In this document: positions 1-64,000 of the stretch, piece by piece
Numbering within the stretch: position 1 is the first letter of the stretch
Layout of the letters: each line of letters opens with the position of its first letter
From: a virus
Length of the DNA stretch: 64,000 nt
Direction: 5' to 3' (one strand)
IMG/VR virus record: IMGVR_UViG_3300045988_182851
Location: 39,491-103,490 of that record
The notes under the pieces: generated by a model
The model's database searches: none
What the model saw: the letters and a program-made list of their open reading frames with translations, nothing else
What the model was told of the DNA's origin: nothing
Made by a program: the position numbers and the translations under genes

Positions 1-184
1 CTCATTGCATTTACCTCTTCTTTCTTAAATTTTAGTTTTATTCTGCATCATAATATACATCACAAAAGATGCAGGTGTCACAACAGCCATTGTCACATTC
101 TTCAGATGTAACCTCACTACAATCTTTATCATATTCATCGCAATATAGCATATAAATTCCTCCGTTTTCTGTTGAAATACTTGT

Positions 185-376
185 TTACTCATCAAGAACA
201 CCTATCATAGATGGTATCTGACACACTTTTAGTTCACCATCAAATAATTCTCTATGTTCTCTGGATTCAAAATATCTTTTTGCTTTATTATAAGCATCTC
301 TTTTTGAATCTGCTTTTACTTCAATCATTCTATCGTAGAATATTGCTATATAATTTCCATCTTTAATTCTTACCAT
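185..376 (-). CDS. hypothetical small protein (63 aa)
   Basis: ORF on the dominant coding strand, tiled with neighbours; no recognisable motif. Confidence 0.35.
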   Translation of the reverse strand: MVRIKDGNYIAIFYDRMIEVKADSKRDAYNKAKRYFESREHRELFDGELKVCQIPSMIGVLDE

Positions 377-415
377 AATACATCTCTCCTTATAACAAAT
401 CCTGAGTATTGTAAA

Positions 416-673
416 TCATTGTTTCATATCCAAATTTACTTTAATCATTTCCATTGCATTTTCTTTAATTTCATTACGAACCCTTTGCAATTCATCCCAT
501 GTTATATTTTTCATGCAACAATCACCATAATTACAGTACATGTATTCTGTGACTGTATCAATAATACTCATAATTACTTCATCACTTGCTACAGTTCCAA
601 TTTTTCTCATAGGCTCATTTAATGACATCTTATAAATTTTATTATTTTCTATATGATAAAGTCCATTTTCCAT
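416..673 (-). CDS. hypothetical protein (85 aa)
   Basis: minus-strand ORF immediately following the 684..866 ORF; no motif recognised. Confidence 0.4.
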   Translation of the reverse strand: MENGLYHIENNKIYKMSLNEPMRKIGTVASDEVIMSIIDTVTEYMYCNYGDCCMKNITWDELQRVRNEIKENAMEMIKVNLDMKQ

Positions 674-683
674 ATTTTTACTC

Positions 684-866
684 CTATACTATCTCAAAAT
701 CTTCATCAAATGATTTCATATCTGTTTTATATCCGCATTTATTTTCATCAATAAGTATCATATTATCACCATGATTCATACATCTGTATTCCTTTCCTTT
801 TAGGAAATTGCTAAAGCGGTTATCTTCCATTAATACTTTAACATCATGTTTTGCTTTTGCTTTCAT
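684..866 (-). CDS. hypothetical protein (60 aa)
   Basis: minus-strand ORF; AGGAG-like RBS upstream at about 870-880. Confidence 0.4.
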   Translation of the reverse strand: MKAKAKHDVKVLMEDNRFSNFLKGKEYRCMNHGDNMILIDENKCGYKTDMKSFDEDFEIV

Positions 867-897
867 ATGCTATTCTCCTTATTTTCTTCCTTTCTTA

Positions 898-1395
898 TCA
901 GCCTGCTGTTACTTTTATCTTGCATCCATCCTTAAGTTTATATGTATAAGTGCGGTTGTTCTCTAAATCAATACCTGTATACTCAAGCATATCTTCACAT
1001 GCTTTAAAGAATTGTATAGGAAGAAACATATACCCATGTTTAATAATCTCAATTTCCTTATCAAACAGACTTTCATAATGTTCGTCATCATTAACCAGAC
1101 TATCGTAAATGTTTCCATTATCAAAAATACTCTGGCTAAAAAATTTTCCTCCGGCTTCCTTACGCTCTCGTCTTTTAGCTTCAATATTCATTGTAATCTT
1201 TTCAATGACCTCTAAGGCTTCCATAAAATCATCAAGTTCGCCCTCATATAAACCTTCATCACTGATTTTTATACCTTTACTTATAAGGTATTCGCCCCAT
1301 TCGCCATACCATTCATTATTGCCAAAAATCTGTGTACCATTTACATTTGTTCTGTAACTCATATAGTTTTGTCCTCTCTTTACTTTTAATATCAT
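898..1395 (-). CDS. hypothetical protein (165 aa)
   Basis: long minus-strand ORF; the overlapping plus-strand ORFs are antisense artefacts. Confidence 0.5.
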   Translation of the reverse strand: MILKVKRGQNYMSYRTNVNGTQIFGNNEWYGEWGEYLISKGIKISDEGLYEGELDDFMEALEVIEKITMNIEAKRRERKEAGGKFFSQSIFDNGNIYDSLVNDDEHYESLFDKEIEIIKHGYMFLPIQFFKACEDMLEYTGIDLENNRTYTYKLKDGCKIKVTAG

Positions 1396-1740
1396 TTAGA
1401 TGTTCCATCTGAAAATTCAACAAGAATTTTGGTTGGATATTTTATATGTATAAAATTATTCTATTTCTAAAATTTCCTTTAATAAAGCCGCCTTTCTGAG
1501 TTTTTTTATTAATTCTTTTACATTATTATTTTTCTTTGTTCCCATTTAATGGCCTCCTTTAAAAAATTATTTAATTTATATATGACAGAAAAAAAATTAT
1601 TTTGTTATAATATCAAACAATATAGACAAAACTCTGAAGCTTTAAGTTACAAACTTATGGTTTGTTGGGATAAACCAATTTTTTGTGTCAAAAAAAAATA
1701 TTATATTTCCTATCATACATATGGTGGATTATATTTCTCG

Positions 1741-1857
1741 TTTTTATGAAAGGCCGGGCTTTAATATGAACATATAATCAAGCTATGCAGTTGAAGTTAT
1801 GTACTGAGTATAAAGTATAAGTAAATATCCTAGACCAAAGCTTCGGAGTGTATCCAA
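1741..1857 (+). mobile_element. MITE-like internal-deletion derivative of the IS200/IS605-family element at 33819..35375 (left end fused to right end)
   Basis: 1741-1800 nearly identical to the IS left end and tnpB start (tttttatgaaaggccgggctttaatatg.acat..aatcaagctatgcagttgaagtta); 1801-1857 matches the IS right end (atgctgagtacaagg.ataagt..cttcggagtgt); the upstream flank 1600-1740 is homologous to the flank of the full copy. Confidence 0.55.
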
Positions 1858-2010
1858 ATAAAAAATAAGGGATTAAATTAATCAATCCCTTATTTATCCC
1901 TTATTATTTAATTATCTAAAATTTACTTCGCAATTTTTTAAATTTTTGTTATTCTATGCGATTATATTTCCAATTACCAGTTACATCTGTTTTTCTAAAC
2001 CAATTACTTT

Positions 2011-2343
2011 CTAATTTCCTTTGATATCCTTCCTAATAATAAATTTCTGATTTCTATGCTTTCTTTCCAAATATTTGTTGAATGTTTCAACATCCTCTTC
2101 TGATAAAAGACCTTTTAATCCACTACGGCATTTTACAATATTATGAAGACAAAAATTATCTACATGACCATATTGGCATAAATCTCTTGCCATCATCATG
2201 TCACTATAAAGCTGCATGAAAATATCATTATATTTCTTCTCTCCTAATTGAGCGTACAAAGCATTACAAATAATTACTAAATCGTCCGCAGTTAATTCTA
2301 CCATTACTTCTCTTTTTTCCTTTGAGATAGTTTGAATATTCAT
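2011..2343 (-). CDS. hypothetical protein (110 aa)
   Basis: minus-strand ORF. Confidence 0.45.
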   Translation of the reverse strand: MNIQTISKEKREVMVELTADDLVIICNALYAQLGEKKYNDIFMQLYSDMMMARDLCQYGHVDNFCLHNIVKCRSGLKGLLSEEDVETFNKYLERKHRNQKFIIRKDIKGN

Positions 2344-2400
2344 ATTTATTACATTCCTTTCTAAAGTTATTTAACTCTATTACCATTTTTCTTGTTATCT

Positions 2401-2571
2401 TTATAAGTATTCCTCCATATATCCTCTTTGTTGCAATTCTGTTTTTAAACTATCTTGTTCTTTGTATAATAAATCACGCTTATACGCAGATATATTAAAA
2501 TCTTGCAGTTCGCCATCAATTTCATCTAATCTTTTAAAAAGGTCAGAACTATTAGCAGATTTTATTTTCAT
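2401..2571 (-). CDS. hypothetical small protein (56 aa, MKIKSANSSDLFKRLDEIDGELQDF...)
   Basis: translated by hand from the sequence; GGAGG RBS 7 nt before the ATG; preceded by a 50 nt 5'UTR duplicated before the next gene. Confidence 0.35.
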   Translation of the reverse strand: MKIKSANSSDLFKRLDEIDGELQDFNISAYKRDLLYKEQDSLKTELQQRGYMEEYL

Positions 2572-2629
2572 AATATTTCCTCCAATCTTCTAAAGAAACT
2601 CTTGTTTACTCATGCATATCAGTAAATCA

Positions 2630-3016
2630 TCATTTTGTTGTATTTAAAATTATTTCTGAAAAATATTTTCTCTGTTCTTCTAAAGAGCCATACTGTTCCC
2701 AATCAAAATAATTCGCATTTTTATCTGTTAAAATTTCTTGATTTGCAACTACTCTTAATCTGTGTTCTATTTCTTTAATAGTCGGAAATGATTCTGTATC
2801 ATTATTGGTATAAAACAAATACATGTAACCTCTTGATTTTTTTATACCGCTTGTATTACCAATAATAATTGCTCTAAATCCAGCATCATTTTCAACTGTA
2901 ATTTCTGACTCTCCAAGGTCATTATTCCATATGACATTGAAAAGTTTATATACTTCATTTTGCTTTAATTCCTTATATGCATTCTTTATCTTTCTTGCTA
3001 ATTCTAAATAGGTCAT
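2630..3016 (-). CDS. hypothetical protein (128 aa)
   Basis: minus-strand ORF with GGAGGAAAG RBS; shares a duplicated 5'UTR with the 2401..2571 ORF. Confidence 0.5.
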   Translation of the reverse strand: MTYLELARKIKNAYKELKQNEVYKLFNVIWNNDLGESEITVENDAGFRAIIIGNTSGIKKSRGYMYLFYTNNDTESFPTIKEIEHRLRVVANQEILTDKNANYFDWEQYGSLEEQRKYFSEIILNTTK

Positions 3017-3082
3017 ATCTTTCCTCCAATCTTCTAAAGAAACTCTTGTCTACTCATGCATACCAGTAAATCGCCAATTCAT

Positions 3083-3280
3083 TTACTTTAATTCAATTAA
3101 CTCTGCTTCTTCGACATATTTCTTTGCCGCATTATATCCATTTTTATTAAGTTCACCTTCAATGCTAAACCAAAGTGAATCTAAAAAATTGGGAATAGAT
3201 GCAAAATCTTTATTTGGATATTTTTCTCTATATCGCTTATATGCAATTTTATACAATTCATCTACTAAATCACGCTTCAT
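3083..3280 (-). CDS. hypothetical protein (65 aa)
   Basis: minus-strand ORF. Confidence 0.4.
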   Translation of the reverse strand: MKRDLVDELYKIAYKRYREKYPNKDFASIPNFLDSLWFSIEGELNKNGYNAAKKYVEEAELIELK

Positions 3281-3313
3281 TATATTTTCTCCTTTTACAT
3301 TAAGAAATTCGTT

Positions 3314-3643
3314 TCATTCAGTTTCGATTTCCAAAATCTGTCCAATAAGTTCCTCTAAGTTTTCACTATTCAGATATGGACGCTGTGGATTTCCATTCTT
3401 ATCATATAATGTCGCAGAATATCTATCATTTTCATATTTGTATATGACATCAAATGACACGTTATCTGTTTCAACGAATGCATGTGGTTCACCATATGTA
3501 TTTTTATTACCTTGTAAAAATTGCAACTCAATTTCTAAACAATGTTCTTCCACCTCGTTTTCATACAAGTCATTTTCAAGAATAGCTTCTATTTCTGTTA
3601 TTCGCAGCTCTTTCTCCTGATTTTCATTATATTCTAGTCGCAT
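3314..3643 (-). CDS. hypothetical acidic protein (109 aa)
   Basis: minus-strand ORF, highly acidic composition. Confidence 0.45.
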   Translation of the reverse strand: MRLEYNENQEKELRITEIEAILENDLYENEVEEHCLEIELQFLQGNKNTYGEPHAFVETDNVSFDVIYKYENDRYSATLYDKNGNPQRPYLNSENLEELIGQILEIETE

Positions 3644-3694
3644 ATAATCATCTCCATTCTTCTATAAATCATCGTTTCATGTTATTTTTTTTCT

Positions 3695-3895
3695 TTACTC
3701 AATTGTGATATATATTCCGTCTCTTTTATCCCATGCAAAAATTTGAATATTTAATAACTCTTCCGGTAATTCAGATATATTACCTTTAAATAAGTCTTTA
3801 TTTTTATTGGTAGAAACAATAATTAAATTTGCATGATTTTCTTTTCGATTATTTAATAATTCTTTTAGTGTGGGAGCTTTTTCCATAAATATCAA
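3695..3895 (-). CDS. hypothetical protein (66 aa)
   Basis: minus-strand ORF. Confidence 0.4.
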   Translation of the reverse strand: MIFMEKAPTLKELLNNRKENHANLIIVSTNKNKDLFKGNISELPEELLNIQIFAWDKRDGIYITIE

Positions 3896-4061
3896 TCCTC
3901 CATATTTTTATTATTATCCCGTTAAAACTCTTGATTACTTACCGTAATTTTCCATTCCTTGCATATTCTAAAGCTGCCTCTTTTCCATTATGTTTGATTA
4001 CTTCCTTATCTCCATCTGTGTTCCATTTAATATTTATTGCTTTTAATATATAAATCACTCC

Positions 4062-4535
4062 TTACGCAATCTTCGTTATTTCCATATAACAGCCATCCAT
4101 ACACTTATCATACTGTCTGATATCATATAGCCATTTGAAAGGTATTTTTACAGTTCTTTCATCCTTTAATTTTCCCATTATTTCGTCAATATCGAAATAA
4201 CCTTGCATAAATCCATAACCTGATAAATAATGTTGTCTGTCCAAATTACATAATCTGTCATGATATTTTATGGTATTTTTCTTTAGAAACTTAATATATC
4301 TGTCAGATAAGCCAAAATTTTCTTTTGGGTTGTCTTCACTCCATTCTGATGATAAAAATGAACAACCTTGGAACAATTTAAGTTGCCACATAACTTCACG
4401 CATATTATAAAGAGTCTTTGTGATTCCATTTATTGCGATCATATAATCATTCAATGTTCCTGGCTCCCAATTCTTTTTGCTGCATCTTTTACATTTATAT
4501 GTATCTGTATTAATTATCATTTTATATCGTGCCAT
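4062..4535 (-). CDS. hypothetical protein (157 aa) with N-terminal CxxC
   Basis: minus-strand ORF; CKRCSKK motif. Confidence 0.45.
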   Translation of the reverse strand: MARYKMIINTDTYKCKRCSKKNWEPGTLNDYMIAINGITKTLYNMREVMWQLKLFQGCSFLSSEWSEDNPKENFGLSDRYIKFLKKNTIKYHDRLCNLDRQHYLSGYGFMQGYFDIDEIMGKLKDERTVKIPFKWLYDIRQYDKCMDGCYMEITKIA

Positions 4536-4635
4536 ATTTTATTTCTCCTTTATATTATTTATTATGAAAAATATGACAGAAAATAAAAATATCTCACCCA
4601 ATTAATTTTGGATGAGATATTGTTGCTGCAATCTT

Positions 4636-4968
4636 TTACAAATATTTTTCTACAGACACAATCTGACTACAATTAAGTGAAATTTCTTTATCCTGGTATC
4701 CTCCTTCTCCATATATCTTTGCTACGGTTATAATACTCTCAACGATATCAACAGCCTTATCTACAGATATAACTACTTCTTTATTATTATCATTCGAGCA
4801 TTCGTCATCATCATATGTAGCTCCAGTCCACCAACTACAAGCAGACATCTCCTTAGAGGCTTCCTTAACTTCTCCTATTAAGGTATTTTTTACTGTATCT
4901 AATATACGTCTTTCATTTTCTGATTCTGCTTTTTCTATAAGTTCATTTATTGTATTAAGTGTCTTCAT
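4636..4968 (-). CDS. hypothetical protein (110 aa), paralog of the 24751..25020 ORF
   Basis: N-terminus MKTLNTINELIEKAESENERRILDTVKNTLIGEVKEASKE..W.T..TYDDD aligns with MKTLNIINDFIKTSESETEKNMLNIIKNTLISEISEASKE..W.T.STYDDD. Confidence 0.5.
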   Translation of the reverse strand: MKTLNTINELIEKAESENERRILDTVKNTLIGEVKEASKEMSACSWWTGATYDDDECSNDNNKEVVISVDKAVDIVESIITVAKIYGEGGYQDKEISLNCSQIVSVEKYL

Positions 4969-5137
4969 AACTATTATTTCTCCTTATATTGACAGCTATT
5001 GCAGCCTGTTTTTTTAATGATTTACAGTTCCCACAATTATTTCTATTTTTACAGAACCAACAATTGTCATTATCTATCATCCACCATTTAGGGGGGCTGT
5101 GGCCGCATTTTTTCTTTTAACTTTTCCCATATATTAT

Positions 5138-5875
5138 TTAATTATCTTTTATTATTTCTTTAAATCCATATTTAGACAGGTATTTAATAATCTCTTTCTG
5201 CTTCTGTTCAATTTTCCTAATCTGCTCAGGAGCTTTCTGTATATAAAGTTTCTGTTTTTCAACGTCTTCATCATAACTCTTTTTTAAACATTTATTTGCT
5301 TCTTCAGCTCTTTTATATTCATTATCAAATATCTTTTTTAAATACTGCTTAGACACAAATAAGCTGAAAAAGAAATCAGATATCCTGACACTGCATGTCT
5401 TATCTTTGTTAAATAAACAATGTTGTGCATTAGCCAGTCTCTTTTTAAATGTATAATTTTCGTATCTTTTAAAAATATCCTGTGTCTCATAAGGTTCATA
5501 TTTAGGTTCATCATTCATTATTTTATTATAATATTTGATGCAATCGTCAATAATCCTGTAAGTATGATTTATGAAATCTATGCACATAATATTTTGACTG
5601 TGAAATTCGTCAAATGAAGAAATCTTAACCGTTACATTATCAACATCTGAATAAGGTGTTAAAAATATATCATCATTATTAAATATCTCAATCTGCTTTA
5701 AATATTCCATCATGGCAGCATAAAATGTTTTACCATTAACAGTTATATTCTTAAATAAAAAATCATAATCGCTTACTCCGTATACGGATAAATCAGACAT
5801 AATTAATTCAGGGTTATTAATAAAATTTTCTAAAATATCCAGTTCATGTCTGGCATCCTTTAACTCAATACTCAT
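5138..5875 (-). CDS. hypothetical protein (245 aa)
   Basis: long minus-strand ORF; basic coiled-coil C-terminus. Confidence 0.5.
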   Translation of the reverse strand: MSIELKDARHELDILENFINNPELIMSDLSVYGVSDYDFLFKNITVNGKTFYAAMMEYLKQIEIFNNDDIFLTPYSDVDNVTVKISSFDEFHSQNIMCIDFINHTYRIIDDCIKYYNKIMNDEPKYEPYETQDIFKRYENYTFKKRLANAQHCLFNKDKTCSVRISDFFFSLFVSKQYLKKIFDNEYKRAEEANKCLKKSYDEDVEKQKLYIQKAPEQIRKIEQKQKEIIKYLSKYGFKEIIKDN

Positions 5876-5913
5876 AAATTTTTCTCCTCATAAAAAATCG
5901 AAATTTCTTGGTA

Positions 5914-6297
5914 CTATTTTTGATTAATATTTAAGTAATAAGTTTTTCCTTTAATCTTGATATATCTTCCTTTTTTATTAAAATAGCAAATCTTATTACA
6001 AGTCAGGTCATGATAATAATTGTCCTTATATTTGATTTCAATGGTTAAACCATTATCAAAAACTATCTCTTTATCGTCTGCCAAATTATATGGTACTTGT
6101 CGTATATACGGTTTAACACAAGCATTGCAGTATATAAGCGTTCTCAAATCGGTGCATATAATATCTTGTACACCCATACTTTTACCGCATTTTTCACAAA
6201 ATAGTTCAGCACATCTATATGACATGTATTCACTTTCTTTCCATTTTCGACCACTTTTATTTAACTTATTTTCTACTTTTTCCCATAATTGTCCCAA
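5914..6297 (-). CDS. Cys-rich putative zinc-binding protein (127 aa)
   Basis: several CxxC pairs (CEKCGK, CNAC). Confidence 0.45.
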   Translation of the reverse strand: MGQLWEKVENKLNKSGRKWKESEYMSYRCAELFCEKCGKSMGVQDIICTDLRTLIYCNACVKPYIRQVPYNLADDKEIVFDNGLTIEIKYKDNYYHDLTCNKICYFNKKGRYIKIKGKTYYLNINQK

Positions 6298-6327
6298 ACC
6301 TTCACCTCCAAAGGAAACTAATAATTC

Positions 6328-6615
6328 TTACTTGTCTTCAAATGAAGCAGTTGCACGAATGTTGAGCCTTCTGTTATAAAAATATCCCTCTACTTCTTTT
6401 CGGACAATATCATTAACTGCTTTGGTTAAAGCTTTATCAACTCTATCCATAATCATTTGTTCAAAATCAATGCCCTTGATTTTACTTTCAATCGCTTGAA
6501 TTACTTTATCATCTATATCTTTCAACACCAGTTCTTTAAGTTCCTCTTTATTTAAACCAGCTTCACATAACATTTGTCTTGCTTCTTGTCTTAAAGCGAT
6601 TTCTTCTATTCTCAT
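6328..6615 (-). CDS. hypothetical protein (95 aa)
   Basis: minus-strand ORF. Confidence 0.4.
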   Translation of the reverse strand: MRIEEIALRQEARQMLCEAGLNKEELKELVLKDIDDKVIQAIESKIKGIDFEQMIMDRVDKALTKAVNDIVRKEVEGYFYNRRLNIRATASFEDK

Positions 6616-6703
6616 TTTTTTTACCTCCCAAGGAAACCAATAATTCTTATTTGTTTATTCTTCTCTTACATTTACTTCGTAGCTGCTCATCTTGCATGAC
6701 TAA

Positions 6704-7177
6704 TTACTCAGGGCAGTTTTTCTGAAGCTTTTGCTTATATAAGACTTCATCAACTATATCTGTAAAATTATAACCGAAATAATTATCATTCAGATAAGAA
6801 TATATATTACTGTAATTACATTTTATCTCTGTCTCAAATTCTAAGTTATACAAAAAAGTATTAACAAATGGATAATCATCCTGAAGCCAGATATCAAGAT
6901 AAAGATCCTTTATTATATAAATCCTAATATCTTTATCTTTATATTCATATGTCCAACACATAAATGTATATTTATCTTCAATATATTTTTTTAGTTCTAA
7001 CAGATAAAAATATCTGTATACCCAAAAAGAATAATCTTCATCTGAAGTAGTATCTGAATGTAACTCCAGTTTACATACATCTATCTTTTTATTTATATCA
7101 GTCAGTATCTTACTCTTTAATTTATTGACTTTTTCCTGTCTTTTTGATTCATCTGAAATCTTTTCATAACCATTCAT
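6704..7177 (-). CDS. hypothetical protein (157 aa)
   Basis: minus-strand ORF. Confidence 0.45.
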   Translation of the reverse strand: MNGYEKISDESKRQEKVNKLKSKILTDINKKIDVCKLELHSDTTSDEDYSFWVYRYFYLLELKKYIEDKYTFMCWTYEYKDKDIRIYIIKDLYLDIWLQDDYPFVNTFLYNLEFETEIKCNYSNIYSYLNDNYFGYNFTDIVDEVLYKQKLQKNCPE

Positions 7178-7405
7178 AAAAAATTCTCCTTCATATGTTT
7201 TTTAAGCTTTGCTGTTTTTTTATCCCGTTCAGAAAAAAGCTCTATGTCTTTATTTATCAGGTCTATTGTCTTTTCAATCATAATTTAGTTCTCCAATTTT
7301 ATTTCTTGACTTAATTATAATTATTTTATGGTAAAAACATTGTAAAAAGACTAATTAAAAGAGCTGGTACAAAAATGTATCACATTTAAGTACCAGTCTA
7401 AAAAT

Positions 7406-7945
7406 TTAAAGTTCTTTGTCAAAAATCTTTGATTTAATATTATTTGTCTTTACAAGCGGTTCATTCATAAATTCTTTATACTTTTTAGCATAATCAATCA
7501 GTGCATTATTATCATAATTGCTCTCGACTAATGCTCTGGTAAAATTACTATATTTTCCATTGCCCGGCATTAATGCTTTACATTCTTTATTCCATTCAGA
7601 TAATGTATCATAATCATAATTACATGCATCACAAAGAGCTGCAAGCTCTTCATCAGTTGTAGCATCCGAAAGGTCAATAAGCTCTGAATGAACCTTTATT
7701 AATATTTCTTTCTTCTTATCAATAACAGGTTTAATTACCGGTTCGATTGTATCTTTATCTATTTCTATAAAACCACTATCAAAAGATAACCCTGTAAGTC
7801 CACAATCAATTACTATTCCCGGATTAACAATAAAATATCTGTTGTTTACAGTAACAATATTACCTGTTACATACTGCTTTTCTTCATCTTTGGCACTGGT
7901 TCTCCAATTTATTTCCTTTGCCTTGTATATGTATGCATTATTCAT
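7406..7945 (-). CDS. hypothetical protein (179 aa; start moved to the second ATG)
   Basis: the ATG at 7966 lies inside the RBS AAAAGGAGAAAC; the ATG at 7945 has correct SD spacing. Confidence 0.5.
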   Translation of the reverse strand: MNNAYIYKAKEINWRTSAKDEEKQYVTGNIVTVNNRYFIVNPGIVIDCGLTGLSFDSGFIEIDKDTIEPVIKPVIDKKKEILIKVHSELIDLSDATTDEELAALCDACNYDYDTLSEWNKECKALMPGNGKYSNFTRALVESNYDNNALIDYAKKYKEFMNEPLVKTNNIKSKIFDKEL

Positions 7946-7978
7946 AAATTTGTTTCTCCTTTTCATTTTGATAATTTA

Positions 7979-7992
7979 TATATGACAGAAAA
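7979..7992 (-). promoter_or_regulatory. conserved promoter-like motif (plus strand TATATGACAGAAAA; CTGTCATATA in gene orientation)
   Basis: one of more than 35 copies placed about 25-45 nt before RBSs of minus-strand genes; directly follows a terminator hairpin and T-run. Confidence 0.55.
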
Positions 7993-8026
7993 AAAGGACT
8001 TACACTAAGAAATTTTTTAGTGTGAC
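7989..8026 (-). terminator. rho-independent terminator (hairpin acactaa/ttagtgt plus T-run)
   Basis: 7 bp stem with an 8 nt loop, followed on the minus strand by TTTTTTT running into the promoter motif. Confidence 0.45.
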
Positions 8027-8073
8027 AATTCTTAAATTATTGTTAAGTATATATTTTACATTTCAGTTTCTAT

Positions 8074-8127
8074 GAACTACCCGCAATCGATTTTTGTTGA
8101 ATGGAGTTTTCTTGCTATTCTTCGATA
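8074..8127 (-). repeat. R1 structured repeat, copy 1 (GAACTACyCACAACCGAC..TTGTCGG.TGGAGTTTTCTTGCTATTCTTCGATAA)
   Basis: six copies share about 85-95% identity; here it sits between the R2 promoter (8132) and the terminator (8003-8024), suggesting a stand-alone small transcript. Confidence 0.6.
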
Positions 8128-8235
8128 ATTAATATGACAGAGCTAAAATATAATTTGTCTAAAGCATAAAAAAATCGGCTTATCCCACGAAGCTTTAAGC
8201 TTCGGGGTTTTGCCGATATTATTTGATATTATAAA
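8125..8235 (-). repeat. R2 terminator-promoter cassette, copy A (also at 33685..33810 inverted)
   Basis: about 110 nt nearly identical to the reverse complement of 33685-33810; GC-rich nested hairpin atcggc..cccacgaagcttTAAagcttcgggg..gccgat, T-run, then the CTGTCATATTAAT motif. Confidence 0.6.
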
Positions 8236-8239
8236 ATCT

Positions 8240-8518
8240 TCAATATCCAAGTTTTTGCATTTTTTCTATGTTAAATTTCCAATAAGTTACATTTAGCACA
8301 CTATATCTTTTAATAGCATCTTGTTTTAATCCTTCATTTGTAAAAATCAGATCGTACTTTTTTAAATCATTAAATAGTTTCTTACTCATTCTAACTGGGT
8401 AAGATTTAAAACCTTTGTTCTTTTCTTTCGTAATAATTTGATAACAAGCTCCATTATCCAAAATTAAATCATTATTATCAATATTAAGTATATCTCTGCC
8501 TACTTTTAATTTTACCAT
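8240..8518 (-). CDS. hypothetical protein (92 aa)
   Basis: minus-strand ORF. Confidence 0.45.
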   Translation of the reverse strand: MVKLKVGRDILNIDNNDLILDNGACYQIITKEKNKGFKSYPVRMSKKLFNDLKKYDLIFTNEGLKQDAIKRYSVLNVTYWKFNIEKMQKLGY

Positions 8519-8558
8519 TTTATTATTATCTCCAATCTATTTATCCAGAAATCATCAT

Positions 8559-8786
8559 TTAATCAGCTAACGATAAAATATCATTTCTATCAAATCCAAT
8601 TAATTCATCAGATTCTATAATATCAGCCAATATATTAACAATTTCTTTTTGTGCTTCAGAATCCCATTCCACAAGCTCCTCTTTTATAATCTTTGCACCA
8701 TTTGATTTTGCAATATAATAATCTTCCAGTGTAGCAAAGAAAAATTCATATTGACTATCAAATGGTGGCATTTTACTATTCTTCAT
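8559..8786 (-). CDS. hypothetical acidic protein (75 aa)
   Basis: minus-strand ORF. Confidence 0.4.
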   Translation of the reverse strand: MKNSKMPPFDSQYEFFFATLEDYYIAKSNGAKIIKEELVEWDSEAQKEIVNILADIIESDELIGFDRNDILSLAD

Positions 8787-8833
8787 ATCATTTAAATATT
8801 TTAATGTTTTTTTTATTTTCCATCTACATTACC

Positions 8834-9034
8834 TCATTTCATCAATTCTTCAACTTCCTGCTTTATCATACTAATTTCCGATAAATCATACTGCCCAATC
8901 ATTTTCTCTAATTCATCAGGTAGTCCAGTCATTTGCGATAAATCCTCAATAGCTCTTTCCATATGTTCATAAGCAAGATCCAAATTATTCCATACTGACT
9001 GCAAATTATTTTGTGTTTTATTAATTTGGCTCAT
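8834..9034 (-). CDS. hypothetical protein (66 aa)
   Basis: minus-strand ORF. Confidence 0.4.
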   Translation of the reverse strand: MSQINKTQNNLQSVWNNLDLAYEHMERAIEDLSQMTGLPDELEKMIGQYDLSEISMIKQEVEELMK

Positions 9035-9044
9035 TTATATCACA

Positions 9045-9251
9045 TCAATCTCCTATTAGCCAATCTCTTCCATCACAAGATTTGTGTTCTTGGACAATTT
9101 CATCAGTTAATTTTATATTTTTAAAAAATCCACTACCAATTGCTGCGCAACCATATGAACAATATTTATCTGTAAACCCAGTTCTTACAACAATAATTGA
9201 ATTTTCAAGTAATGACTTGCCACATGTAGAACATTCCATATATCTTACCAT
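9045..9251 (-). CDS. small zinc-ribbon-like protein (68 aa)
   Basis: CSTCGK ... CSYGC cysteine pairs. Confidence 0.4.
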   Translation of the reverse strand: MVRYMECSTCGKSLLENSIIVVRTGFTDKYCSYGCAAIGSGFFKNIKLTDEIVQEHKSCDGRDWLIGD

Positions 9252-9282
9252 TTATATTACCTCTTCCAATCTTCCCAATAAA

Positions 9283-9489
9283 TCATTCTTTTGTTGTATA
9301 TTTGCTATTTTTTAATATTCCTTCTATACTTCTTATCGCATCTTTTATACTCGTATAGTATCCATTTCTTACTAAACTTTTTGCAACTTTTTCTTTGTAT
9401 TGTTGTATTTGTAAATCATTCATGTAATCACCTCCAAGGAAAGTTAAATTTCTTTTCATTTGTTTAAAAATCAACTTCTTTTTCTTCAA
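9283..9489 (-). CDS. hypothetical basic protein (68 aa)
   Basis: minus-strand ORF overlapping the next by 26 nt. Confidence 0.3.
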   Translation of the reverse strand: MKKKKLIFKQMKRNLTFLGGDYMNDLQIQQYKEKVAKSLVRNGYYTSIKDAIRSIEGILKNSKYTTKE

Positions 9490-9841
9490 AGCATCCTACT
9501 CCATCTCTAAACCATGATACTTTATTAGTTTTCTGTTTCGTTTGTAGTTTTGTAATCTCATCTTGTAGTTTTTCTATCTGCTTTGAATAATAAGTAGCGA
9601 AAATATCAGAAGCTTTTTTATCATCTCTACCAACCAAAATAATCGTATTATCATATAACACTTTTCCTATGTCACAACTATTTATGCGATTTTTAAATCC
9701 ATGATAATTTTCATCTTTTAAGCCATAATAAATACTAGAGTTATTTTCCCCACCATAAGATCCTTCATATACATCGAAATATAATTCTGTATTCACTTTA
9801 TTGTAAATATATAATTCAATTCTGTTATTTTTATTTTCCAT
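9464..9841 (-). CDS. hypothetical protein (125 aa)
   Basis: minus-strand ORF. Confidence 0.45.
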   Translation of the reverse strand: MENKNNRIELYIYNKVNTELYFDVYEGSYGGENNSSIYYGLKDENYHGFKNRINSCDIGKVLYDNTIILVGRDDKKASDIFATYYSKQIEKLQDEITKLQTKQKTNKVSWFRDGVGCFEEKEVDF

Positions 9842-10071
9842 ATGTTCTATTCTCCATTCAAAATAAATTTAGATTTCTTAGTATTAAAACTGTGACCGAA
9901 TTGTTATCTTTAATACACCACCTGTAATGTCCCAACTCTTAACTGTGGAATATCCATAGGAAAAAATTGCTTCCTGTTTATGATTATATTTTTTTATATT
10001 TAAGTAGTGTCTGAGTGTTTTAAAATAATCACTCCTTTATTTTTTAATTAATTATTTTATTTGACTAATAT

Positions 10072-10269
10072 TTAATAGCAATAATAATCATAAGAATACT
10101 TTTCATATGATTTTGTGAATATCTTTTCAACCTTATACTTTTTTCCACATATATCACATTCTTTTATAATGTCAATCTGACATTCCTCATCATTCATATA
10201 ATTAATTTCTTTCTCAACGATTTCATCATCATTCCCATCAGTGTGACCGCAAAATGGACAACCTAACAT
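10072..10269 (-). CDS. small zinc-ribbon protein (65 aa)
   Basis: CPFCGH ... CDICGK motifs. Confidence 0.4.
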   Translation of the reverse strand: MLGCPFCGHTDGNDDEIVEKEINYMNDEECQIDIIKECDICGKKYKVEKIFTKSYEKYSYDYYCY

Positions 10270-10583
10270 ATCTAATACCTTCCTTTTCTTTTATTCATAT
10301 TATTTAATATATTCCTTTACAACTTCCGATGCAACTTTACTGTCTAACAATGCTCCAAACTTGAACTTAAGTGATTTCATACATATTCCCATATTCTTTT
10401 CAATATGAGAGTCTAATAAATACTCCGCAATTACCTGATTTGATACAAACTTAGGTAAAAAAATTATTTACAACAGCAATGCTTTCTGTAAGCTCTGAAA
10501 ATCTCTTTGAACACTCTCATTTGTAATATATGAAAGGGTATCCTCAAGCTACTTTAATTCCTTTTATATACTTAATCTTTAAG

Positions 10584-11543
10584 CTATATTAGCTCTTTAA
10601 TTATTTTAATTGACTTCTCAAATCCATCTGATATGTCATAATTATTCTCTGCTACTTCTAATACATATAATGAATTAAAATTATTTTCTTTAAGTTCTTT
10701 TAAATAATATTCTGCTTTTTGTTTATCGTTAAATGTTTCAAAAGGCTGCCCGTGCTTACCCTTTCCATTACCGTTTCCTTTTGTTATTGATAAATGCACT
10801 ATCTTTGTTGTACTTGCATATCTTTTAAATAATGTGTGCATCTCATATTCAGTTTCATTAATTTCATTATAAAGATTATGTAGTTCTGATACAAATTGAT
10901 GTGTTATCTCTGCATGACATGTATCAAATACATTAAACAATCTGTTACTGTATTCTTTTCCAAGTGTATTTCTTAAATCTTTTACAAGTTCTATACAATC
11001 ATAACTGAAGTTATTCCCTAATTGAAATTCTCCTGTATGTTTATCTATTTTTCTAATAGGACACACATTTTCTATACATAAATCAACTTCTTTATACTTG
11101 GATAATAGTTTTGGTATTACTGTTGTTAATTCTCTATATATTGAATAATTATATACTTTAAGTGTTTTATAATTTAATTCAGAATGTACTACTACATTTA
11201 CTCTGTGATTTTGTCTTAATGCAAATATTTCAGCTAATCTGAATATCTGCTCAAGTAAAAATACATAATCTCTTTGAATTAACTGTTCGATGTTTGGTTG
11301 AATATCAATATGAGCTTCATCTAAATCTAAACCTGGTGTATATTCTAACAATGGTGCATGAACTGAATATACTGGGAACTCCATAAATTTAAATATGTCT
11401 GGAAAAGCTTTTTCAACTGTTTTAAATTGTTTCTGACTTACAATTAACTCATTTAATAGCTGTACTTCTACACCATCTGCCCCTAATTTAATCTTTCTTT
11501 TCATCTGTTCGTAATTCATTGCTGATTTAGCTAAAATTAGCAT
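10584..11543 (-). CDS. xylose-isomerase-like TIM-barrel protein, AP endonuclease family 2 (Nfo/UVDE-like) candidate
   Basis: spaced motifs VHAP, CIENV, FDTCHAE and IVHLS resemble the metal-binding HAPY / IEN / DTCH / HLND series of endonuclease IV-type TIM barrels; AAAGGAGAA RBS. Confidence 0.45.
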   Translation of the reverse strand: MLILAKSAMNYEQMKRKIKLGADGVEVQLLNELIVSQKQFKTVEKAFPDIFKFMEFPVYSVHAPLLEYTPGLDLDEAHIDIQPNIEQLIQRDYVFLLEQIFRLAEIFALRQNHRVNVVVHSELNYKTLKVYNYSIYRELTTVIPKLLSKYKEVDLCIENVCPIRKIDKHTGEFQLGNNFSYDCIELVKDLRNTLGKEYSNRLFNVFDTCHAEITHQFVSELHNLYNEINETEYEMHTLFKRYASTTKIVHLSITKGNGNGKGKHGQPFETFNDKQKAEYYLKELKENNFNSLYVLEVAENNYDISDGFEKSIKIIKELI

Positions 11544-11578
11544 AATAAATTCTCCTTTATATAATATATTTTCCTATA

Positions 11579-11592
11579 CTATATGACAGAAA
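11579..11592 (-). promoter_or_regulatory. conserved promoter-like motif (TATATGACAGAAAA)
   Basis: about 45 nt before the ATG at 11543; TTGTGTCAAA element 16 nt further upstream. Confidence 0.5.
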
Positions 11593-11774
11593 ATTAAATA
11601 AAATATTTGACACAAAATATTTGTTTTTAATATCTTTTTTTAATGGTTCTTGTATTTATTTTTGCCATTTAATTATATACAATGCCAACAATTTTTATAG
11701 TATTAAATGCTTTAAAAACGCATCAGAAAAGCCGGCTACAAAAGTAACCGGCTTAAAGATATTTATATTTTATT

Positions 11775-12038
11775 TTATTTTAATCCTGCATTATTAAATG
11801 CATTTAAATCACATTTTACACCATTAGCTTTTAAAGCACTGGATAAGCTACTTTTAGTTGTATATGTAGTTCCTTTATATATTACACTTGTTAAATTAGT
11901 ACATTTATTAAATGCGTACATACTTATGGTTTTTACACTATCTGGTATTGTTACCTCTGTTAAACTTGTACAATTATTAATACCTACAATTTCTGTTAAA
12001 TTTGTACAATTTTTGAAAGTATCAGAATTTTTTATCAT
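11775..12038 (-). CDS. BspA-type leucine-rich-repeat (LRR_5-like) protein (87 aa)
   Basis: repeats FKNCTNLTEI / NCTSLTEVTIPDSVKTI / AFNKCTNLTSV typical of BspA-like cell-surface LRRs. Confidence 0.45.
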   Translation of the reverse strand: MIKNSDTFKNCTNLTEIVGINNCTSLTEVTIPDSVKTISMYAFNKCTNLTSVIYKGTTYTTKSSLSSALKANGVKCDLNAFNNAGLK

Positions 12039-12070
12039 TTTATGTTTCCTTTCTTATTTTTTGATTTTCA

Positions 12071-12286
12071 TTAATTAATCTGCTCTTTTATAGCTTGATA
12101 TAATTTGCTGGGAATTACATAAAAACCCTCTTGGCTTTCCATAAAATTATAAAAACGATACTCATTATTGTTATTATCATTAAATATAAAACTGCTTCCT
12201 GAATTAAAAGAAGTTTCATTACTTGCCTGAAGTTTTGTTCCATCCGGTAATGTGTATGTAGTTATTTTGATATTCCATTCCCACAT
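12071..12286 (-). CDS. hypothetical protein (71 aa), possibly the C-terminal part of the upstream lipoprotein, joined by a frameshift
   Basis: overlaps the 12262..12627 ORF by 25 nt in another frame near an A5 run. Confidence 0.3.
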   Translation of the reverse strand: MWEWNIKITTYTLPDGTKLQASNETSFNSGSSFIFNDNNNNEYRFYNFMESQEGFYVIPSKLYQAIKEQIN

Positions 12287-12627
12287 GTCAAATTCAGCAT
12301 TTTTCCATATTTTTCTTTTACTTCTTGATTAATAGTTTCAGGGTCTATAGGACCATCATAAGAAATTGATTCAGTATTGATTGTTACCGGTAATGTATTG
12401 GTATTTAATAAAGCTTCAGCTTCTTCTTCACTGTTTATAACTATTTTGTCATATTCTTTGTTATCAATATAAGTCTGATTATTGTTTGAAACAGTACTTT
12501 CCTCTGTAACTATATTAATTGGTTGTACACTATTATTAAATAATCCACATCCTGATAACAACAGGCAAATTGCCGGAAAACAATAAAACATTTTTTTGCT
12601 TCTTTTTAATAATTGTATTTTACTCAT
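12262..12627 (-). CDS. putative lipoprotein (signal peptide plus lipobox LLSGC)
   Basis: MSKIQLLKRSKKMFYCFPAICLLLSGCGLF: basic n-region, hydrophobic core, cysteine lipobox. Confidence 0.5.
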   Translation of the reverse strand: MSKIQLLKRSKKMFYCFPAICLLLSGCGLFNNSVQPINIVTEESTVSNNNQTYIDNKEYDKIVINSEEEAEALLNTNTLPVTINTESISYDGPIDPETINQEVKEKYGKMLNLTCGNGISK

Positions 12628-12847
12628 TTTTATTTCCTTTCTTATTTATATTTTTCATTTATTAATATGACAGAATAAAAAAATATTTTAATTTTTATTC
12701 AGAAATTTAAATTATTAAAATTAATATGACAGAATTTTAAATTAAATTTTTGACATAAAAAGCATATATCATTAAATGTGCTGTTTATAATTTCAAGTAA
12801 TATCAGTAATCCTGCCGAAGTTTTAAATTACTAATTTATGGTTTGAT

Positions 12848-13125
12848 AGGAAATCTATATGTAAAAAAAATAAGCATATGATCTGATATCCAAACAGAAG
12901 TATCTGAATGTCAGAGAAAAACATAAAATACCCTGTTAACATTAATAGCTATACATGTGTTTAGCAGTTTAATGTAACAGGGTATGGATTCAATCATCTT
13001 CTATACAAAAATCAGATTATATTTAGTTTTAATGTGGTATGTCAGGATATAAATTCTAAAGTGCAAATTTAATACTATATAGGATAGCTGATAAAATTAT
13101 GCTGAGTACAAGGTATAAGTGGATT
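12848..13125 (+). mobile_element. 3' remnant of the IS200/IS605-family element (last ~35 tnpB codons plus right-end / omega-RNA-like region)
   Basis: about 80% identity to 35083-35350 (tagttttaatgtggtatgtcag, ataaaattatgctgagtacaagg.ataagtg); no upstream tnpB. Confidence 0.55.
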
Positions 13126-13276
13126 TTCAAAGGTTTAGCTTCTTAATACATTCAATACAAATATCTAAAATTTCATTTTTAATAACTTTCCATTCTTCTT
13201 CAGTTTCAATGTCATATTCTTCAAAGCCATTAGTTTCAATATTTTCGATTGTTCCTTTCTTGCTATTAAACTGCTG

Positions 13277-13639
13277 TTACAAACTAATATTGATTTCTTT
13301 TTCTATTGTATTTTTTGGAACATACAATTTAATTTCTTCAATACCTAATAAAGCCTTTTTTATCACGGCATAAGCCTGTTCATTATTGTTTAATGTCTCA
13401 TAGATTGTTACTTTATCTCTATTCATTTTGAAATACTTCTTACCACCATCTTCTGTAATTTGATAAGCAGTTATATATTCCTGTGAATCAATACTTCCTG
13501 AACCTAATACAAATGAACCTTCATATTCCTTATCCGTACTGATACTGTAAAGCTGGACTTCTTCTGTGGTTTCTTTCATAACTGCTATGACTGTAACTCC
13601 GATTATAAAATATAATATTATAGTCCCAATTTTTTTCAT
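13277..13639 (-). CDS. membrane-anchored or secreted protein (120 aa)
   Basis: N-terminal hydrophobic segment MKKIGTIILYFIIGVTVIAV. Confidence 0.45.
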   Translation of the reverse strand: MKKIGTIILYFIIGVTVIAVMKETTEEVQLYSISTDKEYEGSFVLGSGSIDSQEYITAYQITEDGGKKYFKMNRDKVTIYETLNNNEQAYAVIKKALLGIEEIKLYVPKNTIEKEINISL

Positions 13640-13655
13640 TCCATGCCTCTCTCTT

Positions 13656-14333
13656 TTATTTAATAGTCTGAATCAAAGACCCTTCATCCATATCAAAAGT
13701 TACTGTTTTGCCTTTCTTTAACTGGCAAAATAAATCATCTCTGTCATCCCTAAATTCAAATGGGAGATAATCATAACTTTCTATTTTATTCCTGATAAGA
13801 TAATCTTTATTAAGTTTAAATGATTCATCCCATATTTCTTTTATTGTTTTTGTTATTATTTTCATATCATCAACTGAAAAGGTTATACTGCCATCAAAAT
13901 ACTTCATCTGTTTTGTAAGATAATCTGTATAGCTTTCAGGAGTATCTTTAAATAATCCTGCATTTATAGCTTCTCTTACTTCATCTACTGTAAGAGGCAA
14001 ATATGTATATCGTTTTACGGCTGTTATATGTGTTATTCCGGTTACTATTGCTATTACAATTATGCTTATAATAGCAAAAGCAATTAACAGCATGAAAATT
14101 GCGCCAAATAGATATATAGCACCTATGATTGTTTTTATCAAAAATATTGTAAACTTACTGCTTACATCTTCTATATACGGATTTATTTCTTTTCCATTAT
14201 TTATGTATGGCAATATCAGATTTCCTATAATGGCAGATAAGGCAATATATATTATAATTGCCCCGGCTAATATTACTCCTATACACTCATTAAAAAATTC
14301 TTTCCAAAATGATTTCTTTTTCTTAAATTTCAT
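13656..14333 (-). CDS. integral membrane protein (225 aa)
   Basis: at least three hydrophobic helices. Confidence 0.45.
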   Translation of the reverse strand: MKFKKKKSFWKEFFNECIGVILAGAIIIYIALSAIIGNLILPYINNGKEINPYIEDVSSKFTIFLIKTIIGAIYLFGAIFMLLIAFAIISIIVIAIVTGITHITAVKRYTYLPLTVDEVREAINAGLFKDTPESYTDYLTKQMKYFDGSITFSVDDMKIITKTIKEIWDESFKLNKDYLIRNKIESYDYLPFEFRDDRDDLFCQLKKGKTVTFDMDEGSLIQTIK

Positions 14334-14336
14334 AAC

Positions 14337-14627
14337 TTATCTCCTTTTTAGTATTGGTTCATATACCTTAAAATCTGTCTCTTCTGTAATAAGAAATCCA
14401 TCCTTATAAGACTCCTTATACTTAAGCGATTTTAAAAATATTATCTGTTCTTTCCTTGATAATTGCTTCTTAAAGGTAATAATCTCATCATGGCTGCAAT
14501 CAGTACATTGCTCAATAAGACTATATAGAAATGACTTCTCTTTTACTCTGTCAATTAAATCAATAGTTGATTTAAACAGCATTATTACCATAAAAGTTAT
14601 AATAAACGATAATAAAATAATCTTCAT
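14337..14627 (-). CDS. small membrane protein (96 aa) with a C-terminal module shared with the 15061..15576 ORF
   Basis: N-terminal TM helix; C-terminus LSRKEQIIFLKSL...YEPILKRR similar to MSRNEQIAFLKSV...YEPILRKE. Confidence 0.45.
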   Translation of the reverse strand: MKIILLSFIITFMVIMLFKSTIDLIDRVKEKSFLYSLIEQCTDCSHDEIITFKKQLSRKEQIIFLKSLKYKESYKDGFLITEETDFKVYEPILKRR

Positions 14628-14664
14628 AGATAATCTTCCCTACTTATTCCTTATAAACACCATG

Positions 14665-14844
14665 CTATTTAATATATTTCATTAATTCAGAAATATCTAA
14701 GTCATTTACATCAGCTTCGTACCCATTAGGAATATTCCTTAAGGTTATATTCTTAGATATTTCTTTTAATTTTGTCTGCTGTTTTTCATCCGGATGTCGC
14801 ATTGATTCAAGAAACCCAACAGCATCATTTTCTGTAAGCTTCAT
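14665..14844 (-). CDS. hypothetical small protein (59 aa, MKLTENDAVGFLESMRHPDEKQQTKLKE...)
   Basis: translated by hand; fills the gap between neighbouring ORFs. Confidence 0.3.
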   Translation of the reverse strand: MKLTENDAVGFLESMRHPDEKQQTKLKEISKNITLRNIPNGYEADVNDLDISELMKYIK

Positions 14845-15060
14845 ATAAACTCTCCATAGTCAATTATCATATAAAATAGTCTTTATTGTCTTTTCTTAAA
14901 AAGCTGCCTTTTACCTTGTTAATATCAGCCATTTAGCCCATACTGGTATGTCAGAGCTACATATTATATAAACATAAAAAAATATAATAAGAGCTATAAT
15001 AATTTATTCCTAATGCTGGTAATATACTTTTAATTTTCTTTATTCTGTAATTTTTCTGTT

Positions 15061-15576
15061 TCATAGTTTTATCTCCTTTCTAAGGATTGGTTCATACTCT
15101 GCTAATTCTTCATCATTCTCAATTAAAGGTACTTTCTGTATTACTGTCTTGGTTGTAATAACCTTATTACCGTTCTCATCAGTGGACTCTTCCTTTTCCG
15201 TTGATTCTACAGTTGTAATAACAGACTTTAGAAAAGCAATCTGTTCATTACGGCTCATATGTCTGAATTTCTTTAAATCATCCTGTGATATATCATCAAG
15301 CAAACAATCATAAAGAAGTTCTTTTTCATGTTCTTTTTCAAAAAATTTTGTAAAAGCTATCAATATAAGAGCCGTTACACTGATTAATAAGGCTATCACA
15401 GTAGCTATAAAATTTTTAAAGCTTATATTAACAAGCGCTGGCAATGCTCCCATAAGTAAGGACATAAACGCCTTATCCATAAGAGTCATATCGTATATGT
15501 TTGCAGTCACAAAATAAAAACCAAGCATAATCAATGAAACAACAAAGACTACATTTACTAATATAGTTATAATCAT
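15061..15576 (-). CDS. membrane protein (171 aa), paralogous C-terminal module
   Basis: three TM helices, then an FRHMSRNEQIAFLKSV...YEPIL module. Confidence 0.45.
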   Translation of the reverse strand: MIITILVNVVFVVSLIMLGFYFVTANIYDMTLMDKAFMSLLMGALPALVNISFKNFIATVIALLISVTALILIAFTKFFEKEHEKELLYDCLLDDISQDDLKKFRHMSRNEQIAFLKSVITTVESTEKEESTDENGNKVITTKTVIQKVPLIENDEELAEYEPILRKEIKL

Positions 15577-15615
15577 CTTTCTCTTTCCTTTCTGTTTTAA
15601 TATATATTGTATTGT

Positions 15616-16551
15616 TTATTCTATTTTATTTAATTCACCTGATTCTTTGTTAAATATAAATATATCTGAACTCAGATAATCTTCTTCTTGCTGAATACCA
15701 AATATCTTTAATGCTATTTGAATTTCTTCAGGAGTAAATTCATTGTATTTACATATCAACAAAATATGTGCTGTAACAGGAACAATGTATAAATTTGTTT
15801 TCAATTTCTCTGAAATATTCTTAAGCAAATTATTATTCAGAATTGCACTTGTATTATAAAAGTCAATTACATTTTGAATTGCATATATTCCTTTAATACA
15901 TTTGCTCTCAAAACCACCAGAATTACTTAGAAAAAATAATTCTTTCTTTGTTTTTTCATAATTATCATTATCTGCCAGTTGCGTCAAAAAATAATCACCT
16001 AATACACTGATAAAATATTTGTTGGAATATATTGAATGAATTGCAAGATTATATAATTCGTTTTCATCAATTTTCAGTATGTCTCTCATATAGTTATTAT
16101 CAATTACAAATATTGTACCTTCTGAATTTTCTTCAGGTATGATCACATTATAAATTATTTCAAACTCATAAAATGGCCTATGAGGAATACTGCTTAAATC
16201 TTCCATATTGTCCGGCTTTTGTATTAATTGAGGCATAATATAGTGTTTTATATCATTTGAATTAATTTCTGGAGCTAAATTATTAAGTTTATATTCACTA
16301 CCATTAGAATTTTCGTTTCTATAAAATGCTTTAGATATTGACAATGCAATTTCTTCTATTGACGAATTATTTAAATATTGTTTATATAATTGATTTAATT
16401 TAAATTCTAAGGGACACATAAACTGATTTTTAGAATGAAAAATAAGCTTATCTGATGTGTAAGCTATATCTGTTGATGTAATATCTTCAATATTTTGAAG
16501 TAATTCGAATTTAAGATATTTAAGAAAATCTTCGTAATTCATTTTTTGCAT
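15616..16551 (-). CDS. hypothetical protein (311 aa)
   Basis: long ORF with AAAAGGAGAA RBS; promoter motif at 16586-16600. Confidence 0.5.
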   Translation of the reverse strand: MQKMNYEDFLKYLKFELLQNIEDITSTDIAYTSDKLIFHSKNQFMCPLEFKLNQLYKQYLNNSSIEEIALSISKAFYRNENSNGSEYKLNNLAPEINSNDIKHYIMPQLIQKPDNMEDLSSIPHRPFYEFEIIYNVIIPEENSEGTIFVIDNNYMRDILKIDENELYNLAIHSIYSNKYFISVLGDYFLTQLADNDNYEKTKKELFFLSNSGGFESKCIKGIYAIQNVIDFYNTSAILNNNLLKNISEKLKTNLYIVPVTAHILLICKYNEFTPEEIQIALKIFGIQQEEDYLSSDIFIFNKESGELNKIE

Positions 16552-16708
16552 ATAATTAGTTCTCCTTTTATTTAGTTATATTTTTAATATGACAGAAAAA
16601 ATGAATTATTATTTTACATAAAATAATTGATGTGTGTTAAAATAAGACAGCAACTAAATGTAAATGCCTTTTATTTATTAAAATATCCCGTTTTTGTGTT
16701 CTTCTAAG

Positions 16709-17121
16709 CACTTTATTGGGTATACTATGCCTTTGCTTGGGAAAAATAATAACAATATATTGTACGTTTATTGTTGTATATTAGTTTAATATGTTAACTT
16801 TATTAACAATATATAGTTATTTAAGATTTATTAAAATATAGCTAAGATACAAAAATAATAACAATATATAGATATAAAATATGGCTTAATATACATTAAA
16901 AATAACATCATTATGTTATAGAATAGAAGAATTTGTGCAATAAAATTAACAATATATAGCTAAATATTTAATACATAAATGTAATAATGATAACAATATG
17001 TAGTAATGTATTATCCGTTGCATAGCCAATAAAGTGCCTTATATGTGTCAGAATAATACCATGATGTAGTTATCATATGCTGATTTAAGAGATAAAAAAT
17101 GTTAATTTGATAACATATAAT
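16709..17121. repeat. iteron array: six direct TAACAATATATAG-type repeats (16750, 16804, 16859, 16947, 16991, 17111) flanked by inverted repeats CACTTTATTGG..ATGC (16709-16730 / 17020-17036)
   Basis: read directly from the sequence; lies in the largest non-coding stretch (16552-17830). Confidence 0.55.
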
Positions 17122-17830
17122 TGGTAATATTAGCAATTATATATGGATTAATTGGGTACAATAGACTGTATGATTAGTGAGAAAAATAAATATAACTGAT
17201 TAATGGGATATAATTATTATTTACTAAAGTTAATTAATGGAATTACTGGGAACATATATAGAAATGATAGAGTAAAGGAAATAGATCTAAGAGCAAATAA
17301 GAAAGAATTAGTGTATATGAATGCATCTATTGAGACAGAAATGGGATTACTGGACTTACTAAGGCATTTGCAGGGCGAAGAATAGATTTGTAGGAATCTA
17401 ATAATCATAATTTTTGTAATTATCATATATTATATATGAGGGAATTATATTATTTATTAGTGTATTAAAGGCATTAATTGGGATAAATGAAGTGCTTGCT
17501 AGAGACAGGTAAGGAATTGCCAGGGAAATAAACACAAAGTATATTAAGCTGATAAATGATATTGTATAAGGATATAACAATAATAGTTATACGCTTTTAA
17601 TCCTTAATAATATTCTGGCGGTTATCATATTAAGTCTTAAAACGCTATTAAGGAATAATCAAATGTATTATATAAGGCTCTAATTTTTATATTTTAATAA
17701 TAAAAAGCGTATCAATGAAAAAGAAAATAATAGAAGGGCTTTGAAGAAGGTGTATGACATATTACACTTAAAGGAAGTGTAATCATAAAAAAATACAGCT
17801 ACCTATTGATAACTGCATTTTATTTATATA

Positions 17831-18859
17831 TTACATAAAAGATTGTATACTATATCCTTTCCGTCTGAAACGAACTCTAATCTTTTTTATTGCTTTTGAT
17901 TCAATTTGTCTGATTCGTTCTCTGGAAACATTCCATTCAGTACCTATATCTTTTAAAGTTTTAACCTTTGAACCATATCCCATTCTACTCTTAATTACAT
18001 ATAATTCTCTAGGAGTGAGACAATCTTCAACTTCTTTCCAAAGCAGTTCATTCATTTCTTTTTGAATAATCGTATCTTCAACTTTAGGTTCAGGAGCTTC
18101 TATATAATCAGCCAAACACGAATCGTCATGGCCTTCATCACTTTGAATAGGTGCATCTAATGAAACCAATTCATTAAAGCTTTGAATATGTACAAGCATT
18201 TCTTTAGTTAAAAGAGGATATCTTTGTTTTACTACATCATATAATTCATCAATTGTAGGTTTTCTTTGAAGTTTATTAGTTAAATCCACAAATGTAGTCT
18301 TAACAAAAGAATCCTGCTCTCTTACATGTACAGGGAATCTAACTAATAAATCATAATTGGCTAATTCTCTATATATACTCTGTCTAATCCAATGAGTTGC
18401 ATAAGTTGAAAATGCATATCCTAATTTATAATCAAACATTTGTATAGCTCTGTATAACCCGAAAATACCGGCCTGACATAAATCATCCATTTCAAAACTT
18501 TGCGTTTTAGCTGTAACAGCTTTAGCAATACTGATGACTAAACGCATATTAGATAAAATCAATTTTTCAGTTATTTCTTTTTTCTTTTTAGGATGTTTTT
18601 TTATCTCTTCAAATAATTTAAGAGTTTCATCTTTGGATAAAACCGGATAATCAGCAAATGATTTAATATAATAAGTTATATTATTTTCTAATAATAGTTT
18701 CTCTTTTTCATTTAAAATCTCTTTATCATTTAAAATATCGGTATAATTATCCTCTGATAAAATATTTATGTTTTCTACTGATTTATTTGTGTCAAATAAT
18801 TCATCAACATATTCATCTTTATTGTTTTTTTTATTTAATAATAAATTCTTATCTGCCAT
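17831..18859 (-). CDS. RNA polymerase sigma-70 family factor (342 aa)
   Basis: region 2 LILSNMRLVISIAKAV...QAGIFGLYRAIQMFDYKLGYAFSTYATHWIRQSI; region 4 HTH TLKDIGTEWNVSRERIRQIESKAIKKIR. Confidence 0.85.
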   Translation of the reverse strand: MADKNLLLNKKNNKDEYVDELFDTNKSVENINILSEDNYTDILNDKEILNEKEKLLLENNITYYIKSFADYPVLSKDETLKLFEEIKKHPKKKKEITEKLILSNMRLVISIAKAVTAKTQSFEMDDLCQAGIFGLYRAIQMFDYKLGYAFSTYATHWIRQSIYRELANYDLLVRFPVHVREQDSFVKTTFVDLTNKLQRKPTIDELYDVVKQRYPLLTKEMLVHIQSFNELVSLDAPIQSDEGHDDSCLADYIEAPEPKVEDTIIQKEMNELLWKEVEDCLTPRELYVIKSRMGYGSKVKTLKDIGTEWNVSRERIRQIESKAIKKIRVRFRRKGYSIQSFM

Positions 18860-18871
18860 AAAAATCTCCTC

Positions 18872-19267
18872 TTAACATTGATGTCCTAGCATTTTTAATT
18901 CATTATTTGCTTCTATTTTCATTGTACATATTCTACTAATTGCATTATATGTAAATTTAGATTGCTCTTCAAAGGTTCCTAATATATCTCGTTTAATCAT
19001 AAGCTCTTTACATTTATCTGAAGACTCTTTGTGTAATTTCATTTCTTTTACCATTGAATCTAAAATAGAATGCATTGAAGAAAAATAGGTAAAATAATTT
19101 CCTACTTCACTCAATAAATTTCCTATTTCCAATAAATCTATTTCATCTGATCTAGGAATTTCTTTCTTAAAATTAATTAAATACCATTCATATAAATCCG
19201 TTGAAGAAGCTTCAAGGATATCACTTATAGACTTATTTTTTAATTCATTATTCATATTTGTTTCCAT
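18872..19267 (-). CDS. hypothetical soluble protein (131 aa) between the CPBP protease and the sigma factor
   Basis: overlaps the upstream gene by 4 nt and ends 12 nt before the sigma gene start, suggesting an operon. Confidence 0.45.
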   Translation of the reverse strand: METNMNNELKNKSISDILEASSTDLYEWYLINFKKEIPRSDEIDLLEIGNLLSEVGNYFTYFSSMHSILDSMVKEMKLHKESSDKCKELMIKRDILGTFEEQSKFTYNAISRICTMKIEANNELKMLGHQC

Positions 19268-19270
19268 AAA

Positions 19271-20182
19271 TTATTGCTCCTTAATTTCTATATTGATATT
19301 TTCAAAACACTTAATTACAAAATAAATTAAACTCATTATGCAGACTATTAAAATGCATACCTGTAAATATATATTTGTTATAAAAAACGTAAATGGTATT
19401 AATGCCACACAGTTTATTAGAATATGATATAAGCTGCTAAGTTTAATACCATATTTATCTCTTACAGCACCTAACAAATATCCGCCAAAAGCATATATAG
19501 GGAATAAAATAAAATTAAAATGAATTATTCCAAATAAAACTGCTTGGATTATATTTGCACATAATTTATTGTTGCTTGCTTTATATGCATAGCCATAAAT
19601 TATATATCTAAAAGTCAATTCCTCAATAATAGGTGCCACAAAAGTTGCTATTATTGTAGATATAATTGTTTTTATTCCTAAACTTCCATAATCAATATCT
19701 GATACATTTACAAAATGCATTTGAATTCCTGAAATAAGCTGCAATATTACAGAAGTTAATATGAAACAAAATACAAAATTCCAATTTACTACTAATTTAT
19801 TTTTCATAAACAAATCTTTTTTATAATTGTAAAATGAGCTTTTTATACAAATAATGCACATAACAAACATTAATGTATATGTTGATATTGTGTAAATTAA
19901 TCGAAATCCTTCATAATCTATTTTAGTTGAAATTCCTCCTGCATCATTCATATACATATTTAATAGACTGTCTATAAATGTTGCAATAAACATTGAAAAT
20001 AAAATTATAAAAACAGAAATAATAAATGGAATAAAAATCTTTATATACTGTTTTGATTTTGAAAAGAAAGAATTACTTTTCATTTTGTTTTTTACCATAA
20101 AATCCATATAAGAATTTAAATCATGCTTATTTTTTTTATTTCTTAATTCCTTAATATTACTGTTATTGTTACTAAGTATCAT
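19271..20182 (-). CDS. CPBP-family (CAAX protease / Abi) intramembrane metalloprotease
   Basis: multiple TM helices; motif 1 PIIEELTFRY (EExxxR), motif FGIIHF (FxxxH). Confidence 0.65.
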   Translation of the reverse strand: MILSNNNSNIKELRNKKNKHDLNSYMDFMVKNKMKSNSFFSKSKQYIKIFIPFIISVFIILFSMFIATFIDSLLNMYMNDAGGISTKIDYEGFRLIYTISTYTLMFVMCIICIKSSFYNYKKDLFMKNKLVVNWNFVFCFILTSVILQLISGIQMHFVNVSDIDYGSLGIKTIISTIIATFVAPIIEELTFRYIIYGYAYKASNNKLCANIIQAVLFGIIHFNFILFPIYAFGGYLLGAVRDKYGIKLSSLYHILINCVALIPFTFFITNIYLQVCILIVCIMSLIYFVIKCFENINIEIKEQ

Positions 20183-20206
20183 ATATTTTCCTCCAACCTT
20201 TCTAAT

Positions 20207-20223
20207 ATATATATGACAGATAC
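20207..20223 (-). promoter_or_regulatory. conserved promoter-like motif (ATATATATGACAGATAC) with upstream TTATGTAAAG element
   Basis: drives the CPBP-ORF-sigma operon; sits after the terminator of the dnaE C-terminal gene. Confidence 0.5.
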
Positions 20224-20244
20224 AATTTTAAAAATCTTTACATA

Positions 20245-20274
20245 AAAAAATACCGCTGCAATAAACAGCGGTAA
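20245..20274 (-). terminator. rho-independent terminator (taccgctg/cagcggta hairpin plus T-run)
   Basis: 8 bp GC-containing stem, TTTTTTT on the minus strand; downstream of the dnaE-C stop at 20295. Confidence 0.55.
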
Positions 20275-20294
20275 AACATAAAATAAATATTAAA

Positions 20295-21980
20295 TTAGCA
20301 TTTGCGTACTATTGAAGGGGCTGACATATCAGGGTTAATGAATTTCTTACATAAATGTTCAATTCCAGTTGTTGAATCAAGCCAATATAAATAATCTCCA
20401 TCAACGTCCACCAGATATTCATTAATAGAATCAAGAACATCGTTTACTTCAGAAACAGTACATATAAATCTGTATGAAGACTTATTTTTCTTTAAAGGTT
20501 TAACAGACTTAACAATAATCTGATATACAGTTTCGTCATCTGAAGATCTAAAATCATCTACTTGAATTTTTCCTGATAAACATAATTTAGCATCATTAAC
20601 AAGTAAGTCTCTAATATTCGCATAATCCTTAGAAAAACATACACCATTAATAGAACCTGTTTTATCTTCTACCTCAAAAGTTACCCATTCATATCCATTT
20701 CTATCCTTTCTTACAACAAGATTTTTAATTATACCAGATACATCGTTAACTTCTGTTGAAATATCAGAAATGGGATCTGTATAAATATTATACTCATCAA
20801 TTGGATGCCCTGTAATATAAACGCCTAACACTTCTTTTTCATCATTTAGAATCTGACCTAAATCATCTTCTACATAATCAATATCTATATTTTCAAGATC
20901 ATCTTCTAAGCTTTCTATAACTGTCTTAGCTGAATTGATACGTTTAATTATGGAATCTTTAGTTGGTATCTTTTTTGAAGTAACTTGAAAGGAAATATTT
21001 TCTTCTGAAATTCTTTCCTTAAACTCATCAAGATCAATATAATCTTCCACAAATTCAATAACTTTACTTGCGTTTTCAATAAACTTACTCTTCTCTCTGA
21101 TTTTCTTAATTGTATCCTGAATTTCTTTCATACAAATCATATCTAATGATATCATTGTTCTTGTATAACCAAGGCAATCGAAAGCACCTGCTTTAATTAA
21201 GGAACTTAATGCTTCTGCATTAATATTTGTTCGTTTGATAAAATCCTTAATATCAGAATATTCTCCATTAACATTTCTATCTTCAATAATTTTAGCTGCT
21301 TCTGCTCCAACATTCTTAATATTACTCAGACCATACAAAATGTTCCCATCTACAACATCACAATGTAAATTTGAAGCATTAATGTCCGGAGGCAATACCT
21401 TTACTCCAAAATCAAGGGCATCACTAATATCATCAGCGACTTCATCAATCTTATCAGTATAATTTATTACATTTGTAAGATAATAAGCCGGATAATAATA
21501 CTTAAGAAAAGCTGTCCAATATGATGTAACAGCATAAGCAGTAGCATGTGACTTATTAAACGCATACTTAGCAAAGTCAACCATCGCATCCCAGATTTTA
21601 TGAGCAATTTCTTCTGGTATTCCATTTGCAATACATCCTGGTACTAATGCTTCATTTTCTTTTTTAGTATCAGCATTGCCATATACAAAAGTGTGTCTTT
21701 CAGCATCAATTTCATCCTGATGTTTTTTTGACATAGCTCTACGGACTAAATCAGAACGCCCCCATGTATATCCTGCTAAATCACGAACAATCTGCATTAC
21801 CTGTTCCTGATAAACTATCTGTCCATAAGTAGTTGACAAAATTGGCTCTAATTGAGGACATAAATATTTAATCTTAGATGCATCCTTTTTACCTTCTATG
21901 AAATCAGGTATAAACTTTTCAGGACCAGGACGATATAAAGCATTCATTGCTATTAAATCTTCAATACCTGTTTTATTCAT
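20295..21980 (-). CDS. dnaE: DNA polymerase III alpha subunit, C-terminal part (fingers C-terminal half, HhH, OB fold), separately translated
   Basis: DLIAMNALYRPGP, YGQIVYQEQVMQI, FAKYAFNKSHATAYA, VLPPDINAS, HhH NIKNVGAEAAKII, OB GVYITGHP; own RBS AAAGGAGAAATTTAAAATG and own promoter motif at 22017. Confidence 0.85.
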   Translation of the reverse strand: MNKTGIEDLIAMNALYRPGPEKFIPDFIEGKKDASKIKYLCPQLEPILSTTYGQIVYQEQVMQIVRDLAGYTWGRSDLVRRAMSKKHQDEIDAERHTFVYGNADTKKENEALVPGCIANGIPEEIAHKIWDAMVDFAKYAFNKSHATAYAVTSYWTAFLKYYYPAYYLTNVINYTDKIDEVADDISDALDFGVKVLPPDINASNLHCDVVDGNILYGLSNIKNVGAEAAKIIEDRNVNGEYSDIKDFIKRTNINAEALSSLIKAGAFDCLGYTRTMISLDMICMKEIQDTIKKIREKSKFIENASKVIEFVEDYIDLDEFKERISEENISFQVTSKKIPTKDSIIKRINSAKTVIESLEDDLENIDIDYVEDDLGQILNDEKEVLGVYITGHPIDEYNIYTDPISDISTEVNDVSGIIKNLVVRKDRNGYEWVTFEVEDKTGSINGVCFSKDYANIRDLLVNDAKLCLSGKIQVDDFRSSDDETVYQIIVKSVKPLKKNKSSYRFICTVSEVNDVLDSINEYLVDVDGDYLYWLDSTTGIEHLCKKFINPDMSAPSIVRKC

Positions 21981-22066
21981 TTTAAATTTCTCCTTTCAAT
22001 TCATAACTATATAATTTATGACAGAAAATTAAAAAAAGCGTCCAATTTTGGACGCTTGCATGAATA

Positions 22067-22372
22067 TTAAAAAGAATACTTGTTACATATATTTTCTTTT
22101 ATATAAGTGATCAAATTTTTAGCATAATCTATTCTGTCTTTTAATTTATCAATATCATTAATATCATATGAAACATTACCAGTAATACTAATATAAAAAT
22201 CATCTTTTATGGTTTTAATTTCAATATCATAATATGGAATCTTTGGAGTAAAAAAGAATCTTATGACTTTACCTGTTCTTAAATCTCTTCTTAATAGAAT
22301 TCTATATGTTTTATTATCGTATTCATCTATTATCCATGGACCGGATTCATATGTTCTAATAAAAGTTACCAT
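22067..22372 (-). CDS. hypothetical protein (101 aa)
   Basis: minus-strand ORF. Confidence 0.45.
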   Translation of the reverse strand: MVTFIRTYESGPWIIDEYDNKTYRILLRRDLRTGKVIRFFFTPKIPYYDIEIKTIKDDFYISITGNVSYDINDIDKLKDRIDYAKNLITYIKENICNKYSF

Positions 22373-22953
22373 TATCTTACTTCTTCCTCTCTGTTATCTT
22401 TATTAATTTCAGTATGAATTACATCTGGCATAATTTTATCTTCATCATCTTCTCCGCCTAAATCTAAATCAATATCTGATAGTTCATTTGTGTCAATATT
22501 GTTTGTTATATTACTAATATTAACACTTTTACAATTTTGAGTCATTGCCTTTATAACATCATCTATAGTTTTAGCATCTCTACCGATTCCGTCAAGATAA
22601 AAAGCAGCCGTTACCTGGGCGCAAAAATCTGCGATTATATGTCTATCAGTTGTTTCAGGGCAAAACTTAGGAACATTATAATATTCACAATCTCTATTGA
22701 TTTGGGAACACGCAGCTATTGCAGCTTCATGTTTAATTCTCCGATTTTTATCCATAGACTGAATAGCTTCTCGTAATTCTTCTCCCTCAAGTGTAGCATA
22801 TTTAATTGGAGTTGAATAGTTTTGATGATAAACAATCTGTACATATTCTCCAAATGCGGCCATATTGTAATTTAACATATCTAAATCATTCTCTCTATAT
22901 TCATTATCTGGCGAATTTATTGCATTTACTAATTCCTTAAATTCTTTAATCAT
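22372..22953 (-). CDS. hypothetical protein (193 aa), acidic C-terminus
   Basis: minus-strand ORF; stop overlaps the next start. Confidence 0.45.
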   Translation of the reverse strand: MIKEFKELVNAINSPDNEYRENDLDMLNYNMAAFGEYVQIVYHQNYSTPIKYATLEGEELREAIQSMDKNRRIKHEAAIAACSQINRDCEYYNVPKFCPETTDRHIIADFCAQVTAAFYLDGIGRDAKTIDDVIKAMTQNCKSVNISNITNNIDTNELSDIDLDLGGEDDEDKIMPDVIHTEINKDNREEEVR

Positions 22954-23052
22954 ATTTTTTACTCTCCTTCCATTTATTGTTATAATAAATAAATGACAGA
23001 AAAATAAAATAACAAGTACCCATTAATAGGTACTTGTTATTAAGCATTTGTT

Positions 23053-23499
23053 TTAATTTGAATTACTCTTATCATGTACAAAATATAATTTTTGTATTAA
23101 TTCAGATTTTCTTTTTTCATACTGAAATAAATCATTACATTCACATGATAAAAAACTTGCAGCAGAATCAATCTGTTTTACAATTTCCTTTACTATACAA
23201 TCGATGATTTCCTTTGGTGATTCCAATAGTTTAATTAAGCCTAAATGCTCCCCTTCATGAATTATGAAAGCTGTATCTGGTGTCAAAACTAGCGTTGCTG
23301 TAGAGCCTTCAGAATCAAAATAACAGGATGCCGTATTATTGTTATAATAATTAATGCACATATCTAATAAGTCATTTGAGACATCGGTTAAATATGAAGC
23401 GTTTACTCTACAATTTGTCTTTTCGAATTTAATATTACACCAACCATTTGTTAAAATTTCAATTATCATGATTTTCTCCTTAAATATAATTATAGGCAA
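23053..23499 (-). CDS. hypothetical protein (148 aa)
   Basis: minus-strand ORF. Confidence 0.45.
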   Translation of the reverse strand: MPIIIFKEKIMIIEILTNGWCNIKFEKTNCRVNASYLTDVSNDLLDMCINYYNNNTASCYFDSEGSTATLVLTPDTAFIIHEGEHLGLIKLLESPKEIIDCIVKEIVKQIDSAASFLSCECNDLFQYEKRKSELIQKLYFVHDKSNSN

Positions 23500-24371
23500 A
23501 CAATGTTGCCATTTTTAAGTATACTTATAATACTGTTAAGTTCATACAAACCTAATATCTGCTCACTAATTTCATTTAACATATTATCTGATACATTAGC
23601 GTTATAAGCACCAAGTTCTACATCTGTTTTTATTGTTACTAAAATTTTGGACAACAAAATATTGTCTTCACTATTTATTAAACAATTTGAAATACTTTTC
23701 CCTTTAGACATATTAGATTCAATATCTGAAATATTCATATATATGTTAAACAAATTTCCATACTTATGTATTAGTTTACTTGCAGTTTTAGGACCAATAC
23801 CTGCAGCTCCAGGAATATTATCCGATTTATCTCCCATTAATGCTTTTACATCAATAAACTGTTTAGGAGTAACGAAATACTCATTCATAATTTCTACCGG
23901 AGTCCAAATATCTTCCGGGTTGTTTGGAACAACTAATGATACTAAACCATTACATAATTGTAACAAATCATGATCTGCAGATATAATATTAACCTTATTT
24001 CCTGCTTCACTTTCAATAGTTGAAATTGTCCCTATAATATCATCTGCCTCATATCCTTCTTTTTCAATAACACATATATTCATTGTTTTAAGAATAGGAA
24101 CAATAGCCTGTCTCTGAATCTTAAATTCTTCCGGTGCAGGTTCTCTGATTGCCTTATATTCATTGTACATTAAATGCCTGAAAGTTGGCTTTGCAGTATC
24201 AAACGCAACAATTAATTCATCAGGACTATACTTTTCTTTCATATATAGAATTGTATTTAAAGCTCCTTTAATTGCATTAGTCGGAAATCCCTTTGAGGTT
24301 TTTAATTCTGGAACACCGTAAAAAGATCTTCTGAGAATATAATTCCCATCAAAAATCATAATATTTTTCAT
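23490..24371 (-). CDS. 5'-3' exonuclease / flap endonuclease (Pol I N-terminal-like); start moved to MKNIMIF
   Basis: IMIFDGNYILRRSFYG, FPTNAIKGALNTIL, EADDIIGT, ISADHDLLQL, HhH LMGDKSDNIPGAAGIGPKTASKLIHKYG; RBS AAAGGAGAAAAATTA before the ATG at 24371. Confidence 0.85.
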   Translation of the reverse strand: MKNIMIFDGNYILRRSFYGVPELKTSKGFPTNAIKGALNTILYMKEKYSPDELIVAFDTAKPTFRHLMYNEYKAIREPAPEEFKIQRQAIVPILKTMNICVIEKEGYEADDIIGTISTIESEAGNKVNIISADHDLLQLCNGLVSLVVPNNPEDIWTPVEIMNEYFVTPKQFIDVKALMGDKSDNIPGAAGIGPKTASKLIHKYGNLFNIYMNISDIESNMSKGKSISNCLINSEDNILLSKILVTIKTDVELGAYNANVSDNMLNEISEQILGLYELNSIISILKNGNIVCL

Positions 24372-24403
24372 TAATTTTTCTCCTTTATAATTTTTAATAT
24401 ATT

Positions 24404-24418
24404 TATGACAGAAAAAAA
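24404..24418 (-). promoter_or_regulatory. conserved promoter-like motif (TATGACAGAAAAAAA)
   Basis: about 33 nt before the flap-endonuclease start. Confidence 0.5.
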
Positions 24419-24470
24419 GCAGGAAACATAAGTCTCCCGCTTTCAAAAAATTTTATTCAGTTATGAAAAA

Positions 24471-24737
24471 TTAAGATATTGAATTTCTTTCACTTAAGAA
24501 TTTTTCCACAGCATCTTCAACAGCTTCATATTCAGTAAGTCCATTACCTTCTGCATAAGTATCATATGCTGCTTCACCAATATCAATATAATCATTCTCA
24601 GTAATATCAGAATGATATTGAGGCTGAATAATCTCTTTAGCTGTATTAATCATCCATGTTGAAACAAATTCCTTATGAACAGCATAAATTTCGTCATATG
24701 TTAATTTTATTTCCTTACCATTTCTTATTATTGTCAT
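24471..24737 (-). CDS. hypothetical protein (88 aa)
   Basis: minus-strand ORF. Confidence 0.4.
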   Translation of the reverse strand: MTIIRNGKEIKLTYDEIYAVHKEFVSTWMINTAKEIIQPQYHSDITENDYIDIGEAAYDTYAEGNGLTEYEAVEDAVEKFLSERNSIS

Positions 24738-24750
24738 GTCTTATTCTCCT

Positions 24751-25020
24751 TTAGTTGTTATTATTTTCGTCAGAATTATCATATATGACGCTTTCAATTA
24801 TATTAATTGCTGTATTTGCATGAATAACTTCCTCGCCATCATCGTTAGAATATCCATCGTCATCATATGTACTTTCAGTCAGCCAACTTGCCTCAGAAAC
24901 TTCTTTAGAAGCTTCTGAAATCTCGCTTATTAAAGTATTTTTAATGATATTCAACATATTCTTTTCTGTTTCTGATTCTGAAGTTTTAATAAAGTCATTT
25001 ATAATATTTAAAGTTTTCAT
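24751..25020 (-). CDS. hypothetical protein (89 aa), paralog of the 4636..4968 ORF
   Basis: see the 4636..4968 entry. Confidence 0.5.
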   Translation of the reverse strand: MKTLNIINDFIKTSESETEKNMLNIIKNTLISEISEASKEVSEASWLTESTYDDDGYSNDDGEEVIHANTAINIIESVIYDNSDENNNN

Positions 25021-25035
25021 AAAATTCCTTTCTTT

Positions 25036-25494
25036 TTACAATGTACTTTTTATAACCTTAACAGGTTCTAATCTGCCGTTTATAAATGAAGCAGTTCCTA
25101 ATGTTTTATCAGTATTTTTAGAAGATTCAAAGAAATCATTTGCCATATCCTCATTTGAAAAATATGAATATTCTCCTGAATTGTCTCCGCAATCTGACTC
25201 ATATCCTATCCAAACATAATAAAATGAAAATCTTTCAAGGCTATCACTGTCGTCAGGGATTTCTCCGTTCCAATCATCATTTTCTTTTATATCTTCTTCT
25301 AATTCATATTTAAACTCGCTCATCATATTAGGATCGTCTAAATATACACATTTATGGTAATTATCAACTGCAATTGCGCATTTCTGTCCTAATGGATGCA
25401 GTAAATAATTCTTAGGCACTTCCAATAATGCTCCTATCATATCATTTACTGTTTCTAAGTTATTTTCCTTAATTTCAAATGCATTAGTTTTCAT
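25036..25494 (-). CDS. hypothetical protein (152 aa)
   Basis: minus-strand ORF. Confidence 0.45.
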   Translation of the reverse strand: MKTNAFEIKENNLETVNDMIGALLEVPKNYLLHPLGQKCAIAVDNYHKCVYLDDPNMMSEFKYELEEDIKENDDWNGEIPDDSDSLERFSFYYVWIGYESDCGDNSGEYSYFSNEDMANDFFESSKNTDKTLGTASFINGRLEPVKVIKSTL

Positions 25495-25578
25495 AATTTT
25501 ATTCTCCTTTTTAAATTTTATAATAATACAATGACAGAAAAATAAAAAAACTGGCTACTAATAGTAACCAGTTTAATT

Positions 25579-26568
25579 TTATAACTTTACAATTTTCTCA
25601 TTAACTTCCATTCTAAATGTATTGATTTTGTCTATATCCGGCTCATCTGGCAATACAGAGTTTTTACATGCATTTTCAAACTTATTCTTGTATTCATCTA
25701 CTATTTCAAAGAAATGTTTATTAGGGATTCCATTTTCATCAAGATATACACCATTTCTAATATCCATCAACAAATCATGTTCTTTAATTCTTTTCGTTTG
25801 AATTTTCCCTTCAGAAACTAAATCAATTCCCATCATATACAATCTAAGTAAATGCATACTATGTTTTGCTATTTTACCATGATTTAATGCATGTTCATTC
25901 CTTTTACTTGTTTTCCGGTAATCTCTTAAAGTGTTATTAAATTCTGAAAGCATTCCTGACAAATCTTCCATTGAACACTGTGTTGCAATAATATTGCATT
26001 TGATTTTGCCGTCAACCAAATAAAAAGACACATTATTTTCATCTAAATTGTACTTATCGTTCATTTTCTTGGACATATTATTAAGCACTCCAGAAATGTG
26101 TCTATTTAATTCTTCTTCCGTTAAAGCAGCGTTGGTCTTCTGCTGCATACGGTATAACTGTTGTAATGCATATTCACTAAATGTATTAATACATCTATTC
26201 GATAAAAAAATATCTTTATTTTTTAATAAAAGCTCCCCAATTTCATTTTTATAAATATAATCATCTGTATCTAATCCTAAAAGTTCAATAGTGTTTGGAT
26301 TGCATTTAGCTAATAAGTCAATAATTTTGTCAAAACTATAAATAGTTGTATCTGTATTAACGTCTACAAAATTTTCAAAATCATTACCTAACAAGATATC
26401 TTCTTTTTTCCTAACAGCAACTCCTCTTATATCAATATCGCTTTCTGGAAGATTTGTCCCATATGCTCTGCTACCACCTAATCCAAGTATACAAATATTC
26501 TTATCTAAATTTTGATTTTCCTTTAAAAATGAATACTCAGGCATATTTAATATATTTTTATTTATCAT
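25579..26568 (-). CDS. Pol-beta superfamily nucleotidyltransferase (329 aa) with an alpha-helical C-terminal domain
   Basis: ILGLGGSRAYGTNLPESDIDIRGV matches the GS-x(9-13)-DhDh signature; further acidic residues VDVNTD about 30 aa downstream. Confidence 0.55.
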   Translation of the reverse strand: MINKNILNMPEYSFLKENQNLDKNICILGLGGSRAYGTNLPESDIDIRGVAVRKKEDILLGNDFENFVDVNTDTTIYSFDKIIDLLAKCNPNTIELLGLDTDDYIYKNEIGELLLKNKDIFLSNRCINTFSEYALQQLYRMQQKTNAALTEEELNRHISGVLNNMSKKMNDKYNLDENNVSFYLVDGKIKCNIIATQCSMEDLSGMLSEFNNTLRDYRKTSKRNEHALNHGKIAKHSMHLLRLYMMGIDLVSEGKIQTKRIKEHDLLMDIRNGVYLDENGIPNKHFFEIVDEYKNKFENACKNSVLPDEPDIDKINTFRMEVNEKIVKL

Positions 26569-26592
26569 ATTCTCTTTCCTATCCTTGTAATT

Positions 26593-26648
26593 GAACTACC
26601 CACAACCGGCTATTGTCGGTTGTGGTTTTTTTGCTTAATTGCGATAAT
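26593..26648 (-). repeat. R1 structured repeat, copy 2 (divergent, 9 bp stem ccacaaccg/cggttgtgg)
   Basis: between the 26658 stop and the 26568 start. Confidence 0.55.
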
Positions 26649-26657
26649 ATCATTCTT

Positions 26658-27290
26658 TTATTTTCTAACAATAGCAGAAAAATCTACTGACTGTAAAATC
26701 TTAATGATATCTTCTACTTCAGGACTTCTCCATGCAGTCATAGCATAGGTATGAGCGTACTCATCGTAATGATAATGATTTGCCTTTAGATGTTCAGCGG
26801 CTGCCTTTTCTGTTAAAAACATTGTGTTTTCATAAATTTTATCTCTATATGCATAACAGGTGAAAGTATATCTGCCATAATTATGCTCATTCAACCAAGT
26901 CTTTAAATCATCAAGATCAGCTAAACATTCCTCATAATCATTATCTTCTTTTGATGTAACATAATATCCATCATATTCTTTTGAAATAACCCAAGAGTCA
27001 CCGTTTTCTTCAAATTCCTTATTAAAAAATACAATTGCATCATCAATATTATCAGCAACTTCTTCGACTGCCTCATTATCTATTAATGTTACACCGTCTT
27101 CATATCCTTCTGGAACAATACACTTTTCTTTCCCCATAATAACCCAAAATCGAGGATCAGCTTGTCCTACATGGTCCTGTGTATTTAATTCATGCTGCAA
27201 ATCAGACAAAAATTTGATTTCTTTATCTGTAATTTTATGTTTCTCTACTGTGTCTGGATGGTATTGTAAATGTTCATGAAATATTGCCAT
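26658..27290 (-). CDS. hypothetical protein (210 aa)
   Basis: minus-strand ORF. Confidence 0.45.
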   Translation of the reverse strand: MAIFHEHLQYHPDTVEKHKITDKEIKFLSDLQHELNTQDHVGQADPRFWVIMGKEKCIVPEGYEDGVTLIDNEAVEEVADNIDDAIVFFNKEFEENGDSWVISKEYDGYYVTSKEDNDYEECLADLDDLKTWLNEHNYGRYTFTCYAYRDKIYENTMFLTEKAAAEHLKANHYHYDEYAHTYAMTAWRSPEVEDIIKILQSVDFSAIVRK

Positions 27291-27317
27291 ATTTTTCTCC
27301 TTAAACTTTATTTATTT

Positions 27318-27554
27318 TTATTCAGTATAGTATTGGAATGCACAATCATACATTTGTTTCCCAGTTATCTGATCTGTGAATATAGGGCAATGCCAATCCT
27401 TATTAAATCCTGTTTCCTTACACCATTCATTAATAACTCTAGTAGTAATTGGTGTGACAAATACATATAAATCTGATTCATGGTGAAACATATCTTTTTC
27501 AGAATATCCAACCTCAATGAATCGTTGCATAAGAGTTTTATTATTTTTCTCCAT
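27318..27554 (-). CDS. hypothetical protein (78 aa)
   Basis: minus-strand ORF with AAAGGAGAACAATATTATG start context. Confidence 0.45.
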   Translation of the reverse strand: MEKNNKTLMQRFIEVGYSEKDMFHHESDLYVFVTPITTRVINEWCKETGFNKDWHCPIFTDQITGKQMYDCAFQYYTE

Positions 27555-27589
27555 AATATTGTTCTCCTTTATTTATTATAATTTAAAAG

Positions 27590-27606
27590 AAATATGACAG
27601 AAAAAA
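27590..27606 (-). promoter_or_regulatory. conserved promoter-like motif (AAATATGACAGAAAAAA)
   Basis: immediately after the terminator of the dnaE N-terminal gene. Confidence 0.5.
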
Positions 27607-27630
27607 CGCACATCATAATGACATGCGTTT
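27599..27630 (-). terminator. terminator hairpin (aacgca..tgcgtt) plus T6 after dnaE exon 2
   Basis: minus strand reads AAAACGCATGTCATTATGATGTGCGTTTTTTCTGTCATAT; follows tandem TAG TGA stops. Confidence 0.45.
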
Positions 27631-27658
27631 TAATACAAAATATTCAATTAACTATTCA

Positions 27659-28414
27659 CTATGAGCATAACTTCTTAAGGTTATTCCTCATACCGGCTGA
27701 CTCAAACTGGAAAACATTCTTAGTTCTTCCTTTTGCATATACTTCTTTGTATACCTTATCAGCTTTAGGACCCTCTAATGGAATATTCATTACATCAATT
27801 ACTTCTCCTGTATCTCTCTGAATCATTCTGAGTGTGTCAGTAATAATTGTAAGAGTTTTTAATCCAAGAAAATCCATTTTTAATAATCCATTAGCTTCGC
27901 ACTGAATCATATCCATTTCTGTAGTTTTAATTCCCTTTTTTCCATCTCTAATAGGAATATAATCAGTAACATCATTACTATCATAAATAATAACACCTGC
28001 GGCATGTTGTGCGTATGTCGTAAGCATACCTTCACAATGAGCTGCAATATTAAGAATAGAAATAGCATCTGGATTACTATTATATTCATCCTTTAAGAAA
28101 TCTAACAAAGAAATGCTGTCCTGAATATTAATGCCTAATTCATCAACCTTATTAGTATCTTTCATGCCAACAATATCTTCAAAATTAGTTGCTTTAGCAG
28201 GCACTTTCTTACGAATCTGATCTCCTAAAGATAAGAATTTCTTTTCATCATCATAAGCTTTCTTTCCATAATATCTTGCAGCATCTCTGATAGCACCTTT
28301 AGCCTGCTGTCTTGATTCTGTAATAATTCCAACAACAGCTTCACTACCATATTTAGCTCTTACATACTCAATTGTCTTTTCTCTTACTCCAAGAGCAAGA
28401 TCGCTATCGATATC
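27659..28414 (-). CDS. dnaE: DNA polymerase III alpha, exon 2 of the N-terminal gene (palm C-terminal part and fingers N-terminal part)
   Basis: begins DIDSDLALGVREKTIEYVRAKYG (compare DIDIDF..R.EVI.YV..KYG), ends FQFESAGMRNNLKKL then CS and TAG TGA; the ORF-track start at 28417 is a TTG inside the intron. Confidence 0.8.
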   Translation of the reverse strand, partial: DIDSDLALGVREKTIEYVRAKYGSEAVVGIITESRQQAKGAIRDAARYYGKKAYDDEKKFLSLGDQIRKKVPAKATNFEDIVGMKDTNKVDELGINIQDSISLLDFLKDEYNSNPDAISILNIAAHCEGMLTTYAQHAAGVIIYDSNDVTDYIPIRDGKKGIKTTEMDMIQCEANGLLKMDFLGLKTLTIITDTLRMIQRDTGEVIDVMNIPLEGPKADKVYKEVYAKGRTKNVFQFESAGMRNNLKKLCS

Positions 28415-29354
28415 CAAATATACCCCTACTTTCGTAGTACTTTAACACTTGTATAAGTGGGATTAGACTATATCTCAATATAATATTGTTAATATTATAT
28501 TTCAACGCACTTCCAACTGTAACCATTCTCAGTTGTACTCCTTAAAAAGGATAGTCGTTACACTTTAAAATAAATAATATTATATACGAACAATTTTTAA
28601 GTCATTCCATTTTAAATATTTATGCATTGAGGAATAACTTGCGTTATATTTTTCTTTAGCATATCGAGCTGCTGCTAATATGCTTTCAAATCTATCAATT
28701 AATATATCTCCTTTATATAATTTACAACACTTATAATTTCTTACAGGAGACATAGTTTTATAACTATCATATAAATTGTCTTTTCTAGTACACCATTCTA
28801 AATTATTCACCTTACAATTTTGTTTATTTTTGTCTTTATGATTAACTTCTGGTAGATTATAAGGATTAGGAATAAAATTCATCGCAACTAATCGATGCAA
28901 TAAATATTTTTTATTATCTAATCTTATCATCCTGTAATTCTTTTTACTATCTAAAAAAGGTTTAAGTTGTCGAATTTTCCCTTGTTTTATACTAAAAATC
29001 TTTCCATATGAAGTTATGTAATATTCGTGGTGATTTTTAATTTCTATTATTTTTTCACCTTTTTCAAGGAATGATGTAAAATTGATATAATCTATCATAA
29101 ATATACACCTCCTTATTTATATAATATTATTTATAATCTTAGCACGGTATCGCCTGCTATCCTTCAATATCTTTTATATAAAAATATTAGGACCGTAGGT
29201 TCTCTTACGAAGCTGCTTCGTCTATGGGTTAAGCTATATATCCTGTTGTGACACTTTATATAGCAGTCTTATTCAACTTCTACCGTTAGCACTTAATAAT
29301 AAAATATTAAGCACACCTCTGAGTTAGAGTCCACGCTGAACGCCCAATATATTT
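28415..29354 (-). other. group-I-like self-splicing intron (about 940 nt) interrupting dnaE between SMP and DIDSD, carrying an HNH homing endonuclease ORF
   Basis: exon 1 ends ..ATGCCT (U before the 5' splice site); the intron ends in G before GATATCGAT; joining restores the conserved ERVSMP|DIDSD; GC-richer structured segments at 29100-29350 and 28420-28580. Confidence 0.7.
28580..29098 (-). CDS. HNH homing endonuclease (HNH_3 / AP2-type, intron-encoded)
   Basis: HRLVAMNFIPNPYNLPEVNHKDKNKQNCKVNNLEWCTRKDN and an N-terminal YITSYGKIFS-type motif; RBS AAGGAGG before the ATG. Confidence 0.8.
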   Translation of the reverse strand: MIDYINFTSFLEKGEKIIEIKNHHEYYITSYGKIFSIKQGKIRQLKPFLDSKKNYRMIRLDNKKYLLHRLVAMNFIPNPYNLPEVNHKDKNKQNCKVNNLEWCTRKDNLYDSYKTMSPVRNYKCCKLYKGDILIDRFESILAAARYAKEKYNASYSSMHKYLKWNDLKIVRI

Positions 29355-31148
29355 AGGCATACTTACTCTTTCTGGATTTAAGAATCGTTCAAAAATCAGA
29401 TTATACTTAAATGGATCAATTCCGGTAATACCAAGTAAATATGTAACCAATGAACCGGCACCTGAACCTCTTCCAATGCCTATTCCAATTCCGGTATTAT
29501 AATTGTGAGCCTTAACATACTCTTTTGCACCTTCAATTGTTAAAGGTACTTCTGATAGTTTATCCATAGGTACTAATCCACAAATTCTTCCATATTCCAG
29601 GAAGTCCTTTACAATTAAATGATAATCGGCAAAGCCCATCTGAATAATAATATTAAGTTCGTATTCCATTCGTTTCTGATGTTCTTCATCCCATCCTTTT
29701 CCGTTAGGATATCTCCAATTAATTCCCTTAATTGCTTCAGATCTTAATAATTCGTTTGAGTCCTTGTTCTTATCAAATACTGGATAATGATTAGATTTTT
29801 CTGGAATATAAGCACATCTTTTTCCAATTACATTTAAGTTATTGAGTGCTTCTGCAACCTGATCATCTGTTAATATAGCTGATAAGGCCTGAGCAAGTTC
29901 GTAAGGTGTTTTTACATATAACTCTTTATCTGATTCCGACTCACTTATCTTAATAAATCTTAAAAACTTAGCTACATTACGCATATCAATACTTCTATCA
30001 GAATTATCTGCCATATGTGCATCATTAGCAGCAACTAATGGGATATTATGCTTCCTTGCTAACTGAGCTAACACAGGATATGTTCTGCTTTCCATTTCAA
30101 GCCCATGATTCTGAACTTCAATGTAATAATTACCTGCTCCAAAAATTTCCTGATAAAAAAGCATTGTCTTTTCTGCTTCAGACATTAATTCTATTGGGCT
30201 TTTCTTTAACGATTCATAATGCTGTATCTTATTTTCATGATTAATGTATTCCTCTACCTTAAGACTTATATCCTTTAACTCGGCTTTCTTAGCATTAACT
30301 AATTTTCTGACATTAGGAATTTTATCTTTAGCTTCCAGAATTTTATTATTTATCTCTTCATATTCGTTAATCAGTTTAATAAGCTCTGGATCATCATCAT
30401 TTAAACACTTCCTTGCATCTCTTAATTTTCTTGAAATCTGTGTCCTTTCTGATTTAAGTTCCTTGGAATCACGAATATTAATCAATTCATCTAAATCTGC
30501 CGATACCCTTTCAAATTCATCTTTAGCTGAAAGATATTCTTTATCATCAGGACTTATACAATCACGTATCACTAGCTCGTCTTTTTCAGTAGTATGCTGC
30601 TGTGCTTTTCTTTCTCTGTTAATCATTTTATCCAAAACATCATCTGATAATAATTGCAGAGCTGGTGCGCCCGAAACGCAAGCTGAAGTTGCTATTATAT
30701 CACCGTTAAAGTTATATTTCTTTAAATCTGATATTGTAATAACAGGCTTTCCCATTCTTTTTTCAGAAGCCTTAGAATTTAACTTATCAATAATATGCTT
30801 GCCTCTTTCTGAAGTGGCCAACATAATCATATGGCCAATCTGCTCATTTATCTTAAATGGCGGCACTTCAATATAAGCCTCTACGCCATAAATGATATTA
30901 AATGGATGTTCTTCAGTACTTATTTTCTTAGCGTAATCAATACATGTTTGCATTGCTGAAAATGATGCATGGTCCGTAACAGCAAATTTAGTATATCCTG
31001 CATTAAATGCAGCATCTAAATAACTTTTAGGTTCATCTACGGCATCAAACAAAGAGCCTCCTGGATGGTTATGTTCACACACTGTAACTCCTGATTCAAT
31101 AACCTTTTTTGTTAATTCTCCAATTTTTACATGTTCAAACATTGACAT
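29355..31148 (-). CDS. dnaE: DNA polymerase III alpha, exon 1 (PHP domain and palm) of the N-terminal gene
   Basis: [20 protein letters not shown]; [40 protein letters not shown]; RBS AAAGGAGGAAATTTAATG; about 170 aa coiled-coil insertion inside PHP. Confidence 0.85.
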
Positions 31149-31182
31149 TAAATTTCCTCCTTTATAAATTTTATAATTAATA

Positions 31183-31196
31183 CATGACAGAAAAAA
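31183..31196 (-). promoter_or_regulatory. conserved promoter-like motif (CATGACAGAAAAAA)
   Basis: about 35 nt before the dnaE exon 1 start. Confidence 0.5.
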
Positions 31197-31259
31197 TACA
31201 CCAGTTGACTAATCTCAACTGGTGTATAAATACACATTATTTAATTGTTAATTATTTTA

Positions 31260-32411
31260 TTATTCTACCTTAACAACGTCTCCTCTATCTGATGTTTCAG
31301 TAATAACAATATACTTGATTTCCATATTGTCGTTTGCAAGAGCAATTCTTGTTACATTATCTTCCTTACTTGTATCGACAATCCAATCATATCCTTCAAC
31401 TGCAGACATTATCTTTGAATCAGTAATGATTTTATCAACATACTCTCCAATCATAATTCTGTCTTCAAGTCTGATAAAATCAGCACTATTCCAACCAATT
31501 GAAACAGATTTAATATGTGAAGGGATATTAATACTATTGAGCCTCATTAATGTACCACCATTAAGAGCAATCATTTCTGCTTTAATATGATCCATTTCGA
31601 TTAATTCCTTAGTATTAGTAATTGTATCTAAATGATAATCACAATTATTGCATTCATCATAATCTCCACAATCATTTTCGCAGTCATAACCACAATCACA
31701 ATCAGGATTATAATAATTATTATCACATACCTGCTCTGTATATTCAATGACCCATGTAGGTACATTCATTGAATTTCTTACAGTAATGACATTATTTATT
31801 GGTGCGTCAAGCATTAAATAACTTGAAATATAATTCTTTGCACCATCATAAACGATAATTTCAGCATTATCAAAATATTCAGCGAAAATATCTTTTCCAT
31901 TAAAATCCTTCTTTGTTTCAAAGTGTGTATAGGAAGTCTTTAGTATCACATATTTGTCACATACACCTATAACTTCCGGCATTGGAATTGAAACTGGAAT
32001 AAGTTTCTTAAACTTATCCTCATCCGGCTTATAAGCAAATAAATCAATATAATCATCATATTCTGTTGTGTTTTCTCTAGGCAATACAGATAATAAAAGC
32101 TTACCTGGAACAGATGTAACGATACTCTTAATTACCAGTGAACCCTGCTGTGTAGCAGCAACACCATCCTTGAGTAAAATTCCGTCTTCAACTGAATATC
32201 CATCTGGAATATCTGGGACATTAGGATTGCTGATAAGTCTAAAAGCAATTGCGTTAGATGATGATATCATAACAGATATATCCTCGTTTACTTCACCGTT
32301 TTCTAAAAGACAAGCCGTTCCTACGCCATCGGTAACAGATGTAATTAAATACTGTCTGTTGTCAACCTTGTTTAATACTGTTACATTTTCTAAAATTTTG
32401 TTTTCTCTCAT
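31260..32411 (-). CDS. hypothetical protein (383 aa), tandem paralog of the 32544..33593 ORF, with a Cys/Asp-rich insert
   Basis: shared N-terminus MRENKILENVTVLNKVD and C-terminus TRIALAN..MEIK..VI.ETSDRGD..E; insert CDCGYDCENDCGDYDECNNCDYH. Confidence 0.55.
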   Translation of the reverse strand: MRENKILENVTVLNKVDNRQYLITSVTDGVGTACLLENGEVNEDISVMISSSNAIAFRLISNPNVPDIPDGYSVEDGILLKDGVAATQQGSLVIKSIVTSVPGKLLLSVLPRENTTEYDDYIDLFAYKPDEDKFKKLIPVSIPMPEVIGVCDKYVILKTSYTHFETKKDFNGKDIFAEYFDNAEIIVYDGAKNYISSYLMLDAPINNVITVRNSMNVPTWVIEYTEQVCDNNYYNPDCDCGYDCENDCGDYDECNNCDYHLDTITNTKELIEMDHIKAEMIALNGGTLMRLNSINIPSHIKSVSIGWNSADFIRLEDRIMIGEYVDKIITDSKIMSAVEGYDWIVDTSKEDNVTRIALANDNMEIKYIVITETSDRGDVVKVE

Positions 32412-32543
32412 AATGAAAAATCTCCTTTTTTTATTTTATTCAAATAAAATATGACAGAAAAATTAAAACAAAGTAGGATTAAAGCATATACATGCCTTAA
32501 TCCTACTTTTTAAATTAATTATAGAGAATTCCGTTAATATCAA

Positions 32544-33593
32544 TTACTCTATGGTTATAATGTCTCCTCTATCTCTTGTTTCAGAAATAACAAGAGTCTT
32601 TATCTCCATAGTATTTGTATTAGCAAGAGAAATTCTTGTAACATGATCCTTAGATGTAATATCCACAATTACATTATAACCTGCAAGCTCAGCAACTATC
32701 TTATCTGGGATCTTATATGTGATATCATTAATATACCACTTGCCTGAAGAAGCTTTAATAAGACTTGCGTTATATCCCTTTGAAATTGATTCTGGAACAC
32801 TGTCAATTGCTGTTGTCTTATAAAGACTTAATGAATGGCCTTCAGAAGCAACAAATCTTAATGTAATATAATCATCTTCCTTGATAACTCCGTCAGAATC
32901 GACTACTGTATCTGCTTCAATTGCGAAAATTGTTTCATTAGGTGCCTTAACAGAATCTACAGCCTTAATTGGCTCCGCAAAAGAAATATGATCAACAACT
33001 GCATCAGACATTACATCATATAACATGATTGCTGCAGCATCAAAGATATTATCTGTTTCAATAGTTCCATCTTCAAGCTTCTTATCCTTAGTATAAGTTC
33101 TTGAATATGTCATATATAACTGCATCTTATTCTCAGAAGAAGCAATAATTGTAACCTCTGGAATAGATCTTCTGATAAGCTTATTAAACTTATCTGACTC
33201 AACTGTATATGACATAATATCAAAATAGCCTTCCCTTGGCTCTCTTGGTTCTACAGATAAAATAAGTCTTCCTGCAACACCTGCAATAACATTATTAATT
33301 ACAAGCGAACCCTGTTCTGTAGCAGGGACTCCATTCTTAAGCAAAATTCCATTTTCTACAGTATATCCAGTTGGAACATCTGGAATATTAGGATCATCAA
33401 TCAACTTGTAAGCTATTGCATTATTAGCTGTAATTACTGCAGTAACCGAAGCATCAAGTGAACCATCCTCCTTGATTAACTTGGCAGTTCCTTTAATGGA
33501 ATCACCTGAACCATCAATATTAATTATCTGGTAATTCTTACGGTCTACCTTGTTTAATACTGTTACATTAGTCTTAATCTTGTTTATTCTCAT
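32544..33593 (-). CDS. hypothetical protein (349 aa), tandem paralog of the 31260..32411 ORF
   Basis: see above; promoter motif at 33636-33650. Confidence 0.55.
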   Translation of the reverse strand: MRINKIKTNVTVLNKVDRKNYQIINIDGSGDSIKGTAKLIKEDGSLDASVTAVITANNAIAYKLIDDPNIPDVPTGYTVENGILLKNGVPATEQGSLVINNVIAGVAGRLILSVEPREPREGYFDIMSYTVESDKFNKLIRRSIPEVTIIASSENKMQLYMTYSRTYTKDKKLEDGTIETDNIFDAAAIMLYDVMSDAVVDHISFAEPIKAVDSVKAPNETIFAIEADTVVDSDGVIKEDDYITLRFVASEGHSLSLYKTTAIDSVPESISKGYNASLIKASSGKWYINDITYKIPDKIVAELAGYNVIVDITSKDHVTRISLANTNTMEIKTLVISETRDRGDIITIE

Positions 33594-33684
33594 GATTAAG
33601 TCCTCCTTTTGTTTTTTATTTAATACAAATTACATATGACAGAAAAATAAAAATAAACAAAAAATTGGACTTGTTTTTTCGCAA

Positions 33685-33810
33685 ATCCTATTTTTATAAT
33701 ATCAAACAATATTGGCAAACCCCGAAGCTTCAGGCTTCGTGGGATAAGCCGATTTTTTATACTTTAAACAAAATTATATTTTAGCTCTGTCATATTAATT
33801 ATAGGTTAAA
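33685..33810 (+). repeat. R2 terminator-promoter cassette, copy B (inverted relative to copy A), with promoter CTGTCATAT on the plus strand at 33787-33795
   Basis: reverse complement nearly identical to 8125-8235; faces the IS left end and tnpB. Confidence 0.6.
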
Positions 33811-33818
33811 TCCTAAAT

Positions 33819-35375
33819 TTTTATGAAAGGCCGGGCTTTAATATGGACATAAAATCAAGCTATGCAGTTGAAGTTAAGAATATTAACAAATTGTTCAATC
33901 CAACAATTAAAATTTATAATCAGGCTGTAACTTTTTGCATCCAGGTGTTTGAAAATGAGTGGTCTGTATTAAAAGATATTAATGACTCAAAAATACAATG
34001 TGGTGTTGCAAGGAACTTAATTCATTCTACAAAGTCAAATAAAGCTAAGTATTCAGAGTTTGATAAATTGTTCCACAAAATGCCCAGCTATTGTACTACA
34101 GCAGTCATCAATGCATCTCTCGGTGTACTTAATTCTTATCATTCAAACTTACAGAACTGGTATGATGAAGGCTGCAAAGGTAATCGTCCTACATTGCAGA
34201 TTCATACCAATAAATATCCAGTCTTTTATAAAGACAACATGTATAAGTGGGCTGATACAAAAAATGCCATACTGCTCAAGCTTTTTATAAACAATGACTG
34301 GCAGTGGGTAAAGCTGCGCTTAAAACATACTGATATACAAAGTATTAAAAAGCACAGCATCAATGCAAAAATTTCTGTACCTATATTAGAAAAGAAGCAT
34401 AAGAAATGGTTTCTGCGATTTGCGTTTGAAAACAAAGCAATTTTAAATAAGACACCATTATCTAAGCAGAAAATCTTAGCAGTTGATCTGGGTATTAACA
34501 CAGATGCTACCTGTTCAGTTATGGATCATTATGGAACTGTCCTTGCAAGATGTTTTATCAATCATGCAAGTGAAAAAGACTATATTAAACATAATCTAAA
34601 CAGGATAAAAAAGTATCAGGCTGCAGGGCAAAAAGATGTGGTCCGGAAGTTATGGAGTTTAGTTAAGAATTACAATAATGAGCTTGCGTCAAAAACTGCT
34701 AATGCCATAGTGGATTATGCCAGACAATTAAATGTCGATGTTATAGTATTTGAACATCTGGATATGAAAGGCAGGAAGAGAGGATCCAAGCGCCAGTTAT
34801 TACACATGTGGAATAAGAATACTATACAGAGAATTGTCACTCATAAGGCTCATTTATCAGGTATCCGCATCAGTCATATATGTGCAAGGAACACAAGTAA
34901 GTTAGCATATGACGGTTCAGGATATGTACTAAGAGGAAAAGACGCAGGATTGCTTACATATGAACTTTGCAGATTCCAGACTGGCAAAATATATAACTGT
35001 GATTTATCTGCATCTTATAATATAGGAGCCAGATATTTTATTCGTGAAATCGAGAAATTATATACAGGGAAATCCATATGTAAAAAAATAAACATATGGT
35101 CTGATATCCAGGCGAAAGTACCTGAATGTCAAAGAAGAACACAAAATACCCTTTCAACACTAAGAGCTATACATCAATGTTTAGCAGTTTAGTGTAAAAA
35201 GGGTATGGATTCAGTCGCCTTCAATATAAAAATTGATTGTATTTAGTTTTAATGTGGTATGTCAGAGCGTAAGTTCTGATGCGCTAAGTTAAAACTGTAT
35301 AAGATGGTGGATAAAATTATGCTGAGTACAAGGCATAAGTGAATCTCCGAATCTAAAGATTCGGAGTGTGTTCAA
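33819..35375 (+). mobile_element. IS200/IS605-family element encoding TnpB only (IS1341-like), about 1.55 kb
   Basis: left end tttatgaaaggccgggc then the tnpB ATG; right-end hairpin ctccgaatc-taaa-gattcggag at 35345-35366; both ends recur in the mini copy (1741-1857) and the remnant (12848-13125). Confidence 0.7.
33843..35192 (+). CDS. tnpB: TnpB (IS200/IS605 OrfB, RuvC-like RNA-guided nuclease family)
   Basis: RuvC-I AVDLGINTDATCSV, RuvC-II VIVFEHLDM, C-terminal Cys cluster HICARNTSK...CRFQTG..YNCDLSASYNIGARYF; the only convincing plus-strand gene. Confidence 0.85.
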   Translation: MDIKSSYAVEVKNINKLFNPTIKIYNQAVTFCIQVFENEWSVLKDINDSKIQCGVARNLIHSTKSNKAKYSEFDKLFHKMPSYCTTAVINASLGVLNSYHSNLQNWYDEGCKGNRPTLQIHTNKYPVFYKDNMYKWADTKNAILLKLFINNDWQWVKLRLKHTDIQSIKKHSINAKISVPILEKKHKKWFLRFAFENKAILNKTPLSKQKILAVDLGINTDATCSVMDHYGTVLARCFINHASEKDYIKHNLNRIKKYQAAGQKDVVRKLWSLVKNYNNELASKTANAIVDYARQLNVDVIVFEHLDMKGRKRGSKRQLLHMWNKNTIQRIVTHKAHLSGIRISHICARNTSKLAYDGSGYVLRGKDAGLLTYELCRFQTGKIYNCDLSASYNIGARYFIREIEKLYTGKSICKKINIWSDIQAKVPECQRRTQNTLSTLRAIHQCLAV

Positions 35376-35381
35376 TAATTG

Positions 35382-35999
35382 TTAAAATTTATTTAAATTA
35401 ATTGATTGCTGATATTTACTTCTTTTATCATTTATTTTATATGATTTTTGCTTTTCTGTATCATACTTTTTTGCCAAAGAATCTACATATTCATCAAAAT
35501 CAGTTCTTAAATTCTGAGAATTATTATTAGCATAATCAGCTTTTTCTAATTCTTCATTTACAAGATCTGATAGTGATGTCTTAAGAACATGCTCCATTTT
35601 TTCCTTTTCAGTTTTTCTTTTTTCATTATTCTTACGAATTATATTACCGATAACTATTATCGCAATAACAATAACTATAAAAATACCTATACAAATTAAT
35701 ATACCCTTAATCGGAATATTAGTTAAAACATCTGATACGCTATTTCCAATATTTTCTGTAGCTTCTGTAGTACTTTCCGAATCTGTTTGTGAAGTATTAT
35801 ATTCGGTTCTTAAAATTGAAATTAAAATAGAAAATATAAATCTTGAAAAAATCAAGATTGTCCCCACTATACAATTACCAACTCCATTAGATACTCCTGA
35901 CTCATCATCATTTAAAACCGATTTAAGTATATTAGAAAAACCTGTAGCAACAATGATAACCCCTAAGCAGCCTAAACATGTGCTTATTACATTTAACAT
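35382..35999 (-). CDS. membrane protein (205 aa), coiled-coil C-terminus
   Basis: two long hydrophobic segments; RBS GTAAGGAG. Confidence 0.45.
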   Translation of the reverse strand: MLNVISTCLGCLGVIIVATGFSNILKSVLNDDESGVSNGVGNCIVGTILIFSRFIFSILISILRTEYNTSQTDSESTTEATENIGNSVSDVLTNIPIKGILICIGIFIVIVIAIIVIGNIIRKNNEKRKTEKEKMEHVLKTSLSDLVNEELEKADYANNNSQNLRTDFDEYVDSLAKKYDTEKQKSYKINDKRSKYQQSINLNKF

Positions 36000-36808
36000 A
36001 AAAACTCCTTACACTTAAATATACTCTAAAACTATAATTTAAAAATTAACTTAGAGTTTTAAAATAGCATTTTTAATACTTCAATATCATCATATACAAA
36101 TAAACATCGACTGAAATCCCATCTTCAGATATTTCACTGGCAACGGCATGTATTCCATCGATGAGCGTCTTATTTACTTCATTTTATTGTTCAAAATACC
36201 AGCTATAGTCATAACCTTTATTATCAATCAACACTACCCCAAAACACATCACACATCAATTACTATTCATTTGCACAGTTCTCTACTGCAGCTTCTGTCT
36301 GCTGTGTTTCAACATTCGTATTCTTAGCTGTATTTATAACACTATAACCTACCACAAACATTATTGTACTAATCCAAATAACAGCTATAATAACAACATA
36401 AATGCCATAATCATGCAAAAAATCTAACATAACCTGTCCCTCTCATTTTATTTCTTCTCTAATCTTTATTATTAAAATCCTGCCTTTTACAGGTAAGCGA
36501 GATGCTTAGGTTGAGTTTCACTATTTACTTTTATTGAAAAACAATAAAGGAAAATGTTAAAGCTGAATAATAAATTATTCTGCCTTATTATTTTTCTTCT
36601 TGTTTTCTTCCTTTTCCTTTAAAAGACTATTCTCCATCTTTACAAAAATTGATTTCTTCTTGCCAAAAGGCTTTGCTGTAATTCCCATTTGTTAAATCCT
36701 TTCTTAATTAAAATATTTTTTAAAGACATTTAATATATGACAGATTTAATTACTCATTTTTTTACATAAAAAAAGAGATGGTTTTTGCCACCTCTTTTTT
36801 AAAATAAT

Positions 36809-37372
36809 TCAAAAATATTTCGAATAAAATAAATCAACCTGATGATACAAATATTGCAAATCCTTATCGTTAAATATTAAGAAATTATAATCTTTTGATT
36901 TTTTGTATTCATCAAATTCCTCTCTTTCACTCTCTAAGCGTATTCGCAAAGTATCAGGATTATCTCCTCTTAGAAGCCCTCTTTTAATTATTTTATTTTC
37001 AGCCAAATCAACATATACACAAATCAAATTAAACAAATTATACTTATTATGCTCTTTTAACCATTTAACGCCATCGGGGTTTATAATGTATACGCATATA
37101 TTTGAAGGTAAAGCTTCTAATGCAGCACAATATTCTATTCCAGTTTTATTATTTTTTGTATAAGCTATAATTGTTTTTTCTTTTAAAACATTGCTCATTT
37201 CTTCCTTTGAAATAAATACATGTTCCACACCATTTGTCTCATATTCTCTTTTGGGCCTTGTTGTCATTGAAACAACTGAAGGAATTCCATATTTTTCATT
37301 TAATACTTTTGCGACTGTATCTTTGCCACTTGATGTCTTTCCTATAACTGCAATTATTGTCTTTTTATCCAT
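36809..37372 (-). CDS. deoxynucleoside monophosphate kinase (P-loop, T4 gp1-like)
   Basis: Walker A IAVIGKTSSGKDTVAKVL; size 187 aa; RBS AGGAGA. Confidence 0.6.
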   Translation of the reverse strand: MDKKTIIAVIGKTSSGKDTVAKVLNEKYGIPSVVSMTTRPKREYETNGVEHVFISKEEMSNVLKEKTIIAYTKNNKTGIEYCAALEALPSNICVYIINPDGVKWLKEHNKYNLFNLICVYVDLAENKIIKRGLLRGDNPDTLRIRLESEREEFDEYKKSKDYNFLIFNDKDLQYLYHQVDLFYSKYF

Positions 37373-37388
37373 ATTAAAAATCTCCTAA

Positions 37389-37445
37389 TGAACTACTCAC
37401 AACCGACTTTTGTCGGATGGAGTTTTCTTGCAATTCTTCGGTAAC
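37389..37445 (-). repeat. R1 structured repeat, copy 3
   Basis: ends 16 nt before the kinase RBS; lies in the 3'UTR of the 49 aa ORF. Confidence 0.6.
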
Positions 37446-37594
37446 TAATGCCATAAGCAATTATATAATTCATCAATGCGATTCTGGCATCTGTCAGCTT
37501 CTAATTCATTACCGGATTCCGAATACTGGTCCCTTTTAATTTCCCAATTTTGAATTTCTTTTTTTATTCTTGTATATTTACCATTTTCTTTCAT
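37445..37594 (-). CDS. hypothetical small protein (49 aa, MKENGKYTRIKKEIQNWEIK...)
   Basis: translated by hand; RBS AAAAGGAG; promoter motif at 37627-37644. Confidence 0.3.
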   Translation of the reverse strand: MKENGKYTRIKKEIQNWEIKRDQYSESGNELEADRCQNRIDELYNCLWH

Positions 37595-37626
37595 ATATTA
37601 ACTCCTTTTATCTTAAAATTTATTAA

Positions 37627-37644
37627 ATATATGACAGAAAAAAA
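37627..37644 (-). promoter_or_regulatory. conserved promoter-like motif (ATATATGACAGAAAAAAA)
   Basis: see the motif finding. Confidence 0.5.
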
Positions 37645-37691
37645 GTCCCATTTAATTAAATGGGACTGAAAATTATTTTTATGAATTAATG

Positions 37692-37988
37692 CTATTTATC
37701 ATCCATATTTTCATTAATATTATCAATATTAATGACATCATTTTTATTAGCTATTATTATATAAGATGATATTATTTTTGCAATAAATAAAGCATTAATT
37801 ACAATTAAAATAACTCCTGGGATTATGTTATTAAAATGCTTAATAACATCAAAAGCAATATCAGGAATTAATATAAAAGCTTCAATTATACAAGAAAATA
37901 TTACACTATCTATTCCTTTTCTTATGCCTACTATATATTTATCCATGATGTTCTCCTTTTTTTCTTTCCATACTAAATTACTGCACAT
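37692..37988 (-). CDS. small membrane protein (98 aa)
   Basis: two TM helices; overlaps the methyltransferase stop by 16 nt. Confidence 0.4.
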   Translation of the reverse strand: MCSNLVWKEKKENIMDKYIVGIRKGIDSVIFSCIIEAFILIPDIAFDVIKHFNNIIPGVILIVINALFIAKIISSYIIIANKNDVINIDNINENMDDK

Positions 37989-38869
37989 TGCAAATTTAAA
38001 CGGTTTATTATACTTGCTACATGCTCCTTACATTTTTCAATTAAAATGCACTTTCTTTTCTTATTAAGACACGCTTCTCCTGTTACCCCACTACCTGCAA
38101 ATTGATCTAAAACTAATTCTCCAGGTAAAGTAAAATACTCCAATAATTGTTCAAACAAAGCAACTGGTTTTTCTGTCTGGACATTCTTTAATTTATTGGG
38201 AATGGCCTGCACATTAAATTCAGTAGGCAGCATTCCATTAGCTCCACTCATAAATCTGGTAGGTACTCCATTTATAACGCCTCTTTGCTTATCTGGTCTT
38301 AATGCTCTTGGCTTACCTTTACTAAAAATCATTATGTCTTCTGTATTTTTAGCTTTTCTGCCTGTATTACTTACAAATGTACCTTTTTTCCATGCAACTT
38401 TTGTATAATACTTAAACCCTGCCTGTTCTGCCATCTTCTTAATCTCATACAAATAATCAAAATTATTTTCATTTTCTGCAGGTAAAATTTCTACTAAGAA
38501 ACTGCCTTCCTTTAATACCCTAGCCTTTTCCATAAAATCTGATAAAGAGTACTTAAAGCAATCATACTGAGCTAAATGTCTTGTTCCACCATTATTAGAT
38601 TTCTTATCATCCCATGGATGATCAGTAATTATGCAATCCATAGATTCACTTTCAAAAACAGATAAATCTCTTCCATCGCCTTCAATAAGAACTACATCAT
38701 CTGTTACATATAGTCCTTTTGATAGTTTCTTAAATTCTTTACCTAAATTTTCATAAATTCTTGCTCTGACTGACTCTTTTGGATATGAGGGATTAACAGC
38801 ATATGCTTCTTTTAGTGTAAACTGCTTTCCTGGTTTAAAAGCCGCTAACAGATTTGATAAAACACTCAT
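37973..38869 (-). CDS. beta-class DNA N6-adenine/N4-cytosine methyltransferase with an atypical catalytic motif TDHPW
   Basis: motif IV region VLIEGDGRDLSVFESESMDCIITDHPW precedes motif I VLDQFAGSGVTGEA (the IV-before-I order of beta-class enzymes); DHPW in place of DPPY. Confidence 0.7.
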   Translation of the reverse strand: MSVLSNLLAAFKPGKQFTLKEAYAVNPSYPKESVRARIYENLGKEFKKLSKGLYVTDDVVLIEGDGRDLSVFESESMDCIITDHPWDDKKSNNGGTRHLAQYDCFKYSLSDFMEKARVLKEGSFLVEILPAENENNFDYLYEIKKMAEQAGFKYYTKVAWKKGTFVSNTGRKAKNTEDIMIFSKGKPRALRPDKQRGVINGVPTRFMSGANGMLPTEFNVQAIPNKLKNVQTEKPVALFEQLLEYFTLPGELVLDQFAGSGVTGEACLNKKRKCILIEKCKEHVASIINRLNLQCAVI

Positions 38870-38882
38870 AATATATTCTCCT

Positions 38883-39749
38883 TTATTTTGTTTGATAAAG
38901 AAGATATGACAGAAAATTATTTACATTAGAATGTGAACTGTTATTTCTTATTACTAAAATATTTCTGATAACAATTATGAAAAATATAATACTCATTACG
39001 ATTAGACAAATATTTTGTAACATAACAGGCATAAAAGAGTACAATACACTACTTGCATTAACTCCAATATGAATTAAAATAGAGGACAATAAATTATCTG
39101 TTTTTATATATACATAGGCTAATATAATACCGAAAATAAATGCATAAGTGCTTTGAATAATATTAAAATGCACTAATCCAAAAACGAAAGCTGATATATA
39201 AATTGAGCTTACATCTGGTTTCTTAAAGAATTTGTTTTGCTTTATTATTTTTGTAATACCGTATCTAAATATTAATTCTTCAACAACTGGCGTAATAACA
39301 CCTGTTATTAAGAGTACTTGAAGCCAATTTCCGGTTACAGCAACATTCATCAAAGAATTATATGAATTAGAAACCAAATTATTAGGTAAGGAATCTATTA
39401 CCACAGAAGCTAAAAAATTCATAATAATGCCTGTTAAAATAAATGTCTTGACATCTTTTAATGATAATTTTGAAATAAATATGATTGATTTATTAACTTT
39501 ATATTCTTTAAGCATAACAAACCCAAGTATTATAATATCGGAAACAAATAATGCAGGCATAATTAATTCACTGAGCATACTAAGATAACTATATGAACGT
39601 AAATTACCTGTTTCTATACATACATATAAATTATCATACCATTGTGAGTCAGAAAACAATTTAAAAATAAATACACCCAATGTACATATAATTTGAGTAA
39701 TAAGAAAAACAAATACTATTCCAATCATCTTTGTAATTTGTTTAATCAT
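38883..39749 (-). CDS. CPBP-family (CAAX protease / Abi) intramembrane metalloprotease, second copy
   Basis: ITPVVEELIFRY and FVFGLVHFN motifs; six or more TM helices. Confidence 0.65.
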   Translation of the reverse strand: MIKQITKMIGIVFVFLITQIICTLGVFIFKLFSDSQWYDNLYVCIETGNLRSYSYLSMLSELIMPALFVSDIIILGFVMLKEYKVNKSIIFISKLSLKDVKTFILTGIIMNFLASVVIDSLPNNLVSNSYNSLMNVAVTGNWLQVLLITGVITPVVEELIFRYGITKIIKQNKFFKKPDVSSIYISAFVFGLVHFNIIQSTYAFIFGIILAYVYIKTDNLLSSILIHIGVNASSVLYSFMPVMLQNICLIVMSIIFFIIVIRNILVIRNNSSHSNVNNFLSYLLYQTK

Positions 39750-40036
39750 TTTTTAGTTGACCTCCATTTTGCCTTATTTTTATTTTGATATGATTTTTCA
39801 ATTTCCAAATGGTCTTTTATCTGCTGCATACAATCTTCTAATGAAGCTTTTGTTTTTGCTGTATTAATATCCTTTTGTGTTATTTGTTTTACATGCTCTT
39901 TAGCTAAATTTTCATCCGAATAATAAGTTTGTGTTGATTCACTATATTTTATTACCGCAATATTCTTTTCTTCATTTCTTGTATTAAAAGCTTTGTTTAA
40001 TTGTATTGCAATATTAAATTTTTGATTCAAGTCCAT
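39746..40036 (-). CDS. hypothetical basic protein (96 aa)
   Basis: overlaps the CPBP start by 4 nt. Confidence 0.45.
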   Translation of the reverse strand: MDLNQKFNIAIQLNKAFNTRNEEKNIAVIKYSESTQTYYSDENLAKEHVKQITQKDINTAKTKASLEDCMQQIKDHLEIEKSYQNKNKAKWRSTKK

Positions 40037-40093
40037 TATTATAATTCCTTCCTAAAAAAAAGTTTATATATATATTAATATGACGGAGTGAAA

Positions 40094-40121
40094 CAAAAAA
40101 ATAGCAGGAATTAACCTGCTA
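40094..40121 (-). terminator. bidirectional-type terminator (atagcagg/cctgctat hairpin flanked by A7 and T6)
   Basis: downstream of the helicase stop at 40155; followed by the motif variant CCGTCATAT. Confidence 0.55.
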
Positions 40122-40154
40122 TTTTTTATTATATTCAATTGTATTAAATATTGA

Positions 40155-43076
40155 TTAAGATACTGACTTCTTATTTTTAGGCTTAGTACTATACGCTGCA
40201 GCGATTTTTTTAGTATCAATTTTTGTAAGTGCTGATGAATTCTTCTTAGCTTTAACAGGAGAAGATGCATGAGAATTAGCTCTTACCTTTTTAATCTTAG
40301 CATCCTGTTCTCTTAACTTAGCAGCTTCCTTTAATGCCTTGTTTGGATCAATAGGAACATAATTAGTATTAGTTACATCAAATACTTCCTTAAGGAATGT
40401 GTTATATATTTCTCCATGTTCCTTATCTGAATAACAAACATATTGACCTGTTATAAATAATTCATCCTTTGCTCTGGTTAAGGAAACAAATAATAATCTT
40501 CTCATTTCCTCAATTTCTTTTTCATGATTAACTTTATTACGGATGCTATGCAAATGCTTGCTATCATACTTTGTAACACTGTTAAATATAACCGGCCATT
40601 CAAGTCCTTTTGATGAGTGAGCTGTTGTAAGTACAACACCTTCATAAGTCTGTTCCATTTTCTTGCAGCAATTAGTTCCAAATACTTTAAAATCCTGAAT
40701 ATACTCTAACTCAGACTGTAAATCCTCATTTGCATATACTAAATCTAAGAAATACTCATAGATTTCATCGCCTTCATCTCCCTTAAGTGCATCAAGCATA
40801 TTATGGAAGATTTGTCTCTGAGACGGAATCGCTATCATATCCATATTCATAAACTGCTGCTTTAATTTAGAGATTTCATCATTAATATCATTAAATGATA
40901 AAAGATTTAATATTTCTCCATTATATTTCGCAGCCAGATAATCTAAATAAAGCTTATCTGCTTCAGGCTGATAAAATGCATCAGCTAAAGATAATGCAGC
41001 TTTAACCTTTCCGTTTTCAGCTAATGGCATTGGATTCATCATAACCCAAGGAATGTTTGCTTTTGATAATGCGGCCCCAATAGAAACAAGTTCAGCCTTT
41101 GTATATGTAAGCACTGCAATGTCTTCTGGAATATGTTCGTTTAAATCCAACATCTCTTTAATTGTATCTACAATATACTCAATTTCTTCATCTTTGCTAT
41201 AAAAGCCCTTTACTGTTACAGGTGCACCATGATCCTTACATGGATTCATAGCTTTAATAAGTCTTTCCTTATTAAGTGCTTCTATATCAGTTGCAACCTT
41301 AAGTATTTCAGGAGTACTTCTTCTATTAACTGATAGATTAATATCTATACCTTTTATGCCTAACTTATCGAAGAAATGAATCATGTTTTCCGGAGATGTA
41401 TGTCTGAACCCATAAATACTCTGAGAATCATCACCTACAACCATTAAAGACTCAAAACATTTACAATTACATAGCTCCTTTATTGTATCCATCTGAATAT
41501 CATTAGAATCCTGAAACTCATCTACTATAATATGCTTAAAACCTAATCTTTCTAAATAACCCGGATGCGCATTGATAATGTTAAACATCATTGGTTCCTG
41601 ATCAGCAAATGTAATAAGTGAATCTTCAAGTAGCTGTTTCTGGTATTCAGAATATAAATCCATTAACTGTGTAACAGCAATACCAGTGCCCATAAATCTT
41701 GAATAACCTTTATCTCTTAAAAGTTCTGTAAGCTGATTATTTGCATCTGGAAGTGTAATATCAACATGTTCAGTTTTAATTAACTCAAAGCATTTTTCAG
41801 CACAAGCTAATGCACCTCTTAAGTTAGGTGTATCTGTCATAAAGTTCAAGTAATCGATTCCGTTAATATGATTATCAGTTAATAATTGAGTAATAATCTT
41901 ACGATTTCTTACATCATCAATTACAACAGGAGGATTTGTAAATCCCAATTCCTTATACTCAAATTTAACAATATTATAAGCAAAACTGTTAAAAGTCATT
42001 GCCTGAATATCGTCAGGACTTACAGAAAGTCCATAAGTTAAACACTTACTTGCAATCCTTGTTTTCATTTCTGCTGCACCTGCGTCTGTAAATGTTATAA
42101 ATAACATTTCTTCCGGCTTGACACCTTCAACAAACATTTGTGCTCCTCTTTCAGTAACACATTCTGTTTTACCTGCACCGGCTGTAGCAATTACCCTTGC
42201 AATTCCTTTTCTAAAATCAACTATCTGCTGCTGTTCGTCTGATAAAATAATTTTATCTCTCTTCTTAAGCGTTTTCTTTTCGAAATGTGCAGGAGTTTTT
42301 GTATAATGGCAAAGCATATTATAAGAACATGTTTTACAATCATCTTCTGTACACTGAATATGCCCCTGCTCAGATAAATTGATCTGCTTAATATAATCTA
42401 ATTCTTCTCCACAAAGGCTATCTTTACCCCATTCAACTTCTTTTTCAAATGAAACAACATTACCGCCATAGCCTGAAAAGAAATCAGCATCAGTCATACT
42501 TTTAGAAGTATCTGTGCTTTTTCTTAAGTAATAATAAGATCCTTTAATAATCTTTTTTTCACCTGGTTTAAGTAATGATTTTGCATATAAATATAATGCA
42601 TATATTTCCGGACACTTTAAAACAGATAAATCCTGTTTCTTGCCTGAGACAGTTACCACGGGCTTTGAAGCAAAAAACTTGATTGCTTCAATTTCATTTT
42701 TATTAACAGAAACAGCATCAGGTCTAATATGAATTGCATAATCCTGGCTTACAGGAATATCCTTAGCATCAACTTCAACTTCAAGTTTTCTTTTTTCACA
42801 ATATGCATATCTTGTGAGAATTTCTGTAAGACGCTTAATTCTTCCTTCATTAGTTTCCGCAGGTAAATTATTCTCTTCAACACCTTCAGACACTAAATCA
42901 TGAAATTCATTAATCTGAAACTCACCTTTTAAATAACCCATAATAATCTGCTTAATAATAATAGCATTATCATAATTGTCATTTTTCTTTGTAGTAACTT
43001 CAATTTCCTTTTTTAAGTTCTTCATAAGACGACAATGATATTTGCCTCTTAACTCTTCTGATTTTAATACTTTCAT
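40155..43076 (-). CDS. UvrD/Rep-family SF1 helicase (973 aa) with an N-terminal Cas4/RecB-like Fe-S nuclease-like domain
   Basis: C-terminal half: motif I ATAGAGKTECV, motif II HIIVDEFQDSN, motif IV VNRRST; N-terminal 280 aa: Cys cluster CTEDDCKTCSYNMLCHY (C-x4-C-x2-C-x5-C) and IRPD...EIEAIK acidic motifs. Confidence 0.7.
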   Translation of the reverse strand: MKVLKSEELRGKYHCRLMKNLKKEIEVTTKKNDNYDNAIIIKQIIMGYLKGEFQINEFHDLVSEGVEENNLPAETNEGRIKRLTEILTRYAYCEKRKLEVEVDAKDIPVSQDYAIHIRPDAVSVNKNEIEAIKFFASKPVVTVSGKKQDLSVLKCPEIYALYLYAKSLLKPGEKKIIKGSYYYLRKSTDTSKSMTDADFFSGYGGNVVSFEKEVEWGKDSLCGEELDYIKQINLSEQGHIQCTEDDCKTCSYNMLCHYTKTPAHFEKKTLKKRDKIILSDEQQQIVDFRKGIARVIATAGAGKTECVTERGAQMFVEGVKPEEMLFITFTDAGAAEMKTRIASKCLTYGLSVSPDDIQAMTFNSFAYNIVKFEYKELGFTNPPVVIDDVRNRKIITQLLTDNHINGIDYLNFMTDTPNLRGALACAEKCFELIKTEHVDITLPDANNQLTELLRDKGYSRFMGTGIAVTQLMDLYSEYQKQLLEDSLITFADQEPMMFNIINAHPGYLERLGFKHIIVDEFQDSNDIQMDTIKELCNCKCFESLMVVGDDSQSIYGFRHTSPENMIHFFDKLGIKGIDINLSVNRRSTPEILKVATDIEALNKERLIKAMNPCKDHGAPVTVKGFYSKDEEIEYIVDTIKEMLDLNEHIPEDIAVLTYTKAELVSIGAALSKANIPWVMMNPMPLAENGKVKAALSLADAFYQPEADKLYLDYLAAKYNGEILNLLSFNDINDEISKLKQQFMNMDMIAIPSQRQIFHNMLDALKGDEGDEIYEYFLDLVYANEDLQSELEYIQDFKVFGTNCCKKMEQTYEGVVLTTAHSSKGLEWPVIFNSVTKYDSKHLHSIRNKVNHEKEIEEMRRLLFVSLTRAKDELFITGQYVCYSDKEHGEIYNTFLKEVFDVTNTNYVPIDPNKALKEAAKLREQDAKIKKVRANSHASSPVKAKKNSSALTKIDTKKIAAAYSTKPKNKKSVS

Positions 43077-43107
43077 AAAATATCTCCTTTATTATTTTGA
43101 TAAAGAA

Positions 43108-43124
43108 AATATGACAGAAAAAAT
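43108..43124 (-). promoter_or_regulatory. conserved promoter-like motif (AAATATGACAGAAAAAA)
   Basis: about 30 nt before the AAAGGAGA RBS of the helicase. Confidence 0.5.
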
Positions 43125-43301
43125 ATTTAAGAGTAACAATAATTCCATCTTGAAATTTAATATTAATATCCACAGCGCTTCTTATTTAATTAACTTAGCT
43201 TTAAATTAGTTTCTTTATGCAATATTGCTTTATTTCCAAGGCCTTTATTATAAAAAGGACAGGCTGATTATACTTCAACCTGTCCTTAAAATTATATATT
43301 T

Positions 43302-44876
43302 TTACTTAGTAGAATTCTTTTCTGACTTAGACACTTTTTCAGGAACATTCTTTACAGTTACCTTAATCTCCGGGTCAGCATCTTCTGGAATACCTGTAAA
43401 GTTCACATTCTTTGTTGTCTTGGCATCATATGTATTAGCCTTCATGACTTCTGTAAGATCAAAGCCTGTAGTTTCCTTGATACTCTCAATTGTCTTAGCA
43501 AGAACTGACGGTACATTACCACTGAAAGTTCCTACTCCGTTCTCTCCTGAACCTCCATCAATAATAGTAACCTTATCAATGCTTTCAAGCGGCTTTGCAA
43601 TTGCTTCTGCCATCTGTGGAAGAACTTTAATAATCATCTCTGTCATGGCAGCTTTACCATACTTAGCCATTGCATCTGCTTTCTTCTCCATAGCTTCAGC
43701 TTCAGCTAATCCCTTTGCCTTAATACTTTCAGCATCAGCAACACCTTTTGCCTTAATACTCTCTGCTTCTGCAAAGCCCTGTGCCTTTACTGCTTCAGCT
43801 TCCTGTTCCTTAGCAAATCTGTCTGCTTCTGCCTGTGATTTCTTAGCTTCAGCCTGCTTCTGAATTTCAAACTGCTTTGCTTCTGCTTCTTTCTGTCTCT
43901 GATAAAGTTCTGCATCTGCCTTCTGCTGTGCTGCATACTTTTCAGCTTCAGCCTGCTTACGGATATCAGCATCAAGTGTCTTTTCCTTAACAGTGATTTC
44001 CTTTTCTCTTAACTCAATTTCCTTTTCCTGCTTTGCAATATTAGCATTGGCAGTAGTGATTTCAATTGTCTTTCTCTGTTCCTGCTGCTGGATTTCATAT
44101 GCCGCATCAGCTTCAGCCTTCTTAACATCTGCTGCTCTCTTTAATTCCTGCTTCTTAATCTCAAGTTCATTGTTTCTTTCTGCAATAGCTGTCTCAGCTT
44201 CAATTCTTGCATCATTAGCCTGCTTTTCAGCATTAGCCTTTGCAACTGCAATATCTCTTTCTGATTCTGCTCTTGATATCTGTGCTGATTTAGAAATACT
44301 TACTACTCTGTCAATACCAAGGTTTTCAATAACATTACCTTCATCAGTAACATTCTGAACATTAAAGCTTACAATTTCAAGGCCCATTCTTTCCATATCA
44401 GGTGCAGCATTCTCCTGTACCTTTTCAGCAAATAACTTTCTGTCCTGTACAATATCCTCAAGCTTCATCTGTCCTATAATTTCACGGACATTACCTTCAA
44501 GTACATCTACAACTGATTCTCTGATATAATCTGAATTTTTATTAAGGAAGTTACTTGCCGCTTTTCCAAGCATTTCAGGTGATGAACCAATCTTAATCTT
44601 TACAGCAGAATCAATATTGACATTGATATACTCATTTGTTGGTACTGATTCCTTTGTCTTGACATCAACAGAAATCATCTTTAAATCAAGTTTATCAACT
44701 CTCTGTAAAAATGGTATCTTAAGTGATGACCTTCCAATTACATACTTAGGTGTCTTTCTAAGTCCTGATACAATAAGTGCCTTGTCTGTCGGAGCTTTAA
44801 TATAACTTGCAAATAATAATGCAATTAATACTACAACCACCGCTACTACAATTCCAATCGTTACTTCAATTCCCAT
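43302..44876 (-). CDS. SPFH / band-7 (flotillin-like) membrane protein
   Basis: N-terminal TM IGIVVAVVVVLIALLFA, then PTDKALIVSGLRK...LDLKMISVDV (SPFH), then about 250 aa of A/E/K-rich coiled coil. Confidence 0.75.
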   Translation of the reverse strand: MGIEVTIGIVVAVVVVLIALLFASYIKAPTDKALIVSGLRKTPKYVIGRSSLKIPFLQRVDKLDLKMISVDVKTKESVPTNEYINVNIDSAVKIKIGSSPEMLGKAASNFLNKNSDYIRESVVDVLEGNVREIIGQMKLEDIVQDRKLFAEKVQENAAPDMERMGLEIVSFNVQNVTDEGNVIENLGIDRVVSISKSAQISRAESERDIAVAKANAEKQANDARIEAETAIAERNNELEIKKQELKRAADVKKAEADAAYEIQQQEQRKTIEITTANANIAKQEKEIELREKEITVKEKTLDADIRKQAEAEKYAAQQKADAELYQRQKEAEAKQFEIQKQAEAKKSQAEADRFAKEQEAEAVKAQGFAEAESIKAKGVADAESIKAKGLAEAEAMEKKADAMAKYGKAAMTEMIIKVLPQMAEAIAKPLESIDKVTIIDGGSGENGVGTFSGNVPSVLAKTIESIKETTGFDLTEVMKANTYDAKTTKNVNFTGIPEDADPEIKVTVKNVPEKVSKSEKNSTK

Positions 44877-44911
44877 AAATTTTGTTCCTTTCTTTTAGTA
44901 AAAATAAGCAT

Positions 44912-44966
44912 GAACTACTCACAACCGACATTAATCGGGTGGAGCTTTCTTGCTTGATTGCGATAA
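44912..44966 (-). repeat. R1 structured repeat, copy 4 (in the 5'UTR of the SPFH gene)
   Basis: about 40 nt downstream of the promoter motif at 45007; ends about 35 nt before the ATG. Confidence 0.6.
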
Positions 44967-45038
44967 ACATCTTTTAAATTATTTTGTTTACGCCAATCAT
45001 TAGTAATATGACAGATATTTAATTTATTTTTTTTACAT

Positions 45039-45069
45039 AAAAAAATGGCTATGTTTTCACATAGCCATT
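45039..45069 (-). terminator. terminator (atggctatg/catagccat hairpin plus T-run)
   Basis: downstream of the 45095 stop; followed by TTATGTAAAAAAAA and the promoter motif. Confidence 0.5.
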
Positions 45070-45094
45070 TAGGAGGGAGGTTTAAAATTTATTG

Positions 45095-45628
45095 TCAAGC
45101 ATACAGTGCATAGGTATGCTTATGAGTTAAGCTCTTAGCTGCATCAATATCTCTTTTAATAAATTCCTTATCAATTCTTCTTTCATAAGATTTAACAATA
45201 TTCTTAAAGTTATGTAAGCAGCTTTCAATTGATGACTGCAATTCTGAATATACGCAGTCATTTTTCATGTCAATATTATCAGAATTAATAAAAATACTGA
45301 CAACATTGCAATCTGGTTCAGGCATTCCGTCATCTGTATAATAGCAATCGCTACCCATAAAAAGCACATATTTACCTTCACCAAACACTAATTTTTTATC
45401 CATATAAATGTAAGATTCATCTTCATCTATATAGACCTCTGTTTCTCCAATTGATTCATCAAACATATTATTTTCAAATATGTCAATGTCTTCTTCTTTT
45501 ATATCAAATAAATCTAACATACTGTATGTCCTCCTTTTAAATTGATTTATCTTATATATGACTGAAAAATAAAATAAGATAAACAAAAAATGCATTTCTA
45601 TATTAATAAATAGAAATGCATTTAACAC
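45095..45628 (-). CDS. hypothetical protein (177 aa)
   Basis: minus-strand ORF. Confidence 0.45.
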   Translation of the reverse strand: MLNAFLFINIEMHFLFILFYFSVIYKINQFKRRTYSMLDLFDIKEEDIDIFENNMFDESIGETEVYIDEDESYIYMDKKLVFGEGKYVLFMGSDCYYTDDGMPEPDCNVVSIFINSDNIDMKNDCVYSELQSSIESCLHNFKNIVKSYERRIDKEFIKRDIDAAKSLTHKHTYALYA

Positions 45629-45630
45629 AA

Positions 45631-46569
45631 TTAAATATATTCAATTTTTAATTCTTCAGTTTTAAGCCATGCATTCATGATTTTGTTATATAATTTTTTA
45701 AGTCTCTTTATTTCTTTTTTCGTTAAATGAACAACATTAACTAACATTTTATTTGAAGAACCTGCTAATCTGTTTAAAATAACCTGTTTATCTTTAATTA
45801 GATAAGCAATTCGTGTACAGGCCAAATTTACTGCACAATCTGGATTTTCCTGAATCAAATCATTGAATGTAAATCTTGAATTAATGCCATTTTTTTTAAT
45901 TAACCAAACGGCTTCAAGAGTTTCATCAAATTTTATATTTAAAGCTTTCTTATCTGTACTATAAACATAATCCTTTTCTGCAACACAATTATCTGGTATA
46001 TCAATTATAGACGGTTCATATTGCAAGCAATCTATTATAGAACCATTTTTATCAAATATATTTAATGGATAATCCTGAATTCCTATTAATTTTAAGTCTT
46101 CAGATGTAAATATATTTTTGATAGGATTGTCAATGGCTTTAGATTTTTCTTCATTAGAATTATTATTTTTAACAGATAACTTTCCTGAAGAATCTATAGA
46201 AACAATACCCCAAGATGATTTATTATCTGCTTCTTCTAATGCGTAGTTTGACTTATCTCCAGGGCATAATTCAGCAAGCCAATTTAATGTCTGACCATAA
46301 TTTAACCCTGTTTTTAATTGGACCAATTTAATTACATTCCAACTTTCTCCACAAGCAAAGCAATGGATTCCCTTAAAATGCTTTTTTGAATCCACATATA
46401 TACTTGCTGAACCAAAATGTTTATCATTATGAAACGGACATAAAATTTCTCGTTTATTCCCAGTAACTATATCCGTTCCTACAGTAGCATTTGAAATTTT
46501 AATATTAAGCTTGTTTATAACATCTAGCATATTAATGCTATCTACAATAGCTTGTCTATCATATCTCAT
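45631..46569 (-). CDS. DNA primase CHC2 zinc-finger domain protein (312 aa)
   Basis: CPFHNDKHFGSASIY...GIHCFACGESWNVIKLV matches the DnaG-type CHC2 zinc finger; the remainder is unassigned. Confidence 0.55.
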   Translation of the reverse strand: MRYDRQAIVDSINMLDVINKLNIKISNATVGTDIVTGNKREILCPFHNDKHFGSASIYVDSKKHFKGIHCFACGESWNVIKLVQLKTGLNYGQTLNWLAELCPGDKSNYALEEADNKSSWGIVSIDSSGKLSVKNNNSNEEKSKAIDNPIKNIFTSEDLKLIGIQDYPLNIFDKNGSIIDCLQYEPSIIDIPDNCVAEKDYVYSTDKKALNIKFDETLEAVWLIKKNGINSRFTFNDLIQENPDCAVNLACTRIAYLIKDKQVILNRLAGSSNKMLVNVVHLTKKEIKRLKKLYNKIMNAWLKTEELKIEYI

Positions 46570-46838
46570 GCAACTGCCTCCACAATAACTTCATTACCTT
46601 CAATATGCGCATTGCTGCAATATCCGCCAATTGCTTTAAGGGATTCAACAACCAGATCCTTTGTAGCATATAAATGATCTCCAGGAGCTAAATAAAAAAC
46701 ATTTTCTTCACTGTTTATTAATTCAATGCCTTCTGATGAAGAAACATTTTTGCATACATATGGGTAATTATCTTCCTTATTTTTGTTAACTTCTACTGCT
46801 AAAGCCTTTCTCCATGGCGTAAAATCGAATTTATTCAT
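46566..46838 (-). CDS. hypothetical protein (90 aa)
   Basis: overlaps the upstream stop by 4 nt. Confidence 0.45.
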   Translation of the reverse strand: MNKFDFTPWRKALAVEVNKNKEDNYPYVCKNVSSSEGIELINSEENVFYLAPGDHLYATKDLVVESLKAIGGYCSNAHIEGNEVIVEAVA

Positions 46839-46914
46839 AACAAATTCCTCCTTTAAATTTTTGATATAAAGGATATGACAGAAAAAAAATCATTAATGAA
46901 AGGAGATTCTAAAT

Positions 46915-46950
46915 TCATGATAATATAACAAAAGCAGGAGATGCTTGCTT
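46915..46950 (-). terminator. terminator (agcaggagat/atctcctgct hairpin)
   Basis: GC-rich 10 bp stem; closes the stand-alone promoter-R1 unit. Confidence 0.5.
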
Positions 46951-46987
46951 ATCTCCTGCTAAAATATTAATTTCTAAATTATTTTAT

Positions 46988-47043
46988 GAATTATTCACAA
47001 CCGACTATTGTCGAATGGAGTTTTCTTGCTATTCTTCGATAAT
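46988..47043 (-). repeat. R1 structured repeat, copy 5 (stand-alone unit: promoter-like TGTCATATAT at 47082-47098, then R1, then the terminator at 46923-46950)
   Basis: no ORF between promoter and terminator. Confidence 0.6.
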
Positions 47044-47101
47044 ATAGAAATATAATTGATTTTTCCTTTTTAATTGAATGTTTTATATATGACATAAAAT
47101 A

Positions 47102-47536
47102 TCATTTAATCAAAATTCTAATCAAATTAGAATCTGCATCTGCTACAAAGTTTTCTATTAAAACTATTTTTATAATGTTGCTTTTGTTATCCACGAATGT
47201 ATATGTTAATATTGGATTTTCTAATACTGATTTATCCAGATTATAATATTTAATTAGTAAATTTCTTAACTTATCATAATTCATTATGAATTTATCTTTG
47301 TGATCATTTTGAATAATATGAACCTTCTTATCTTTAGCATTAAATCTTATTCTGTCTTCCGAAATTGTAAATGCAGAAATTCCATTATATATATTAAAAT
47401 TATAACTAAAAATATATTCGTAATTAATTTCTGAAATGAAATTATTGATTATCTGGTTTAATTCATATCTAATTTTTTGTCTTGACACTTGTTTTTGTTT
47501 TGTTTTTCTCATAATTTTAAACATAAAGTCCTCCAT
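47102..47536 (-). CDS. hypothetical protein (144 aa)
   Basis: minus-strand ORF. Confidence 0.45.
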   Translation of the reverse strand: MEDFMFKIMRKTKQKQVSRQKIRYELNQIINNFISEINYEYIFSYNFNIYNGISAFTISEDRIRFNAKDKKVHIIQNDHKDKFIMNYDKLRNLLIKYYNLDKSVLENPILTYTFVDNKSNIIKIVLIENFVADADSNLIRILIK

Positions 47537-47626
47537 AATTAAAAAATATATTATATTTTTAATATGACAGAGGAAATAAAAAAACTGTCAGGAATCATCC
47601 TGACAGTTTAATTGTGAAATAATAAA

Positions 47627-50188
47627 CTATAATTCTAATTCGTCATCAAATATTCTATTTTCCTTATGTTCTACTTTAGATAAATTCTTTAAATCTAACT
47701 CATCTGCTGCCTTTATTGTTACTTTTTCTAATTCCTTATTTGCAACAGGATTATCTAATTTTTCAGATTTACCGCAAAATTCATTAGAAATATAATCAAG
47801 GTCATACGATGATACTACCTTTGTATTCTCTTTCAGACCTTCTTTTTGAACATCTAGTGGATATAATGAGAACACTGTATCAGCCTCTTTTATATCAGTT
47901 GTAAGCTCTCCGCAGCCTTCAGCATATAAATCAAATAATTGTTTCATATCTGGAATAGCGTTATTTAATATATATCCTAATTCAACTGATGTCTGTTTAT
48001 TTAAATCATTTGAAACAACATTCTGACCTAAATTTAAACTGTCTACATGGTCAATCCAATATGTCACATCGTTTTCTACATCATAAACACATGGAGTTGC
48101 CATGGTTGATGCTGCATTTATTTTAATTGGATACTCAATCTGTGATATTTCGAACTGTTTTCCAAGGAAAATAACAGATCGTTCATCTTTAGTAAAATCA
48201 ATAACCTCATCATAATCATCATATTCAGCATCATGATCCCTATGACATGCTTTTCTTGTATCCATATACTCACCTAAAGAACCCTCTTTTTCCATTTCAA
48301 TAAATTTAAGTCCTTCAGCTTTATTAAATGGCACTGAGAATCCATGAATTTCTACAACAGCATATTTAATACCGGCATCTTTCATAGCTTTTTTATCTAA
48401 TAAAACCATTTCAGTAGCACCATTTGGGGCATCTGTATAATCGCCACTATGTACACCAAATTTTCCGGATTTTAAATTATAATAATACAGGGTATCAACT
48501 GCTATGTTTTTATCATTATAAAATTTAACACTTAAATCAATGTCACCTCTTACTTCATGTCCATTATTATCCTTATAATTTTTCCAGTATATTCCATAAG
48601 CTAATAAGTTTTTATTCTGATCACCTGATAATCTACTATATGGAGTAATAATATTACCTGCAGAACAATCTCTCATATCTCTTAAAGGAATTTTAATATC
48701 TTCTAATTTAGGGTCAATATATACTTTACCCAACTGTTTTGTATCTGAAATGTTATGAACAATAGTCTGTCTAATAATATTTCTTATATTATTCATTTGA
48801 GCATCTGAAAGATGTAACGGTTTATTGTCTGAAACTAATAATTTTCCATTTTTATTCTTATAAATTCTATTCTCATGTTCTTTATTTCTTAATTCAAACG
48901 AATTATACATAGTAAGCATTGATTGCACAGGAACATTACAATACATAATTTTGTTTGCAATTGAAGTTAAAGCTAAAGCATTGCCTTTTTTTGCTGCTTC
49001 ATCAACATACTGAATATAATGCTGAACAAAATACCCAGGGAAATTATCCGCAAGCTTATTAAATTTTTGTACATTTTCAAATGATGAAACTTTAATAAGA
49101 TTATCTATCGCTTTTTCAAACTGTCTTGGCACTGGAATAATATCCTTACCATTTTCATCTTTTTTTATTTTATTAGCAAGATTATCAAATGCTTTTACTA
49201 CTCTTTCAGGGCCAGTATGTGAATCAATTCTATTCATTAATCTCTTATATAATCCTTCATCTTTCCAGATATCATAGTAAAGATTTGGACAGTTATTTAA
49301 CATATCCTTTATTAACCTTTTGTCTGAATTGGTTAACTTATATTTAACTTTGCCGTTCTTATTTGAAACTGTTTTCTTAGTATTTAATGATATATCATTA
49401 ACTTTGCTTCCAAAATTCTGATTTGAAAGTTCTGCTGCAAATCTTAATACATCTTTAGAATCCTTTATCATATTAACTGCTGAATTTCTTGCACCCAGTT
49501 TATATAATAGACTAGCTGTTTTAACTAAATTTTCTTTACTCTGATAAGGTATCTCGGTTGAAACAATTTGGTCAATTTTAAATGGATATTCACGAAAATA
49601 TGTTTCAACATCTTTCAAGTTTTCTTCATTCATACCTTTTGGCGCATGAATTCTATTTACCATTAATTCATCTAATTCTTTTATATTTGTATTATTAATT
49701 ACCTTTAATTTGTCAGGGAAGTTTTCCAATAATGGAAGTCTGTCAATTTTTTCTTCAGTTACAGAATCTCTTATCATCTGTGCTATTGTTTTGCATCTTT
49801 CATCATCTGTCTGGGAAAATGTATAATATAATAACGAATTAATATATAATGCTTCCTCAGATTTATCCATGACTTCTTCCGGGAAATTAGGATAGAATAA
49901 CTCAACAGAATTAAATTCATCAATCCCTTTATATTCTTTAATAATATCTGTCAAATCATTATATACCCCACATATTTCCTGTGCAGGCAATTTAGCTAAT
50001 GCGGATATAGCATCCGTGCTTAATGTGTAACCATAACTTTCCAAATTTCTATTAACTGATAAAGCCATATTAATGTTTTCATATTCAATATCAATGGAAT
50101 TTTGTGGGATTGAAAACTTAGATAGATTGTTAAATAAAATAGAATTAATAGATTTGTTCATAATATAACCTCCAAAAAATAAACACAA
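47627..50188 (-). CDS. large hypothetical protein (853 aa)
   Basis: long uninterrupted ORF; no Walker motif; DIDLS...GDYTD acidic patch. Confidence 0.5.
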   Translation of the reverse strand: MCLFFGGYIMNKSINSILFNNLSKFSIPQNSIDIEYENINMALSVNRNLESYGYTLSTDAISALAKLPAQEICGVYNDLTDIIKEYKGIDEFNSVELFYPNFPEEVMDKSEEALYINSLLYYTFSQTDDERCKTIAQMIRDSVTEEKIDRLPLLENFPDKLKVINNTNIKELDELMVNRIHAPKGMNEENLKDVETYFREYPFKIDQIVSTEIPYQSKENLVKTASLLYKLGARNSAVNMIKDSKDVLRFAAELSNQNFGSKVNDISLNTKKTVSNKNGKVKYKLTNSDKRLIKDMLNNCPNLYYDIWKDEGLYKRLMNRIDSHTGPERVVKAFDNLANKIKKDENGKDIIPVPRQFEKAIDNLIKVSSFENVQKFNKLADNFPGYFVQHYIQYVDEAAKKGNALALTSIANKIMYCNVPVQSMLTMYNSFELRNKEHENRIYKNKNGKLLVSDNKPLHLSDAQMNNIRNIIRQTIVHNISDTKQLGKVYIDPKLEDIKIPLRDMRDCSAGNIITPYSRLSGDQNKNLLAYGIYWKNYKDNNGHEVRGDIDLSVKFYNDKNIAVDTLYYYNLKSGKFGVHSGDYTDAPNGATEMVLLDKKAMKDAGIKYAVVEIHGFSVPFNKAEGLKFIEMEKEGSLGEYMDTRKACHRDHDAEYDDYDEVIDFTKDERSVIFLGKQFEISQIEYPIKINAASTMATPCVYDVENDVTYWIDHVDSLNLGQNVVSNDLNKQTSVELGYILNNAIPDMKQLFDLYAEGCGELTTDIKEADTVFSLYPLDVQKEGLKENTKVVSSYDLDYISNEFCGKSEKLDNPVANKELEKVTIKAADELDLKNLSKVEHKENRIFDDELEL

Positions 50189-50300
50189 TAGTTCTTACAA
50201 AAAAAGTCTTAATATCATAGTTTATTTACTATGACATTAAGACTCAAATAATATAATAATCAGCGTTAAACAAAAAAAATAATTTTTCATAATTTAGAAT

Positions 50301-50570
50301 AAAAGTAGGATGTTTAGCATAGATATTATTATATATTTTTTATATTTTAATACATCAGCATATAGCAAAAGGATCTATGATTATAACAAGTTTATTCTTT
50401 ATTTAATCCCGCAGGATGTCTCAAAAGAAAACCTGATATAATCATACTTACTATTAGAGTATTTGAAAAGTAGGATGCTATATATATTATGCCTTAAAAT
50501 ATAAATCTGAGTCAGCTTACAACAAATATAATAACCAAATTGTTTTTTATTTTAAAAAGTAGGATGTTGT
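50301..50570. repeat. three direct AAAAGTAGGATGyT repeats (50301, 50467, 50557) in the 450 nt non-coding region upstream of the 853 aa gene
   Basis: read directly; not seen elsewhere in the window. Confidence 0.5.
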
Positions 50571-50645
50571 AAATAATACTCAAAATACTCCATTAATTTG
50601 AAAGCATATATAATATGACAGAAATAAAAAATAATATGATGATTT

Positions 50646-51740
50646 TTACTCATCAATTACATTTTTTATATTTTTTTCGGTAAAGGATGTAATATTTCCT
50701 TCTCCCTTAAGTCTTTTTCTGATTAAAGTTTCTAATTTATCTTTATATTCCGAGTGCTCTTCTATATATAATTTAGCATTTGCTCTGCCCTGCCATCTTA
50801 AACTAGAATCTTCTGCATCTGTAAACCAAGCTCCAGTTTTATTAATAAATCCATGTTCAACAGCTAAATCAATTATTTCACCATTCTTGTCTATACCTTT
50901 ACCAAATGAAATTTCAAATGTTGCCTCCTTAAATGGAGGAGCTATTTTATTTTTAACTACCTTTGCTTTTGTTCTGTTAGCAACAATGGCTCCGCCTTCC
51001 TTAATTGACTCAATTCTTCGTACATCAATTCTTACAGAAGAGTAAAACTTTAATGCTCGTCCCCCAGTTGTGGTTTCTGGGTTGCCAAACATAATTCCAA
51101 CCTTTTCTCTTAACTGATTAATAAAAATAACTGAGCAATTACTTTTACTTACAACAGGGGTCAATTTTCTTAAAGCCTGCGACATAAGTCTTGCTTGTAA
51201 TCCAACATGTGAATCCCCCATTTCTCCATCAATTTCTGCCTTAGGTACAAGAGCTGCTACAGAGTCTATTACAACCAAATCTAAAGCTCCGGATCTTACC
51301 ATTGTTTCTGCTATTTCTAAAGCCTGTTCTCCGCTGTCTGGCTGTGAAATATATAAATTATTTATATCCACACCTAAATTAGAAGCGTAAACAGGGTCTA
51401 ATGCATGTTCAGCATCAATAAAGCCGGCAATTCCACCATTTTTTTGTATTTCTGCAATCATATGCAAGGTTAAAGTTGTTTTACCACTTGATTCCGGGCC
51501 AAATACTTCTATAATTCTTCCTTTTGGAATTCCTCCGCCTAAAGCCTGATCCAGTGCTAAGGAACCTGATGAAAATGTTTCAACATTTAATTTCTTTGTA
51601 TCACCTAATTTAAAAACAGAACCTTTACCATAAGTCTTTTCAATTTCTAACATTGCAGCATCAAGTGCTTTTAATTTGTCATTTGAAATTGATTCGTTAC
51701 CCTGTGTTTCGGTATTAATATTCTTTGGTGGTCTTCCCAT
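50646..51740 (-). CDS. recA: RecA recombinase (bacterial type)
   Basis: Walker [14 protein letters not shown]; [37 protein letters not shown]...[38 protein letters not shown] closely matches E. coli RecA. Confidence 0.9.
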
Positions 51741-51830
51741 ATTTAATTCCTCCTAAAAAATGATTTATACATTGATATATATGACAGTTTTTGTTGAACA
51801 ATTTTTTACATAAATTAATTTAATTTATAT

Positions 51831-52322
51831 TTAAGAGACATTTTGTTTAAGCAACTCTTCTCTCTTTTTATCTAAATAGACTACACCAACAGCATATGAA
51901 GCCCAGATATCTTTTTTAAAGCCATAAAACCATCCCGGATTCTTTTTAGTTCCTACAATTCCAAATCTATCTATTAATGCTTGCCTTATATTCGCATCCT
52001 TTGCTCTTGAATCATGGCAAATAAATTGTTTTTCTTCTATTCTGTATATTTGCGTCCATTTAATATTTCTGCTTTCAGTTACTTGAATGAATCTGCCAAT
52101 CCATACACATGTATCAAATACAGTTTTTCCTACTGCCATACCATATGAAGCTATCATTTCTATTGCTAAAATATCAAAATCAATTTTATTCATTAATTTT
52201 AATAATTCATTATTATCTAATAATCCTTTGTCCAATATATGATAATTATTATCTAATAATGAATAAGCCGATTTAACATCTCCTGGATCTATTGCTAATA
52301 TAATCTGTCTATTATTTTCCAT
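51831..52322 (-). CDS. RuvC-like Holliday junction resolvase (163 aa)
   Basis: ILAIDPGDVKSAYSL (motif I), ILAIEMIASYG (catalytic Glu), later acidic residues; RuvC-like size. Confidence 0.5.
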   Translation of the reverse strand: MENNRQIILAIDPGDVKSAYSLLDNNYHILDKGLLDNNELLKLMNKIDFDILAIEMIASYGMAVGKTVFDTCVWIGRFIQVTESRNIKWTQIYRIEEKQFICHDSRAKDANIRQALIDRFGIVGTKKNPGWFYGFKKDIWASYAVGVVYLDKKREELLKQNVS

Positions 52323-52452
52323 AATTTTCCTCCAATATATATAACTTTATATTAAAAATATGACAGCTTAAAAAGAAAAATAAGACAATCTCAAATCAAT
52401 GAAATTGCCTTATTTATTAAAATATTTAGTTGTTGTGTTGTGTATTCAGATA

Positions 52453-54225
52453 TTAATAATCAATATCATCGAAAATAATCTGTGGAGTTGTTACGCCATT
52501 CCATGTATTTTCACTTAATCTTCCATATAAAGTTAAAACAGTTGGTTCTCCAAGCTTTTCAAATTTTTCAACTAACCCGCCAAAATTAATTGCGTTAGCC
52601 TGATTATTAAAGAGTTTTAAAACCTTTTTTTCAGCACCCAAAAGCTGATAATATACACCTTTTCTTAGTTCTGTCATATAAGAAATTTTATATCTTGGCT
52701 CTTCAAATCCTTTGCCAAAGATATAATTATGAAAGGCTTCCTGCTCTTCCTTTACCTGCTCTACTGTAATATCGTAATCATAATACTTGTAATTGAACTC
52801 TTTTGGCTTTTCTCCTGCAGCTTCATGTATAGCTTCAATAAACTTATCCATATTTTCAGCTTTAACTTCTGAAATACCTGCTGCATACGGATGTCCTCCA
52901 TAATTACCCATATACTGCTTAACCTGATCTAATAATAACTTCATATTAACATTTGCCCCTTCAATTTCTGGTGCTCTTGCAGAACCTTTATAGGCGGTAC
53001 CATTATTTATTGGAGCAAATACAATAACAGAAGTATTGTATTCTTCCTGTAACTTACCGGCAATTAAGCCAATAACTCCCGGATGTATTTCTCCTTCCTT
53101 ACCACATATAACAATAGGATAGTCATTTTCCATATGAGCTTCCTCTATACGCTGTTTTAAAACAGGTAAAAGGTCATTAGTATATGCCTTTCTTCTTTCG
53201 TTTGCTTCTACTAGAACCTTTGCTTTTGCAATTGCTGTAACAAAGTCGTTGTCATTCTGAAGGAAAAGGTCTACTACCTGATTAGAACCAAAAGTTTCCA
53301 GTCTTGAAATAGCGTTAATGGTAGGACTTATTAAATAAGCTAAATCATCAGTTGTTACAACAGTTTCAAGATCAGGTTTAAGGCCTACAAGTAAGCAGAA
53401 CATTCCGGTTGTACGTCCAGAATTCTGTGTTAATGTGAATAGCCCGTTCTTGAGTATTAAATAATTATCATATCCATATACTCCATTAATATTTTCAATT
53501 AAATTAACACTATCGCCAACAGTTGCAATAGCAGCAAGACCGTTTATCTTATCTATTGTTTCATCTTTAATATACCATTCTGGCAAATTTAATTGCTTAA
53601 TATGCTGAGCAAATTTATATACAAGCCCTGCACCACAATAATCTGAGAATTTTGCACCACAATCAACTGCATGAGGATCAATAATTACATCTGCAGGTGG
53701 CAATATTTTTTTATTGGTTTCGTCAGTAACTGGAAGGTGATGATCTAAAATAAGAACACTCCAACCTAATTCTTTTGCCTTTGTTATTGCGTCAAGAGCT
53801 GCGATACCATTATCTACAGTTATTAACAATCCTGTATCATAATTTTTTATAACTGGTAAACCATGAATTGATATTTCATTACATAAATATTCTACAATAT
53901 TTGCAGAAGCTCCATATCCATCTAATTCTCTATCTGGTATATACCATTTTACATCTGAGAATTTAAGGTCTGATAACATAAGATTTAATTCAGATGTTGA
54001 ACATATTCCATCGGTATCATAATCTCCTATTATTCTAACTGGCTTATATTTAAATAAACTAAGTAAATTAAACGCCTTGTCAAAATTGGAAATTTTGTAA
54101 TATTCAGATGTTTCTCTACCATTATTAAAATCAGCAAAATATTTATTTGCTTTTTCAATAAAATTTACCTCATCAGTATTTTTCTTCTTCCATGTTATAC
54201 ACATATAATTTGTTCTCCTTTTCAA
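52453..54225 (-). CDS. DHH-DHHA1 family single-stranded DNA exonuclease (RecJ-like)
   Basis: motif I IIGDYDTDGICS, motif III VLILDHHLP, DHHA1 GGHPYAAG. Confidence 0.75.
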   Translation of the reverse strand: MKRRTNYMCITWKKKNTDEVNFIEKANKYFADFNNGRETSEYYKISNFDKAFNLLSLFKYKPVRIIGDYDTDGICSTSELNLMLSDLKFSDVKWYIPDRELDGYGASANIVEYLCNEISIHGLPVIKNYDTGLLITVDNGIAALDAITKAKELGWSVLILDHHLPVTDETNKKILPPADVIIDPHAVDCGAKFSDYCGAGLVYKFAQHIKQLNLPEWYIKDETIDKINGLAAIATVGDSVNLIENINGVYGYDNYLILKNGLFTLTQNSGRTTGMFCLLVGLKPDLETVVTTDDLAYLISPTINAISRLETFGSNQVVDLFLQNDNDFVTAIAKAKVLVEANERRKAYTNDLLPVLKQRIEEAHMENDYPIVICGKEGEIHPGVIGLIAGKLQEEYNTSVIVFAPINNGTAYKGSARAPEIEGANVNMKLLLDQVKQYMGNYGGHPYAAGISEVKAENMDKFIEAIHEAAGEKPKEFNYKYYDYDITVEQVKEEQEAFHNYIFGKGFEEPRYKISYMTELRKGVYYQLLGAEKKVLKLFNNQANAINFGGLVEKFEKLGEPTVLTLYGRLSENTWNGVTTPQIIFDDIDY

Positions 54226-54309
54226 TATTATTTAACAAATTAATGACAGAAAAATAAAATAAAAAGCATACATTATATTGTTTTATGCAATACAATGTAT
54301 GCTTCTGAA

Positions 54310-54696
54310 TCATAAATAGAAAAACAACCCTGAATAATAATACTTAGGAAGTTTATCTATCTCTTTACAAATTTGAATAATTCTTTCATCCACTAAGAAA
54401 GAATATTGTTTTACTCTTCTTACATCAGATTTAAAATAATGTACATCATTTATAAATCCTATAAGAATAGTAAAGAATATAACATAAGACAAAATACTTA
54501 TTATACTTAATATAATATGTATTAAGCCTGTAGTTAATAAATTCAAATTTGTAAAAATAGAAATTAACAAAGTTACACATAACTTTGTCTGCTGCATAGC
54601 TGTATATTTTTCAATATCACGCCAATAAGTTGTATAACCTGCAGCAACAGAGTTATATTTCTTTAAGAAAAAATGATTTAATATATTTTTATTCAT
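54310..54696 (-). CDS. membrane protein (128 aa)
   Basis: three TM helices. Confidence 0.45.
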   Translation of the reverse strand: MNKNILNHFFLKKYNSVAAGYTTYWRDIEKYTAMQQTKLCVTLLISIFTNLNLLTTGLIHIILSIISILSYVIFFTILIGFINDVHYFKSDVRRVKQYSFLVDERIIQICKEIDKLPKYYYSGLFFYL

Positions 54697-54730
54697 TATT
54701 TCTTCTCCTTTATTAATTATATTCTGATAG

Positions 54731-54746
54731 ATATATGACAGAAAAA
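54731..54746 (-). promoter_or_regulatory. conserved promoter-like motif (ATATATGACAGAAAAA)
   Basis: see the motif finding. Confidence 0.5.
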
Positions 54747-55102
54747 TTAATAGGAGTATGTATATAATTTTTATTCCCTTATTACAATAAATAATAAAGT
54801 AATTTTTAGACTTAATTTAATTAATATGAAAATATCAAATTTATTAATAATAGAGTATGGTGTTTTACTATAATTTTTGTAAAATTACATTTTAGAAAAC
54901 AAATAATTACTAAAATATAAATCAGCTTATTAATAGATTAATTTGTATATCAAAAATATTCAAAAATATAATTCTGGGTGCTGTTGATGTTTTTAAAATT
55001 TATAAAAATAATATATGAAATGATTTATTTGATTTTAGGGTAACTTTAATAAGAATACCGTGTATACGCCATTCCAAATCCTAAAATATTGATATTATTT
55101 TT

Positions 55103-56938
55103 TTATAAATCAAATACTAGCCTGTAATTTGCATTAAGAGCAATACTTACGTCATTATGACTTAAGCTATGTTTGTCCATAAATCCGCAGGCATCAAGTT
55201 TAAAGATGATATCGTCAACATCATCTTTCCATAGTCCCCATTTTTTATCCTGATAATATATTTTTTCAAATAAATTAAAAAAGCTTGAATTTAAAATAAA
55301 TTCCTTTATTTTCTTTTTAAGTATTCTATATTTGTTTGCATATTTTTTTATTGTATCTAACTTTTCTTTATATTTTTTTACAAGCTTTTGTTTGTCTACT
55401 ATGGGATTCCTCCGTGTAGCGCCAACAATTTTTCTTTTATTAACTTCTTTGATATTATTTTTTATCTGTTCAAGTCTGTCAGCATCTTGAGTAAGCTTTC
55501 GTGAAATTACATTTGAAGATACATGCAATTCTTTCATTATTTCCTTATATGTTTTACCCATTGCATATAATTCTACAATTTTATTATATTTAAATTCTCT
55601 TCGTTTTTTGTTTCTTTCTACCTGTTCTTTTTTCTTTAACTTTTCTTCCATTCTATAGCCTTCAAGATTTTTAAGACCATATTCTCTTCTTGCTGTAAGT
55701 GGATCCAACCCTAACCCTTTTATGAAGGTCGTTGTTTTAAATTTACACCAATTCACATTATTAACATTATTAAAATCTTTGAATGTAAATAGTTCTAATT
55801 CATCAATTGATAATGGCTCTGAAGTTTTCTTTGTTAGCTTCAGCATTTCCTTTTTTGCAGTTTCATCATCATATGCTGCTCTTAAAGTATTATATGCGTA
55901 ATAGGCAAAATCTAATTTATCAACATACTTAGGAACAGCATCCTTAGCAAAATTATTAAGGAATTCTATTCTGTTTATTAAATTATCCTGTAAATATGAA
56001 GGAAGGTTTAATTTATTGCTGTTTTTGCTGTCTGAATCTTCATAGTTTACAATATCATGCAATCTATCATTATTCTTTATAAAATATAAATGATGTAATG
56101 TGTTATATAAATCATGTACAGTTGTTTTATTCTTATTAATAAATAATAATGTTGGAGTCTCAAAATTTATTGCATCATAAGTTCCAGGTACACGAATTAA
56201 AGAGTCACATTTTACTGACTCTTTGTCTACTTCAGGGAAACCTAATGAAATTCCATTCATGTCTATTTGTTTATTTATAACCTGTAATAATACCTTTCCT
56301 ACCAGATTATATTTCCACAAGAGATCCTTTGATAATTCTTCAATGCCATATATTAATTCAACTTCATTATATATAGCGTTAATAATATTAGGCTTTGGGG
56401 CATCTCCTAAAATATAATCATAGTTATTGAGGAAATATTGAATATTGTCTTTATAATCTTCTTCTGGCCATATTATTCTTACACATATAGCTTTTAGACA
56501 GAATATATTTTTTTCACACCTAGCCATTCGCTTTTGTATTCTACTATGTGGTGTCTTACCAGTACTATACCCTGAAGTAGAAAAACCTATTTCAATTTTG
56601 TCGTAGAATTCTTTATCTGAAACAACAGATGTCTTTAATGGGTTAATGCACATATATCTATTATATTCTTCGTTCAAATAATCCTTATTGAGATTAGAAA
56701 GCACATCTTCTGCATTAGACCTAAAAACTGCTGTCTTAGATGCATCATTAACATTTAATGCAACAAATTGATAATGGCATTGATACTGCTCATTCTCTTG
56801 TTCTGTTATAAATTTAATAGCTCTCTTCTCGTTTTTATCTGCACAATTTAAAAATTTCTGTTTTGTCATAAATAACCTCGCTATGAAAATCTTATATATA
56901 TCTTTATGACAGACAAAAAAAATTTTTTTCTTACACAA
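55103..56938 (-). CDS. hypothetical protein (611 aa) with an internal HTH; possible replication initiator or primase-associated protein
   Basis: HTH-like GKTYKEIMKELHVSSNVISRKL; position within the replication block; no catalytic motif assigned. Confidence 0.4.
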   Translation of the reverse strand: MCKKKIFFVCHKDIYKIFIARLFMTKQKFLNCADKNEKRAIKFITEQENEQYQCHYQFVALNVNDASKTAVFRSNAEDVLSNLNKDYLNEEYNRYMCINPLKTSVVSDKEFYDKIEIGFSTSGYSTGKTPHSRIQKRMARCEKNIFCLKAICVRIIWPEEDYKDNIQYFLNNYDYILGDAPKPNIINAIYNEVELIYGIEELSKDLLWKYNLVGKVLLQVINKQIDMNGISLGFPEVDKESVKCDSLIRVPGTYDAINFETPTLLFINKNKTTVHDLYNTLHHLYFIKNNDRLHDIVNYEDSDSKNSNKLNLPSYLQDNLINRIEFLNNFAKDAVPKYVDKLDFAYYAYNTLRAAYDDETAKKEMLKLTKKTSEPLSIDELELFTFKDFNNVNNVNWCKFKTTTFIKGLGLDPLTARREYGLKNLEGYRMEEKLKKKEQVERNKKRREFKYNKIVELYAMGKTYKEIMKELHVSSNVISRKLTQDADRLEQIKNNIKEVNKRKIVGATRRNPIVDKQKLVKKYKEKLDTIKKYANKYRILKKKIKEFILNSSFFNLFEKIYYQDKKWGLWKDDVDDIIFKLDACGFMDKHSLSHNDVSIALNANYRLVFDL

Positions 56939-56964
56939 AAAAATAGTGCCAGAAATGGCACTAT
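56936..56964 (-). terminator. terminator (atagtgcc/ggcactat hairpin plus T-run)
   Basis: downstream of the UvrD stop at 56980. Confidence 0.5.
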
Positions 56965-56979
56965 TAAAACTTGAATATA

Positions 56980-58905
56980 TCAGTAATTATACGAAAATGA
57001 CATATGATTATTTAAATGTTTTAAATATGGGGTAAGATATACTTTACGTTCATGATATATTTCTGGGACACATAAGTACATTTGTTTTTTTGCTCTTGTA
57101 ATAGCAACATAGAATACTCTTAGATTTTCCTGTCTTTCTTCTTCAGCCATGCTCATAGCATTAAATCCTGGGTAAACTCCTGTGACACAATCAAGTACAA
57201 ATACATATTCCCATTCCAAACCTTTTGCTGAATGTACTGTTGAAATAACCAAGCCCTCTTCTTCATCTTTGTTATCCATCCCTAAAGTTAAATTATCAAG
57301 AAAAGCGTTTAAAGATTTGTGATGATTAAACACTGTACATAATTCATATAACTGTTTTAAAATATTTTTATCATCATCTAATTTATCCTGTTCATTTATT
57401 TTTTGCTCTTCATTTAATTTAGCATTTTCCAATAATTCTTTTCTTTGTTCAATATAATATTCATTTATTTTTAGCACAAGATCAGGAATACTTAACTGGT
57501 TTCTATAATACTTAATTCTAAAATTCAAAATTGTATTATGCAATTTTTCCATGTCTTGATGAAATTTTTTTGTTGGATATTCATGCAGCAAGAAATCTTT
57601 TTCTGTTACATGTTCTACAATATTTCTTGCATATGTATCACCAATTCCATATATTAATTGTAATATTCTAAACCACGCTAATGTGTCAATTGGATTAGCA
57701 ATAACTCTTAAATAGGCTAAGATATCCTGGACAGCTTCTCTTTCAAAAAATTTAGGTCCTCCAACTTTTTTGTACGGAATATTATTATTCATTAACAATG
57801 TTTCCAATATAGCTGAATCTCTGGAATACTTCTCTAGCACTGCTATATCCTTATATGGGACATTTTTATTATGCAGCTTAATTATTCTATTTAAAATGCA
57901 GGTTGCCTCTTCTGCCTGATTTTGAAGGCTTATGACTTCAGGCATATTTCCTTGTTTATTATTACTTGTCATATTCTTAGGATATCCAAAATTAGCATAC
58001 CGGTTCATAACTGAATTTGCTAAATTAAGTATTTCTGTAGTGGAACGATAATTCTTTTCAAGTTTTATTACTTTGCAATTTGTATGCTTTTTAGGGAAAT
58101 TAATAAAGTTAGACACATTGCTTCCTCTGAAAGCATAGATGCTTTGATAATCATCTCCTACAACTGCTAGATTCTCATATTTCTGAGCCATTTTAAATAT
58201 AATTCTTTCCTGCAGATTATTGGTATCTTGATACTCATCTACCATAATATATTTATAACTGCTTGAAATTTGATTTCTGACAGCTTTATTATCTAATAAT
58301 TCGTTAAAGTATATTAACAAATCATCATAATCTACCAGATTATTTTCCTTTTTATAATTTTTGTATTTTTCAAACAGCTCAGTATATATATATGATAAAA
58401 ATGCCAAGTTACTATCTTTAAGCCCAATAACTGTTTCTAATGGTAAATCTTGATTAATTGACATGCTAAATATTTTGGCGATTTCAGATACAGAGAAGCC
58501 GCTTTTTATTTTATATTTTTCTGGATTTTCAGCTATAAGAAGTTTAATTGTATTTACAATATCGCTCTCAGAAAGTATAGTAAAGTTTTTTCTTAGACCA
58601 ACTAAAACCCCATATATCCTTAACATTTTGGCACAAAAAGAATGATATGTACATGCAGTAATTTTATTGCATCTTTCATCTAATATTTGTGCAGCTCTTT
58701 CACTCATTTCATTAGCTGCCTTATTAGTGAATGTTAAAAGCAGAATACTCTGAGGTGGAATTCCATTTTCTATCATATATGCAACTCTATGTATTAATGT
58801 TGCTGTTTTGCCTGTACCTGCTCCTGCAATAATAAGTAATGGCCCATTAATTGTTGTAGCAGCTTCATATTGCTGCTCATTTAAAACAGCTTTATAATCA
58901 ATCAT
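56980..58905 (-). CDS. UvrD/PcrA-family SF1 DNA helicase (641 aa)
   Basis: motif I IIAGAGTGKTATL, motif II YIMVDEYQDTN, motif IV KNYRST, motif V/VI VISTVHSAKGLEWEYVFV. Confidence 0.85.
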   Translation of the reverse strand: MIDYKAVLNEQQYEAATTINGPLLIIAGAGTGKTATLIHRVAYMIENGIPPQSILLLTFTNKAANEMSERAAQILDERCNKITACTYHSFCAKMLRIYGVLVGLRKNFTILSESDIVNTIKLLIAENPEKYKIKSGFSVSEIAKIFSMSINQDLPLETVIGLKDSNLAFLSYIYTELFEKYKNYKKENNLVDYDDLLIYFNELLDNKAVRNQISSSYKYIMVDEYQDTNNLQERIIFKMAQKYENLAVVGDDYQSIYAFRGSNVSNFINFPKKHTNCKVIKLEKNYRSTTEILNLANSVMNRYANFGYPKNMTSNNKQGNMPEVISLQNQAEEATCILNRIIKLHNKNVPYKDIAVLEKYSRDSAILETLLMNNNIPYKKVGGPKFFEREAVQDILAYLRVIANPIDTLAWFRILQLIYGIGDTYARNIVEHVTEKDFLLHEYPTKKFHQDMEKLHNTILNFRIKYYRNQLSIPDLVLKINEYYIEQRKELLENAKLNEEQKINEQDKLDDDKNILKQLYELCTVFNHHKSLNAFLDNLTLGMDNKDEEEGLVISTVHSAKGLEWEYVFVLDCVTGVYPGFNAMSMAEEERQENLRVFYVAITRAKKQMYLCVPEIYHERKVYLTPYLKHLNNHMSFSYNY

Positions 58906-58938
58906 AAATTATTACAATCCTTTCCATTATTAAATTTA

Positions 58939-58994
58939 TTAACTACTCGCAACTGACTATTGTCGGATGGAGTTTTCTTGCTATTCTTCGATAA
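58939..58994 (-). repeat. R1 structured repeat, copy 6 (5'UTR of the UvrD helicase)
   Basis: about 20 nt downstream of the promoter motif at 59005-59020. Confidence 0.6.
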
Positions 58995-59055
58995 AATCTT
59001 TTATTTAAAATATGACAGATTTATAGTGGATTTTTCTTACATAAAAAAGAGAAGC

Positions 59056-59799
59056 TTATTGCTCCTCTTTTTCAACTCTTATTTCAACAATCTCACCTTT
59101 GAAATAATCATTAACAAATTCAATATTACCTGAATGTATTACTTTATTATTCAATAATGGAGTATCTACAATGAATTCTATTACAGATCCATTTGGATTC
59201 TGCCTATGCGTCAGTTTATCTGTATGTTCATCAGATTTAGCTTCAGCAAAAATACAGGGAATAATAGTTCCGTTTTCTAAAACCACATCAATTTTTTTAC
59301 CTATAGTCTTTGTATAAAATGAACCTACTGCTATACAATATCTATCATTTACCATTCTAAGACCGGTATTAACATCTGTATAAGCTTCATTATCCTGCAT
59401 ATCAAATTGCTTAGATGTTTTATCTGTAATTGTTCTATAATCCATAAAGGATTTGAAATGGCAATTATCAGGAGTATCATATAATTCATATTCAGATAAA
59501 TAAATATTAGGAATATCGTTTTTATCCGAATCGGATTCTAAATCTGAATTATCTTCATTAACTTCAACTTCTTCAATTGTTTGATAATTAACATCATCAT
59601 CTAATGAATTATCTGATATTTTCTTTTGAATTGTTGTAAAAAAAGCTGATTGATTAGGCTTTATTGTATGGTTTGTAAAATTAGAACATTTTTTGTTTTC
59701 AGCCGCATACACATATGGCTTAAAATTACATAAGCAAATACACAGTGAAAATAAAAATAAACTTAAGGTAATATTGAATTGTTTTAAAATTTTTTTCAT
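59056..59799 (-). CDS. secreted protein (signal peptide); weak 3D-domain-like C-terminus
   Basis: MKKILKQFNITLSLFLFSLCICLC signal; C-terminal ..CIAVGSFY..IDVVLENGTIIPCIFAEAKSDEHTD loosely resembles a 3D (MltA-like) domain. Confidence 0.35.
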   Translation of the reverse strand: MKKILKQFNITLSLFLFSLCICLCNFKPYVYAAENKKCSNFTNHTIKPNQSAFFTTIQKKISDNSLDDDVNYQTIEEVEVNEDNSDLESDSDKNDIPNIYLSEYELYDTPDNCHFKSFMDYRTITDKTSKQFDMQDNEAYTDVNTGLRMVNDRYCIAVGSFYTKTIGKKIDVVLENGTIIPCIFAEAKSDEHTDKLTHRQNPNGSVIEFIVDTPLLNNKVIHSGNIEFVNDYFKGEIVEIRVEKEEQ

Positions 59800-59888
59800 A
59801 ATATTTCTCCATTAATATATTGTTCATTATATATATGACAGAGAAAAAAAGTCTTTATGCGATTAAACACAAAGACTTTTGCAATAGT

Positions 59889-60509
59889 TTATCTGGATAT
59901 ATCTTCTTCCATATTTTTTATATTTAATTGTTTATTTTGTGTCTTTTGAATAGATTTAATAATTTTAATTCTATCATCTGGGGACAAGCTTTGTGACAAT
60001 TCAGCAAGCTTTTTAAAAGAACAATACTCCTGACCGTTAATTATCATAATATCTCCTTTTTCAATATATCCTTCATCCTCTTTTAATAAATCGAATACAT
60101 TACTGTTTATATTTTGTTTTATTTCAGATTTATTATTATTTAAATTATCATCTTTATTAACAGTTTCAGAATCAATTTTATTATTCCATTGTGAACTTAT
60201 ATTGATTTCATCATCATTAATTGTATAGATCACAGTACCTTCATTATCTTCAAATATTACTTTTTCCCAAAATAATCCACAATCAAAATCATTTACTATA
60301 ATATTCAGTTCTTCATCTAAAAATCTTGTGTCGCTATCATATTCATCTGCTGCATCTCCTAAAATTTCAGCTTCTGAACATTCAAAGTATTCTTCATCTT
60401 GAGTTTCAGAATCACTAATATTTATTAAAACAGATTGATTATTTTTAAGTTTTATTTCCATATATTCAGGAATATTCATATAGTTATTTGCATAACATTT
60501 TATTTTCAT
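59889..60509 (-). CDS. hypothetical acidic protein (206 aa)
   Basis: minus-strand ORF. Confidence 0.45.
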   Translation of the reverse strand: MKIKCYANNYMNIPEYMEIKLKNNQSVLINISDSETQDEEYFECSEAEILGDAADEYDSDTRFLDEELNIIVNDFDCGLFWEKVIFEDNEGTVIYTINDDEINISSQWNNKIDSETVNKDDNLNNNKSEIKQNINSNVFDLLKEDEGYIEKGDIMIINGQEYCSFKKLAELSQSLSPDDRIKIIKSIQKTQNKQLNIKNMEEDISR

Positions 60510-60531
60510 ACGGCCTCCTAAAAAATTGGTT

Positions 60532-61851
60532 TTAATGAGTAATAATATTAGATAATGCAGTCATAATTTCTTCATTATTTTCTATTATTTGGTTTTTATC
60601 AAAGCCAATTATATACTGAACATAAAAATTATAAAGTACATCATAACTGATTTTGTAATCTAAAATTGACTTATCATTAATAACAGGGGCAAAATTATAT
60701 TCTATGCATAATTGCAATGACTTTAAATTTGCATATTTACCTTTAATAGCCTTTGAAATATCATTAATCCATAAAACATTATGTCCTACTTCAAATTGAT
60801 TCATACGCAAAGCTGTATATTCAATTTGGAATAATGACTTCTGTTCTTCAGCAGTAAATAATCTTTCAGGCTCAGCATACAATTTTTTAATATTTATAAT
60901 ATTATTTGACATAAATTCAAGAATATTACAAATAATTCCACTACCAGTTATTGCTGTTACATTATCAATAGACGATGCTAAAATAGCGTGTTCCTTTAAT
61001 TTTCCCTCTGGAATATCAATTAAAAGATTATTTGCTACAGAATTCATTTCTTTTGTTAATGTTTTCTTTATCTGTTTAATAATTTTTGCTTCAAAATATG
61101 TCGCTTTTATCATACTAAGTTCCTTAATATGATATTTTTCATATAATTCCACACCTAATATTTTTTGTAAATTATGTTTTGCTTCTATATCAGGGACAAT
61201 AATGGTTTTGTTTTCATCAGTCTTTATATATAAAGAATATCTGAACACAGAAAAAGGGATACTTTTTATTGAACCGTAATTTTTATATATATTTATTCTT
61301 TCATTTAAAAAATTTGTTATATTATTTAATTCATCTTCTGTAAGATTTGATTTTTTCTCATTAACACTATAATGAGCTAAGAAATCTCTTATTGTATTTC
61401 CTCCATAAATTTCAGTGCCGTTATGATTTTTTATAACATTACCGGCATTAATAATTTTGTCAGGAGTCATAAAATAATTTAAATCTAATCCTTTTAATTT
61501 AAATACCAAACCCTTATAAATCATTCCATAAGCTAAATCGGCTAATTCGATAATAGAGCGTGTAGGTAAATTTTCAATATTTAATTTAACAACATCATCA
61601 TATTTAAATAAATTAATGAGTGCATTCTTTTTTGCATTATATCCATTTTGTAAATTATAAATATGTAATGGTGATAATTCTAATATATGCCTGCCGCACA
61701 TATATCCATACATTGTTTTATAAAAAATATCACATTTGTTATAATCATATTTAAATGCTTTTAAAATTTCTTTAGGATATTTCCTATTTGCTCTTTTTTT
61801 TACATTATTGTTTTTATTACTATTTTCCTTAAATTCAACTTTTGTTATCAT
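60532..61851 (-). CDS. hypothetical protein (439 aa)
   Basis: long ORF; promoter motif at 61911-61929. Confidence 0.5.
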   Translation of the reverse strand: MITKVEFKENSNKNNNVKKRANRKYPKEILKAFKYDYNKCDIFYKTMYGYMCGRHILELSPLHIYNLQNGYNAKKNALINLFKYDDVVKLNIENLPTRSIIELADLAYGMIYKGLVFKLKGLDLNYFMTPDKIINAGNVIKNHNGTEIYGGNTIRDFLAHYSVNEKKSNLTEDELNNITNFLNERINIYKNYGSIKSIPFSVFRYSLYIKTDENKTIIVPDIEAKHNLQKILGVELYEKYHIKELSMIKATYFEAKIIKQIKKTLTKEMNSVANNLLIDIPEGKLKEHAILASSIDNVTAITGSGIICNILEFMSNNIINIKKLYAEPERLFTAEEQKSLFQIEYTALRMNQFEVGHNVLWINDISKAIKGKYANLKSLQLCIEYNFAPVINDKSILDYKISYDVLYNFYVQYIIGFDKNQIIENNEEIMTALSNIITH

Positions 61852-61977
61852 ATAAATCCTCCAAAATATATTAATCTTATATTGTTTGATAGAAAATTAA
61901 TTCTATATAATATATATGACAGAACAAAATAAAAAACAGGGCAATATATACCCTGTTTTAAATCATTAATTTACATT

Positions 61978-62346
61978 TTAAATATTCATTTCTAAATATT
62001 TTTCTTGTTCATCATTTAATGCATCATATATTTCCGTAGAAGGAATTACTTCACAATTCATTAAACTATTATGATATGATTTTTCAGAAACATCATGACG
62101 TAAATGATCAATAGGAACTCTTAGATTCCACATTTTTATTGCTTCATCTTTAGTCTTACCCATTCCACCGCTGGCTCCACAGCCTCCTTTTGCGTAATCG
62201 CAAGTAATCTTAAAGCCATTAGTTTTAATAGGGGTAATACTCATTGAGTCCCACTTTCTACAAAATGGACATCTTTTGAGTCCTACCTTTATTGTCTTAT
62301 TTGTCTTATTTATTGCATTTGTTGACACTGTTGCTGTTGTTATCAT
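61978..62346 (-). CDS. Lar-family restriction alleviation protein
   Basis: LKRCPFCRKWDSMSI...ITCDYAKGGCGASGGMGKTKDEAIKMWNLR: zinc ribbon plus EAI..WN.R ending typical of Lar-like proteins. Confidence 0.55.
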   Translation of the reverse strand: MITTATVSTNAINKTNKTIKVGLKRCPFCRKWDSMSITPIKTNGFKITCDYAKGGCGASGGMGKTKDEAIKMWNLRVPIDHLRHDVSEKSYHNSLMNCEVIPSTEIYDALNDEQEKYLEMNI

Positions 62347-62376
62347 TATTGTATTCTCCTTTTTTCTAGTTGTTTT

Positions 62377-62889
62377 TTAAATTGATGAATTCGAAGAAGT
62401 AATTGTATGTTCAATATTTTCAATTCTTATATTATCATCAAATAATTTTTCTATTGGTGATTTATCTTTGTCTGAAATCAGATTATATTTATTAGCAATT
62501 CTTGGCATCATTCTATGTAAATCTTCAAGTTTAAAACTTCCGTAAAAACTCAGAAAATTCTCACGATTCATACTATAATTGCTATTAGAGTTTTTATAAA
62601 ATTGATTTATTTCTCTTCTTAAAGCTTCTTGTATTATACTCGGAAGCTCTGATACACATGTATGACGGTCTACTATACCTGCATCATACCAGTTATACTT
62701 TTCTAAATCAGCCTTAGAAATAATAGTTTTGGATAATAAAAATCCAAATGCAGTTATTCTTTCTGAATTTTCAGATTCATGCTTCTTTATAATGATATCT
62801 TTAGCTTCATTAAAATTTTGAAAAGCTATTGGCTCAATTGAATCCGGGATTTCCTCTATAGTATCCTTTAAAGCATAATATTTATACAT
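62377..62889 (-). CDS. hypothetical protein (170 aa)
   Basis: minus-strand ORF. Confidence 0.45.
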   Translation of the reverse strand: MYKYYALKDTIEEIPDSIEPIAFQNFNEAKDIIIKKHESENSERITAFGFLLSKTIISKADLEKYNWYDAGIVDRHTCVSELPSIIQEALRREINQFYKNSNSNYSMNRENFLSFYGSFKLEDLHRMMPRIANKYNLISDKDKSPIEKLFDDNIRIENIEHTITSSNSSI

Positions 62890-62901
62890 AAATTTACCTC
62901 C

Positions 62902-63117
62902 TTAAGATGCCAGTACAGTTGTATCAATAATATCGATTACTTTTCTTAATCCATCATTATATGTTTTGCTTCCGCAAATAATATTAATAATAGAATCCTG
63001 AGTTCTGTTATCATTTAATACACAAAAATCATCTGCTATTACCATTAATTGTTGTGCATCTGCAATTGGCATTAATATTTTTCTGTCACCTATCATTTTT
63101 TGATATCTCTTCTTCAT
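62902..63117 (-). CDS. hypothetical protein (71 aa)
   Basis: minus-strand ORF. Confidence 0.4.
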   Translation of the reverse strand: MKKRYQKMIGDRKILMPIADAQQLMVIADDFCVLNDNRTQDSIINIICGSKTYNDGLRKVIDIIDTTVLAS

Positions 63118-63230
63118 TTTTTCTCCTTTGGCTTTGTTATTATATATATTGAATGACAGAAATATAAAATAAGATGAAAATTATGATACTGTTTCTTAAA
63201 TTAAAATCTTAAATGCTGTGATTGTTTAAA

Positions 63231-63845
63231 TTAGTGTTTAGAAAACCATTCTATCCATTTACTTGTGTCTTGTAATTCTATGAATTTACTAGAATATTTT
63301 ACGCAATCATAGTGCCCTATTGTGATTAGCGCATAAATAATAAAATTATTTTCATCGTTACTAATTTTGCAATTATAAGATATATTTCTTTTATTCTTTT
63401 CTAAGCAAAAGAATTTATTGTATATTTTTGTTTCATAATTAATTGACTGTAATACAACAACAATAATTTTATTATTTTTTTTGATACACATAAGGTTTTT
63501 ATTAAATAATTTTGATTCATATAATGAATAGACATTTTCTCCATCTCTAATTGTTCTATAGAAATATTTTTTTCGTTCATAATAACTTTCTTCCTGATCA
63601 ATAATATAAAAATCGCTTGATTGAAAATTAAAAATGAATAATCTGTTTTTATCTGAAAATAAATTATAATAATTATTGTTATATGCAAGTGTTCCACTTA
63701 AATCAATTTTGTTATTTTCAGAAAGTCTTGAATTTTGTATTATATGCTTTTTGTTTTCTTGTATGATATTTGGGAATTTTAATTCATATGAATACAGCCT
63801 ATTTTCTTTTTTGGTATTTTCAATACATGGTATATTAATAAACAT
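63231..63845 (-). CDS. hypothetical protein (204 aa)
   Basis: minus-strand ORF; promoter motif at 63889. Confidence 0.45.
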   Translation of the reverse strand: MFINIPCIENTKKENRLYSYELKFPNIIQENKKHIIQNSRLSENNKIDLSGTLAYNNNYYNLFSDKNRLFIFNFQSSDFYIIDQEESYYERKKYFYRTIRDGENVYSLYESKLFNKNLMCIKKNNKIIVVVLQSINYETKIYNKFFCLEKNKRNISYNCKISNDENNFIIYALITIGHYDCVKYSSKFIELQDTSKWIEWFSKH

Positions 63846-64000
63846 AATATCTGTTTAACTCCTTAAATTAAAATCTTAATTAATAAATATATGACAGTTT
63901 AAAAAAATATTTTTCGAAAAACAATATAAAAAACAGCCATCAAATTGATATGATACCTCTTAAGTAGACATGGTAAATAACCAAAATCTATTTAAGGGGT

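Follow-up and report, generated by a model that had tools for sequence, protein, structure and literature searches.

A strictly conserved motif ahead of nearly every transcription unit of an uncultivated gut phage as a candidate phage-specific extended −10 promoter

Introduction

In the 64,000-nt stretch of an uncultivated gut phage analysed here (the window), TCTGTCATAT stands upstream of nearly every transcription unit, which raises the question of what reads it. An earlier note had attributed the motif to one dedicated polymerase or sigma specificity. We therefore examined its statistics, placement and conservation together with the sigma factor encoded in the same window.

Results

The exact 10-mer TATATGACAG was found 12 times in the window against 0.19 expected, and 52 times against 7.75 when one mismatch was allowed. 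The 7-mer ATGACAG, which reads CTGTCAT in gene orientation, occurred 41 times on both strands of the window (7.15 ± 2.66 expected), divided 35 to 6 between the gene (minus) strand and the plus strand (binomial p = 5e−6), and 34 of the 35 gene-strand copies lay in non-coding DNA in a window that is 80% coding (p = 3e−23). These results bore out both the recurrence of at least 35 copies and the shared polarity with the minus-strand genes described previously. Counting bases (i) from C0, the first C of the CTGTCAT core (i = 0), we compiled a set of 37 sites that includes the variant cores CAGTCAT (45564) and CCGTCAT (40086). C0 preceded the start codon by 37–55 nt at 31 of the 37 sites, typically by 40–50 nt, and the Shine-Dalgarno sequence (SD) by 24–36 nt, so that the 20–30 nt given earlier between motif and SD was right. 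Among the 36 positions listed in the earlier note, 34 corresponded to exact cores within a few nucleotides and 45555 to the one-mismatch CAGTCAT in full context, whereas 47088 (ATGTCAT), which lacks the usual context, is doubtful; the sites at 4573–4579 and 40080–40086 (CCGTCAT) had been overlooked. The motif continues on the gene strand in a 95-kb IMG/VR contig that includes the window at 98% identity, and the test of its genome-wide occurrence was confined to that contig. No structural genes were found in these 95 kb, and the genome is therefore probably incomplete.

All 37 sites are on the minus strand; below, brackets give the span of each site, the distance from C0 to the start codon and the downstream gene. 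Class a sites with an upstream hairpin have C0 at 61922 (61906–61923; 71 nt; 439-aa ORF 60532–61851), 59841 (59825–59842; 42 nt; 247-aa ORF 59056–59799), 54249 (54233–54250; 45 nt; RecJ-like 52453–54204), 52366 (52350–52367; 44 nt; ORF 51831–52322), 47570 (47554–47571; 46 nt; ORF 47102–47524), 37637 (37621–37638; 43 nt; ORF 37445–37594), 32457 (32441–32458, with an 18-bp hairpin; 46 nt; ORF 31260–32411), 27600 (27584–27601; 46 nt; ORF 27318–27554), 25537 (25521–25538; 43 nt; ORF 25036–25494), 24411 (24395–24412; 40 nt; exonuclease-like 23490–24371), 22999 (22983–23000; 46 nt; ORF 22372–22953) and 4579 (4563–4580; 44 nt; ORF 4062–4535). Both variant cores also follow hairpins, CAGTCAT (45548–45565; 44 nt; ORF 45095–45520) with a T-run as well and CCGTCAT at 40070–40087 (50 nt; ORF 39746–40036). 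Further class a sites have C0 at 63897 (63881–63898; 52 nt; 204-aa ORF 63231–63845), 63159 (63143–63160; 42 nt; 71-aa ORF 62902–63117), 54741 (54725–54742; 45 nt; ORF 54310–54696), 46881 (46865–46882; 43 nt; ORF 46566–46838 and then primase-like 45631–46569), 43117 (43101–43118; 41 nt; 973-aa UvrD-like 40155–43076), 33642 (33626–33643; 49 nt; ORF 32544–33593), 12673 (12657–12674; 46 nt; ORF 12262–12627), 7988 (7972–7989; 43 nt; ORF 7406–7945) and 1588 (1572–1589; 43 nt; 29-aa ORF 1456–1545), and two more, at 31190 (31174–31191) and 22024 (22008–22025), precede the N-terminal (29307–31148) and C-terminal (20295–21980) pieces of DnaE. Also of class a, the core at 38912 (38896–38913; 43 nt; methyltransferase 37973–38869) is the only one to overlap coding DNA, the 3′ end of 38883–39749, and that at 50621 (50605–50622) has no SD or start codon within 160 nt, an 853-aa ORF (47627–50188) lying about 430 nt downstream. 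The remaining site without an upstream half, at 8140 (8124–8141), belongs to a 115-nt cassette and would drive a 57-nt hairpin element (8072–8128) with no ORF.

An upstream half of the type TTATGTAAAA had been described as usual, but it proved a minority feature, present at only 9 of the 37 sites (class b, TT-R-TGT-M-A-R-A), and the 13–17 nt of spacing attributed to it is instead fixed, the R of RTGTMA always lying 24 nt upstream of C0. TTATGTAAAA itself is found at C0 51787 (51771–51813; without hairpin; 47 nt; UvsX-like recombinase 50646–51740), 45014 (44998–45040; upstream hairpin and a hairpin element in the leader; SPFH/flotillin 43302–44876), 36743 (36727–36769; upstream hairpin; 37-aa ORF 36575–36688) and 16595 (16579–16621; after a 1.2-kb non-coding region; DUF5688 protein 15616–16551). 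The half reads TTATGTAAGA at 59018 (59002–59044; upstream hairpin and a 57-nt hairpin element in the leader; UvrD-like helicase 56980–58905), TTGTGTAAGA at 56912 (56896–56938; 43 nt; 588-aa ORF 55103–56869), TTATGTAAAG at 20219 (20203–20245; hairpin 20251–20273 upstream; 37 nt), TTATGTCAAA at 12732 (12716–12758; in tandem with the site at 12673) and TTGTGTCAAA at 11589 (11573–11615; 46 nt; ORF 10584–11543). Placement directly after terminator hairpins held for 23 of 36 sites (MFE ≤ −8 kcal/mol, compared with 23% of random windows) and not for the other 13; terminator-like sites were enriched (17 vs 5.4 ± 2.2 between 20 and 40 kb).

The motif had been said to bear no resemblance to a sigma-A promoter. 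Our alignment contradicted this, since it has the layout of an extended −10 element, with TG one base before CATATW and, 6 nt beyond that hexamer, a T-purine step. Extended −10 promoters in Gram-positive bacteria have the consensus TRTGnTATAAT, 6–8 nt before the start (PMC5036317), and can dispense with a −35 element (PMC4593229). T(−17)CTGTCATATW(−7) aligns with this consensus, matching at TG, A(−11), T(−10) and A(−9), and departs from it mainly at −12, where every one of the 37 sites, like the relative described below, has C. Among 50 sites, T was found at −17 in 46, A7 in 46, T8 in 45, T at i = 15 in 40 (p = 5e−10) and a purine at i = 16 in 45 (p = 2e−6), the last two forming the pyrimidine-purine step expected at −1/+1, from which we infer a start at the purine. 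The only tolerated core variants were the two one-mismatch sites, both changed at T(−15), the base of TG that matters less. At −7 the T that usually ranks second in conservation among the −10 bases is relaxed to W, which counts against an extended −10 reading. The distance between the upstream half and the CATATW hexamer, 21–22 bp, exceeds what a standard −35 contact allows. The register is also not fully settled, because with CTGTCA as the −10 hexamer this spacing would become a canonical 17–18 bp.

This likeness leads to the possibility that host housekeeping sigma-A reads the motif as an ordinary extended −10 promoter and that the phage sigma serves others, such as structural genes outside the window. 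Besides the matches at TG, −11, −10 and −9 and the ability of such promoters to function without a −35 (PMC4593229), the presence of the motif on the sigma operon itself would be most easily explained in this way. In E. coli, however, T-to-C at −12 is a sigma-70 down mutation that needs T440I or Q437H for suppression (PMC2613000), and the phage motif is invariant not only at C(−12) but also at two positions left unspecified by sigma-A, C(−16) and T(−13). Host-type promoters normally vary, whereas only two one-mismatch variants were seen here. Nor were consensus sigma-A promoters enriched anywhere in the window, whether scored as canonical host-type promoters (125 vs 134 ± 10.5 expected), as TGnTATAAT (11 vs 13.9) or as TTGACA-N17-TATAAT with up to two mismatches (30 vs 37.4). 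We consider reading by host sigma-A unlikely.

The candidate reader is an RpoD-like sigma factor of 342 aa (17831–18859, minus strand) with Sigma70_r2 and r4 regions, closest to RpoD models yet below their cut-offs. As the earlier note had it, the sigma operon carries the motif: the site at 20219 stands at the head of an operon in which sigma is the third gene, behind two co-transcribed genes (18872–20182, minus strand), an Rce1-like/CPBP intramembrane protease (19271–20182) and a 131-aa ORF (18872–19267). The phage sigma keeps Q437, R441, R451, V454, H455 and E458 (E. coli numbering), the readers of TG/−14, present without exception in 1002 sigma-A sequences (PMC4593229), and also F419, Y425 and Y430. 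The residues that contact −12 are replaced, W433 by H and T440 by Y. The first of these, W433, does not vary in sigma-A, where it stacks on T(−12). In E. coli, the effect of a T-to-C promoter mutation at −12 is suppressed by the sigma substitutions T440I and Q437H (PMC2613000). Of the 119 nearest homologues, 115 retain W433 and 108 retain T440. The sigma of a distant relative (L002) has N at 433 and I at 440. The replacements thus match the invariant C(−12) and favour the phage sigma as reader; only two sigma lineages could be compared, so that this co-variation is drawn from a single contrast with cellular RpoD.

L002, whose sigma is 51% identical, shares the gene order, including the two genes ahead of sigma. 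At equivalent intergenic sites, among them those before the two DnaE pieces, it keeps the block TTTTTCTGTCATA and the SD, with changed hairpin sequences and diverged flanks. At its equivalent of 20219 the core is kept with a GTG at the same offset, and its equivalent of 16595 (13588) is also class b. Against a 98% relative, we counted 0 substitutions in 200 positions at i = −1 to 8 and 1 in 360 at i = −1 to 16, compared with ~2% in the flanks.

The inverted copy noted before tnpB was confirmed at 33787–33793 (site 33786–33803, plus strand), 56 nt before the ATG at 33843. It is the sole plus-strand site in context and precedes the only plus-strand gene, tnpB (33843–35192), with no plus-strand gene upstream. 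The 115-nt cassette is duplicated here, one copy at 8140 on the minus strand and the other at 33787 on the plus strand facing tnpB, and their homology ends exactly at i = 15/16, as expected if a promoter ended at −1. A back-to-back divergent pair also occurs in the sequence L009 (309–338). The orientation of the motif thus follows the gene even against the grain.

These copies bear on the idea that CUGUCAU acts in RNA, as a nuclease processing or stabilising site. From read-through transcripts, such a site would release monocistronic mRNAs whose leaders are all alike, and the hairpins would protect their 3′ ends. The uniform distance to SD and start codon and the frequent position just 3′ of a hairpin and U-run would suit it. 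An upstream transcript is not expected, however, on the otherwise unused strand before tnpB or at the L009 pair, which makes this reading very unlikely. In addition, hairpins are missing at 13 of 36 sites, enrichment was not seen for any other promoter type from which precursors could arise, neither a conserved pairing partner nor an Rfam family was found, and the rigid 24-nt offset of the upstream half fits DNA recognition.

The same offset could be taken to mean that CTGTCA is a phage activator or repressor site overlapping a weak host-type −10 (TATWTW, i = 6–11) and is not read by a sigma factor, as RTGTMA resembles CTGTCA like two sites of one DNA-binding protein; the conservation of A7 and T8 agrees with this as well. 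Such a register, however, would misplace TG by 2 bp and leave the T15/R16 step at −3/−2 without a role, and it would be by chance that the sigma is substituted at its −12 contacts. A marginal sigma-70-ECF/HTH-like match in ORF 55103–56869 (E = 9e−4, NCBIfam; Pfam HTH_28 only E = 0.035) is the sole hint of a regulator, and no candidate was identified. We regard this arrangement as highly improbable.

Discussion

Could a phage-encoded RNA polymerase, single-subunit or divergent multi-subunit as in jumbo and crAss-like phages, recognise the motif from a gene outside the examined sequence? The very strict core is like that of phage polymerase promoters, and the genome is probably incomplete, with relatives reaching 149–295 kb. 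Yet the 95 kb examined yielded neither an RNA polymerase-like protein nor a DxDGD motif, the conserved block, at 11 bp and the T-purine step, is short and laid out as a sigma-70-family extended −10, and a sigma with matching substitutions is present. This origin seems quite unlikely to us.

The cumulative evidence of gene orientation, start distance, conservation and −12 residues favours the dedicated specificity proposed earlier, whose reader we infer to be the sigma at 17831–18859. TCTGTCATAT would then probably be the core of a phage-specific, −35-independent extended −10 promoter used by host core RNA polymerase with the phage sigma. Its register would run T(−17) C(−16) T(−15) G(−14) T(−13) C(−12) A(−11) T(−10) A(−9) T(−8) W(−7), with the readers of TG and A(−11) retained in the sigma and two −12-contact residues swapped to suit C(−12). 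Initiation at the conserved purine (i = 16) would give a leader of ~27 nt that carries the SD. Because no −35 contact would be needed, the promoter could directly adjoin the T-tract in the terminator of the gene before it, and most genes would form compact, insulated terminator-promoter-SD units. The rigidly spaced upstream half (TT-R-TGT-M-A-R-A) at a quarter of the sites would be centred near −37, where it probably contacts a second factor or a part of the polymerase and marks a subclass of promoters.

Since the sigma operon carries the same motif, the first sigma molecules would need another source, for which weak reading by the host, read-through, a promoter outside the window or injected protein are alternatives. 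If the motif is indeed read by the phage's own sigma, the strategy would be a familiar one and the sequence variant new.

Motif abundance, strand bias and anatomy

The exact string TATATGACAG occurred 12 times in the window against 0.19 expected, and 52 times against 7.75 expected when at most one mismatch was allowed. Its 7-nt core ATGACAG, which reads CTGTCAT on the gene strand, was present 41 times (7.15 ± 2.66 expected), 35 of them in gene orientation and 6 in the opposite one (p 5e−6), and 34 of the 35 gene-strand cores were non-coding in a window that is 80% coding (p 3e−23). In proper context we counted 37 sites on the gene strand and a plus-strand copy ahead of tnpB. Numbering bases (i) from the first C of CTGTCAT in gene orientation (C0, i = 0), we found that a position-weight-matrix scan contributed just one further site and that a context-filtered search returned only two one-mismatch variants, both at i = 1. 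The recurrence and coordinates reported in the earlier note were correct within a few bases; two of its 36 positions are one-mismatch variants, one of them (45564) in full context and the other (47095) doubtful, and its list was incomplete, lacking an exact site at 4573–4579 and a good variant at 40080–40086.

Per-position counts were made over 50 sites, which take in sites from relatives. The core CTGTCAT was essentially invariant, A7 and T8 were each found in ~90% of sites, positions 9–14 held only A or T, and these were followed by T at i = 15 (40/50, p 5e−10) and a purine at i = 16 (45/50, p 2e−6). Upstream, i = −8 to −1 formed a T-run with T at −1 in 46/50 sites. A Shine-Dalgarno (SD) sequence at i = 24–36 and a start codon at i = 37–55 followed 31 of the 37 sites, and longer leaders mostly held a separate hairpin element of about 57 nt. 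A strong hairpin stood immediately upstream of 23/36 sites, compared with 23% of random windows. Between 20 and 40 kb, sites with the stem-loop and T-run of an intrinsic terminator numbered 17 against 5.4 ± 2.2 expected, a three-fold excess, and lay mostly on the gene strand just ahead of the motif. At the majority of sites (class a), the terminator T-tract passes directly into the core. The motif map predicts about 37 transcription units.

The window has 28% G+C, strong SD sequences and no tRNAs, and matches a gut-sample IMG/VR contig of 95 kb at 98% identity. Along the rest of that contig (L007, L009 and L130) the motif goes on in the same strand and context, so that its description as genome-wide is shown for about 95 kb. 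Relatives span 149–295 kb, and the window is therefore probably part of a larger phage genome. No cultured phage was a close relative by DNA, DnaE protein or sigma protein, and the TnpB had no close relative in 185,579 species genomes. The window carries one TnpB, one sigma-70-family protein and a set of replication and recombination genes (a three-piece DnaE, two UvrD-like helicases, RecJ, a UvsX-like recombinase and a primase-like protein). When the entire window was compared with Rfam, at gathering thresholds and at E ≤ 1, neither the motif nor any other part belonged to an RNA family; the sole match (L20-leader, E 0.097) is simply a terminator hairpin. A literature search on the motif string returned unrelated primers only, and an IMG/VR scan with TTTTTCTGTCATATN6TA gave mostly unrelated single matches among the matches listed and did not help to find relatives.

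The motif aligns with an extended −10 promoter

Gram-positive extended −10 promoters have the consensus TRTGnTATAAT, placed 6–8 nt before the start (PMC5036317), and are able to work without a −35 element (PMC4593229). Aligned to this consensus, the motif runs T(−17) C T(−15) G(−14) T C(−12) A(−11) T(−10) A(−9) T W(−7), with a T–purine step at −1/+1. The TG lies one base ahead of the hexamer CATATW, with G invariant and T in 48/50 sites, and the sole tolerated variation in the core falls on T−15, the less critical base of the pair. Within the hexamer, A(−11), T(−10) and A(−9) match the consensus, −12 is always C and −7 is split about evenly between A and T; the lack of a conserved T(−7) is unusual for an RpoD-type sigma. 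The conserved T–purine step follows 6 nt past the hexamer, where the homology of a duplicated cassette also breaks, and from the sequence it is the predicted start site. This register is favoured because i = 5 holds the only invariant A, the TG is correctly placed and the T–purine step falls at +1.

The motif thus shares with Gram-positive extended −10 sigma-A promoters the position of TG, T at −17, A(−11), T(−10) and A(−9), a predicted start 6–7 nt past the hexamer and an apparently dispensable −35 element, and since these bases match, the earlier statement that it does not resemble a sigma-A promoter was wrong. It differs from them in having C rather than T at −12, C rather than a purine at −16, a fixed T at −13, T rather than A at −8 and no preference for T at −7, and its core is nearly invariant whereas host promoters are degenerate. 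At 28 of the 37 sites only a T-run or terminator hairpin occupies the −35 location, an arrangement that a −35-free extended −10 promoter permits. Two other registers were rejected: taking CTGTCA for a −35 hexamer (it agrees with TTGACA at 4/6 positions) places a −10 element at 17 bp downstream and hence the start inside or after the SD, and for a sporulation sigma-E/K promoter (−10 CATA or −35 KMATATT) the partner elements are absent or lie beyond the SD.

Conservation and placement favour a promoter

The only distant relative of the phage sigma among 5.8 billion proteins (P0003, 51% identical) is encoded on a contig, L002, that shares gene order with the window. There the block TTTTTCTGTCATA together with an SD is kept at the corresponding intergenic positions, ahead of both DnaE pieces and of the sigma operon; the hairpin sequences at those positions differ from those of the window. 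In comparison with the 98% relative, we found 0/200 substitutions at i = −1 to 8 and 1/360 at i = −1 to 16, against ~2% in the flanks; the contrast for the shorter interval is underpowered (Fisher p 0.07) and points in the same direction as the longer one.

Two placements bear on whether the motif acts in DNA or in RNA. The sole gene on the plus strand, tnpB, is preceded at 56 nt by a plus-strand copy, and upstream of this copy there is no plausible plus-strand transcript. At L009 300–340 (about 4315–4355 of the IMG/VR contig), a back-to-back pair of copies, separated by 16 nt, faces outward. These placements favour a promoter and make a processing site on a long precursor RNA unlikely. Downstream of the leftward copy of the L009 pair come an SD, a 7-codon ORF and a terminator-like hairpin, suggesting that a very short transcript diverges from here.

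A 115-nt cassette of hairpin, T-run and core is duplicated at 8140 (−) and 33787 (+), with unrelated downstream sequences. Its copies, at 8125–8240 (−) and 33700–33803 (+), comprise the hairpin TTTTATAATATCAAA...GGCTTCGTGGGATAAGCC, the T-run and CTGTCATATTAATTAT; the plus-strand copy stands ahead of tnpB and the other ahead of a copy of the 57-nt element. Similarity between the two copies breaks off exactly between i = 15 and i = 16, the predicted start site, as expected if the promoter ends at −1. The cassette could represent the left end of the TnpB element; alternatively, the element may have adopted it as a mobile promoter module. We consider it very probable that the motif serves as some form of promoter.

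A rigidly spaced upstream half at a minority of sites

Nine sites (class b) carry the upstream half TT-R-TGT-M-A-R-A (the TTATGTAAAA half) with R exactly 24 nt before C0. On the gene strand 9 of the 12 occurrences of this string have the 24-nt spacing, compared with 0/5 on the other strand. The half had been described as usual and as variably spaced; it is instead a minority feature (9/37 sites) with rigid spacing. The two sites that could be compared, at the sigma operon and at the first gene past a long non-coding region, are class b in L002 as well.

In the extended −10 register the half spans −42 to −33, 21–22 bp from the hexamer and therefore too far for a normal −35 contact. Its RTGTMA resembles the core CTGTCA, and the spacing would be the canonical 17–18 bp were CTGTCA the hexamer. 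The half may contact alpha-CTD, an unusually placed region 4, or an activator of the kind that acts at T4 middle promoters. At 12657–12758 (−), a class-b and then a class-a promoter-like site stand in tandem, 59 nt apart, ahead of one 121-aa ORF.

The −10 element of the E. coli ECF factor sigma-E, TGTCAAA, has the pentamer TGTCA in common with the motif, and ECF promoters need a GGAAC-type −35 element at 16–17 bp. We rejected a promoter of this type, as there is no GGAAC-like −35, the upstream half is found at only 9/37 sites and the sole ECF-like protein match is marginal (E 9e−4). That match, to the sigma-70/ECF superfamily, covers residues 333–484 of a 588-aa ORF at 55103–56869 (−), which lies behind a class-b site and also has an HTH-like segment; judged by these similarities, the ORF could perhaps encode a second transcription factor.

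The phage sigma is RpoD-derived and altered at the −12 contacts

The sigma gene at 17831–18859 (−) encodes a clearly RpoD-derived protein with regions 1.2 to 4.2. It matched Sigma70_r2 (53.7 bits) and Sigma70_r4 (41.8 bits) in Pfam, its best NCBIfam match was RpoD_Cterm and its best PDB matches were SigA/RpoD chains. It scored below the curated cut-off for RpoD equivalogs (TIGR02393, 179.4 bits vs 354) and was at most 42% identical to cellular RpoD.

Aligned to cellular RpoD, regions 2.3–3.0 read FSTYAT-H-WIRQSI-Y-RELANYDLLVRFPVHVRE. Residues Q437, R441, R451, V454, H455 and E458 (E. coli numbering), which contact T−15/G−14 and the −16/−17 backbone and are 100% conserved in 1002 sigma-A sequences (PMC4593229), are all retained, and the TG-reading residues of regions 3.0/2.4 (H455, E458, R441, V454 and R451) are kept in P0003 as well. 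The aromatics F419, Y425 and Y430, linked to melting of −11A, are also retained, consistent with the extended −10 register. The phage sigma has W433 replaced by H and T440 by Y, and P0003 has N433 and I440, so that both lack the intact, otherwise invariant W-dyad (W433/W434) and T440 of RpoD-like sigmas. W433 is an invariant "wedge" that stacks on T(−12), 100% conserved in the same 1002 sequences (PMC4593229), and the only substitutions known to suppress a T-to-C promoter mutation at −12 for E. coli sigma-70 are T440I and Q437H (PMC2613000).

Among the 119 nearest homologues W433 was present in 115 and T440 in 108, and both were changed only in the phage sigma clade. We looked for independent T440-substituted lineages, and none of the candidates served. 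P0099 (T440I; cellular-type neighbours, namely glycosyltransferases and an ABC ATPase) and P0005 (T440M; neighbours an AAA ATPase and ORFs without Pfam hits) lie on short contigs with too little sequence to define promoters, and the sigma matches labelled "Bacteriophage sp." were canonical RpoD.

Two genes for Rce1-like/CPBP intramembrane proteases were observed at 19271–20182 (−) and 38883–39749 (−). The first heads the sigma operon and is followed by a 131-aa ORF, a gene order kept in the relative. By analogy, the protease–(131-aa ORF)–sigma operon recalls sigma/anti-sigma control by regulated proteolysis.

Which polymerase may read the motif

The promoter keeps TG and A−11 where the sigma keeps the corresponding residues and differs at −12 where the sigma differs, and canonical host-type promoters are not enriched in the window. 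Both observations favour host core polymerase carrying the phage sigma as the probable reader. The matched changes at −12 likewise favour the earlier idea of a dedicated specificity, in its version with the phage sigma.

Host sigma-A might instead read the sites directly. The sigma operon, as the earlier note observed, itself carries the motif (its promoter, with C0 at 20219, has core and upstream half in both lineages), so a route for initial expression is needed, and direct reading by the host would provide one; the invariant C−12, C−16 and T−13 and the near absence of motif variants speak against it. If host core with the phage sigma is the reader, the first phage sigma could come from weak host reading, perhaps aided by the upstream half of the sigma operon, or else from read-through, an unseen early promoter or injected sigma.

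A dedicated promoter would also be explained if the phage had an RNA polymerase gene elsewhere than in the 95 kb. Promoters of T7-like single-subunit polymerases have about 17–23 conserved bp across the start site, whereas the conserved block here is 11 bp plus 2. No RNA polymerase genes and no structural genes were found in the 95 kb, and the DxDGD polymerase motif was absent bar a chance match in DnaE. We regard such a polymerase as a quite improbable reader.

Elements neighbouring the probable promoters

Six copies of a conserved ~57-nt element, TTATCGAAGAATAGCAAGAAAACTCCATCCGAC-AAUAG-GTCGGTTGTGAGTAGTTCAT, form an 11-bp hairpin with a few compensatory changes, at 8072–8128, 26592–26635, 37388–37444, 44910–44954, 46986–47042 and 58938–58994, all on the minus strand. 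Four end 20–45 nt before a start codon (of a UvrD-like helicase, an SPFH/flotillin protein, a nucleotidyltransferase and a 187-aa ORF), and two stand alone between two promoter motifs, like small-RNA genes. The window scan gave no Rfam match to the element, which reads as a terminator on the opposite strand. Possible roles are those of a shared translational operator or leader, of a small RNA and of an antisense terminator.

Adjoining the sigma gene, 16600–17830 comprises 1.2 kb without ORFs in which GC skew falls to about 0 and TATATTGTTA is repeated four times (16759, 16813, 16868 and 16956), 45–90 nt apart. A non-coding region at the matching place in L002 (12026–13357) holds the same 10-mer twice. 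We regard the region as a candidate origin of replication, with iterons.

DNA polymerase III alpha is split over three minus-strand ORFs, 29307–31148, 27659–28417 and 20295–21980, whose Pfam profile coordinates fit exactly end to end (for PF07733 one piece stops at 102 and the next starts at 103; for PF17657 the figures are 59 and 63). The first gap is occupied by a gene (28580–29098) for an HNH/NUMOD4 homing endonuclease, and the second is 5.7 kb long with about ten genes behind their own promoters, compared with 750 nt in L002. The pieces may be spliced or may work as separate subunits.

Relation to known systems

A phage sigma with its own repeated short −10-type promoter is a known strategy, used for example by SPO1, whose phage sigma has its own short promoters. 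The phiEco32 gp36 promoter TAATGTATA and the phage 7-11 promoter TGTGATGTTATA are short −10-region motifs that lack a −35 element and recur ahead of middle and late genes; each is read by a phage sigma whose gene itself stands behind such a promoter (PMC4331800). The window shares with both a −35-free −10 motif repeated across genes and a sigma gene behind such a promoter, and differs in sequence and in showing none of their clear host-type early promoters. Its sigma is RpoD-derived with regions 1.2 to 4.2, unlike the small, divergent sigmas of phiEco32 and 7-11.

T4 late promoters, with TATAAATA at −10 read by gp55/gp33, likewise use a strict −10-only consensus many times. In contrast to the motif they have no TG extension, and gp55 is a minimal region-2-like sigma that requires the sliding clamp as activator. 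Middle and late genes of Thermus phage P23-45 have extended −10 promoters without −35 that escape dependence on sigma region 4; there host sigma-A reads a normal TGnTATAAT and phage gp39 disables −35 recognition, so that, unlike in the window, no phage sigma and no −12 C are involved.

As in the E. coli sigma-70 suppressors T440I and Q437H, a region 2.4 position is changed (440, to Y in the window and I in the relative) and the promoter has C at −12 (PMC2613000). The E. coli changes are laboratory suppressors of single promoters, whereas the phage change is natural and matched to a whole promoter set, is joined to loss of the invariant W433 and leaves Q437 unchanged.

A distant gut phage fragment (GenBank MT836173.1; 40% G+C), with an intact 1376-aa DnaE about 32% identical, carries CATACT seven times on its gene strand (plus strand; 1451, 2238, 6485, 7759, 10049, 10704 and 11937). 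Several copies follow a hairpin, T-run and A-run and five lie about 35–65 nt before an SD-led ORF; ten other-strand copies have no such context. This CATACT is another −10-like element starting with C, and the pattern may be common among such phages.

What appears to be new here is the motif sequence, an RpoD-derived sigma without W433, the natural match of 440/433 to C(−12), the systematic fusion of promoter and terminator, and a half-site at rigid, non-canonical spacing. Natural 433/440 substitutions paired with C(−12) offer a clean test case for the evolution of −10 specificity, and start sites predicted to the base would aid annotation of an uncultivated gut phage clade. We tentatively propose a natural, fully orthogonal pair, in which an RpoD-derived sigma lacking the W433 wedge and T440 reads an 11-bp element with C−12, C−16 and T−13 without a −35 element, and in which the subclass with the rigid 21–22-bp half-site makes an unusual region-4 or activator contact. 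Such a pair, short (11 bp) and strict, would be a candidate for use in low-GC Gram-positive hosts. If the proposal is true, a few residue changes would insulate host from phage transcription, and every gene would be a terminator–promoter cassette.

Follow-up and report, generated by a model that had tools for sequence, protein, structure and literature searches.

Insertion of IS200/IS605-family elements is biased to the lagging-strand template, and IS608, which serves together with ISDra2 as a model of the family, inserts 3′ of TTAC and ends in TCAA. For homing endonuclease genes and introns, a cycle is known in which the element spreads by cleaving empty sites, becomes fixed, loses its nuclease, and decays in place. 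Palindrome-associated transposable elements (PATEs), which are MITE-like, gene-less derivatives of IS200/IS605 elements, were described in Haloquadratum (PMC3119063) and have been noted in Geobacillus stearothermophilus (PMC10055086). TnpBs have also been reported in viral genomes (PMC10691335).

In this study, we analyzed a 64-kb stretch of DNA (hereafter, the window) from a widespread human-gut jumbo phage, the contigs of which are 220-810 kb in length. A unit at 1609-1857 of the window (hereafter, the relic) is most likely what is left in this phage of a tnpB-only IS200/IS605-family element that lost its interior and is now dead. Like PATEs, the relic joins the left and right ends of an IS200/IS605 element in about 250 bp of non-coding DNA, and it lies 3′ of the target motif of its family with no target duplication. 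PATEs, however, have intact end palindromes, are multicopy, and often carry an omega-RNA, whereas the relic has degenerate hairpins and a mutated right cleavage motif, occupies one locus, and keeps about a fifth of the omega-RNA scaffold.

The initial annotation had described a MITE-like derivative of about 120 bp, in which 1741-1800 reproduced the IS left end with the first 14 or so codons of tnpB, 1801-1857 reproduced the right end, and the whole interior of tnpB was deleted. Pairwise alignment bore out this composition. The segment 1741-1799/1800 was identical at 56/58 positions to 33819-33880, which comprises the left end and the first 11 (not about 14) codons of tnpB (z = 32.7), and 1800/1801-1857 was identical at 42/54 positions to the right end at 35290-35375, of which 35319-35375 was the aligned part (z = 16-17; 17.0 for 1801-1857). 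Each z value refers to 1000 dinucleotide-preserving shuffles, none of which approached the real score in either the left-end or the right-end comparison. Because the scores at both ends were far above these controls, the similarity is not an artefact of AT-richness, a point on which the annotation had itself asked for an alignment.

The size, in contrast, had been underestimated. The left-hand homology begins at about 1604-1609 and runs to 1799, with 33691-33876 as its counterpart and a 14-nt insertion on the side of the relic; between 1609-1799 and 33698-33876, 115/149 aligned positions were identical (z = 36; blastn E = 7e-25). With its limits set by analogy with the boundaries of the full-length copy, the relic spans 249 bp and reads TTTAT/AATATC ... 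TATCCAA/AT (slashes mark junctions here and below). The first 179 nt of the full-length element, represented here by 191 nt, are joined directly to its last 57 nt, represented by 58 nt. The 1,442 bp missing from the interior held tnpB codons 12-449 together with the greater part of the omega-RNA scaffold. The deletion junction at 1799/1800 reads GAAGTTA/TG(TA)CTGAG with a 3-nt TTA microhomology. Since TTA is present at both breakpoints of the full-length element, the deletion would have been microhomology-mediated.

The full-length copy in the window (hereafter, the full copy) is a tnpB-only IS200/IS605-type element of 1,678 bp at 33698-35375 on the plus strand, as indicated by an empty site, a homology break, TnpB homology, and covariation. 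It carries a two-tier left-end hairpin (33711-33753), a phage-type promoter TCTGTCATAT (33787-33796), tnpB encoding 449 amino acids (33843-35192), and a right-end hairpin (35345-35366), and it terminates in TTCAA. The empty site of the sister phage contig L041 reads ...cctatttttat/taattattaaaattt, and the occupied site of the window reads ...cctatttttat/AATATCAAAC (beginning AATATC) ... GTGTGTTCAA/taattgttaaaattt. The comparison sets the limits of the element at 33698-35375, 3′ of TTTAT and ending in TCAA; in the arrangement TTTAT/element/TAATT there are neither a target-site duplication nor terminal inverted repeats, as is typical of IS200/IS605 insertion. TTTAT directly precedes 8/8 phage left ends examined. 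Furthermore, copies 83% identical to the full copy occur in unrelated contexts (L001-L004), where the homology begins at 33691 and ends at 35377.

Similar imperfect palindromes lie near both ends of the full copy, as in other IS200/IS605 elements. The left-end hairpin, ATTGGC..CCCCGAAGC-loop-GCTTCGTGGG..GCCGAT, is followed by a T-run and had a DNA folding energy of -11.0 kcal/mol, and the right-end hairpin, CTCCGAATC-TAAA-GATTCGGAG, had one of -11.6 kcal/mol. In relatives with 63% amino acid identity, both hairpins change together (CCCCTGAGC and GCTCAGGGG in L006; CCCCTATGC and GCATAGGGG in L008), while the tail AGTGTTCAA is unchanged in L006 and L008. The encoded TnpB matched OrfB_IS605 and the Cas12f1-like TNB domain of Pfam weakly, below the Pfam cut-offs. 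It has more than 5,800 homologues, PF27142 (Aq_aa04) being carried by those among the matches listed, and it matched the solved TnpB 9nzp_A (E = 1.4e-5) with D/E/D at the conserved RuvC motifs as read from the alignment. A conserved fold with 90 predicted pairs, 31 of which show compensatory changes, covers the last approximately 125 nt of tnpB together with the right end; a long-range helix pairs GAACACA, within the 3′ end of tnpB, with TGTGTTC at the right-end tip. This fold would correspond to the omega-RNA region expected at this position. In addition, a Y1_Tnp gene (E = 8e-33) lies directly upstream in the closest genomic relatives of tnpB, L073 and L074, which come from Lachnospiraceae MAGs. 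The empty site, the end hairpins, the TnpB homology, the Y1_Tnp-paired relatives, and the omega-RNA covariation argue that the full copy is a genuine tnpB-only IS200/IS605-family element.

In its position 3′ of TTTAT without duplication, its paired hairpins, its TCAA end, the overlap of its predicted omega-RNA region with the 3′ end of tnpB, and the pairing of its relatives with Y1 TnpA, the full copy resembles known tnpB-only IS200/IS605 elements (IS1341-type). It differs from them in two respects. Its TnpB belongs to the PF27142 (Aq_aa04) branch and falls below the OrfB_IS605/TNB cut-offs, and the phage lineage has an extra left-end segment of about 80 nt, bearing the TCTGTCATAT promoter, which is absent from the bacterial L006 and L073. 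Because these two bacterial elements are without the promoter-bearing segment, it seems that the IS lineage resident in the phages gained its tnpB promoter, which is of the phage type. As a separate observation, the promoter-like motif TTTTTCTGTCATAT has about 35 gene-strand copies throughout the window (for example, at 1580-1587, 4571-4578, 7980-7987, and 33634-33641 on the minus strand), a subclass of which has an upstream TTTATGTAA box; the sole intergenic plus-strand copy, at 33788-33795, belongs to the left end of the tnpB element.

The alignments and boundaries also bear on the reading that the resemblance is due to chance between AT-rich sequences or to segmental duplication of a phage regulatory region. 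The window is indeed AT-rich, and the left-end promoter and terminator-like hairpin could be native modules of the phage. Against this stand the z values of 16-36 over dinucleotide shuffles, the stop of homology exactly at the transposon boundaries set by the empty site, and the fact that the same ends bound copies in unrelated contexts. Moreover, flank homology among the relic, the full copy, and a second derivative described below was not significant beyond a shared phage promoter motif. Since the flanks of the relic are unrelated to those of the other copies, the relic or its full-length ancestor would have come by transposition and not by segmental duplication. On these grounds the reading is refuted, and we accord it next to no probability.

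We then compared the features retained in the remnant with those of the full copy. The relic is degraded at every functional feature scored. Its left-end-derived part (1609-1799, plus strand) abuts a TTTAT target motif (1604-1608), which lies in the flank outside the element and equals the left half of the L041 empty site. This part begins with the tip AATATC within TATAAT, followed by a rearranged hairpin region containing the 14-nt insertion (about 1625-1684), in which DNA folding showed a different, weaker fold in place of the canonical hairpin. The left-end covariance model gave 37 bits for the relic versus 84-95 bits for intact copies. The phage-type promoter at 1710-1718 (CTATCATAC) is mutated; it reads TATCATAC, where the approximately 35 promoter-context copies on the gene strand read TGTCATAT or TGTCATTA. 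The remnant of tnpB starts with an ATG at 1766 and stops at codon 4 with TAA (1775-1777). In the right-end-derived part (1800-1857, plus strand), the hairpin is degenerate (5′ arm ATCCTAGAC, 1827-1835; 3′ arm GCTTCGGAG, 1840-1848), with 4/9 positions of the 5′ arm mutated and a DNA folding energy of -1.2 kcal/mol, versus -11.6 for the full copy and -8.7 for the L001 copy; furthermore, the relic ends in CCAA where the full copy has TCAA.

The initial annotation had also suggested that the unit may act as an omega-RNA-like or structured RNA gene. This was not supported, since only the last 58 nt of the scaffold of about 270 nt (alignment columns of about 262-320 out of 320) remain and GAACACA, the 5′ strand of the long-range closing helix, is deleted. 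Thus a complete foldable scaffold is missing, and the relic would be unable either to encode TnpB or to form the omega-RNA scaffold. That the relic is an orphan gene for an omega-RNA or guide RNA, on which the resident TnpB draws in trans, is in our view scarcely credible: it keeps the right-end tip, the part of an omega-RNA that borders on the guide, and PATEs often encode omega-RNAs (PMC10055086), but only the two last hairpin positions survive from the scaffold of about 90 pairs, one of the two is broken, and the sole upstream phage-type promoter is the mutated one. Rfam at gathering thresholds gave no hit in the whole window, and at permissive E-values the relic, the full element, and one copy of a motif named D2 (see below) gave nothing or single chance-level matches far below the thresholds.

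As to mobility, the layout of a MITE- or PATE-type derivative ascribed to this unit stood, in that both transposon ends are kept in a small unit with no transposase or nuclease gene; activity as a MITE, in contrast, was not supported. Mobilization in trans by TnpA depends on intact end hairpins and cleavage motifs, and the relic lacks the right-end hairpin and the cleavage motif that the Y1 TnpA transposase would need. We collected 28 contigs in all, 19 through a look-up of the two flanking genes, which favours close relatives, and nine through sequence patterns within the relic. Among the former, 15/19 had the relic between the same flanks at 99-100% identity, and the other four end short of or before it. 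The patterns for the left-end variant and the deletion junction yielded nine more contigs (L057 from IMG/VR and eight from metagenomes), all at the same locus and 93-99% identical, one of which ends inside the relic. In total, 24 other contigs hold the whole relic, all of them between the same two flanks, and four shorter contigs also fit the locus. Neither several loci nor an insertion polymorphism, as expected of a MITE or PATE, was seen in the 64-kb window and the contigs checked, and further mini copies, which the initial annotation had proposed to look for, were not present in the window (the genome exceeds 220 kb). In IMG/VR, searches with TnpB and with a 23-nt left-end pattern returned nothing. 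The pattern of the left-end variant of the relic returned only L057 (the same relic at the same locus) and chance matches, and the canonical left-end pattern chance matches only. Megablast of window positions 1-6000 against the phage collection gave no match.

These data weigh on the possibility that the relic is an active MITE or PATE, still mobilized in trans by a TnpA whose gene lies elsewhere in the phage genome or in that of the host. Such a unit would keep both ends, be small and non-coding, and lie 3′ of TTTAT like the full copies, as the relic does, and PATE-type elements are documented for IS200/IS605 (PMC10055086, PMC3119063). We nevertheless consider this very unlikely, because the relic has lost its right-end hairpin, carries CCAA in place of TCAA, has a rearranged form of the canonical left-end hairpin, and shows an excess of variable sites (see below), and because all 24 other contigs with the whole unit, including those from the junction search, share the same flanks. 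Moreover, tblastn detected no Y1 TnpA encoded in the 64-kb window (best E = 0.34). A sister phage, L063, does have an autonomous IS605 with a Y1 TnpA, which would favour mobility; this TnpA was rejected as a likely mobilizer of the relic, since the end hairpins of its element (CTCGG..CCGAG) are unrelated. That IS605, at 9309-11093 of L063, corresponds to about position 11703 of the window, where the site is empty, and encodes a Y1 TnpA of 137 aa together with an unrelated TnpB of 368 aa. Another C-terminal piece of a TnpB lies at 13051-13518 of the same contig.

Subsequently, sequence variation was examined among 10 variants. Variable sites made up 12.0% of the relic, 5.1% of the adjacent coding sequence, and 5.6-6.5% of the non-coding flanks, an excess that was significant by Fisher's test (p = 0.011 versus non-coding flanks; p = 0.0045 versus coding). 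One variant differs across 1714-1721, probably through a short indel. In L057, the relic was 94.0% identical, versus 97.5% for the neighbouring coding sequence; the former ATG is now ATA, and the right-end stem has a further mismatch. Because variable sites are about twice as frequent as in the flanks, the relic is not under purifying selection. As judged from these comparisons, it appears to be a structurally disabled, unconstrained unit at a single fixed locus.

The same data were considered with respect to exaptation as a regulatory element, in which the tip TATAAT and the flanking ATGACA form a sigma-70 promoter that drives a short left-end-derived RNA or interferes with the minus-strand promoter at 1578-1596. 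A sigma-70-like site, ATGACA-18-TATAAT, is found across the junction of flank and left end (1582-1611, plus strand), the left-end tip having come to lie next to the phage promoter, which is read here as its reverse complement. The site matches 11/12 positions with TG upstream, and about 70 nt downstream there is a weak hairpin, GGTTT..AAACC, with T6 behind it. In addition, the relic is retained in every lineage sampled, and the RNA fold of 1609-1900, a stretch that includes the flanking terminator, is stabler than shuffles (z = -3.4). On the other hand, the spacer changes from 18 to 19 nt in L057, variable sites occur throughout the putative RNA, with the variant at 1714-1721 among them, no Rfam family matches, and the full copy is without a comparable -35 element. 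Exaptation thus seems decidedly unlikely.

The relic sits in a gap between two minus-strand transcription signals, both outside the element. In the left flank, a phage promoter motif TTTTTTTTCTGTCATATAT (1578-1596, minus strand) serves the downstream 29-aa and 165-aa genes; it is one of about 35 minus-strand copies, most of which lie 25-35 nt upstream of a ribosome-binding site. In the right flank is the intrinsic-terminator hairpin of the upstream 110-aa gene, with 14 pairs and then a T-run. The initial annotation had placed a strong hairpin at 1886-1910 behind the unit; it is this minus-strand terminator, and its actual position is 1863-1895. An insertion in the gap between these two signals disrupts nothing, which fits its being tolerated. 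A 66-aa ORF (1549-1749) that the gene caller had annotated across the promoter and the left end was rejected as spurious; it has no family hits and overlaps the opposite-strand promoter.

The adjoining 110-aa gene (2011-2343, minus strand) is shorter than its 131-aa homologues, and homology to relatives ends at 2065; in L067 (2984-3848), extra small gene cassettes are surrounded by repeats of the boundary segment 1972-2071. The breakpoint and the repeats suggest a recombination hotspot for gene-cassette exchange near 2065. The index of the assembly collection lists the 110-aa protein in about 1,000 blocks. Distant homologues of its gene were also examined for an empty site, and none was informative because synteny breaks at 2065. 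Neither an empty site (TTTAT/AATAAAAAATAAGGG) nor a full-length ancestor was found at the locus of the relic among the contigs sampled, and for that reason deletion in situ is a step that we infer rather than observe.

Almost all genes of the window, which include replication genes, are on the minus strand. The relic lies opposite to them, on the plus strand, as do the full copy and the second derivative, an orientation that would fit the lagging-strand bias of the family. A tRNA scan of the window found none. A DNA polymerase (phrog_405; PHP and DNA_pol3_alpha in the L041 annotation) is apparently split into N- and C-terminal genes about 7 kb apart (29307-31148 and 20295-21980, minus strand). 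The relatives of TnpB and one flanking-gene homologue would point to Lachnospiraceae as hosts.

The 64-kb window contains four left-end copies and three right-end copies in total. A second deletion derivative of 367 bp (12789-13155, plus strand; 80% identity over 312 nt, E = 4e-74) joins about 60 nt of the left end to the last approximately 125 nt of tnpB and the whole right end (equivalent to 35068-35375). Its junction is at a microhomology, GGAAATC, which the left end matches imperfectly, and it keeps the whole omega-RNA region, with the terminal right-end hairpin destroyed. The same derivative is also present in the sister contig L063. The relic and this derivative share the 14-nt left-end insertion and a GCTTC 3′ arm in the right end, and the insertion is seen neither in the resident full copy nor in a solitary left end or the copies of L001-L005. 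Since their deletions differ, the two are best read as independent decay products of a second sub-lineage. A full-length parent of this sub-lineage was not found with the left-end pattern, the right-end pattern in representative genomes, or the sub-lineage right-end pattern in IMG/VR.

The solitary left end (8125-8230, minus strand) is 92% identical to the left end of the full copy and scored 95 bits with the covariance model. Its hairpin and promoter are intact, and it directly follows the stop codon of a gene; transcription from this promoter would pass through a D2 copy and reach a terminator without meeting an ORF. D2 is a conserved 57-63-nt motif, TTATCGAAGAATAGCAAGAAAACTCCAYCCGACAAWAGTCGGTTGTGAGTAGTTCAT, with its sense on the minus strand, and also occurs in L001, L002, L005, L036, and others. 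In the window, it is found at 8069-8131, 26588-26650, 37385-37447, 44907-44969, 46983-47045, and 58935-58997, all on the minus strand. At least four copies are downstream of a CTGTCATAT-type promoter, and four are just upstream of a ribosome-binding site and ATG of genes including those for a helicase and guanylate kinase. D2 forms a hairpin with slight covariation and has no Rfam match; it is a candidate 5′-leader regulatory RNA or protein-binding site of the phage. Extra left-end copies were observed in L001 (4842-5197 and 6174-6238) and L002 (6437-6792), a related phage with an 82%-identical tnpB, as was an N-terminal piece of tnpB (63-69 aa) that belongs to a more divergent lineage. These remnants suggest that decayed TnpB elements recur in this phage group.

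Taken together, these findings are consistent with the following course of events. A full-length element from a sub-lineage other than that of the resident full copy would have inserted 3′ of TTTAT in the gap that separates the terminator of the minus-strand gene from the next operon's promoter. A deletion between TTA microhomologies, of which the junction is seen in the present sequence, would have removed most of tnpB and the scaffold. The remainder would then have decayed, with loss of TnpB coding, the omega-RNA scaffold, the right-end hairpin, and the cleavage motif, and would now be inherited vertically as neutral DNA at a single locus. We found no evidence for movement of, or a functional RNA from, the relic. 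We would class it as an ordinary deletion relic, inert and MITE/PATE-like in its architecture, and thus as a degenerate remnant of a known kind of element.

The full element is polymorphic among otherwise near-identical phages; the site is cleanly empty in L041 (4119-4228), and in L044 tnpB is truncated to 328 aa. The predicted guide of the full copy, TAATTGTTAAAATTTA, matches the L041 empty site TTTAT+TAATTATTAAAATTTA with one mismatch, and the predicted TnpB target, which includes the L041-type empty site, is TTTAT+TAATT(G/A)TTAAAATTTA. The polymorphism and the guide match suggest that a TnpB-bearing phage could cleave phages without the element, and TnpB homing between co-infecting phages is conceivable from these sequences. 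The relic may be likened to the degenerate phase of a homing element, as a decayed element that still fills its site; the parallel is conceptual only. One may extend it by supposing that TnpB homes in cycles among co-infecting jumbo phages, that the relic represents the stage of decay in such a cycle, and that the scar is retained as passive immunity, not as pure junk. The remnant, by filling the junction of TTTAT and target, would block cutting by the related TnpB-omega-RNA of a competitor phage. We regard this proposal as unlikely.

The neutral remnant that we favour has little import alone, and it should be annotated as a transposon remnant and not as a gene, MITE, or RNA. Together with the second derivative, the solitary left end, and the polymorphic full copy, it is a marker of IS200/IS605 TnpB elements long hosted in one lineage of gut jumbo phages, in which these elements insert, spread, and decay by microhomology deletions. 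A phage-resident TnpB lineage with a phage-type promoter may provide a tractable natural system for TnpB homing between competing phages.

Follow-up and report, generated by a model that had tools for sequence, protein, structure and literature searches.

What function can be assigned to a stretch of 1279 nt that encodes no protein, inside a window in which nearly all ORFs lie on the minus strand? The window, by which we mean the whole stretch of DNA analysed, comprises 64 kb of viral sequence at 27% GC, and the locus occupies 16552–17830, between two genes transcribed from the same strand. The first-pass annotation had named it the largest gene-free stretch in the window, and indeed no other gap between minus-strand ORFs is as wide, the second largest being 945 nt. 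That annotation had also discounted the plus-strand ORFs called here as probably not genes, and the stretch is gene-free in all six frames. Every frame contains many stop codons of all three types, with no shortage of any one of them; recoding therefore cannot account for the lack of genes, and genes hidden by an alternative genetic code were rejected on this basis.

The setting is that of a very large, uncultured element from the human gut. Pfam and PHROGs scans identified a replication and recombination module comprising a DnaE polymerase distributed over three ORFs, its gene interrupted by an HNH gene, together with a 5'-3' exonuclease, two UvrD-type helicases, RecJ, RecA, a primase-like protein with a DnaG-type zinc ribbon, a DNA methylase and a sigma-70-family factor. 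An identical sigma protein is encoded on metagenome contigs from the human gut, which reach 422 kb, and on a single IMG/VR viral contig. Neither the GenBank phages nor the PLSDB plasmids include a close relative, DnaE shares no more than 40% identity with any entry of the phage collection, and identity with the 'Hodor' megaplasmids was rejected, their GC content being 44–47% against 27% here. Given Lar, YopX, the HNH-split DnaE and the unit promoters, the element resembles a phage more closely than a plasmid; judged by its gene content we term it phage-like, although the window contains no structural genes.

Within the gene-free stretch, an array of repeats extends between 16749 and 17127. The repeat unit is an 18-bp near-palindrome, ATAACAATATATAGTTAT, of the form ATAAC-N8-GTTAT with a run of A or T ahead of it, and eight copies (boxes) occur on the plus strand (Table 1). 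Six iterons had been reported in the first-pass annotation, two of them degenerate. The repeats are real: allowing one mismatch, the 13-mer TAACAATATATAG is present at 16750, 16804, 16859, 16947 and 16991, on the plus strand only and nowhere else in the 64 kb, against a mean of 0.78 matches in shuffled sequence, where five or more were reached in 0 of 100 shuffles. The unit is nevertheless 18 bp long, and two boxes, starting at 16902 and 17056, had been missed; the spacings given at the time (54, 55, 88, 44 and 120 nt) have to be replaced by start-to-start distances of 54, 55, 44, 44, 44, 66 and 54 bp, all of them approximately multiples of 11 bp. Of the two copies described as degenerate, that at 16991 departs from the 13-mer by at most one mismatch, while that at 17111 corresponds to box 8, which scores weakly yet fits C.W.WW.W.G, a pattern published independently and with a different aim. 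Within the array, this pattern picks exactly the eight box positions and none between them.

Table 1. Features of the gene-free cassette and its borders, in window coordinates; bit scores refer to a weight matrix built from 21 boxes.
Feature	Position	Strand	Remarks
DUF5688 gene	15616-16551	minus	flanks cassette
Whole gene-free cassette	16552..17830		between DUF5688 gene and sigma-70 gene; no ORF in any frame or code
Promoter-like motif copy TTTTTCTGTCATAT(A/T)	16586..16600	-	34 nt upstream of DUF5688 start codon
Sigma-70-like hexamer pair TTAACA-18-TAAAAT	16611..16640	-	consensus scan, 10/12 positions; weak
Inverted repeat, left arm GCACTTTATTGGGTAT	16708..16723		not significant
Box 1 ATAACAATATATTGTACG	16749..16766	+	15.0 bits
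Least stable 100-bp duplex in 64 kb	16777..16876		nearest-neighbour dG -95.8 vs window mean -116.6 (sd 6.3); inside array
Box 2 TTAACAATATATAGTTAT	16803..16820	+	20.0 bits
Box 3 ATAACAATATATAGATAT	16858..16875	+	20.4 bits
Box 4 ATAACATCATTATGTTAT	16902..16919	+	17.5 bits; perfect ATAAC-N8-GTTAT; not annotated earlier
Box 5 TTAACAATATATAGCTAA	16946..16963	+	15.6 bits
Box 6 ATAACAATATGTAGTAAT	16990..17007	+	19.6 bits
Inverted repeat, right arm ATAGCCAATAAAGTGC	17022..17037		between boxes 6 and 7
Box 7 ATACCATGATGTAGTTAT	17056..17073	+	16.4 bits; not annotated earlier
Box 8 ATAACATATAATTGGTAA	17110..17127	+	weak, 9.9 bits; fits C.W.WW.W.G; in phase, 54 bp from box 7
Purine-rich, C-poor stretch	17130..17745	+	lineage-specific short repeats, e.g. 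AATGGRATTACTGG at 17236 and 17340
Invariant 18-mer GTGTATGACATATTACAC	17750..17767	+	single copy in window; third GTGTA at 17776-17780 (9 nt on)
Hairpin ATTACACTT/AAGTGTAAT	17761..17783	-	overlaps 18-mer; gene-strand fold z = -2.3
Intrinsic terminator of sigma-factor gene	17790..17821	-	fold -17.5 kcal/mol, z = -5.2
Sigma-70 gene	17831-18859	minus	flanks cassette

Searching with the weight matrix placed seven of the eight plus-strand matches of at least 10 bits inside the array; a further nine, weaker matches lie on the minus strand, most of them near-palindromic boxes read backwards. This uniqueness applies to 64 kb of an element of roughly 320–420 kb. None of the window's other large gaps contains a comparable repeat array. 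In viral contigs the exact box consensus occurred only as single, unrelated copies; a three-box pattern returned, among the matches listed, only chance ones and 26-bp tandem repeats in giant-virus-like contigs, and no similar array was among the matches listed from viral contigs. Phase coherence of the box positions peaks at a period of 10.95 bp (R = 0.98), a value reached in 0 of 5000 Monte Carlo trials that used random positions and the same 10.3–11.3 bp period search (P < 2e-4). The array also contains the least stable duplex of the window, and GC content at 16750–16950 is 13–16%.

The first-pass annotation had made its reading depend, in advance, on conservation of the repeats in related phages, and such conservation was found. 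Six close relatives (L001–L006) carry the cassette at exactly 1279 nt with more than 95% identity, and the region is also kept in L007; at this level of identity, these relatives are too near to inform on conservation. Two diverged lineages were located, the first (L008–L012) via the sigma factor (P0003, 51% identical) and the second (L020–L023) via a protein of 131 aa encoded next to that factor (P0125, 62% identical). Their proteins are 51–64% identical to those of the window, with values of ~51% for the sigma factor and 62–64% for the neighbouring 131-aa protein. Both possess an equivalent gene-free stretch of 1.25–1.33 kb (12027–13356 in L008, 12641–13885 in L020), positioned one gene further from the sigma gene and containing six to seven boxes with the sequence and orientation seen in the window. 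Box spacings are 56, 53, 44, 45, 43 and 43 bp in L008 and 66, 88, 55, 66 and 86 bp in L020, and phasing at 10.95 bp recurs in both (R = 0.93, P = 0.005 and R = 0.95, P = 0.009, respectively). When the 21 boxes of the three lineages are compared, T2, A3 and G14 never vary, while C5 is kept in 20 and A4, A6 and A9 in 19 each, the left half-box ATAACA being better conserved than the right half.

A fourth lineage (L048) has ~85 nt between its sigma and DUF5688 genes, occupied by a terminator, a promoter-like motif and a ribosome-binding site, and neither the boxes nor the invariant 18-mer occur within the 12 kb examined. Presence in some lineages and absence at the same position in L048 indicate that the 1.2 kb acts as a discrete cassette. 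The genes adjoining it vary between lineages, which led us to reject the idea that the gene of a binding protein is kept beside it. We also rejected the idea that the ends of the cassette mark an insertion or carry a terminator in duplicate: at the left end, the direct repeat of 18 nt at 16661/17810 shows no terminator fold, and its equivalent is absent in L008 and L020.

The left ~100 nt of the gene-free stretch (16552–16650) belong to the promoter region of the DUF5688 gene rather than to the array. The motif TTTTTCTGTCATAT(A/T) found there recurs with up to two mismatches in 26 copies on the gene strand vs six on the opposite strand, at a median distance of 34 nt from a downstream ATG with AAAGGAG in front of it; with up to three mismatches, 59 matches were obtained vs 16 expected. 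The weak hexamer pair next to it overlaps the motif TTTTACATAAAAT (16612–16624), found in L008 too, and promoter-like matches in the region do not exceed shuffle expectation. Further inwards, the inverted repeat once thought to bracket the array did not withstand scrutiny as a functional element. Its arms are complementary at 15 of 16 positions, but 17% of Markov-resampled sequences hold at least one inverted repeat of such quality, and boxes 7 and 8 fall outside it. In L003 and L007, the substitution G17034A weakens the pairing and no change compensates for it. As its position and sequence also differ between lineages, the bracket was rejected.

To the right of the boxes, the cassette changes character. 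The purine fraction of 17130–17745 is 0.55–0.70, the window maximum jointly with the only plus-strand gene, and C is scarce (47 in 621 nt). This bias is common to L008, L020 and L017, whereas conservation between lineages does not extend to the sequence of these middle 600 nt; a CsrA-type GGA sponge was rejected, GGA/AGGA enrichment being inconsistent across lineages. The 18-mer that follows is identical in the window, L008 and L020, and in four bacterial-genome contigs, namely L016 (a Lachnospira metagenome-assembled genome), L017 and two from Eubacterium sp. isolates (L018 and L019). L017, which was binned with Desulfovibrio piger, has 30% GC, and its 18-mer is preceded by at least 470 nt of purine-rich, C-poor DNA. 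Searches of viral contigs returned only chance matches to the 18-mer in GC-rich coding DNA (L014, L015). On the gene strand, the 18-mer holds TGTCATA, the core of the promoter-like motif, and its place directly after the sigma terminator is the one that promoters occupy in other gene units. The 18-mer and the purine-rich stretch could provide a primer, an activating transcript or a promoter; alternatively, the 18-mer could be an operator.

Since whole-helical-turn spacing is a property of double-stranded DNA, its combination with dyad symmetry and conservation points to a protein–DNA assembly on one face of the helix. We tentatively favour, as a possibility rather than an established function, an origin-like assembly site. 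A protein-binding assembly site fits the phasing of the boxes, their uniqueness in the 64 kb, the position of the least stable duplex and the replication-gene setting. The boxes would be occupied by a protein that recognises their sequence, probably a dimer which the element itself encodes; with sites spaced by whole helical turns of ~11 bp, the bound proteins would share one helix face and could bend or wrap ~380 bp of very AT-rich DNA. The complex may then open the least stable duplex inside the array to allow initiation, whereupon the DnaE polymerase, the primase-like protein, the UvrD-type helicases, RecA, RecJ and the 5'-3' exonuclease would assemble there. Features expected of an origin and seen here are clustered repeats that are unique in the window and easily melted AT-rich DNA within them.

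Several observations weaken the case for an origin. No initiator of the Rep, O-like, DnaD-like or RepA_N types was recognised by Pfam/PHROGs among window ORFs of at least 100 aa, although one may be encoded by some of the many ORFs of unknown function. DnaA boxes (TTATCCACA, up to one mismatch) are absent from the cassettes of the three lineages, and a DnaA-dependent origin was rejected for this reason. Cumulative GC skew over the 64-kb window is monotonic across the locus, with a local reversal only and no turning point, the genes to its left and right lie on one and the same strand, the flanking genes vary, and L048 lacks the cassette at this position. The box spacings of 44–88 bp are, in addition, unlike those of classical plasmid origins, where iterons of ~22 bp stand in tandem.

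The alternative that survives best, although we regard it as rather unlikely, is an operator array or control region in which a repressor or activator would govern transcription of the cassette, either as a non-coding RNA spanning 17130–17750 or as read-through that reaches the downstream gene. Looping by cooperatively bound proteins would account for the whole-turn spacing as well, DNA looping in vivo shows an 11-bp period (AraC, lambda repressor) that matches the one observed, and the dyad symmetry of the boxes suits a regulator. The cassette resembles a transcribed unit in strand composition and ends in the invariant 18-mer with its promoter-like core, placed directly after a terminator as in other gene units. 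However, no recognisable promoter overlaps the boxes, the nearest promoter-like motif being 150 nt from box 1; motif and consensus scans identified no promoter for a plus-strand transcript; eight sites across 380 bp are many for an operator; and no regulator gene adjoins the array.

Less probable still, and in our view clearly unlikely, is a centromere-like partition site at which a ParB-, ParR- or TubR-type adaptor would segregate a plasmid-like form of the element. The centromere sopC of F consists of 12 repeats of 43 bp, each with a 16-bp palindrome, which the palindromic boxes in ~43–45-bp units resemble, and the array is a single locus in 64 kb. The relatives encode PcfJ and DUF5688, both typical of conjugative elements. 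Megaplasmids are, moreover, known to occur within 'huge phage' collections (PMC12934698). Such centromeres combine an array of repeated sites, which is present here, with an adjoining partition operon encoding an NTPase and an adaptor, which was not found: genes for ParA, ParB, ParM and TubZ are absent from the window and from the 10-kb flanks of the relatives. The boxes are dissimilar to parS, and the gene content described above is phage-like rather than plasmid-like.

The resemblance of the boxes to NrdR operators deserves separate consideration. In the published NrdR box, a partial palindrome of 16 bp, the key positions are C4, A6, A8, T9, T11 and G13, and NrdR sites are helical-phase dependent (PMC13584703, PMC12051234). 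We consider it very improbable that the array is a set of host NrdR boxes, which would serve either as a decoy that titrates NrdR, a repressor sensing dATP/ATP, with increasing copy number of the element, or as a switch by which the dNTP pool acts on the cassette. The box consensus TAACAATATATAGTTA agrees at all six key positions, which are kept among the 21 boxes, in the order given, in 20 (C), 15 (A; A or T in 20), 19 (A), 18 (T), 16 (T; A or T in 21) and 21 (G). The core CAATATATAG is the same in Listeria nrdDG box 2 (ACACAATATATAGTTA) and in a C. difficile nrdD box (ATACAATATATAGTAA), both of which depart from the array consensus in outer bases only. The published pattern is fitted by all eight window boxes, by 6/6 in L020 and by 5/7 in L008, and C5 and G14, among the best-conserved positions here, are those that NrdR needs.

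In AT-rich DNA, however, this pattern is weak, with 4.8 matches per kb in the window and seven in another 400-nt region. Natural pairs of NrdR boxes lie 31–33 or 41–43 bp apart centre to centre (32–33 bp start to start in the clostridial pairs examined), against 43–45, 53–56, 66 and 86–88 bp here, the closest pair in L020 being 55 bp apart. Expressed as spacers, the distances are 28, 38–39 and 50 bp in the window, 27–29, 37 and 40 bp in L008 and 39–72 bp in L020, compared with 15–16 (or 24–27) bp for NrdR. The flanking positions T2, A3 (invariant) and A4 (19/21) are kept here, whereas they are variable and unimportant in NrdR sites, and natural Firmicute boxes read ATAC or ACAC rather than TAAC. 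A ribonucleotide reductase gene is absent from the window and flanks; the array does not lie at a promoter of such a gene, the closest promoter-like motif of any kind being the one already mentioned. An NrdR encoded by the element itself was rejected, no homologue having been found in the window or in the relatives' loci examined, and the lack of a similar array among the matches listed from viral contigs also speaks against NrdR. We found no use of NrdR-box decoys by a mobile element in the literature. If true, this would be a new route by which a mobile element controls host nucleotide supply, through derepression of host dNTP synthesis; if wrong, the cassette is an ordinary though well-defined candidate origin.

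A structured non-coding RNA gene of ~1 kb, with the 'iterons' as repeated RNA elements, is extremely improbable: the cassette is composed like a plus-strand transcript, each of the three lineages has long-range inverted repeats and the 3'-proximal 18-mer and hairpin are conserved, but folding z-scores of -1.0, -1.1 and 0.0 led us to reject a globally structured RNA, Rfam yielded no matches in the cassette, whether the gathering threshold was applied or E values as high as 5 were allowed, and no tRNA or tmRNA was found there, the middle 600 nt differ between lineages, the inverted repeat is at chance level without compensating changes, and 11-bp phasing belongs to double-stranded DNA. A packaging site, the third option first put forward, is unsupported because no terminase gene lies nearby. 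Collectively, the original suggestion of an origin or partition site holds in part: phasing, uniqueness, the duplex minimum and the replication genes agree with it, no initiator or Par gene was recognised, and nothing separates origin, partition site and operator from one another.

The element family, AT-rich and 320–420 kb in size, is widespread in human-gut metagenomes, and the cassette represents a clonable candidate origin or control centre. Such a candidate could help to find the binding protein, to read growth from metagenome read depth and to build vectors for Lachnospiraceae-like hosts.

Comparison with known systems places these properties in context. With NrdR operators the array shares the 10-bp core, six conserved positions and spacing by integer helical turns; it differs in comprising six to eight boxes vs two to four, in its spacers of 27–72 bp vs 15–16 or 24–27 bp, in well-kept, non-canonical flanks and in lacking a ribonucleotide reductase promoter. 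F sopC and ParB-type centromeres are likewise single loci with ~43–45-bp units containing a 16–18-bp palindrome, whereas the units here are not conserved outside the box, the box sequence is another one and no sopAB- or parAB-like genes lie nearby. The origins of lactococcal phages (c2, sk1 and phi31 'per') are non-coding, AT-rich and several hundred bp long, with direct and inverted repeats, and that of c2 requires an origin transcript. The cassette resembles them as AT-rich, repeat-laden non-coding DNA of a Firmicute phage with a possible non-coding transcript, although here the transcript is suggested by base composition only, the element is 10–20 times larger and sequence similarity is absent.

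Among iteron origins, that of lambda contains four 19-bp iterons with internal dyad symmetry beside an AT-rich region. In contrast to the iteron origins of lambda, pSC101, R6K, P1 oriR and lactococcal theta plasmids, with their tandem sites at ~20–22 bp, the boxes described here are dispersed at 44–88 bp, have neither a recognised initiator gene adjoining or overlapping them nor DnaA boxes, and share their cassette with 600 nt of purine-rich DNA and the invariant 18-mer. The likeness lies in 17–22-bp sites of the same orientation with internal dyad symmetry, spaced by whole turns, in the least stable AT-rich DNA and placed in a replication module. Judged by these sequence characters, an iteron-like binding-site array, probably an origin, would be a familiar and ordinary kind of feature.

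In the diverged lineage L048 the sigma-70 gene directly neighbours the DUF5688 gene at a distance of about 85 nt, with no cassette between them or elsewhere in the 12 kb covered of this 87.6-kb contig. This arrangement shows the 1.2-kb cassette to be an insertion or deletion unit. The sigma gene also belongs to a conserved block, together with the gene for a 131-aa protein and one of two paralogous CPBP/Rce1-like membrane protease genes. The window also has a TnpB/OrfB_IS605-like gene; in relatives (L005, L006 and the diverged L020) TnpB occupies differing places, with or without a Y1 transposase, arguing that IS605-type elements are active in this element family.

A promoter-like motif, TTTTTCTGTCATAT(A/T), recurs throughout the window on the gene strand, with 26 copies there versus six on the other strand, and is also present in L048. 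From each copy to the downstream start codon, which is equipped with AAAGGAG, the median distance is 34 nt, and the terminator of the preceding gene often stands directly before the motif. Because no conserved -35 element is evident for these copies in the window, the motif may be read by a sigma factor of its own, for which the protein encoded at 17831-18859 is a possible candidate.

Within the cassette, the motif (A)AATGGATT(C/A)CC(C/T)GG may constitute a second binding site. It builds one long-range inverted repeat in each of the diverged lineages L008 and L020, and occurs in the window as two direct copies. The purine-rich stretch also holds a 60-aa ORF, which is probably not a gene since neither L008 nor L020 has an equivalent.

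Three ORFs of the window together encode a DnaE polymerase. An HNH endonuclease ORF separates parts 1 and 2, which form a single fused 849-aa protein in L005, L006 and L020. Parts 2 and 3 lie ~5.7 kb apart, with an RlaP-like gene, a 5'-3' exonuclease and a DUF3232 gene between them; in L020 they adjoin each other.

Coordinates of features in the window and in related or compared contigs
Feature	Location	Strand	Remark
TTTTTCTGTCATAT(A/T), example copies	1579-1593, 7979-7993, 16586-16600, 37628-37642, 54732-54746	gene strand	
60-aa ORF	17203-17385	+	within purine-rich stretch; annotated as gene in close relative L003 (11475-11657)
Direct copies, AATGGRATTACTGG	17236-17249, 17340-17353		
Inverted repeat	L008 12664-12700 / 13248-13284; L020 13022-13036 / 13464-13478		
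18-mer GTGTATGACATATTACAC	window 17750-17767; L016 (Lachnospira) 2516-2533; L017 (binned with Desulfovibrio piger) 472-489; L018 564-581 and L019 1397-1414 (Eubacterium sp.)		
CPBP/Rce1-like genes	19271-20182, 38883-39749		
DnaE parts and intervening HNH ORF	29307-31148, 28580-29098, 27659-28417, 20295-21980		
TnpB/OrfB_IS605-like ORF	33843-35192	+	only sizeable plus-strand gene in window
Sigma and DUF5688 genes	L048 6388-8451		
Repeats with AATAACAATTTATTGGTA	L107 6910-7030; L073 11520-11640		

Outside the family, tandem 26-bp repeats that include AATAACAATTTATTGGTA, at least four per contig, occur in two AT-rich viral contigs and score high against the box matrix; this likeness is probably coincidental. 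Both contigs are unrelated to the element and resemble giant-virus DNA. The 18-mer GTGTATGACATATTACAC, which contains a mini-ORF (ATG ACA TAT TAC ACT), is exactly alike in the element and in bacterial genome contigs, among them contigs of two Eubacterium sp. isolates and of a Lachnospira metagenome-assembled genome. The GTGTA downstream of it is shared as well, the gene contexts being unrelated. The 18-mer could point to the host, or it could be a regulatory site of wide distribution.

Follow-up and report, generated by a model that had tools for sequence, protein, structure and literature searches.

Whether a membrane protease may control the sigma factor with which it is co-transcribed is the question raised by a compact locus in the 64,000-nt stretch of viral DNA analysed here (the window). 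A gene for a CPBP-family intramembrane protease, one for a 131-aa protein and one for an RpoD-like sigma factor follow one another on the minus strand, and an initial annotation had taken them for a possible proteolytic switch of the phage transcription programme. The cassette is located in the replication-gene region of a phage-like element that is very large (at least 330-420 kb), of low GC content, associated with Lachnospiraceae and resident in the human gut. Metagenomes of the human gut contain the element extremely often, with its exact proteins on more than 1000 contigs, and it has no match in phage or plasmid collections. The 64-kb window contains no structural genes, so that the phage identity of the element is not evident from the window, and neither an Rfam family nor a tRNA is found in it.

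A check of the open reading frames places the three genes where the initial annotation had placed them, within the following arrangement:

20251-20273, minus strand: intrinsic-terminator-like hairpin with a T-run (9-bp stem, 5 GC pairs, T7 tail), which ends the upstream unit carrying the dnaE C-terminal fragment
20204-20232, minus strand: promoter-like region, a copy of a window-wide motif, with the core CTGTCATAT at 20211-20219
19271-20182, minus strand: CPBP/Rce1-like intramembrane glutamic protease, 303 aa (PF02517, catalytic motifs)
18872-19267, minus strand: 131-aa soluble helical-hairpin protein (by structure model), member of a broad ~125-aa family
17831-18859, minus strand: RpoD-like sigma-70-family factor, 342 aa (Sigma70_r2, Sigma70_r4)
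17790-17821, minus strand: intrinsic-terminator-like hairpin directly 3′ of the sigma stop codon, which ends the unit (by hairpin analysis)
38883-39749, minus strand: paralogous CPBP protease, 288 aa (PF02517), in a separate cassette outside the unit

The 12-nt gap ahead of the sigma gene is as initially described, whereas the CPBP and 131-aa genes, thought to overlap by 4 nt, have a 3-nt spacer between them (TAA TTT ATG). The intrinsic-terminator-like hairpins at both ends define the three genes as a discrete unit, and its reading as one transcription unit is borne out by the single promoter-like motif upstream, which is common to all three genes and of which there is no internal copy. The core of this promoter-like motif ends 28 nt before the ATG of the CPBP gene, with the ribosome-binding site GGAGG in between.

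The same gene order (CPBP, small protein, sigma) is found in three diverged lineages of the element, and the inspection of gene neighbourhoods that the initial annotation had proposed thus finds the linkage kept in relatives at 39-64% amino-acid identity. The order outlasts protein divergence of about 50%, while the downstream 8 kb has no genes in common between lineages and the upstream region is rearranged; its retention amid changing flanks could reflect selection for the linkage. Hairpins matching that at 20251-20273 also precede the CPBP gene at loci L004 (6581-6608) and L008 (6945-6973); at L004 the equivalent downstream terminator is placed only past an additional 324-aa gene, and at L009 an insertion of four small ORFs separates the CPBP gene from that of the small protein. 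Fusion of the 131-aa protein and the sigma factor by stop-codon readthrough was also considered, and it was set aside as a chance effect, since the reading frame is common to both ORFs in the window and at L004 but differs at L008.

The promoter-like motif initially noted at 20207-20223 is confirmed and much more frequent than chance would give, yet it does not belong to the three-gene unit alone: CTGTCATAT is a generic element of this region, with 29 copies in the window against 0.86 expected. All but two of them (27/29) lie on the coding strand, at some 31-43 nt 5′ of start codons, and the motif precedes most cassettes in the window, including those of dnaE, recA, helicase and methylase genes. 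A further copy, at 38904-38912, falls within the 3′ end of the second CPBP gene and precedes the methylase gene. By its sequence, TGn followed by CATATw, the motif can be read as an extended -10 element with a C at the inferred position -12, and all three lineages have its core TCTGTCATAT unchanged 5′ of the CPBP gene. Transcription of the cassette would, by this reading, start from the element's generic promoter-like sequence, made of a T-run and CTGTCATAT, and stop at the intrinsic terminator.

Which polymerase form would recognize this motif is suggested by the sigma factor itself. In Pfam, the 342-aa protein matches Sigma70_r2 (PF04542, 53.7 bits) and Sigma70_r4 (PF04545, 41.8 bits), and the only NCBIfam sigma model passed is that of the sigma-70 superfamily (TIGR02937, 97.4 bits with a cut-off of 42.9); the score of 179 bits with RpoD_Cterm (cut-off 354) leaves it outside group 1 RpoD/SigA. 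Neither region 1.1 (PF03979) nor region 1.2 (PF00140) is matched in Pfam, region 1.2 being alignable by eye, and for region 3 (PF04539) the score is 13.3 bits with a cut-off of 25.3, the model having helices 177-229 at the expected place. In the resulting layout the protein opens with an acidic tail (residues 1-58) and continues through regions 1.2 and 2, a putative region 3 and region 4. Matches to MzaA, the sigma factor of an anti-phage system, were returned by NCBIfam (below cut-off) and PADLOC, and are attributed to common sigma-70 domains.

In region 2.4 (HWIRQSIYR) the residues that read position -12 are altered. The position of Escherichia coli W433 is W in 32/32 cellular-type sigma factors and H or N in the phage lineage, and that of T440 is T in 25 of the 32 and Y, I or L in the phage lineage, while the -35-reading residues (RERIRQIE) are near-canonical. 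In E. coli sigma-70, T440I and Q437H suppress a T-to-C change at -12 (PMC2613000). The replacement of T440 by Y, I or L goes in the direction that tolerates a C at -12 and matches the CATATw hexamer, so that the sigma factor probably reads a promoter class that includes its own promoter. From these two residues, the phage sigma factor, rather than host sigma-A, is probably what reads the pervasive motif; as a diverged RpoD-type factor, it would redirect host core RNA polymerase to phage promoters. The likeness to the E. coli mutants lies in the I, L or Y that the phage orthologues carry at T440 and in the C of the motif at the inferred -12, the difference in that here the variants are natural, occur in a sigma factor that has diverged, and are joined with the change of W433 to H or N. 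SPO1 gp28 and gp33/34, T4 gp55 and the RpoD-like sigma factors of group 2 jumbo phages are likewise phage-borne members of the sigma-70 family expressed with replication genes, and likewise have a phage-specific promoter consensus recurring across the genome. With respect to them, the present factor stands out by apparently retaining regions 1.2 to 4 with changed -12-reading residues and by an extended -10 promoter class with a C at -12. The RpoD-like factors of group 2 jumbo phages are described as secondary acquisitions from cells (PMC7824862).

The N-terminus of the sigma factor bears directly on the proposed switch. The 60 aa initially regarded as an extension are in fact fewer than the ~95-105 residues that cellular RpoD has before region 1.2. 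This stretch is acidic (15 D/E versus 8 K/R), residues 1-58 are modelled with pLDDT below 50, and the N-termini of the three orthologues have only the leading 'MA' and their acidic composition in common. No TM-like, hydrophobic or membrane-anchoring segment is found in the sigma factor.

The 131-aa protein, as initially stated, has no TM-like segment, and it is modelled as a soluble helical hairpin (pLDDT 87.7). Its comparison with known anti-sigma domains disclosed no sequence or fold similarity to any of them, at variance with the anti-sigma role suggested for it, and no meaningful match is found in Pfam, PHROG, NCBIfam or PADLOC (one weak PHROG match has an E-value of 3.5e-4). Its relatives make up a broad family of ~125-aa proteins, so far undescribed, with 151 cluster representatives and a C-terminal motif, K.QY.A.SR.(I/V)T(I/V)K.(E/Q).N.EL.M. 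In about 44 loci with distant members, RecG/UvsW, RecD2, RecA or DnaE genes are found as neighbours:

L113 and L135: RecG-type helicase gene directly downstream of the family member
Bacillus phage vB_BpsS-140: UvsW-type helicase directly downstream and RecA two genes upstream
L112, L114 and L124: RecD2-type helicase two genes upstream
L014/L015 and L110: DnaE gene adjoining the family member
L021: RecA gene 4 kb from the family member

Neither a CPBP gene nor an RpoD-like sigma gene is present in these 44 or so loci, and none of the genes called at L013-L021 matches PF04542 or PF04545; the only sigma gene within 7 kb of a distant member is an annotated one in Bacillus phage vB_BpsS-140, 6.3 kb downstream. 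On the strength of these recurring neighbourhoods, the 131-aa protein may be a replication/recombination accessory. The T4 recombination mediator UvsY was considered as a relative, with no sequence homology at profile level, and the C-terminal Cys of the 131-aa protein, which might have been a CAAX-like signal, is lineage-specific and missing from the wider family.

The 303-aa protein matches the Rce1-like family PF02517 in Pfam (57.7 bits with a cut-off of 22.4) and has about seven TM-like segments in a Kyte-Doolittle scan, in keeping with a multi-pass topology, besides a basic N-terminal tail of ~45 aa that is probably cytoplasmic. The EExxxR and FxxxH motifs initially recognized, together with HxxxN, are intact: the three orthologues and the paralogue all have E187, E188, R192, H221, H253 and N257. 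The gene is the fastest evolving of the block (39-43% identity between lineages). With the linkage recurring in relatives and the protease motifs conserved, neither of the two computable outcomes that the initial annotation had named as fatal to its model has occurred. The second CPBP protease (74.6 bits with PF02517) is accompanied, as described, by a 96-aa ORF, an N6/N4 methylase and a small TM protein, and has 36% identity to the first over the catalytic core. The place of this paralogue in a separate cassette shows that a CPBP gene of this genome can stand apart from the sigma gene. The upstream 96-aa protein was rejected as a homologue of the 131-aa family, and with it a recurrent CPBP and small-protein pairing (hhalign 0.2%).

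Neither CPBP protein of the window reaches the cut-off of any named CPBP subfamily in NCBIfam (MroQ, MrtJ and others), the sub-cut-off matches including MroQ-type and CTERM-sorting proteases, which act on membrane-anchored substrates; the NCBI label of one copy is 'lysostaphin resistance A-like protein'. A scan of the genome collection with patterns from the CPBP alignment, which are poor as they are drawn from TM segments, gave no match, and pattern scans with other alignments of the study also gave none, one in the genome collection and another in IMG/VR. The CPBP/Abi-domain proteins of Firmicutes (SpdC/LyrA, MroQ and bacteriocin-immunity proteins) have the same Pfam domain, motifs and multi-pass topology; the window proteins differ from them in reaching no named-subfamily cut-off and in being present as two copies on a giant phage-like element. 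The gene product thus appears to be an intact predicted membrane glutamic protease, one of at least two paralogues, which, judging from the known roles of the family, probably acts on membrane or envelope targets, e.g. to confer immunity or exclusion or to interfere with host signalling.

How far do these properties connect the protease with the sigma factor? In the switch, CPBP would activate or release the sigma factor in one of two ways: the first 60 aa of the latter would be a pro-sequence that CPBP cuts off, or the 131-aa protein would be an anti-sigma factor or adaptor that it degrades. Co-transcription and tight packing of the three genes, their linkage in three lineages, the invariant catalytic residues and the precedent of PrsW, a relative of the CPBP superfamily that performs site-1 cleavage of RsiW, all lend themselves to this reading, which is nevertheless very unlikely, since the context of the small-protein family, the sigma N-terminus, the lack of a membrane contact and the distribution among viruses all speak against it. 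In particular, the N-terminus is shorter than RpoD region 1.1, neither candidate substrate has a TM-like segment, the small-protein family, outside this lineage, is associated with neither sigma nor CPBP genes and has no anti-sigma fold or family match, and L009 tolerates the insertion between the CPBP and small-protein genes. Among 79 other viral loci encoding an RpoD-like sigma factor, none has a CPBP gene or a member of the small family; five 'CPBP' matches of a loose regular expression near other viral sigma genes turned out to be oxidoreductases or unknowns, and literature searches found no CPBP/sigma co-transcription. The PrsW-RsiW-sigma-W system of Bacillus subtilis likewise has a multi-pass protease of a CPBP-related superfamily genetically associated with sigma control. 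However, RsiW, the substrate of PrsW, is a single-pass anti-sigma factor that spans the membrane and is encoded beside an ECF sigma factor, whereas no membrane-anchored candidate is present here, the sigma factor is RpoD-like rather than ECF, the protease belongs to PF02517 rather than to PrsW, and no site-2 protease is found in the window. Similarly, pro-sigma-E and pro-sigma-K carry residues ahead of the conserved sigma regions and have a membrane protease encoded nearby, but their pro-sequences are of 20-29 aa and associate with the membrane, and the proteases that remove them (SpoIIGA, an aspartic protease, and SpoIVFB, an S2P metalloprotease) are of families other than CPBP; the N-terminus in question stands instead where region 1.1 would be, and is an unconserved, acidic stretch of low pLDDT (<50). 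Control of the sigma factor at the membrane by CPBP or its conserved basic tail, through sequestration or cleavage of the acidic tail or via the 131-aa protein, is considered highly improbable; if true, a phage-borne checkpoint, proteolytic or by membrane tethering, on an RpoD-like sigma factor driving its own promoter class would be a new regulatory architecture of phage transcription.

A link between protease and sigma factor could also be indirect, with CPBP cleaving or binding a host regulator at the membrane, be it a histidine kinase, a signalling peptide or a membrane-bound anti-sigma factor, and forming with the sigma factor a host-takeover module; in the same reading, it would suppress or reprogramme host transcriptional responses as the phage sigma factor takes over RNA polymerase. 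We deem this unlikely. It would accord with the conserved CPBP/sigma linkage, with a rate of evolution that fits a host-interaction protein, with the membrane-anchored substrates of the MroQ-type and CTERM-sorting proteases, and with the modulation of membrane signalling by CPBP/Abi-domain proteins, SpdC controlling the activity of the histidine kinase WalK in Staphylococcus aureus according to PMC5854430. Yet no target can be identified, the second CPBP gene belongs to an unrelated methylase cassette, the pairing is absent outside the lineage (0/79), and co-expression through the generic motif is common to all replication genes. As for the 131-aa protein, it might, much as T4 gp33/gp45 do, connect the sigma-RNA polymerase complex with the replisome or with a recombination helicase, which would explain why its gene has the dnaE C-terminal fragment upstream and the sigma gene downstream. 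The adjoining DnaE or helicase genes of family members elsewhere, the peptide-like conserved C-terminal motif EL.M and the sigma gene of Bacillus phage vB_BpsS-140 point the same way; most family members, however, have no sigma gene within 6-8 kb, the protein has no similarity to gp33 or any RNA-polymerase-binding protein, and its fold is a generic helical hairpin, all of which makes such a bridge very unlikely.

On balance, the data are better explained by simple co-expression with the replication genes than by a switch in which the protease controls the sigma factor. From the gene content, unit borders, conservation, family contexts and residue changes observed, we infer functions for a conserved cassette on a generic promoter-like element, whose three products would be co-expressed and most likely each act separately, the sigma factor redirecting RNA polymerase, the 131-aa protein serving as a replication accessory and CPBP acting at the membrane, an account to which we give somewhat better than an even chance.

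The useful outcome of the analysis is, thus, not a protease switch, but three testable leads. The two intact CPBP proteases carried by a giant phage-like element are one of them; the widespread, undescribed ~125-aa family is a candidate new replication/recombination accessory; and a natural sigma factor with altered -12-reading residues, together with a matching genome-wide promoter, provides a clean system for how phages re-tune sigma specificity. The abundance of the element in the human gut makes its transcription programme of real interest.

The three genes lie on the minus strand where the initial annotation had placed them.

19271-20182, minus strand, CPBP protease gene, 303 aa (PF02517)
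18872-19267, minus strand, small-protein gene, 131 aa (no Pfam match)
17831-18859, minus strand, sigma factor gene, 342 aa (Pfam Sigma70_r2 and Sigma70_r4)
20273-20251, terminator-like hairpin upstream of the CPBP gene
17821-17790, terminator-like hairpin downstream of the sigma gene

The terminator-like hairpins on both sides make the three genes a discrete unit, and an AGGAG-type ribosome-binding site precedes each of them. The 12-nt gap ahead of the sigma gene was correctly described, but the 4-nt overlap reported between the CPBP and small-protein genes is actually a 3-nt spacer (TAA TTT ATG).

The neighbourhood conservation looked for in relatives was found: two diverged lineages (L004-L007 and L008-L011) keep dnaE, CPBP, small-protein (128/130 aa) and sigma genes in the same order. 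Compared with the window proteins, the DnaE fragments and the intervening HNH ORF are 65-79% identical, CPBP 39-43%, the small protein 62-64% and sigma 45-48%. In these relatives, the 8 kb that follow the sigma gene have no gene in common with the window and the stretch ahead of dnaE is rearranged, so that dnaE-CPBP-small protein-sigma is the conserved core. The relatives carry, between the sigma gene and the terminator, an extra gene (324/335 aa) unrelated to the window's gene after sigma; one locus (L009) has four small ORFs separating the CPBP gene from that of the small protein, and this junction is, therefore, not obligatorily coupled. Since all three lineages represent one element family, the conserved linkage is indistinguishable from inherited synteny. 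At 79 further IMG/VR loci with genes for RpoD-like sigmas, no CPBP or 131-aa family member was found within ~6 kb by HMM and three-motif regex; only four sequences went into the CPBP HMM, and some of the contigs may be cellular. Five regex matches near other viral sigma genes, considered as CPBPs, were rejected by a Pfam check. No description of a phage CPBP-sigma module was found in the literature; a comparative study of jumbo phages (PMC7824862) treats RpoD-like sigmas, AsiA and gp33, and no CAAX or CPBP protease.

The window has ~28% GC and nearly all its genes on one strand; no tRNA genes, Rfam families or structural phage genes were found within it. Its larger genes encode DnaE (in pieces), two UvrD-type helicases, RecA, RecJ, a primase-like protein, a flotillin-like protein, a nucleotidyltransferase and an IS605-type TnpB. 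The phage and plasmid collections gave no match to the window, and a search of species-representative bacterial genomes did not yield the three-gene block. IMG/VR holds one near-identical contig (95 kb), more than 1000 contigs, of up to 831 kb, carry exact proteins of the element, the block is carried by contigs of 332 and 422 kb, and one copy is filed at NCBI under a Lachnospira pectinoschiza MAG. That the element is a phage is plausible from the IMG/VR listing, the HNH insertions in dnaE and the presence of YopX in a relative. The element (loci L102-L107, L143-L146) is extremely common in assemblies from the human gut.

The DnaE coding sequence is split into pieces over 20295-31148 (29307-31148, 27659-28417 and 20295-21980), with an HNH endonuclease gene between the first two and ~5.7 kb of unrelated coding sequence, including genes for an RlaP-type nucleotidyltransferase and a 5'-3' exonuclease, before the C-terminal one; in strain variants and relatives the N-terminal part is fused (849 aa), and the C-terminal fragment (561/569 aa) is always separate. 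The 1.28 kb that follow the sigma gene directly (16552-17830) are poor in ORFs and form a candidate replication origin or regulatory region; at 16749-17003 they contain five direct copies and one overlapping inverted copy of a ATAACAATATATAG-like repeat, which also clusters in the corresponding gaps without ORFs in the relatives (L004, 10853-11150; L008, 11422-11796). GC skew is reversed in this stretch (+0.148 at 16001-18000 versus about -0.1 to -0.34 elsewhere), the near-zero values around the plus-strand TnpB being an exception to the negative values of the window. IS605-family TnpB/OrfB (Cas12f-like) genes occupy variable positions among element strains (window 33843-35192, plus strand; L008 12309-13980; also L106/L107 and L146), and local structural variation around the block stems mainly from them.

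The single promoter motif assigned to the unit (20207-20223) is real and common to the three genes, but it is not private to them: its core, CTGTCATAT, occurs 29 times in the 64 kb against 0.86 expected, 27 of these copies being on the coding strand.

63889-63897, 51779-51787, 43109-43117, 38904-38912, 20211-20219 and 16587-16595, minus strand, examples of exact CTGTCATAT copies
33787-33795, plus strand, exact CTGTCATAT copy ahead of the TnpB ORF

The usual order is terminator hairpin, T-run, CTGTCATAT, ~22 AT-rich nt, AAGGAG and ATG, with mostly 31-43 nt from motif to ATG. The motif is found upstream of recA, both UvrD-type helicase genes, a methylase gene, a DUF5688 gene and many small ORFs, and one-mismatch variants precede the dnaE fragments; one-mismatch matches that fall within coding sequence have no accompanying T-run. 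Both diverged relatives keep the terminator and the core TCTGTCATAT ahead of their CPBP gene. A single copy ahead of the unit and none between its genes indicate that the three share one promoter; the replication genes around them have promoters of this class too. The motif can be taken as an extended -10 element (TG, n, CATATw) whose -12 base is C, and no obvious -35 element accompanies it. Two minus-strand copies, at 8140 and 59018 (regions 8040-8200 and 58920-59080), are followed by a common ORF-free segment of ~60 nt (ATCGAAGAATAGCAAGAAAACTCCAT...TTGCGnGTAGTT); as the next ORF starts more than 100 nt away, the segment may be a small RNA that occurs twice. In addition, ~70 nt of upstream flank are common to the motif copy at 8140 and that ahead of the plus-strand TnpB (33730-33890).

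The nearest cellular relatives of the sigma factor are Clostridia RpoD proteins (~37% identity), and it clears only the sigma-70 superfamily model, the RpoD equivalog cut-offs being far above its score. Its -35-reading residues are near-canonical (RERIRQIE), while region 2.4 (residues 155-163, window 18371-18397) has changed from WWIRQAITR to HWIRQSIYR, NWIRQYIIR or NWVKQYMLR in the phage lineage. In Escherichia coli numbering, all 32 cellular-type sigmas have W at the W433 position, where the phage sigmas have H or N; at the T440 position 25 of the cellular-type sigmas have T, as against Y, I or L in those of the phage. The sigma-70 substitutions T440I and Q437H suppress a T:A to C:G change at -12 (reviewed in PMC2613000), and the effect of T440I matches the C at -12 of the CTGTCATAT motif. 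We infer that the phage sigma reads this promoter class, its own promoter included.

The small protein, as had been stated, has no TM segment by hydropathy scan; its model, a confident one (pLDDT 87.7), is a long helical hairpin with two short helices packed on it. An exhaustive profile search retrieved 151 cluster representatives, nearly all of 112-150 aa and matched over their full length, with a common C-terminal motif, K.QY.A.SR.(I/V)T(I/V)K.(E/Q).N.EL.M; they have no meaningful assignment in Pfam or PHROG. Homology to UvsY was tested and rejected. The distant members have the following neighbours.

L113, L135: RecG-type helicase directly downstream
Bacillus phage vB_BpsS-140 (L018): UvsW-type helicase directly downstream, RecA two genes upstream
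L112, L114, L124: RecD2-type helicase two genes upstream
L014/L015: full-length DnaE directly downstream
L110: DnaE one gene away
L021: RecA 4 kb away
L126-L132: UvrD-type helicase ~5 kb away

Across 44 such loci, estimated from the locus tables to hold about a dozen distinct lineages with at least 5 kb on both sides, neither CPBP nor RpoD-like sigma was found nearby, the sigma HMM being RpoD-biased and having missed a truncated annotated sigma gene 6.3 kb from the family member of vB_BpsS-140; the precomputed Pfam tables of L013-L021 list neither family. The family therefore goes with genes of replication and recombination rather than with sigma factors.

The 303-aa protein is a Rce1-like/CPBP member (PF02517, 57.7 bits versus a cut-off of 22.4), with a basic N-terminal tail of ~45 aa and then ~7 TM-like segments by hydropathy scan. 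The residues of the protease motifs EExxxR and FxxxH, together with HxxxN, are invariant in the three orthologues and in the second window CPBP (38883-39749, Pfam), which lies with its neighbours in a separate operon, as the initial annotation had listed, and is 36% identical across the catalytic core. The phage collection holds essentially no close relatives. By domain content, CPBP and sigma are both ordinary family members, yet of no named subfamily. The 96-aa ORF before the second CPBP (39746-40036) has a 42%-identical homologue at L009 (1080-1358), just upstream of dnaE and with no adjoining CPBP, so this pairing is not conserved either.

We lean slightly towards an account in which the cassette would be co-expressed with replication genes from a generic promoter, its products having separate roles: sigma would redirect host RNA polymerase to phage promoters, probably of the CTGTCATAT class, the small protein may serve replication or recombination, and CPBP, one of two paralogues and fast-evolving, may act on membrane targets. 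The unit resembles classic phage sigma cassettes. The proteolytic switch first proposed, in which CPBP activates sigma with the 131-aa protein as anti-sigma or adaptor, is improbable. Its models were PrsW/RsiW and the pro-sigma systems; both analogies fail, because the unit has neither the membrane-anchored substrate of the former nor the conserved pro-sequence of the latter, and the protease family differs from both. The 60-aa N-terminal 'extension' proves on alignment to be a shortened counterpart of region 1.1, since region 1.2 starts at about residue 63 as against ~95-105 residues before the same point in cellular RpoDs. This N-terminus is acidic (15 D/E versus 8 K/R), alike among the three orthologues in essentially its first two residues only, and modelled with pLDDT below 50 over residues 1-58, domains 2, 3 and 4 being confident; the hydropathy scan gave no TM-like segment in sigma. 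A protease checkpoint on sigma is rated as very improbable.

An indirect takeover module, with CPBP disabling a host membrane regulator, has a precedent in the Abi-domain protein SpdC, which controls WalK (PMC5854430), and is unlikely. That the small protein couples replication to transcription is improbable.

What is new is modest: a lineage-specific co-transcription of CPBP and sigma, a family of small proteins, so far undescribed, that is linked to replication genes, and a putative natural pair of sigma factor and promoter with C at -12.
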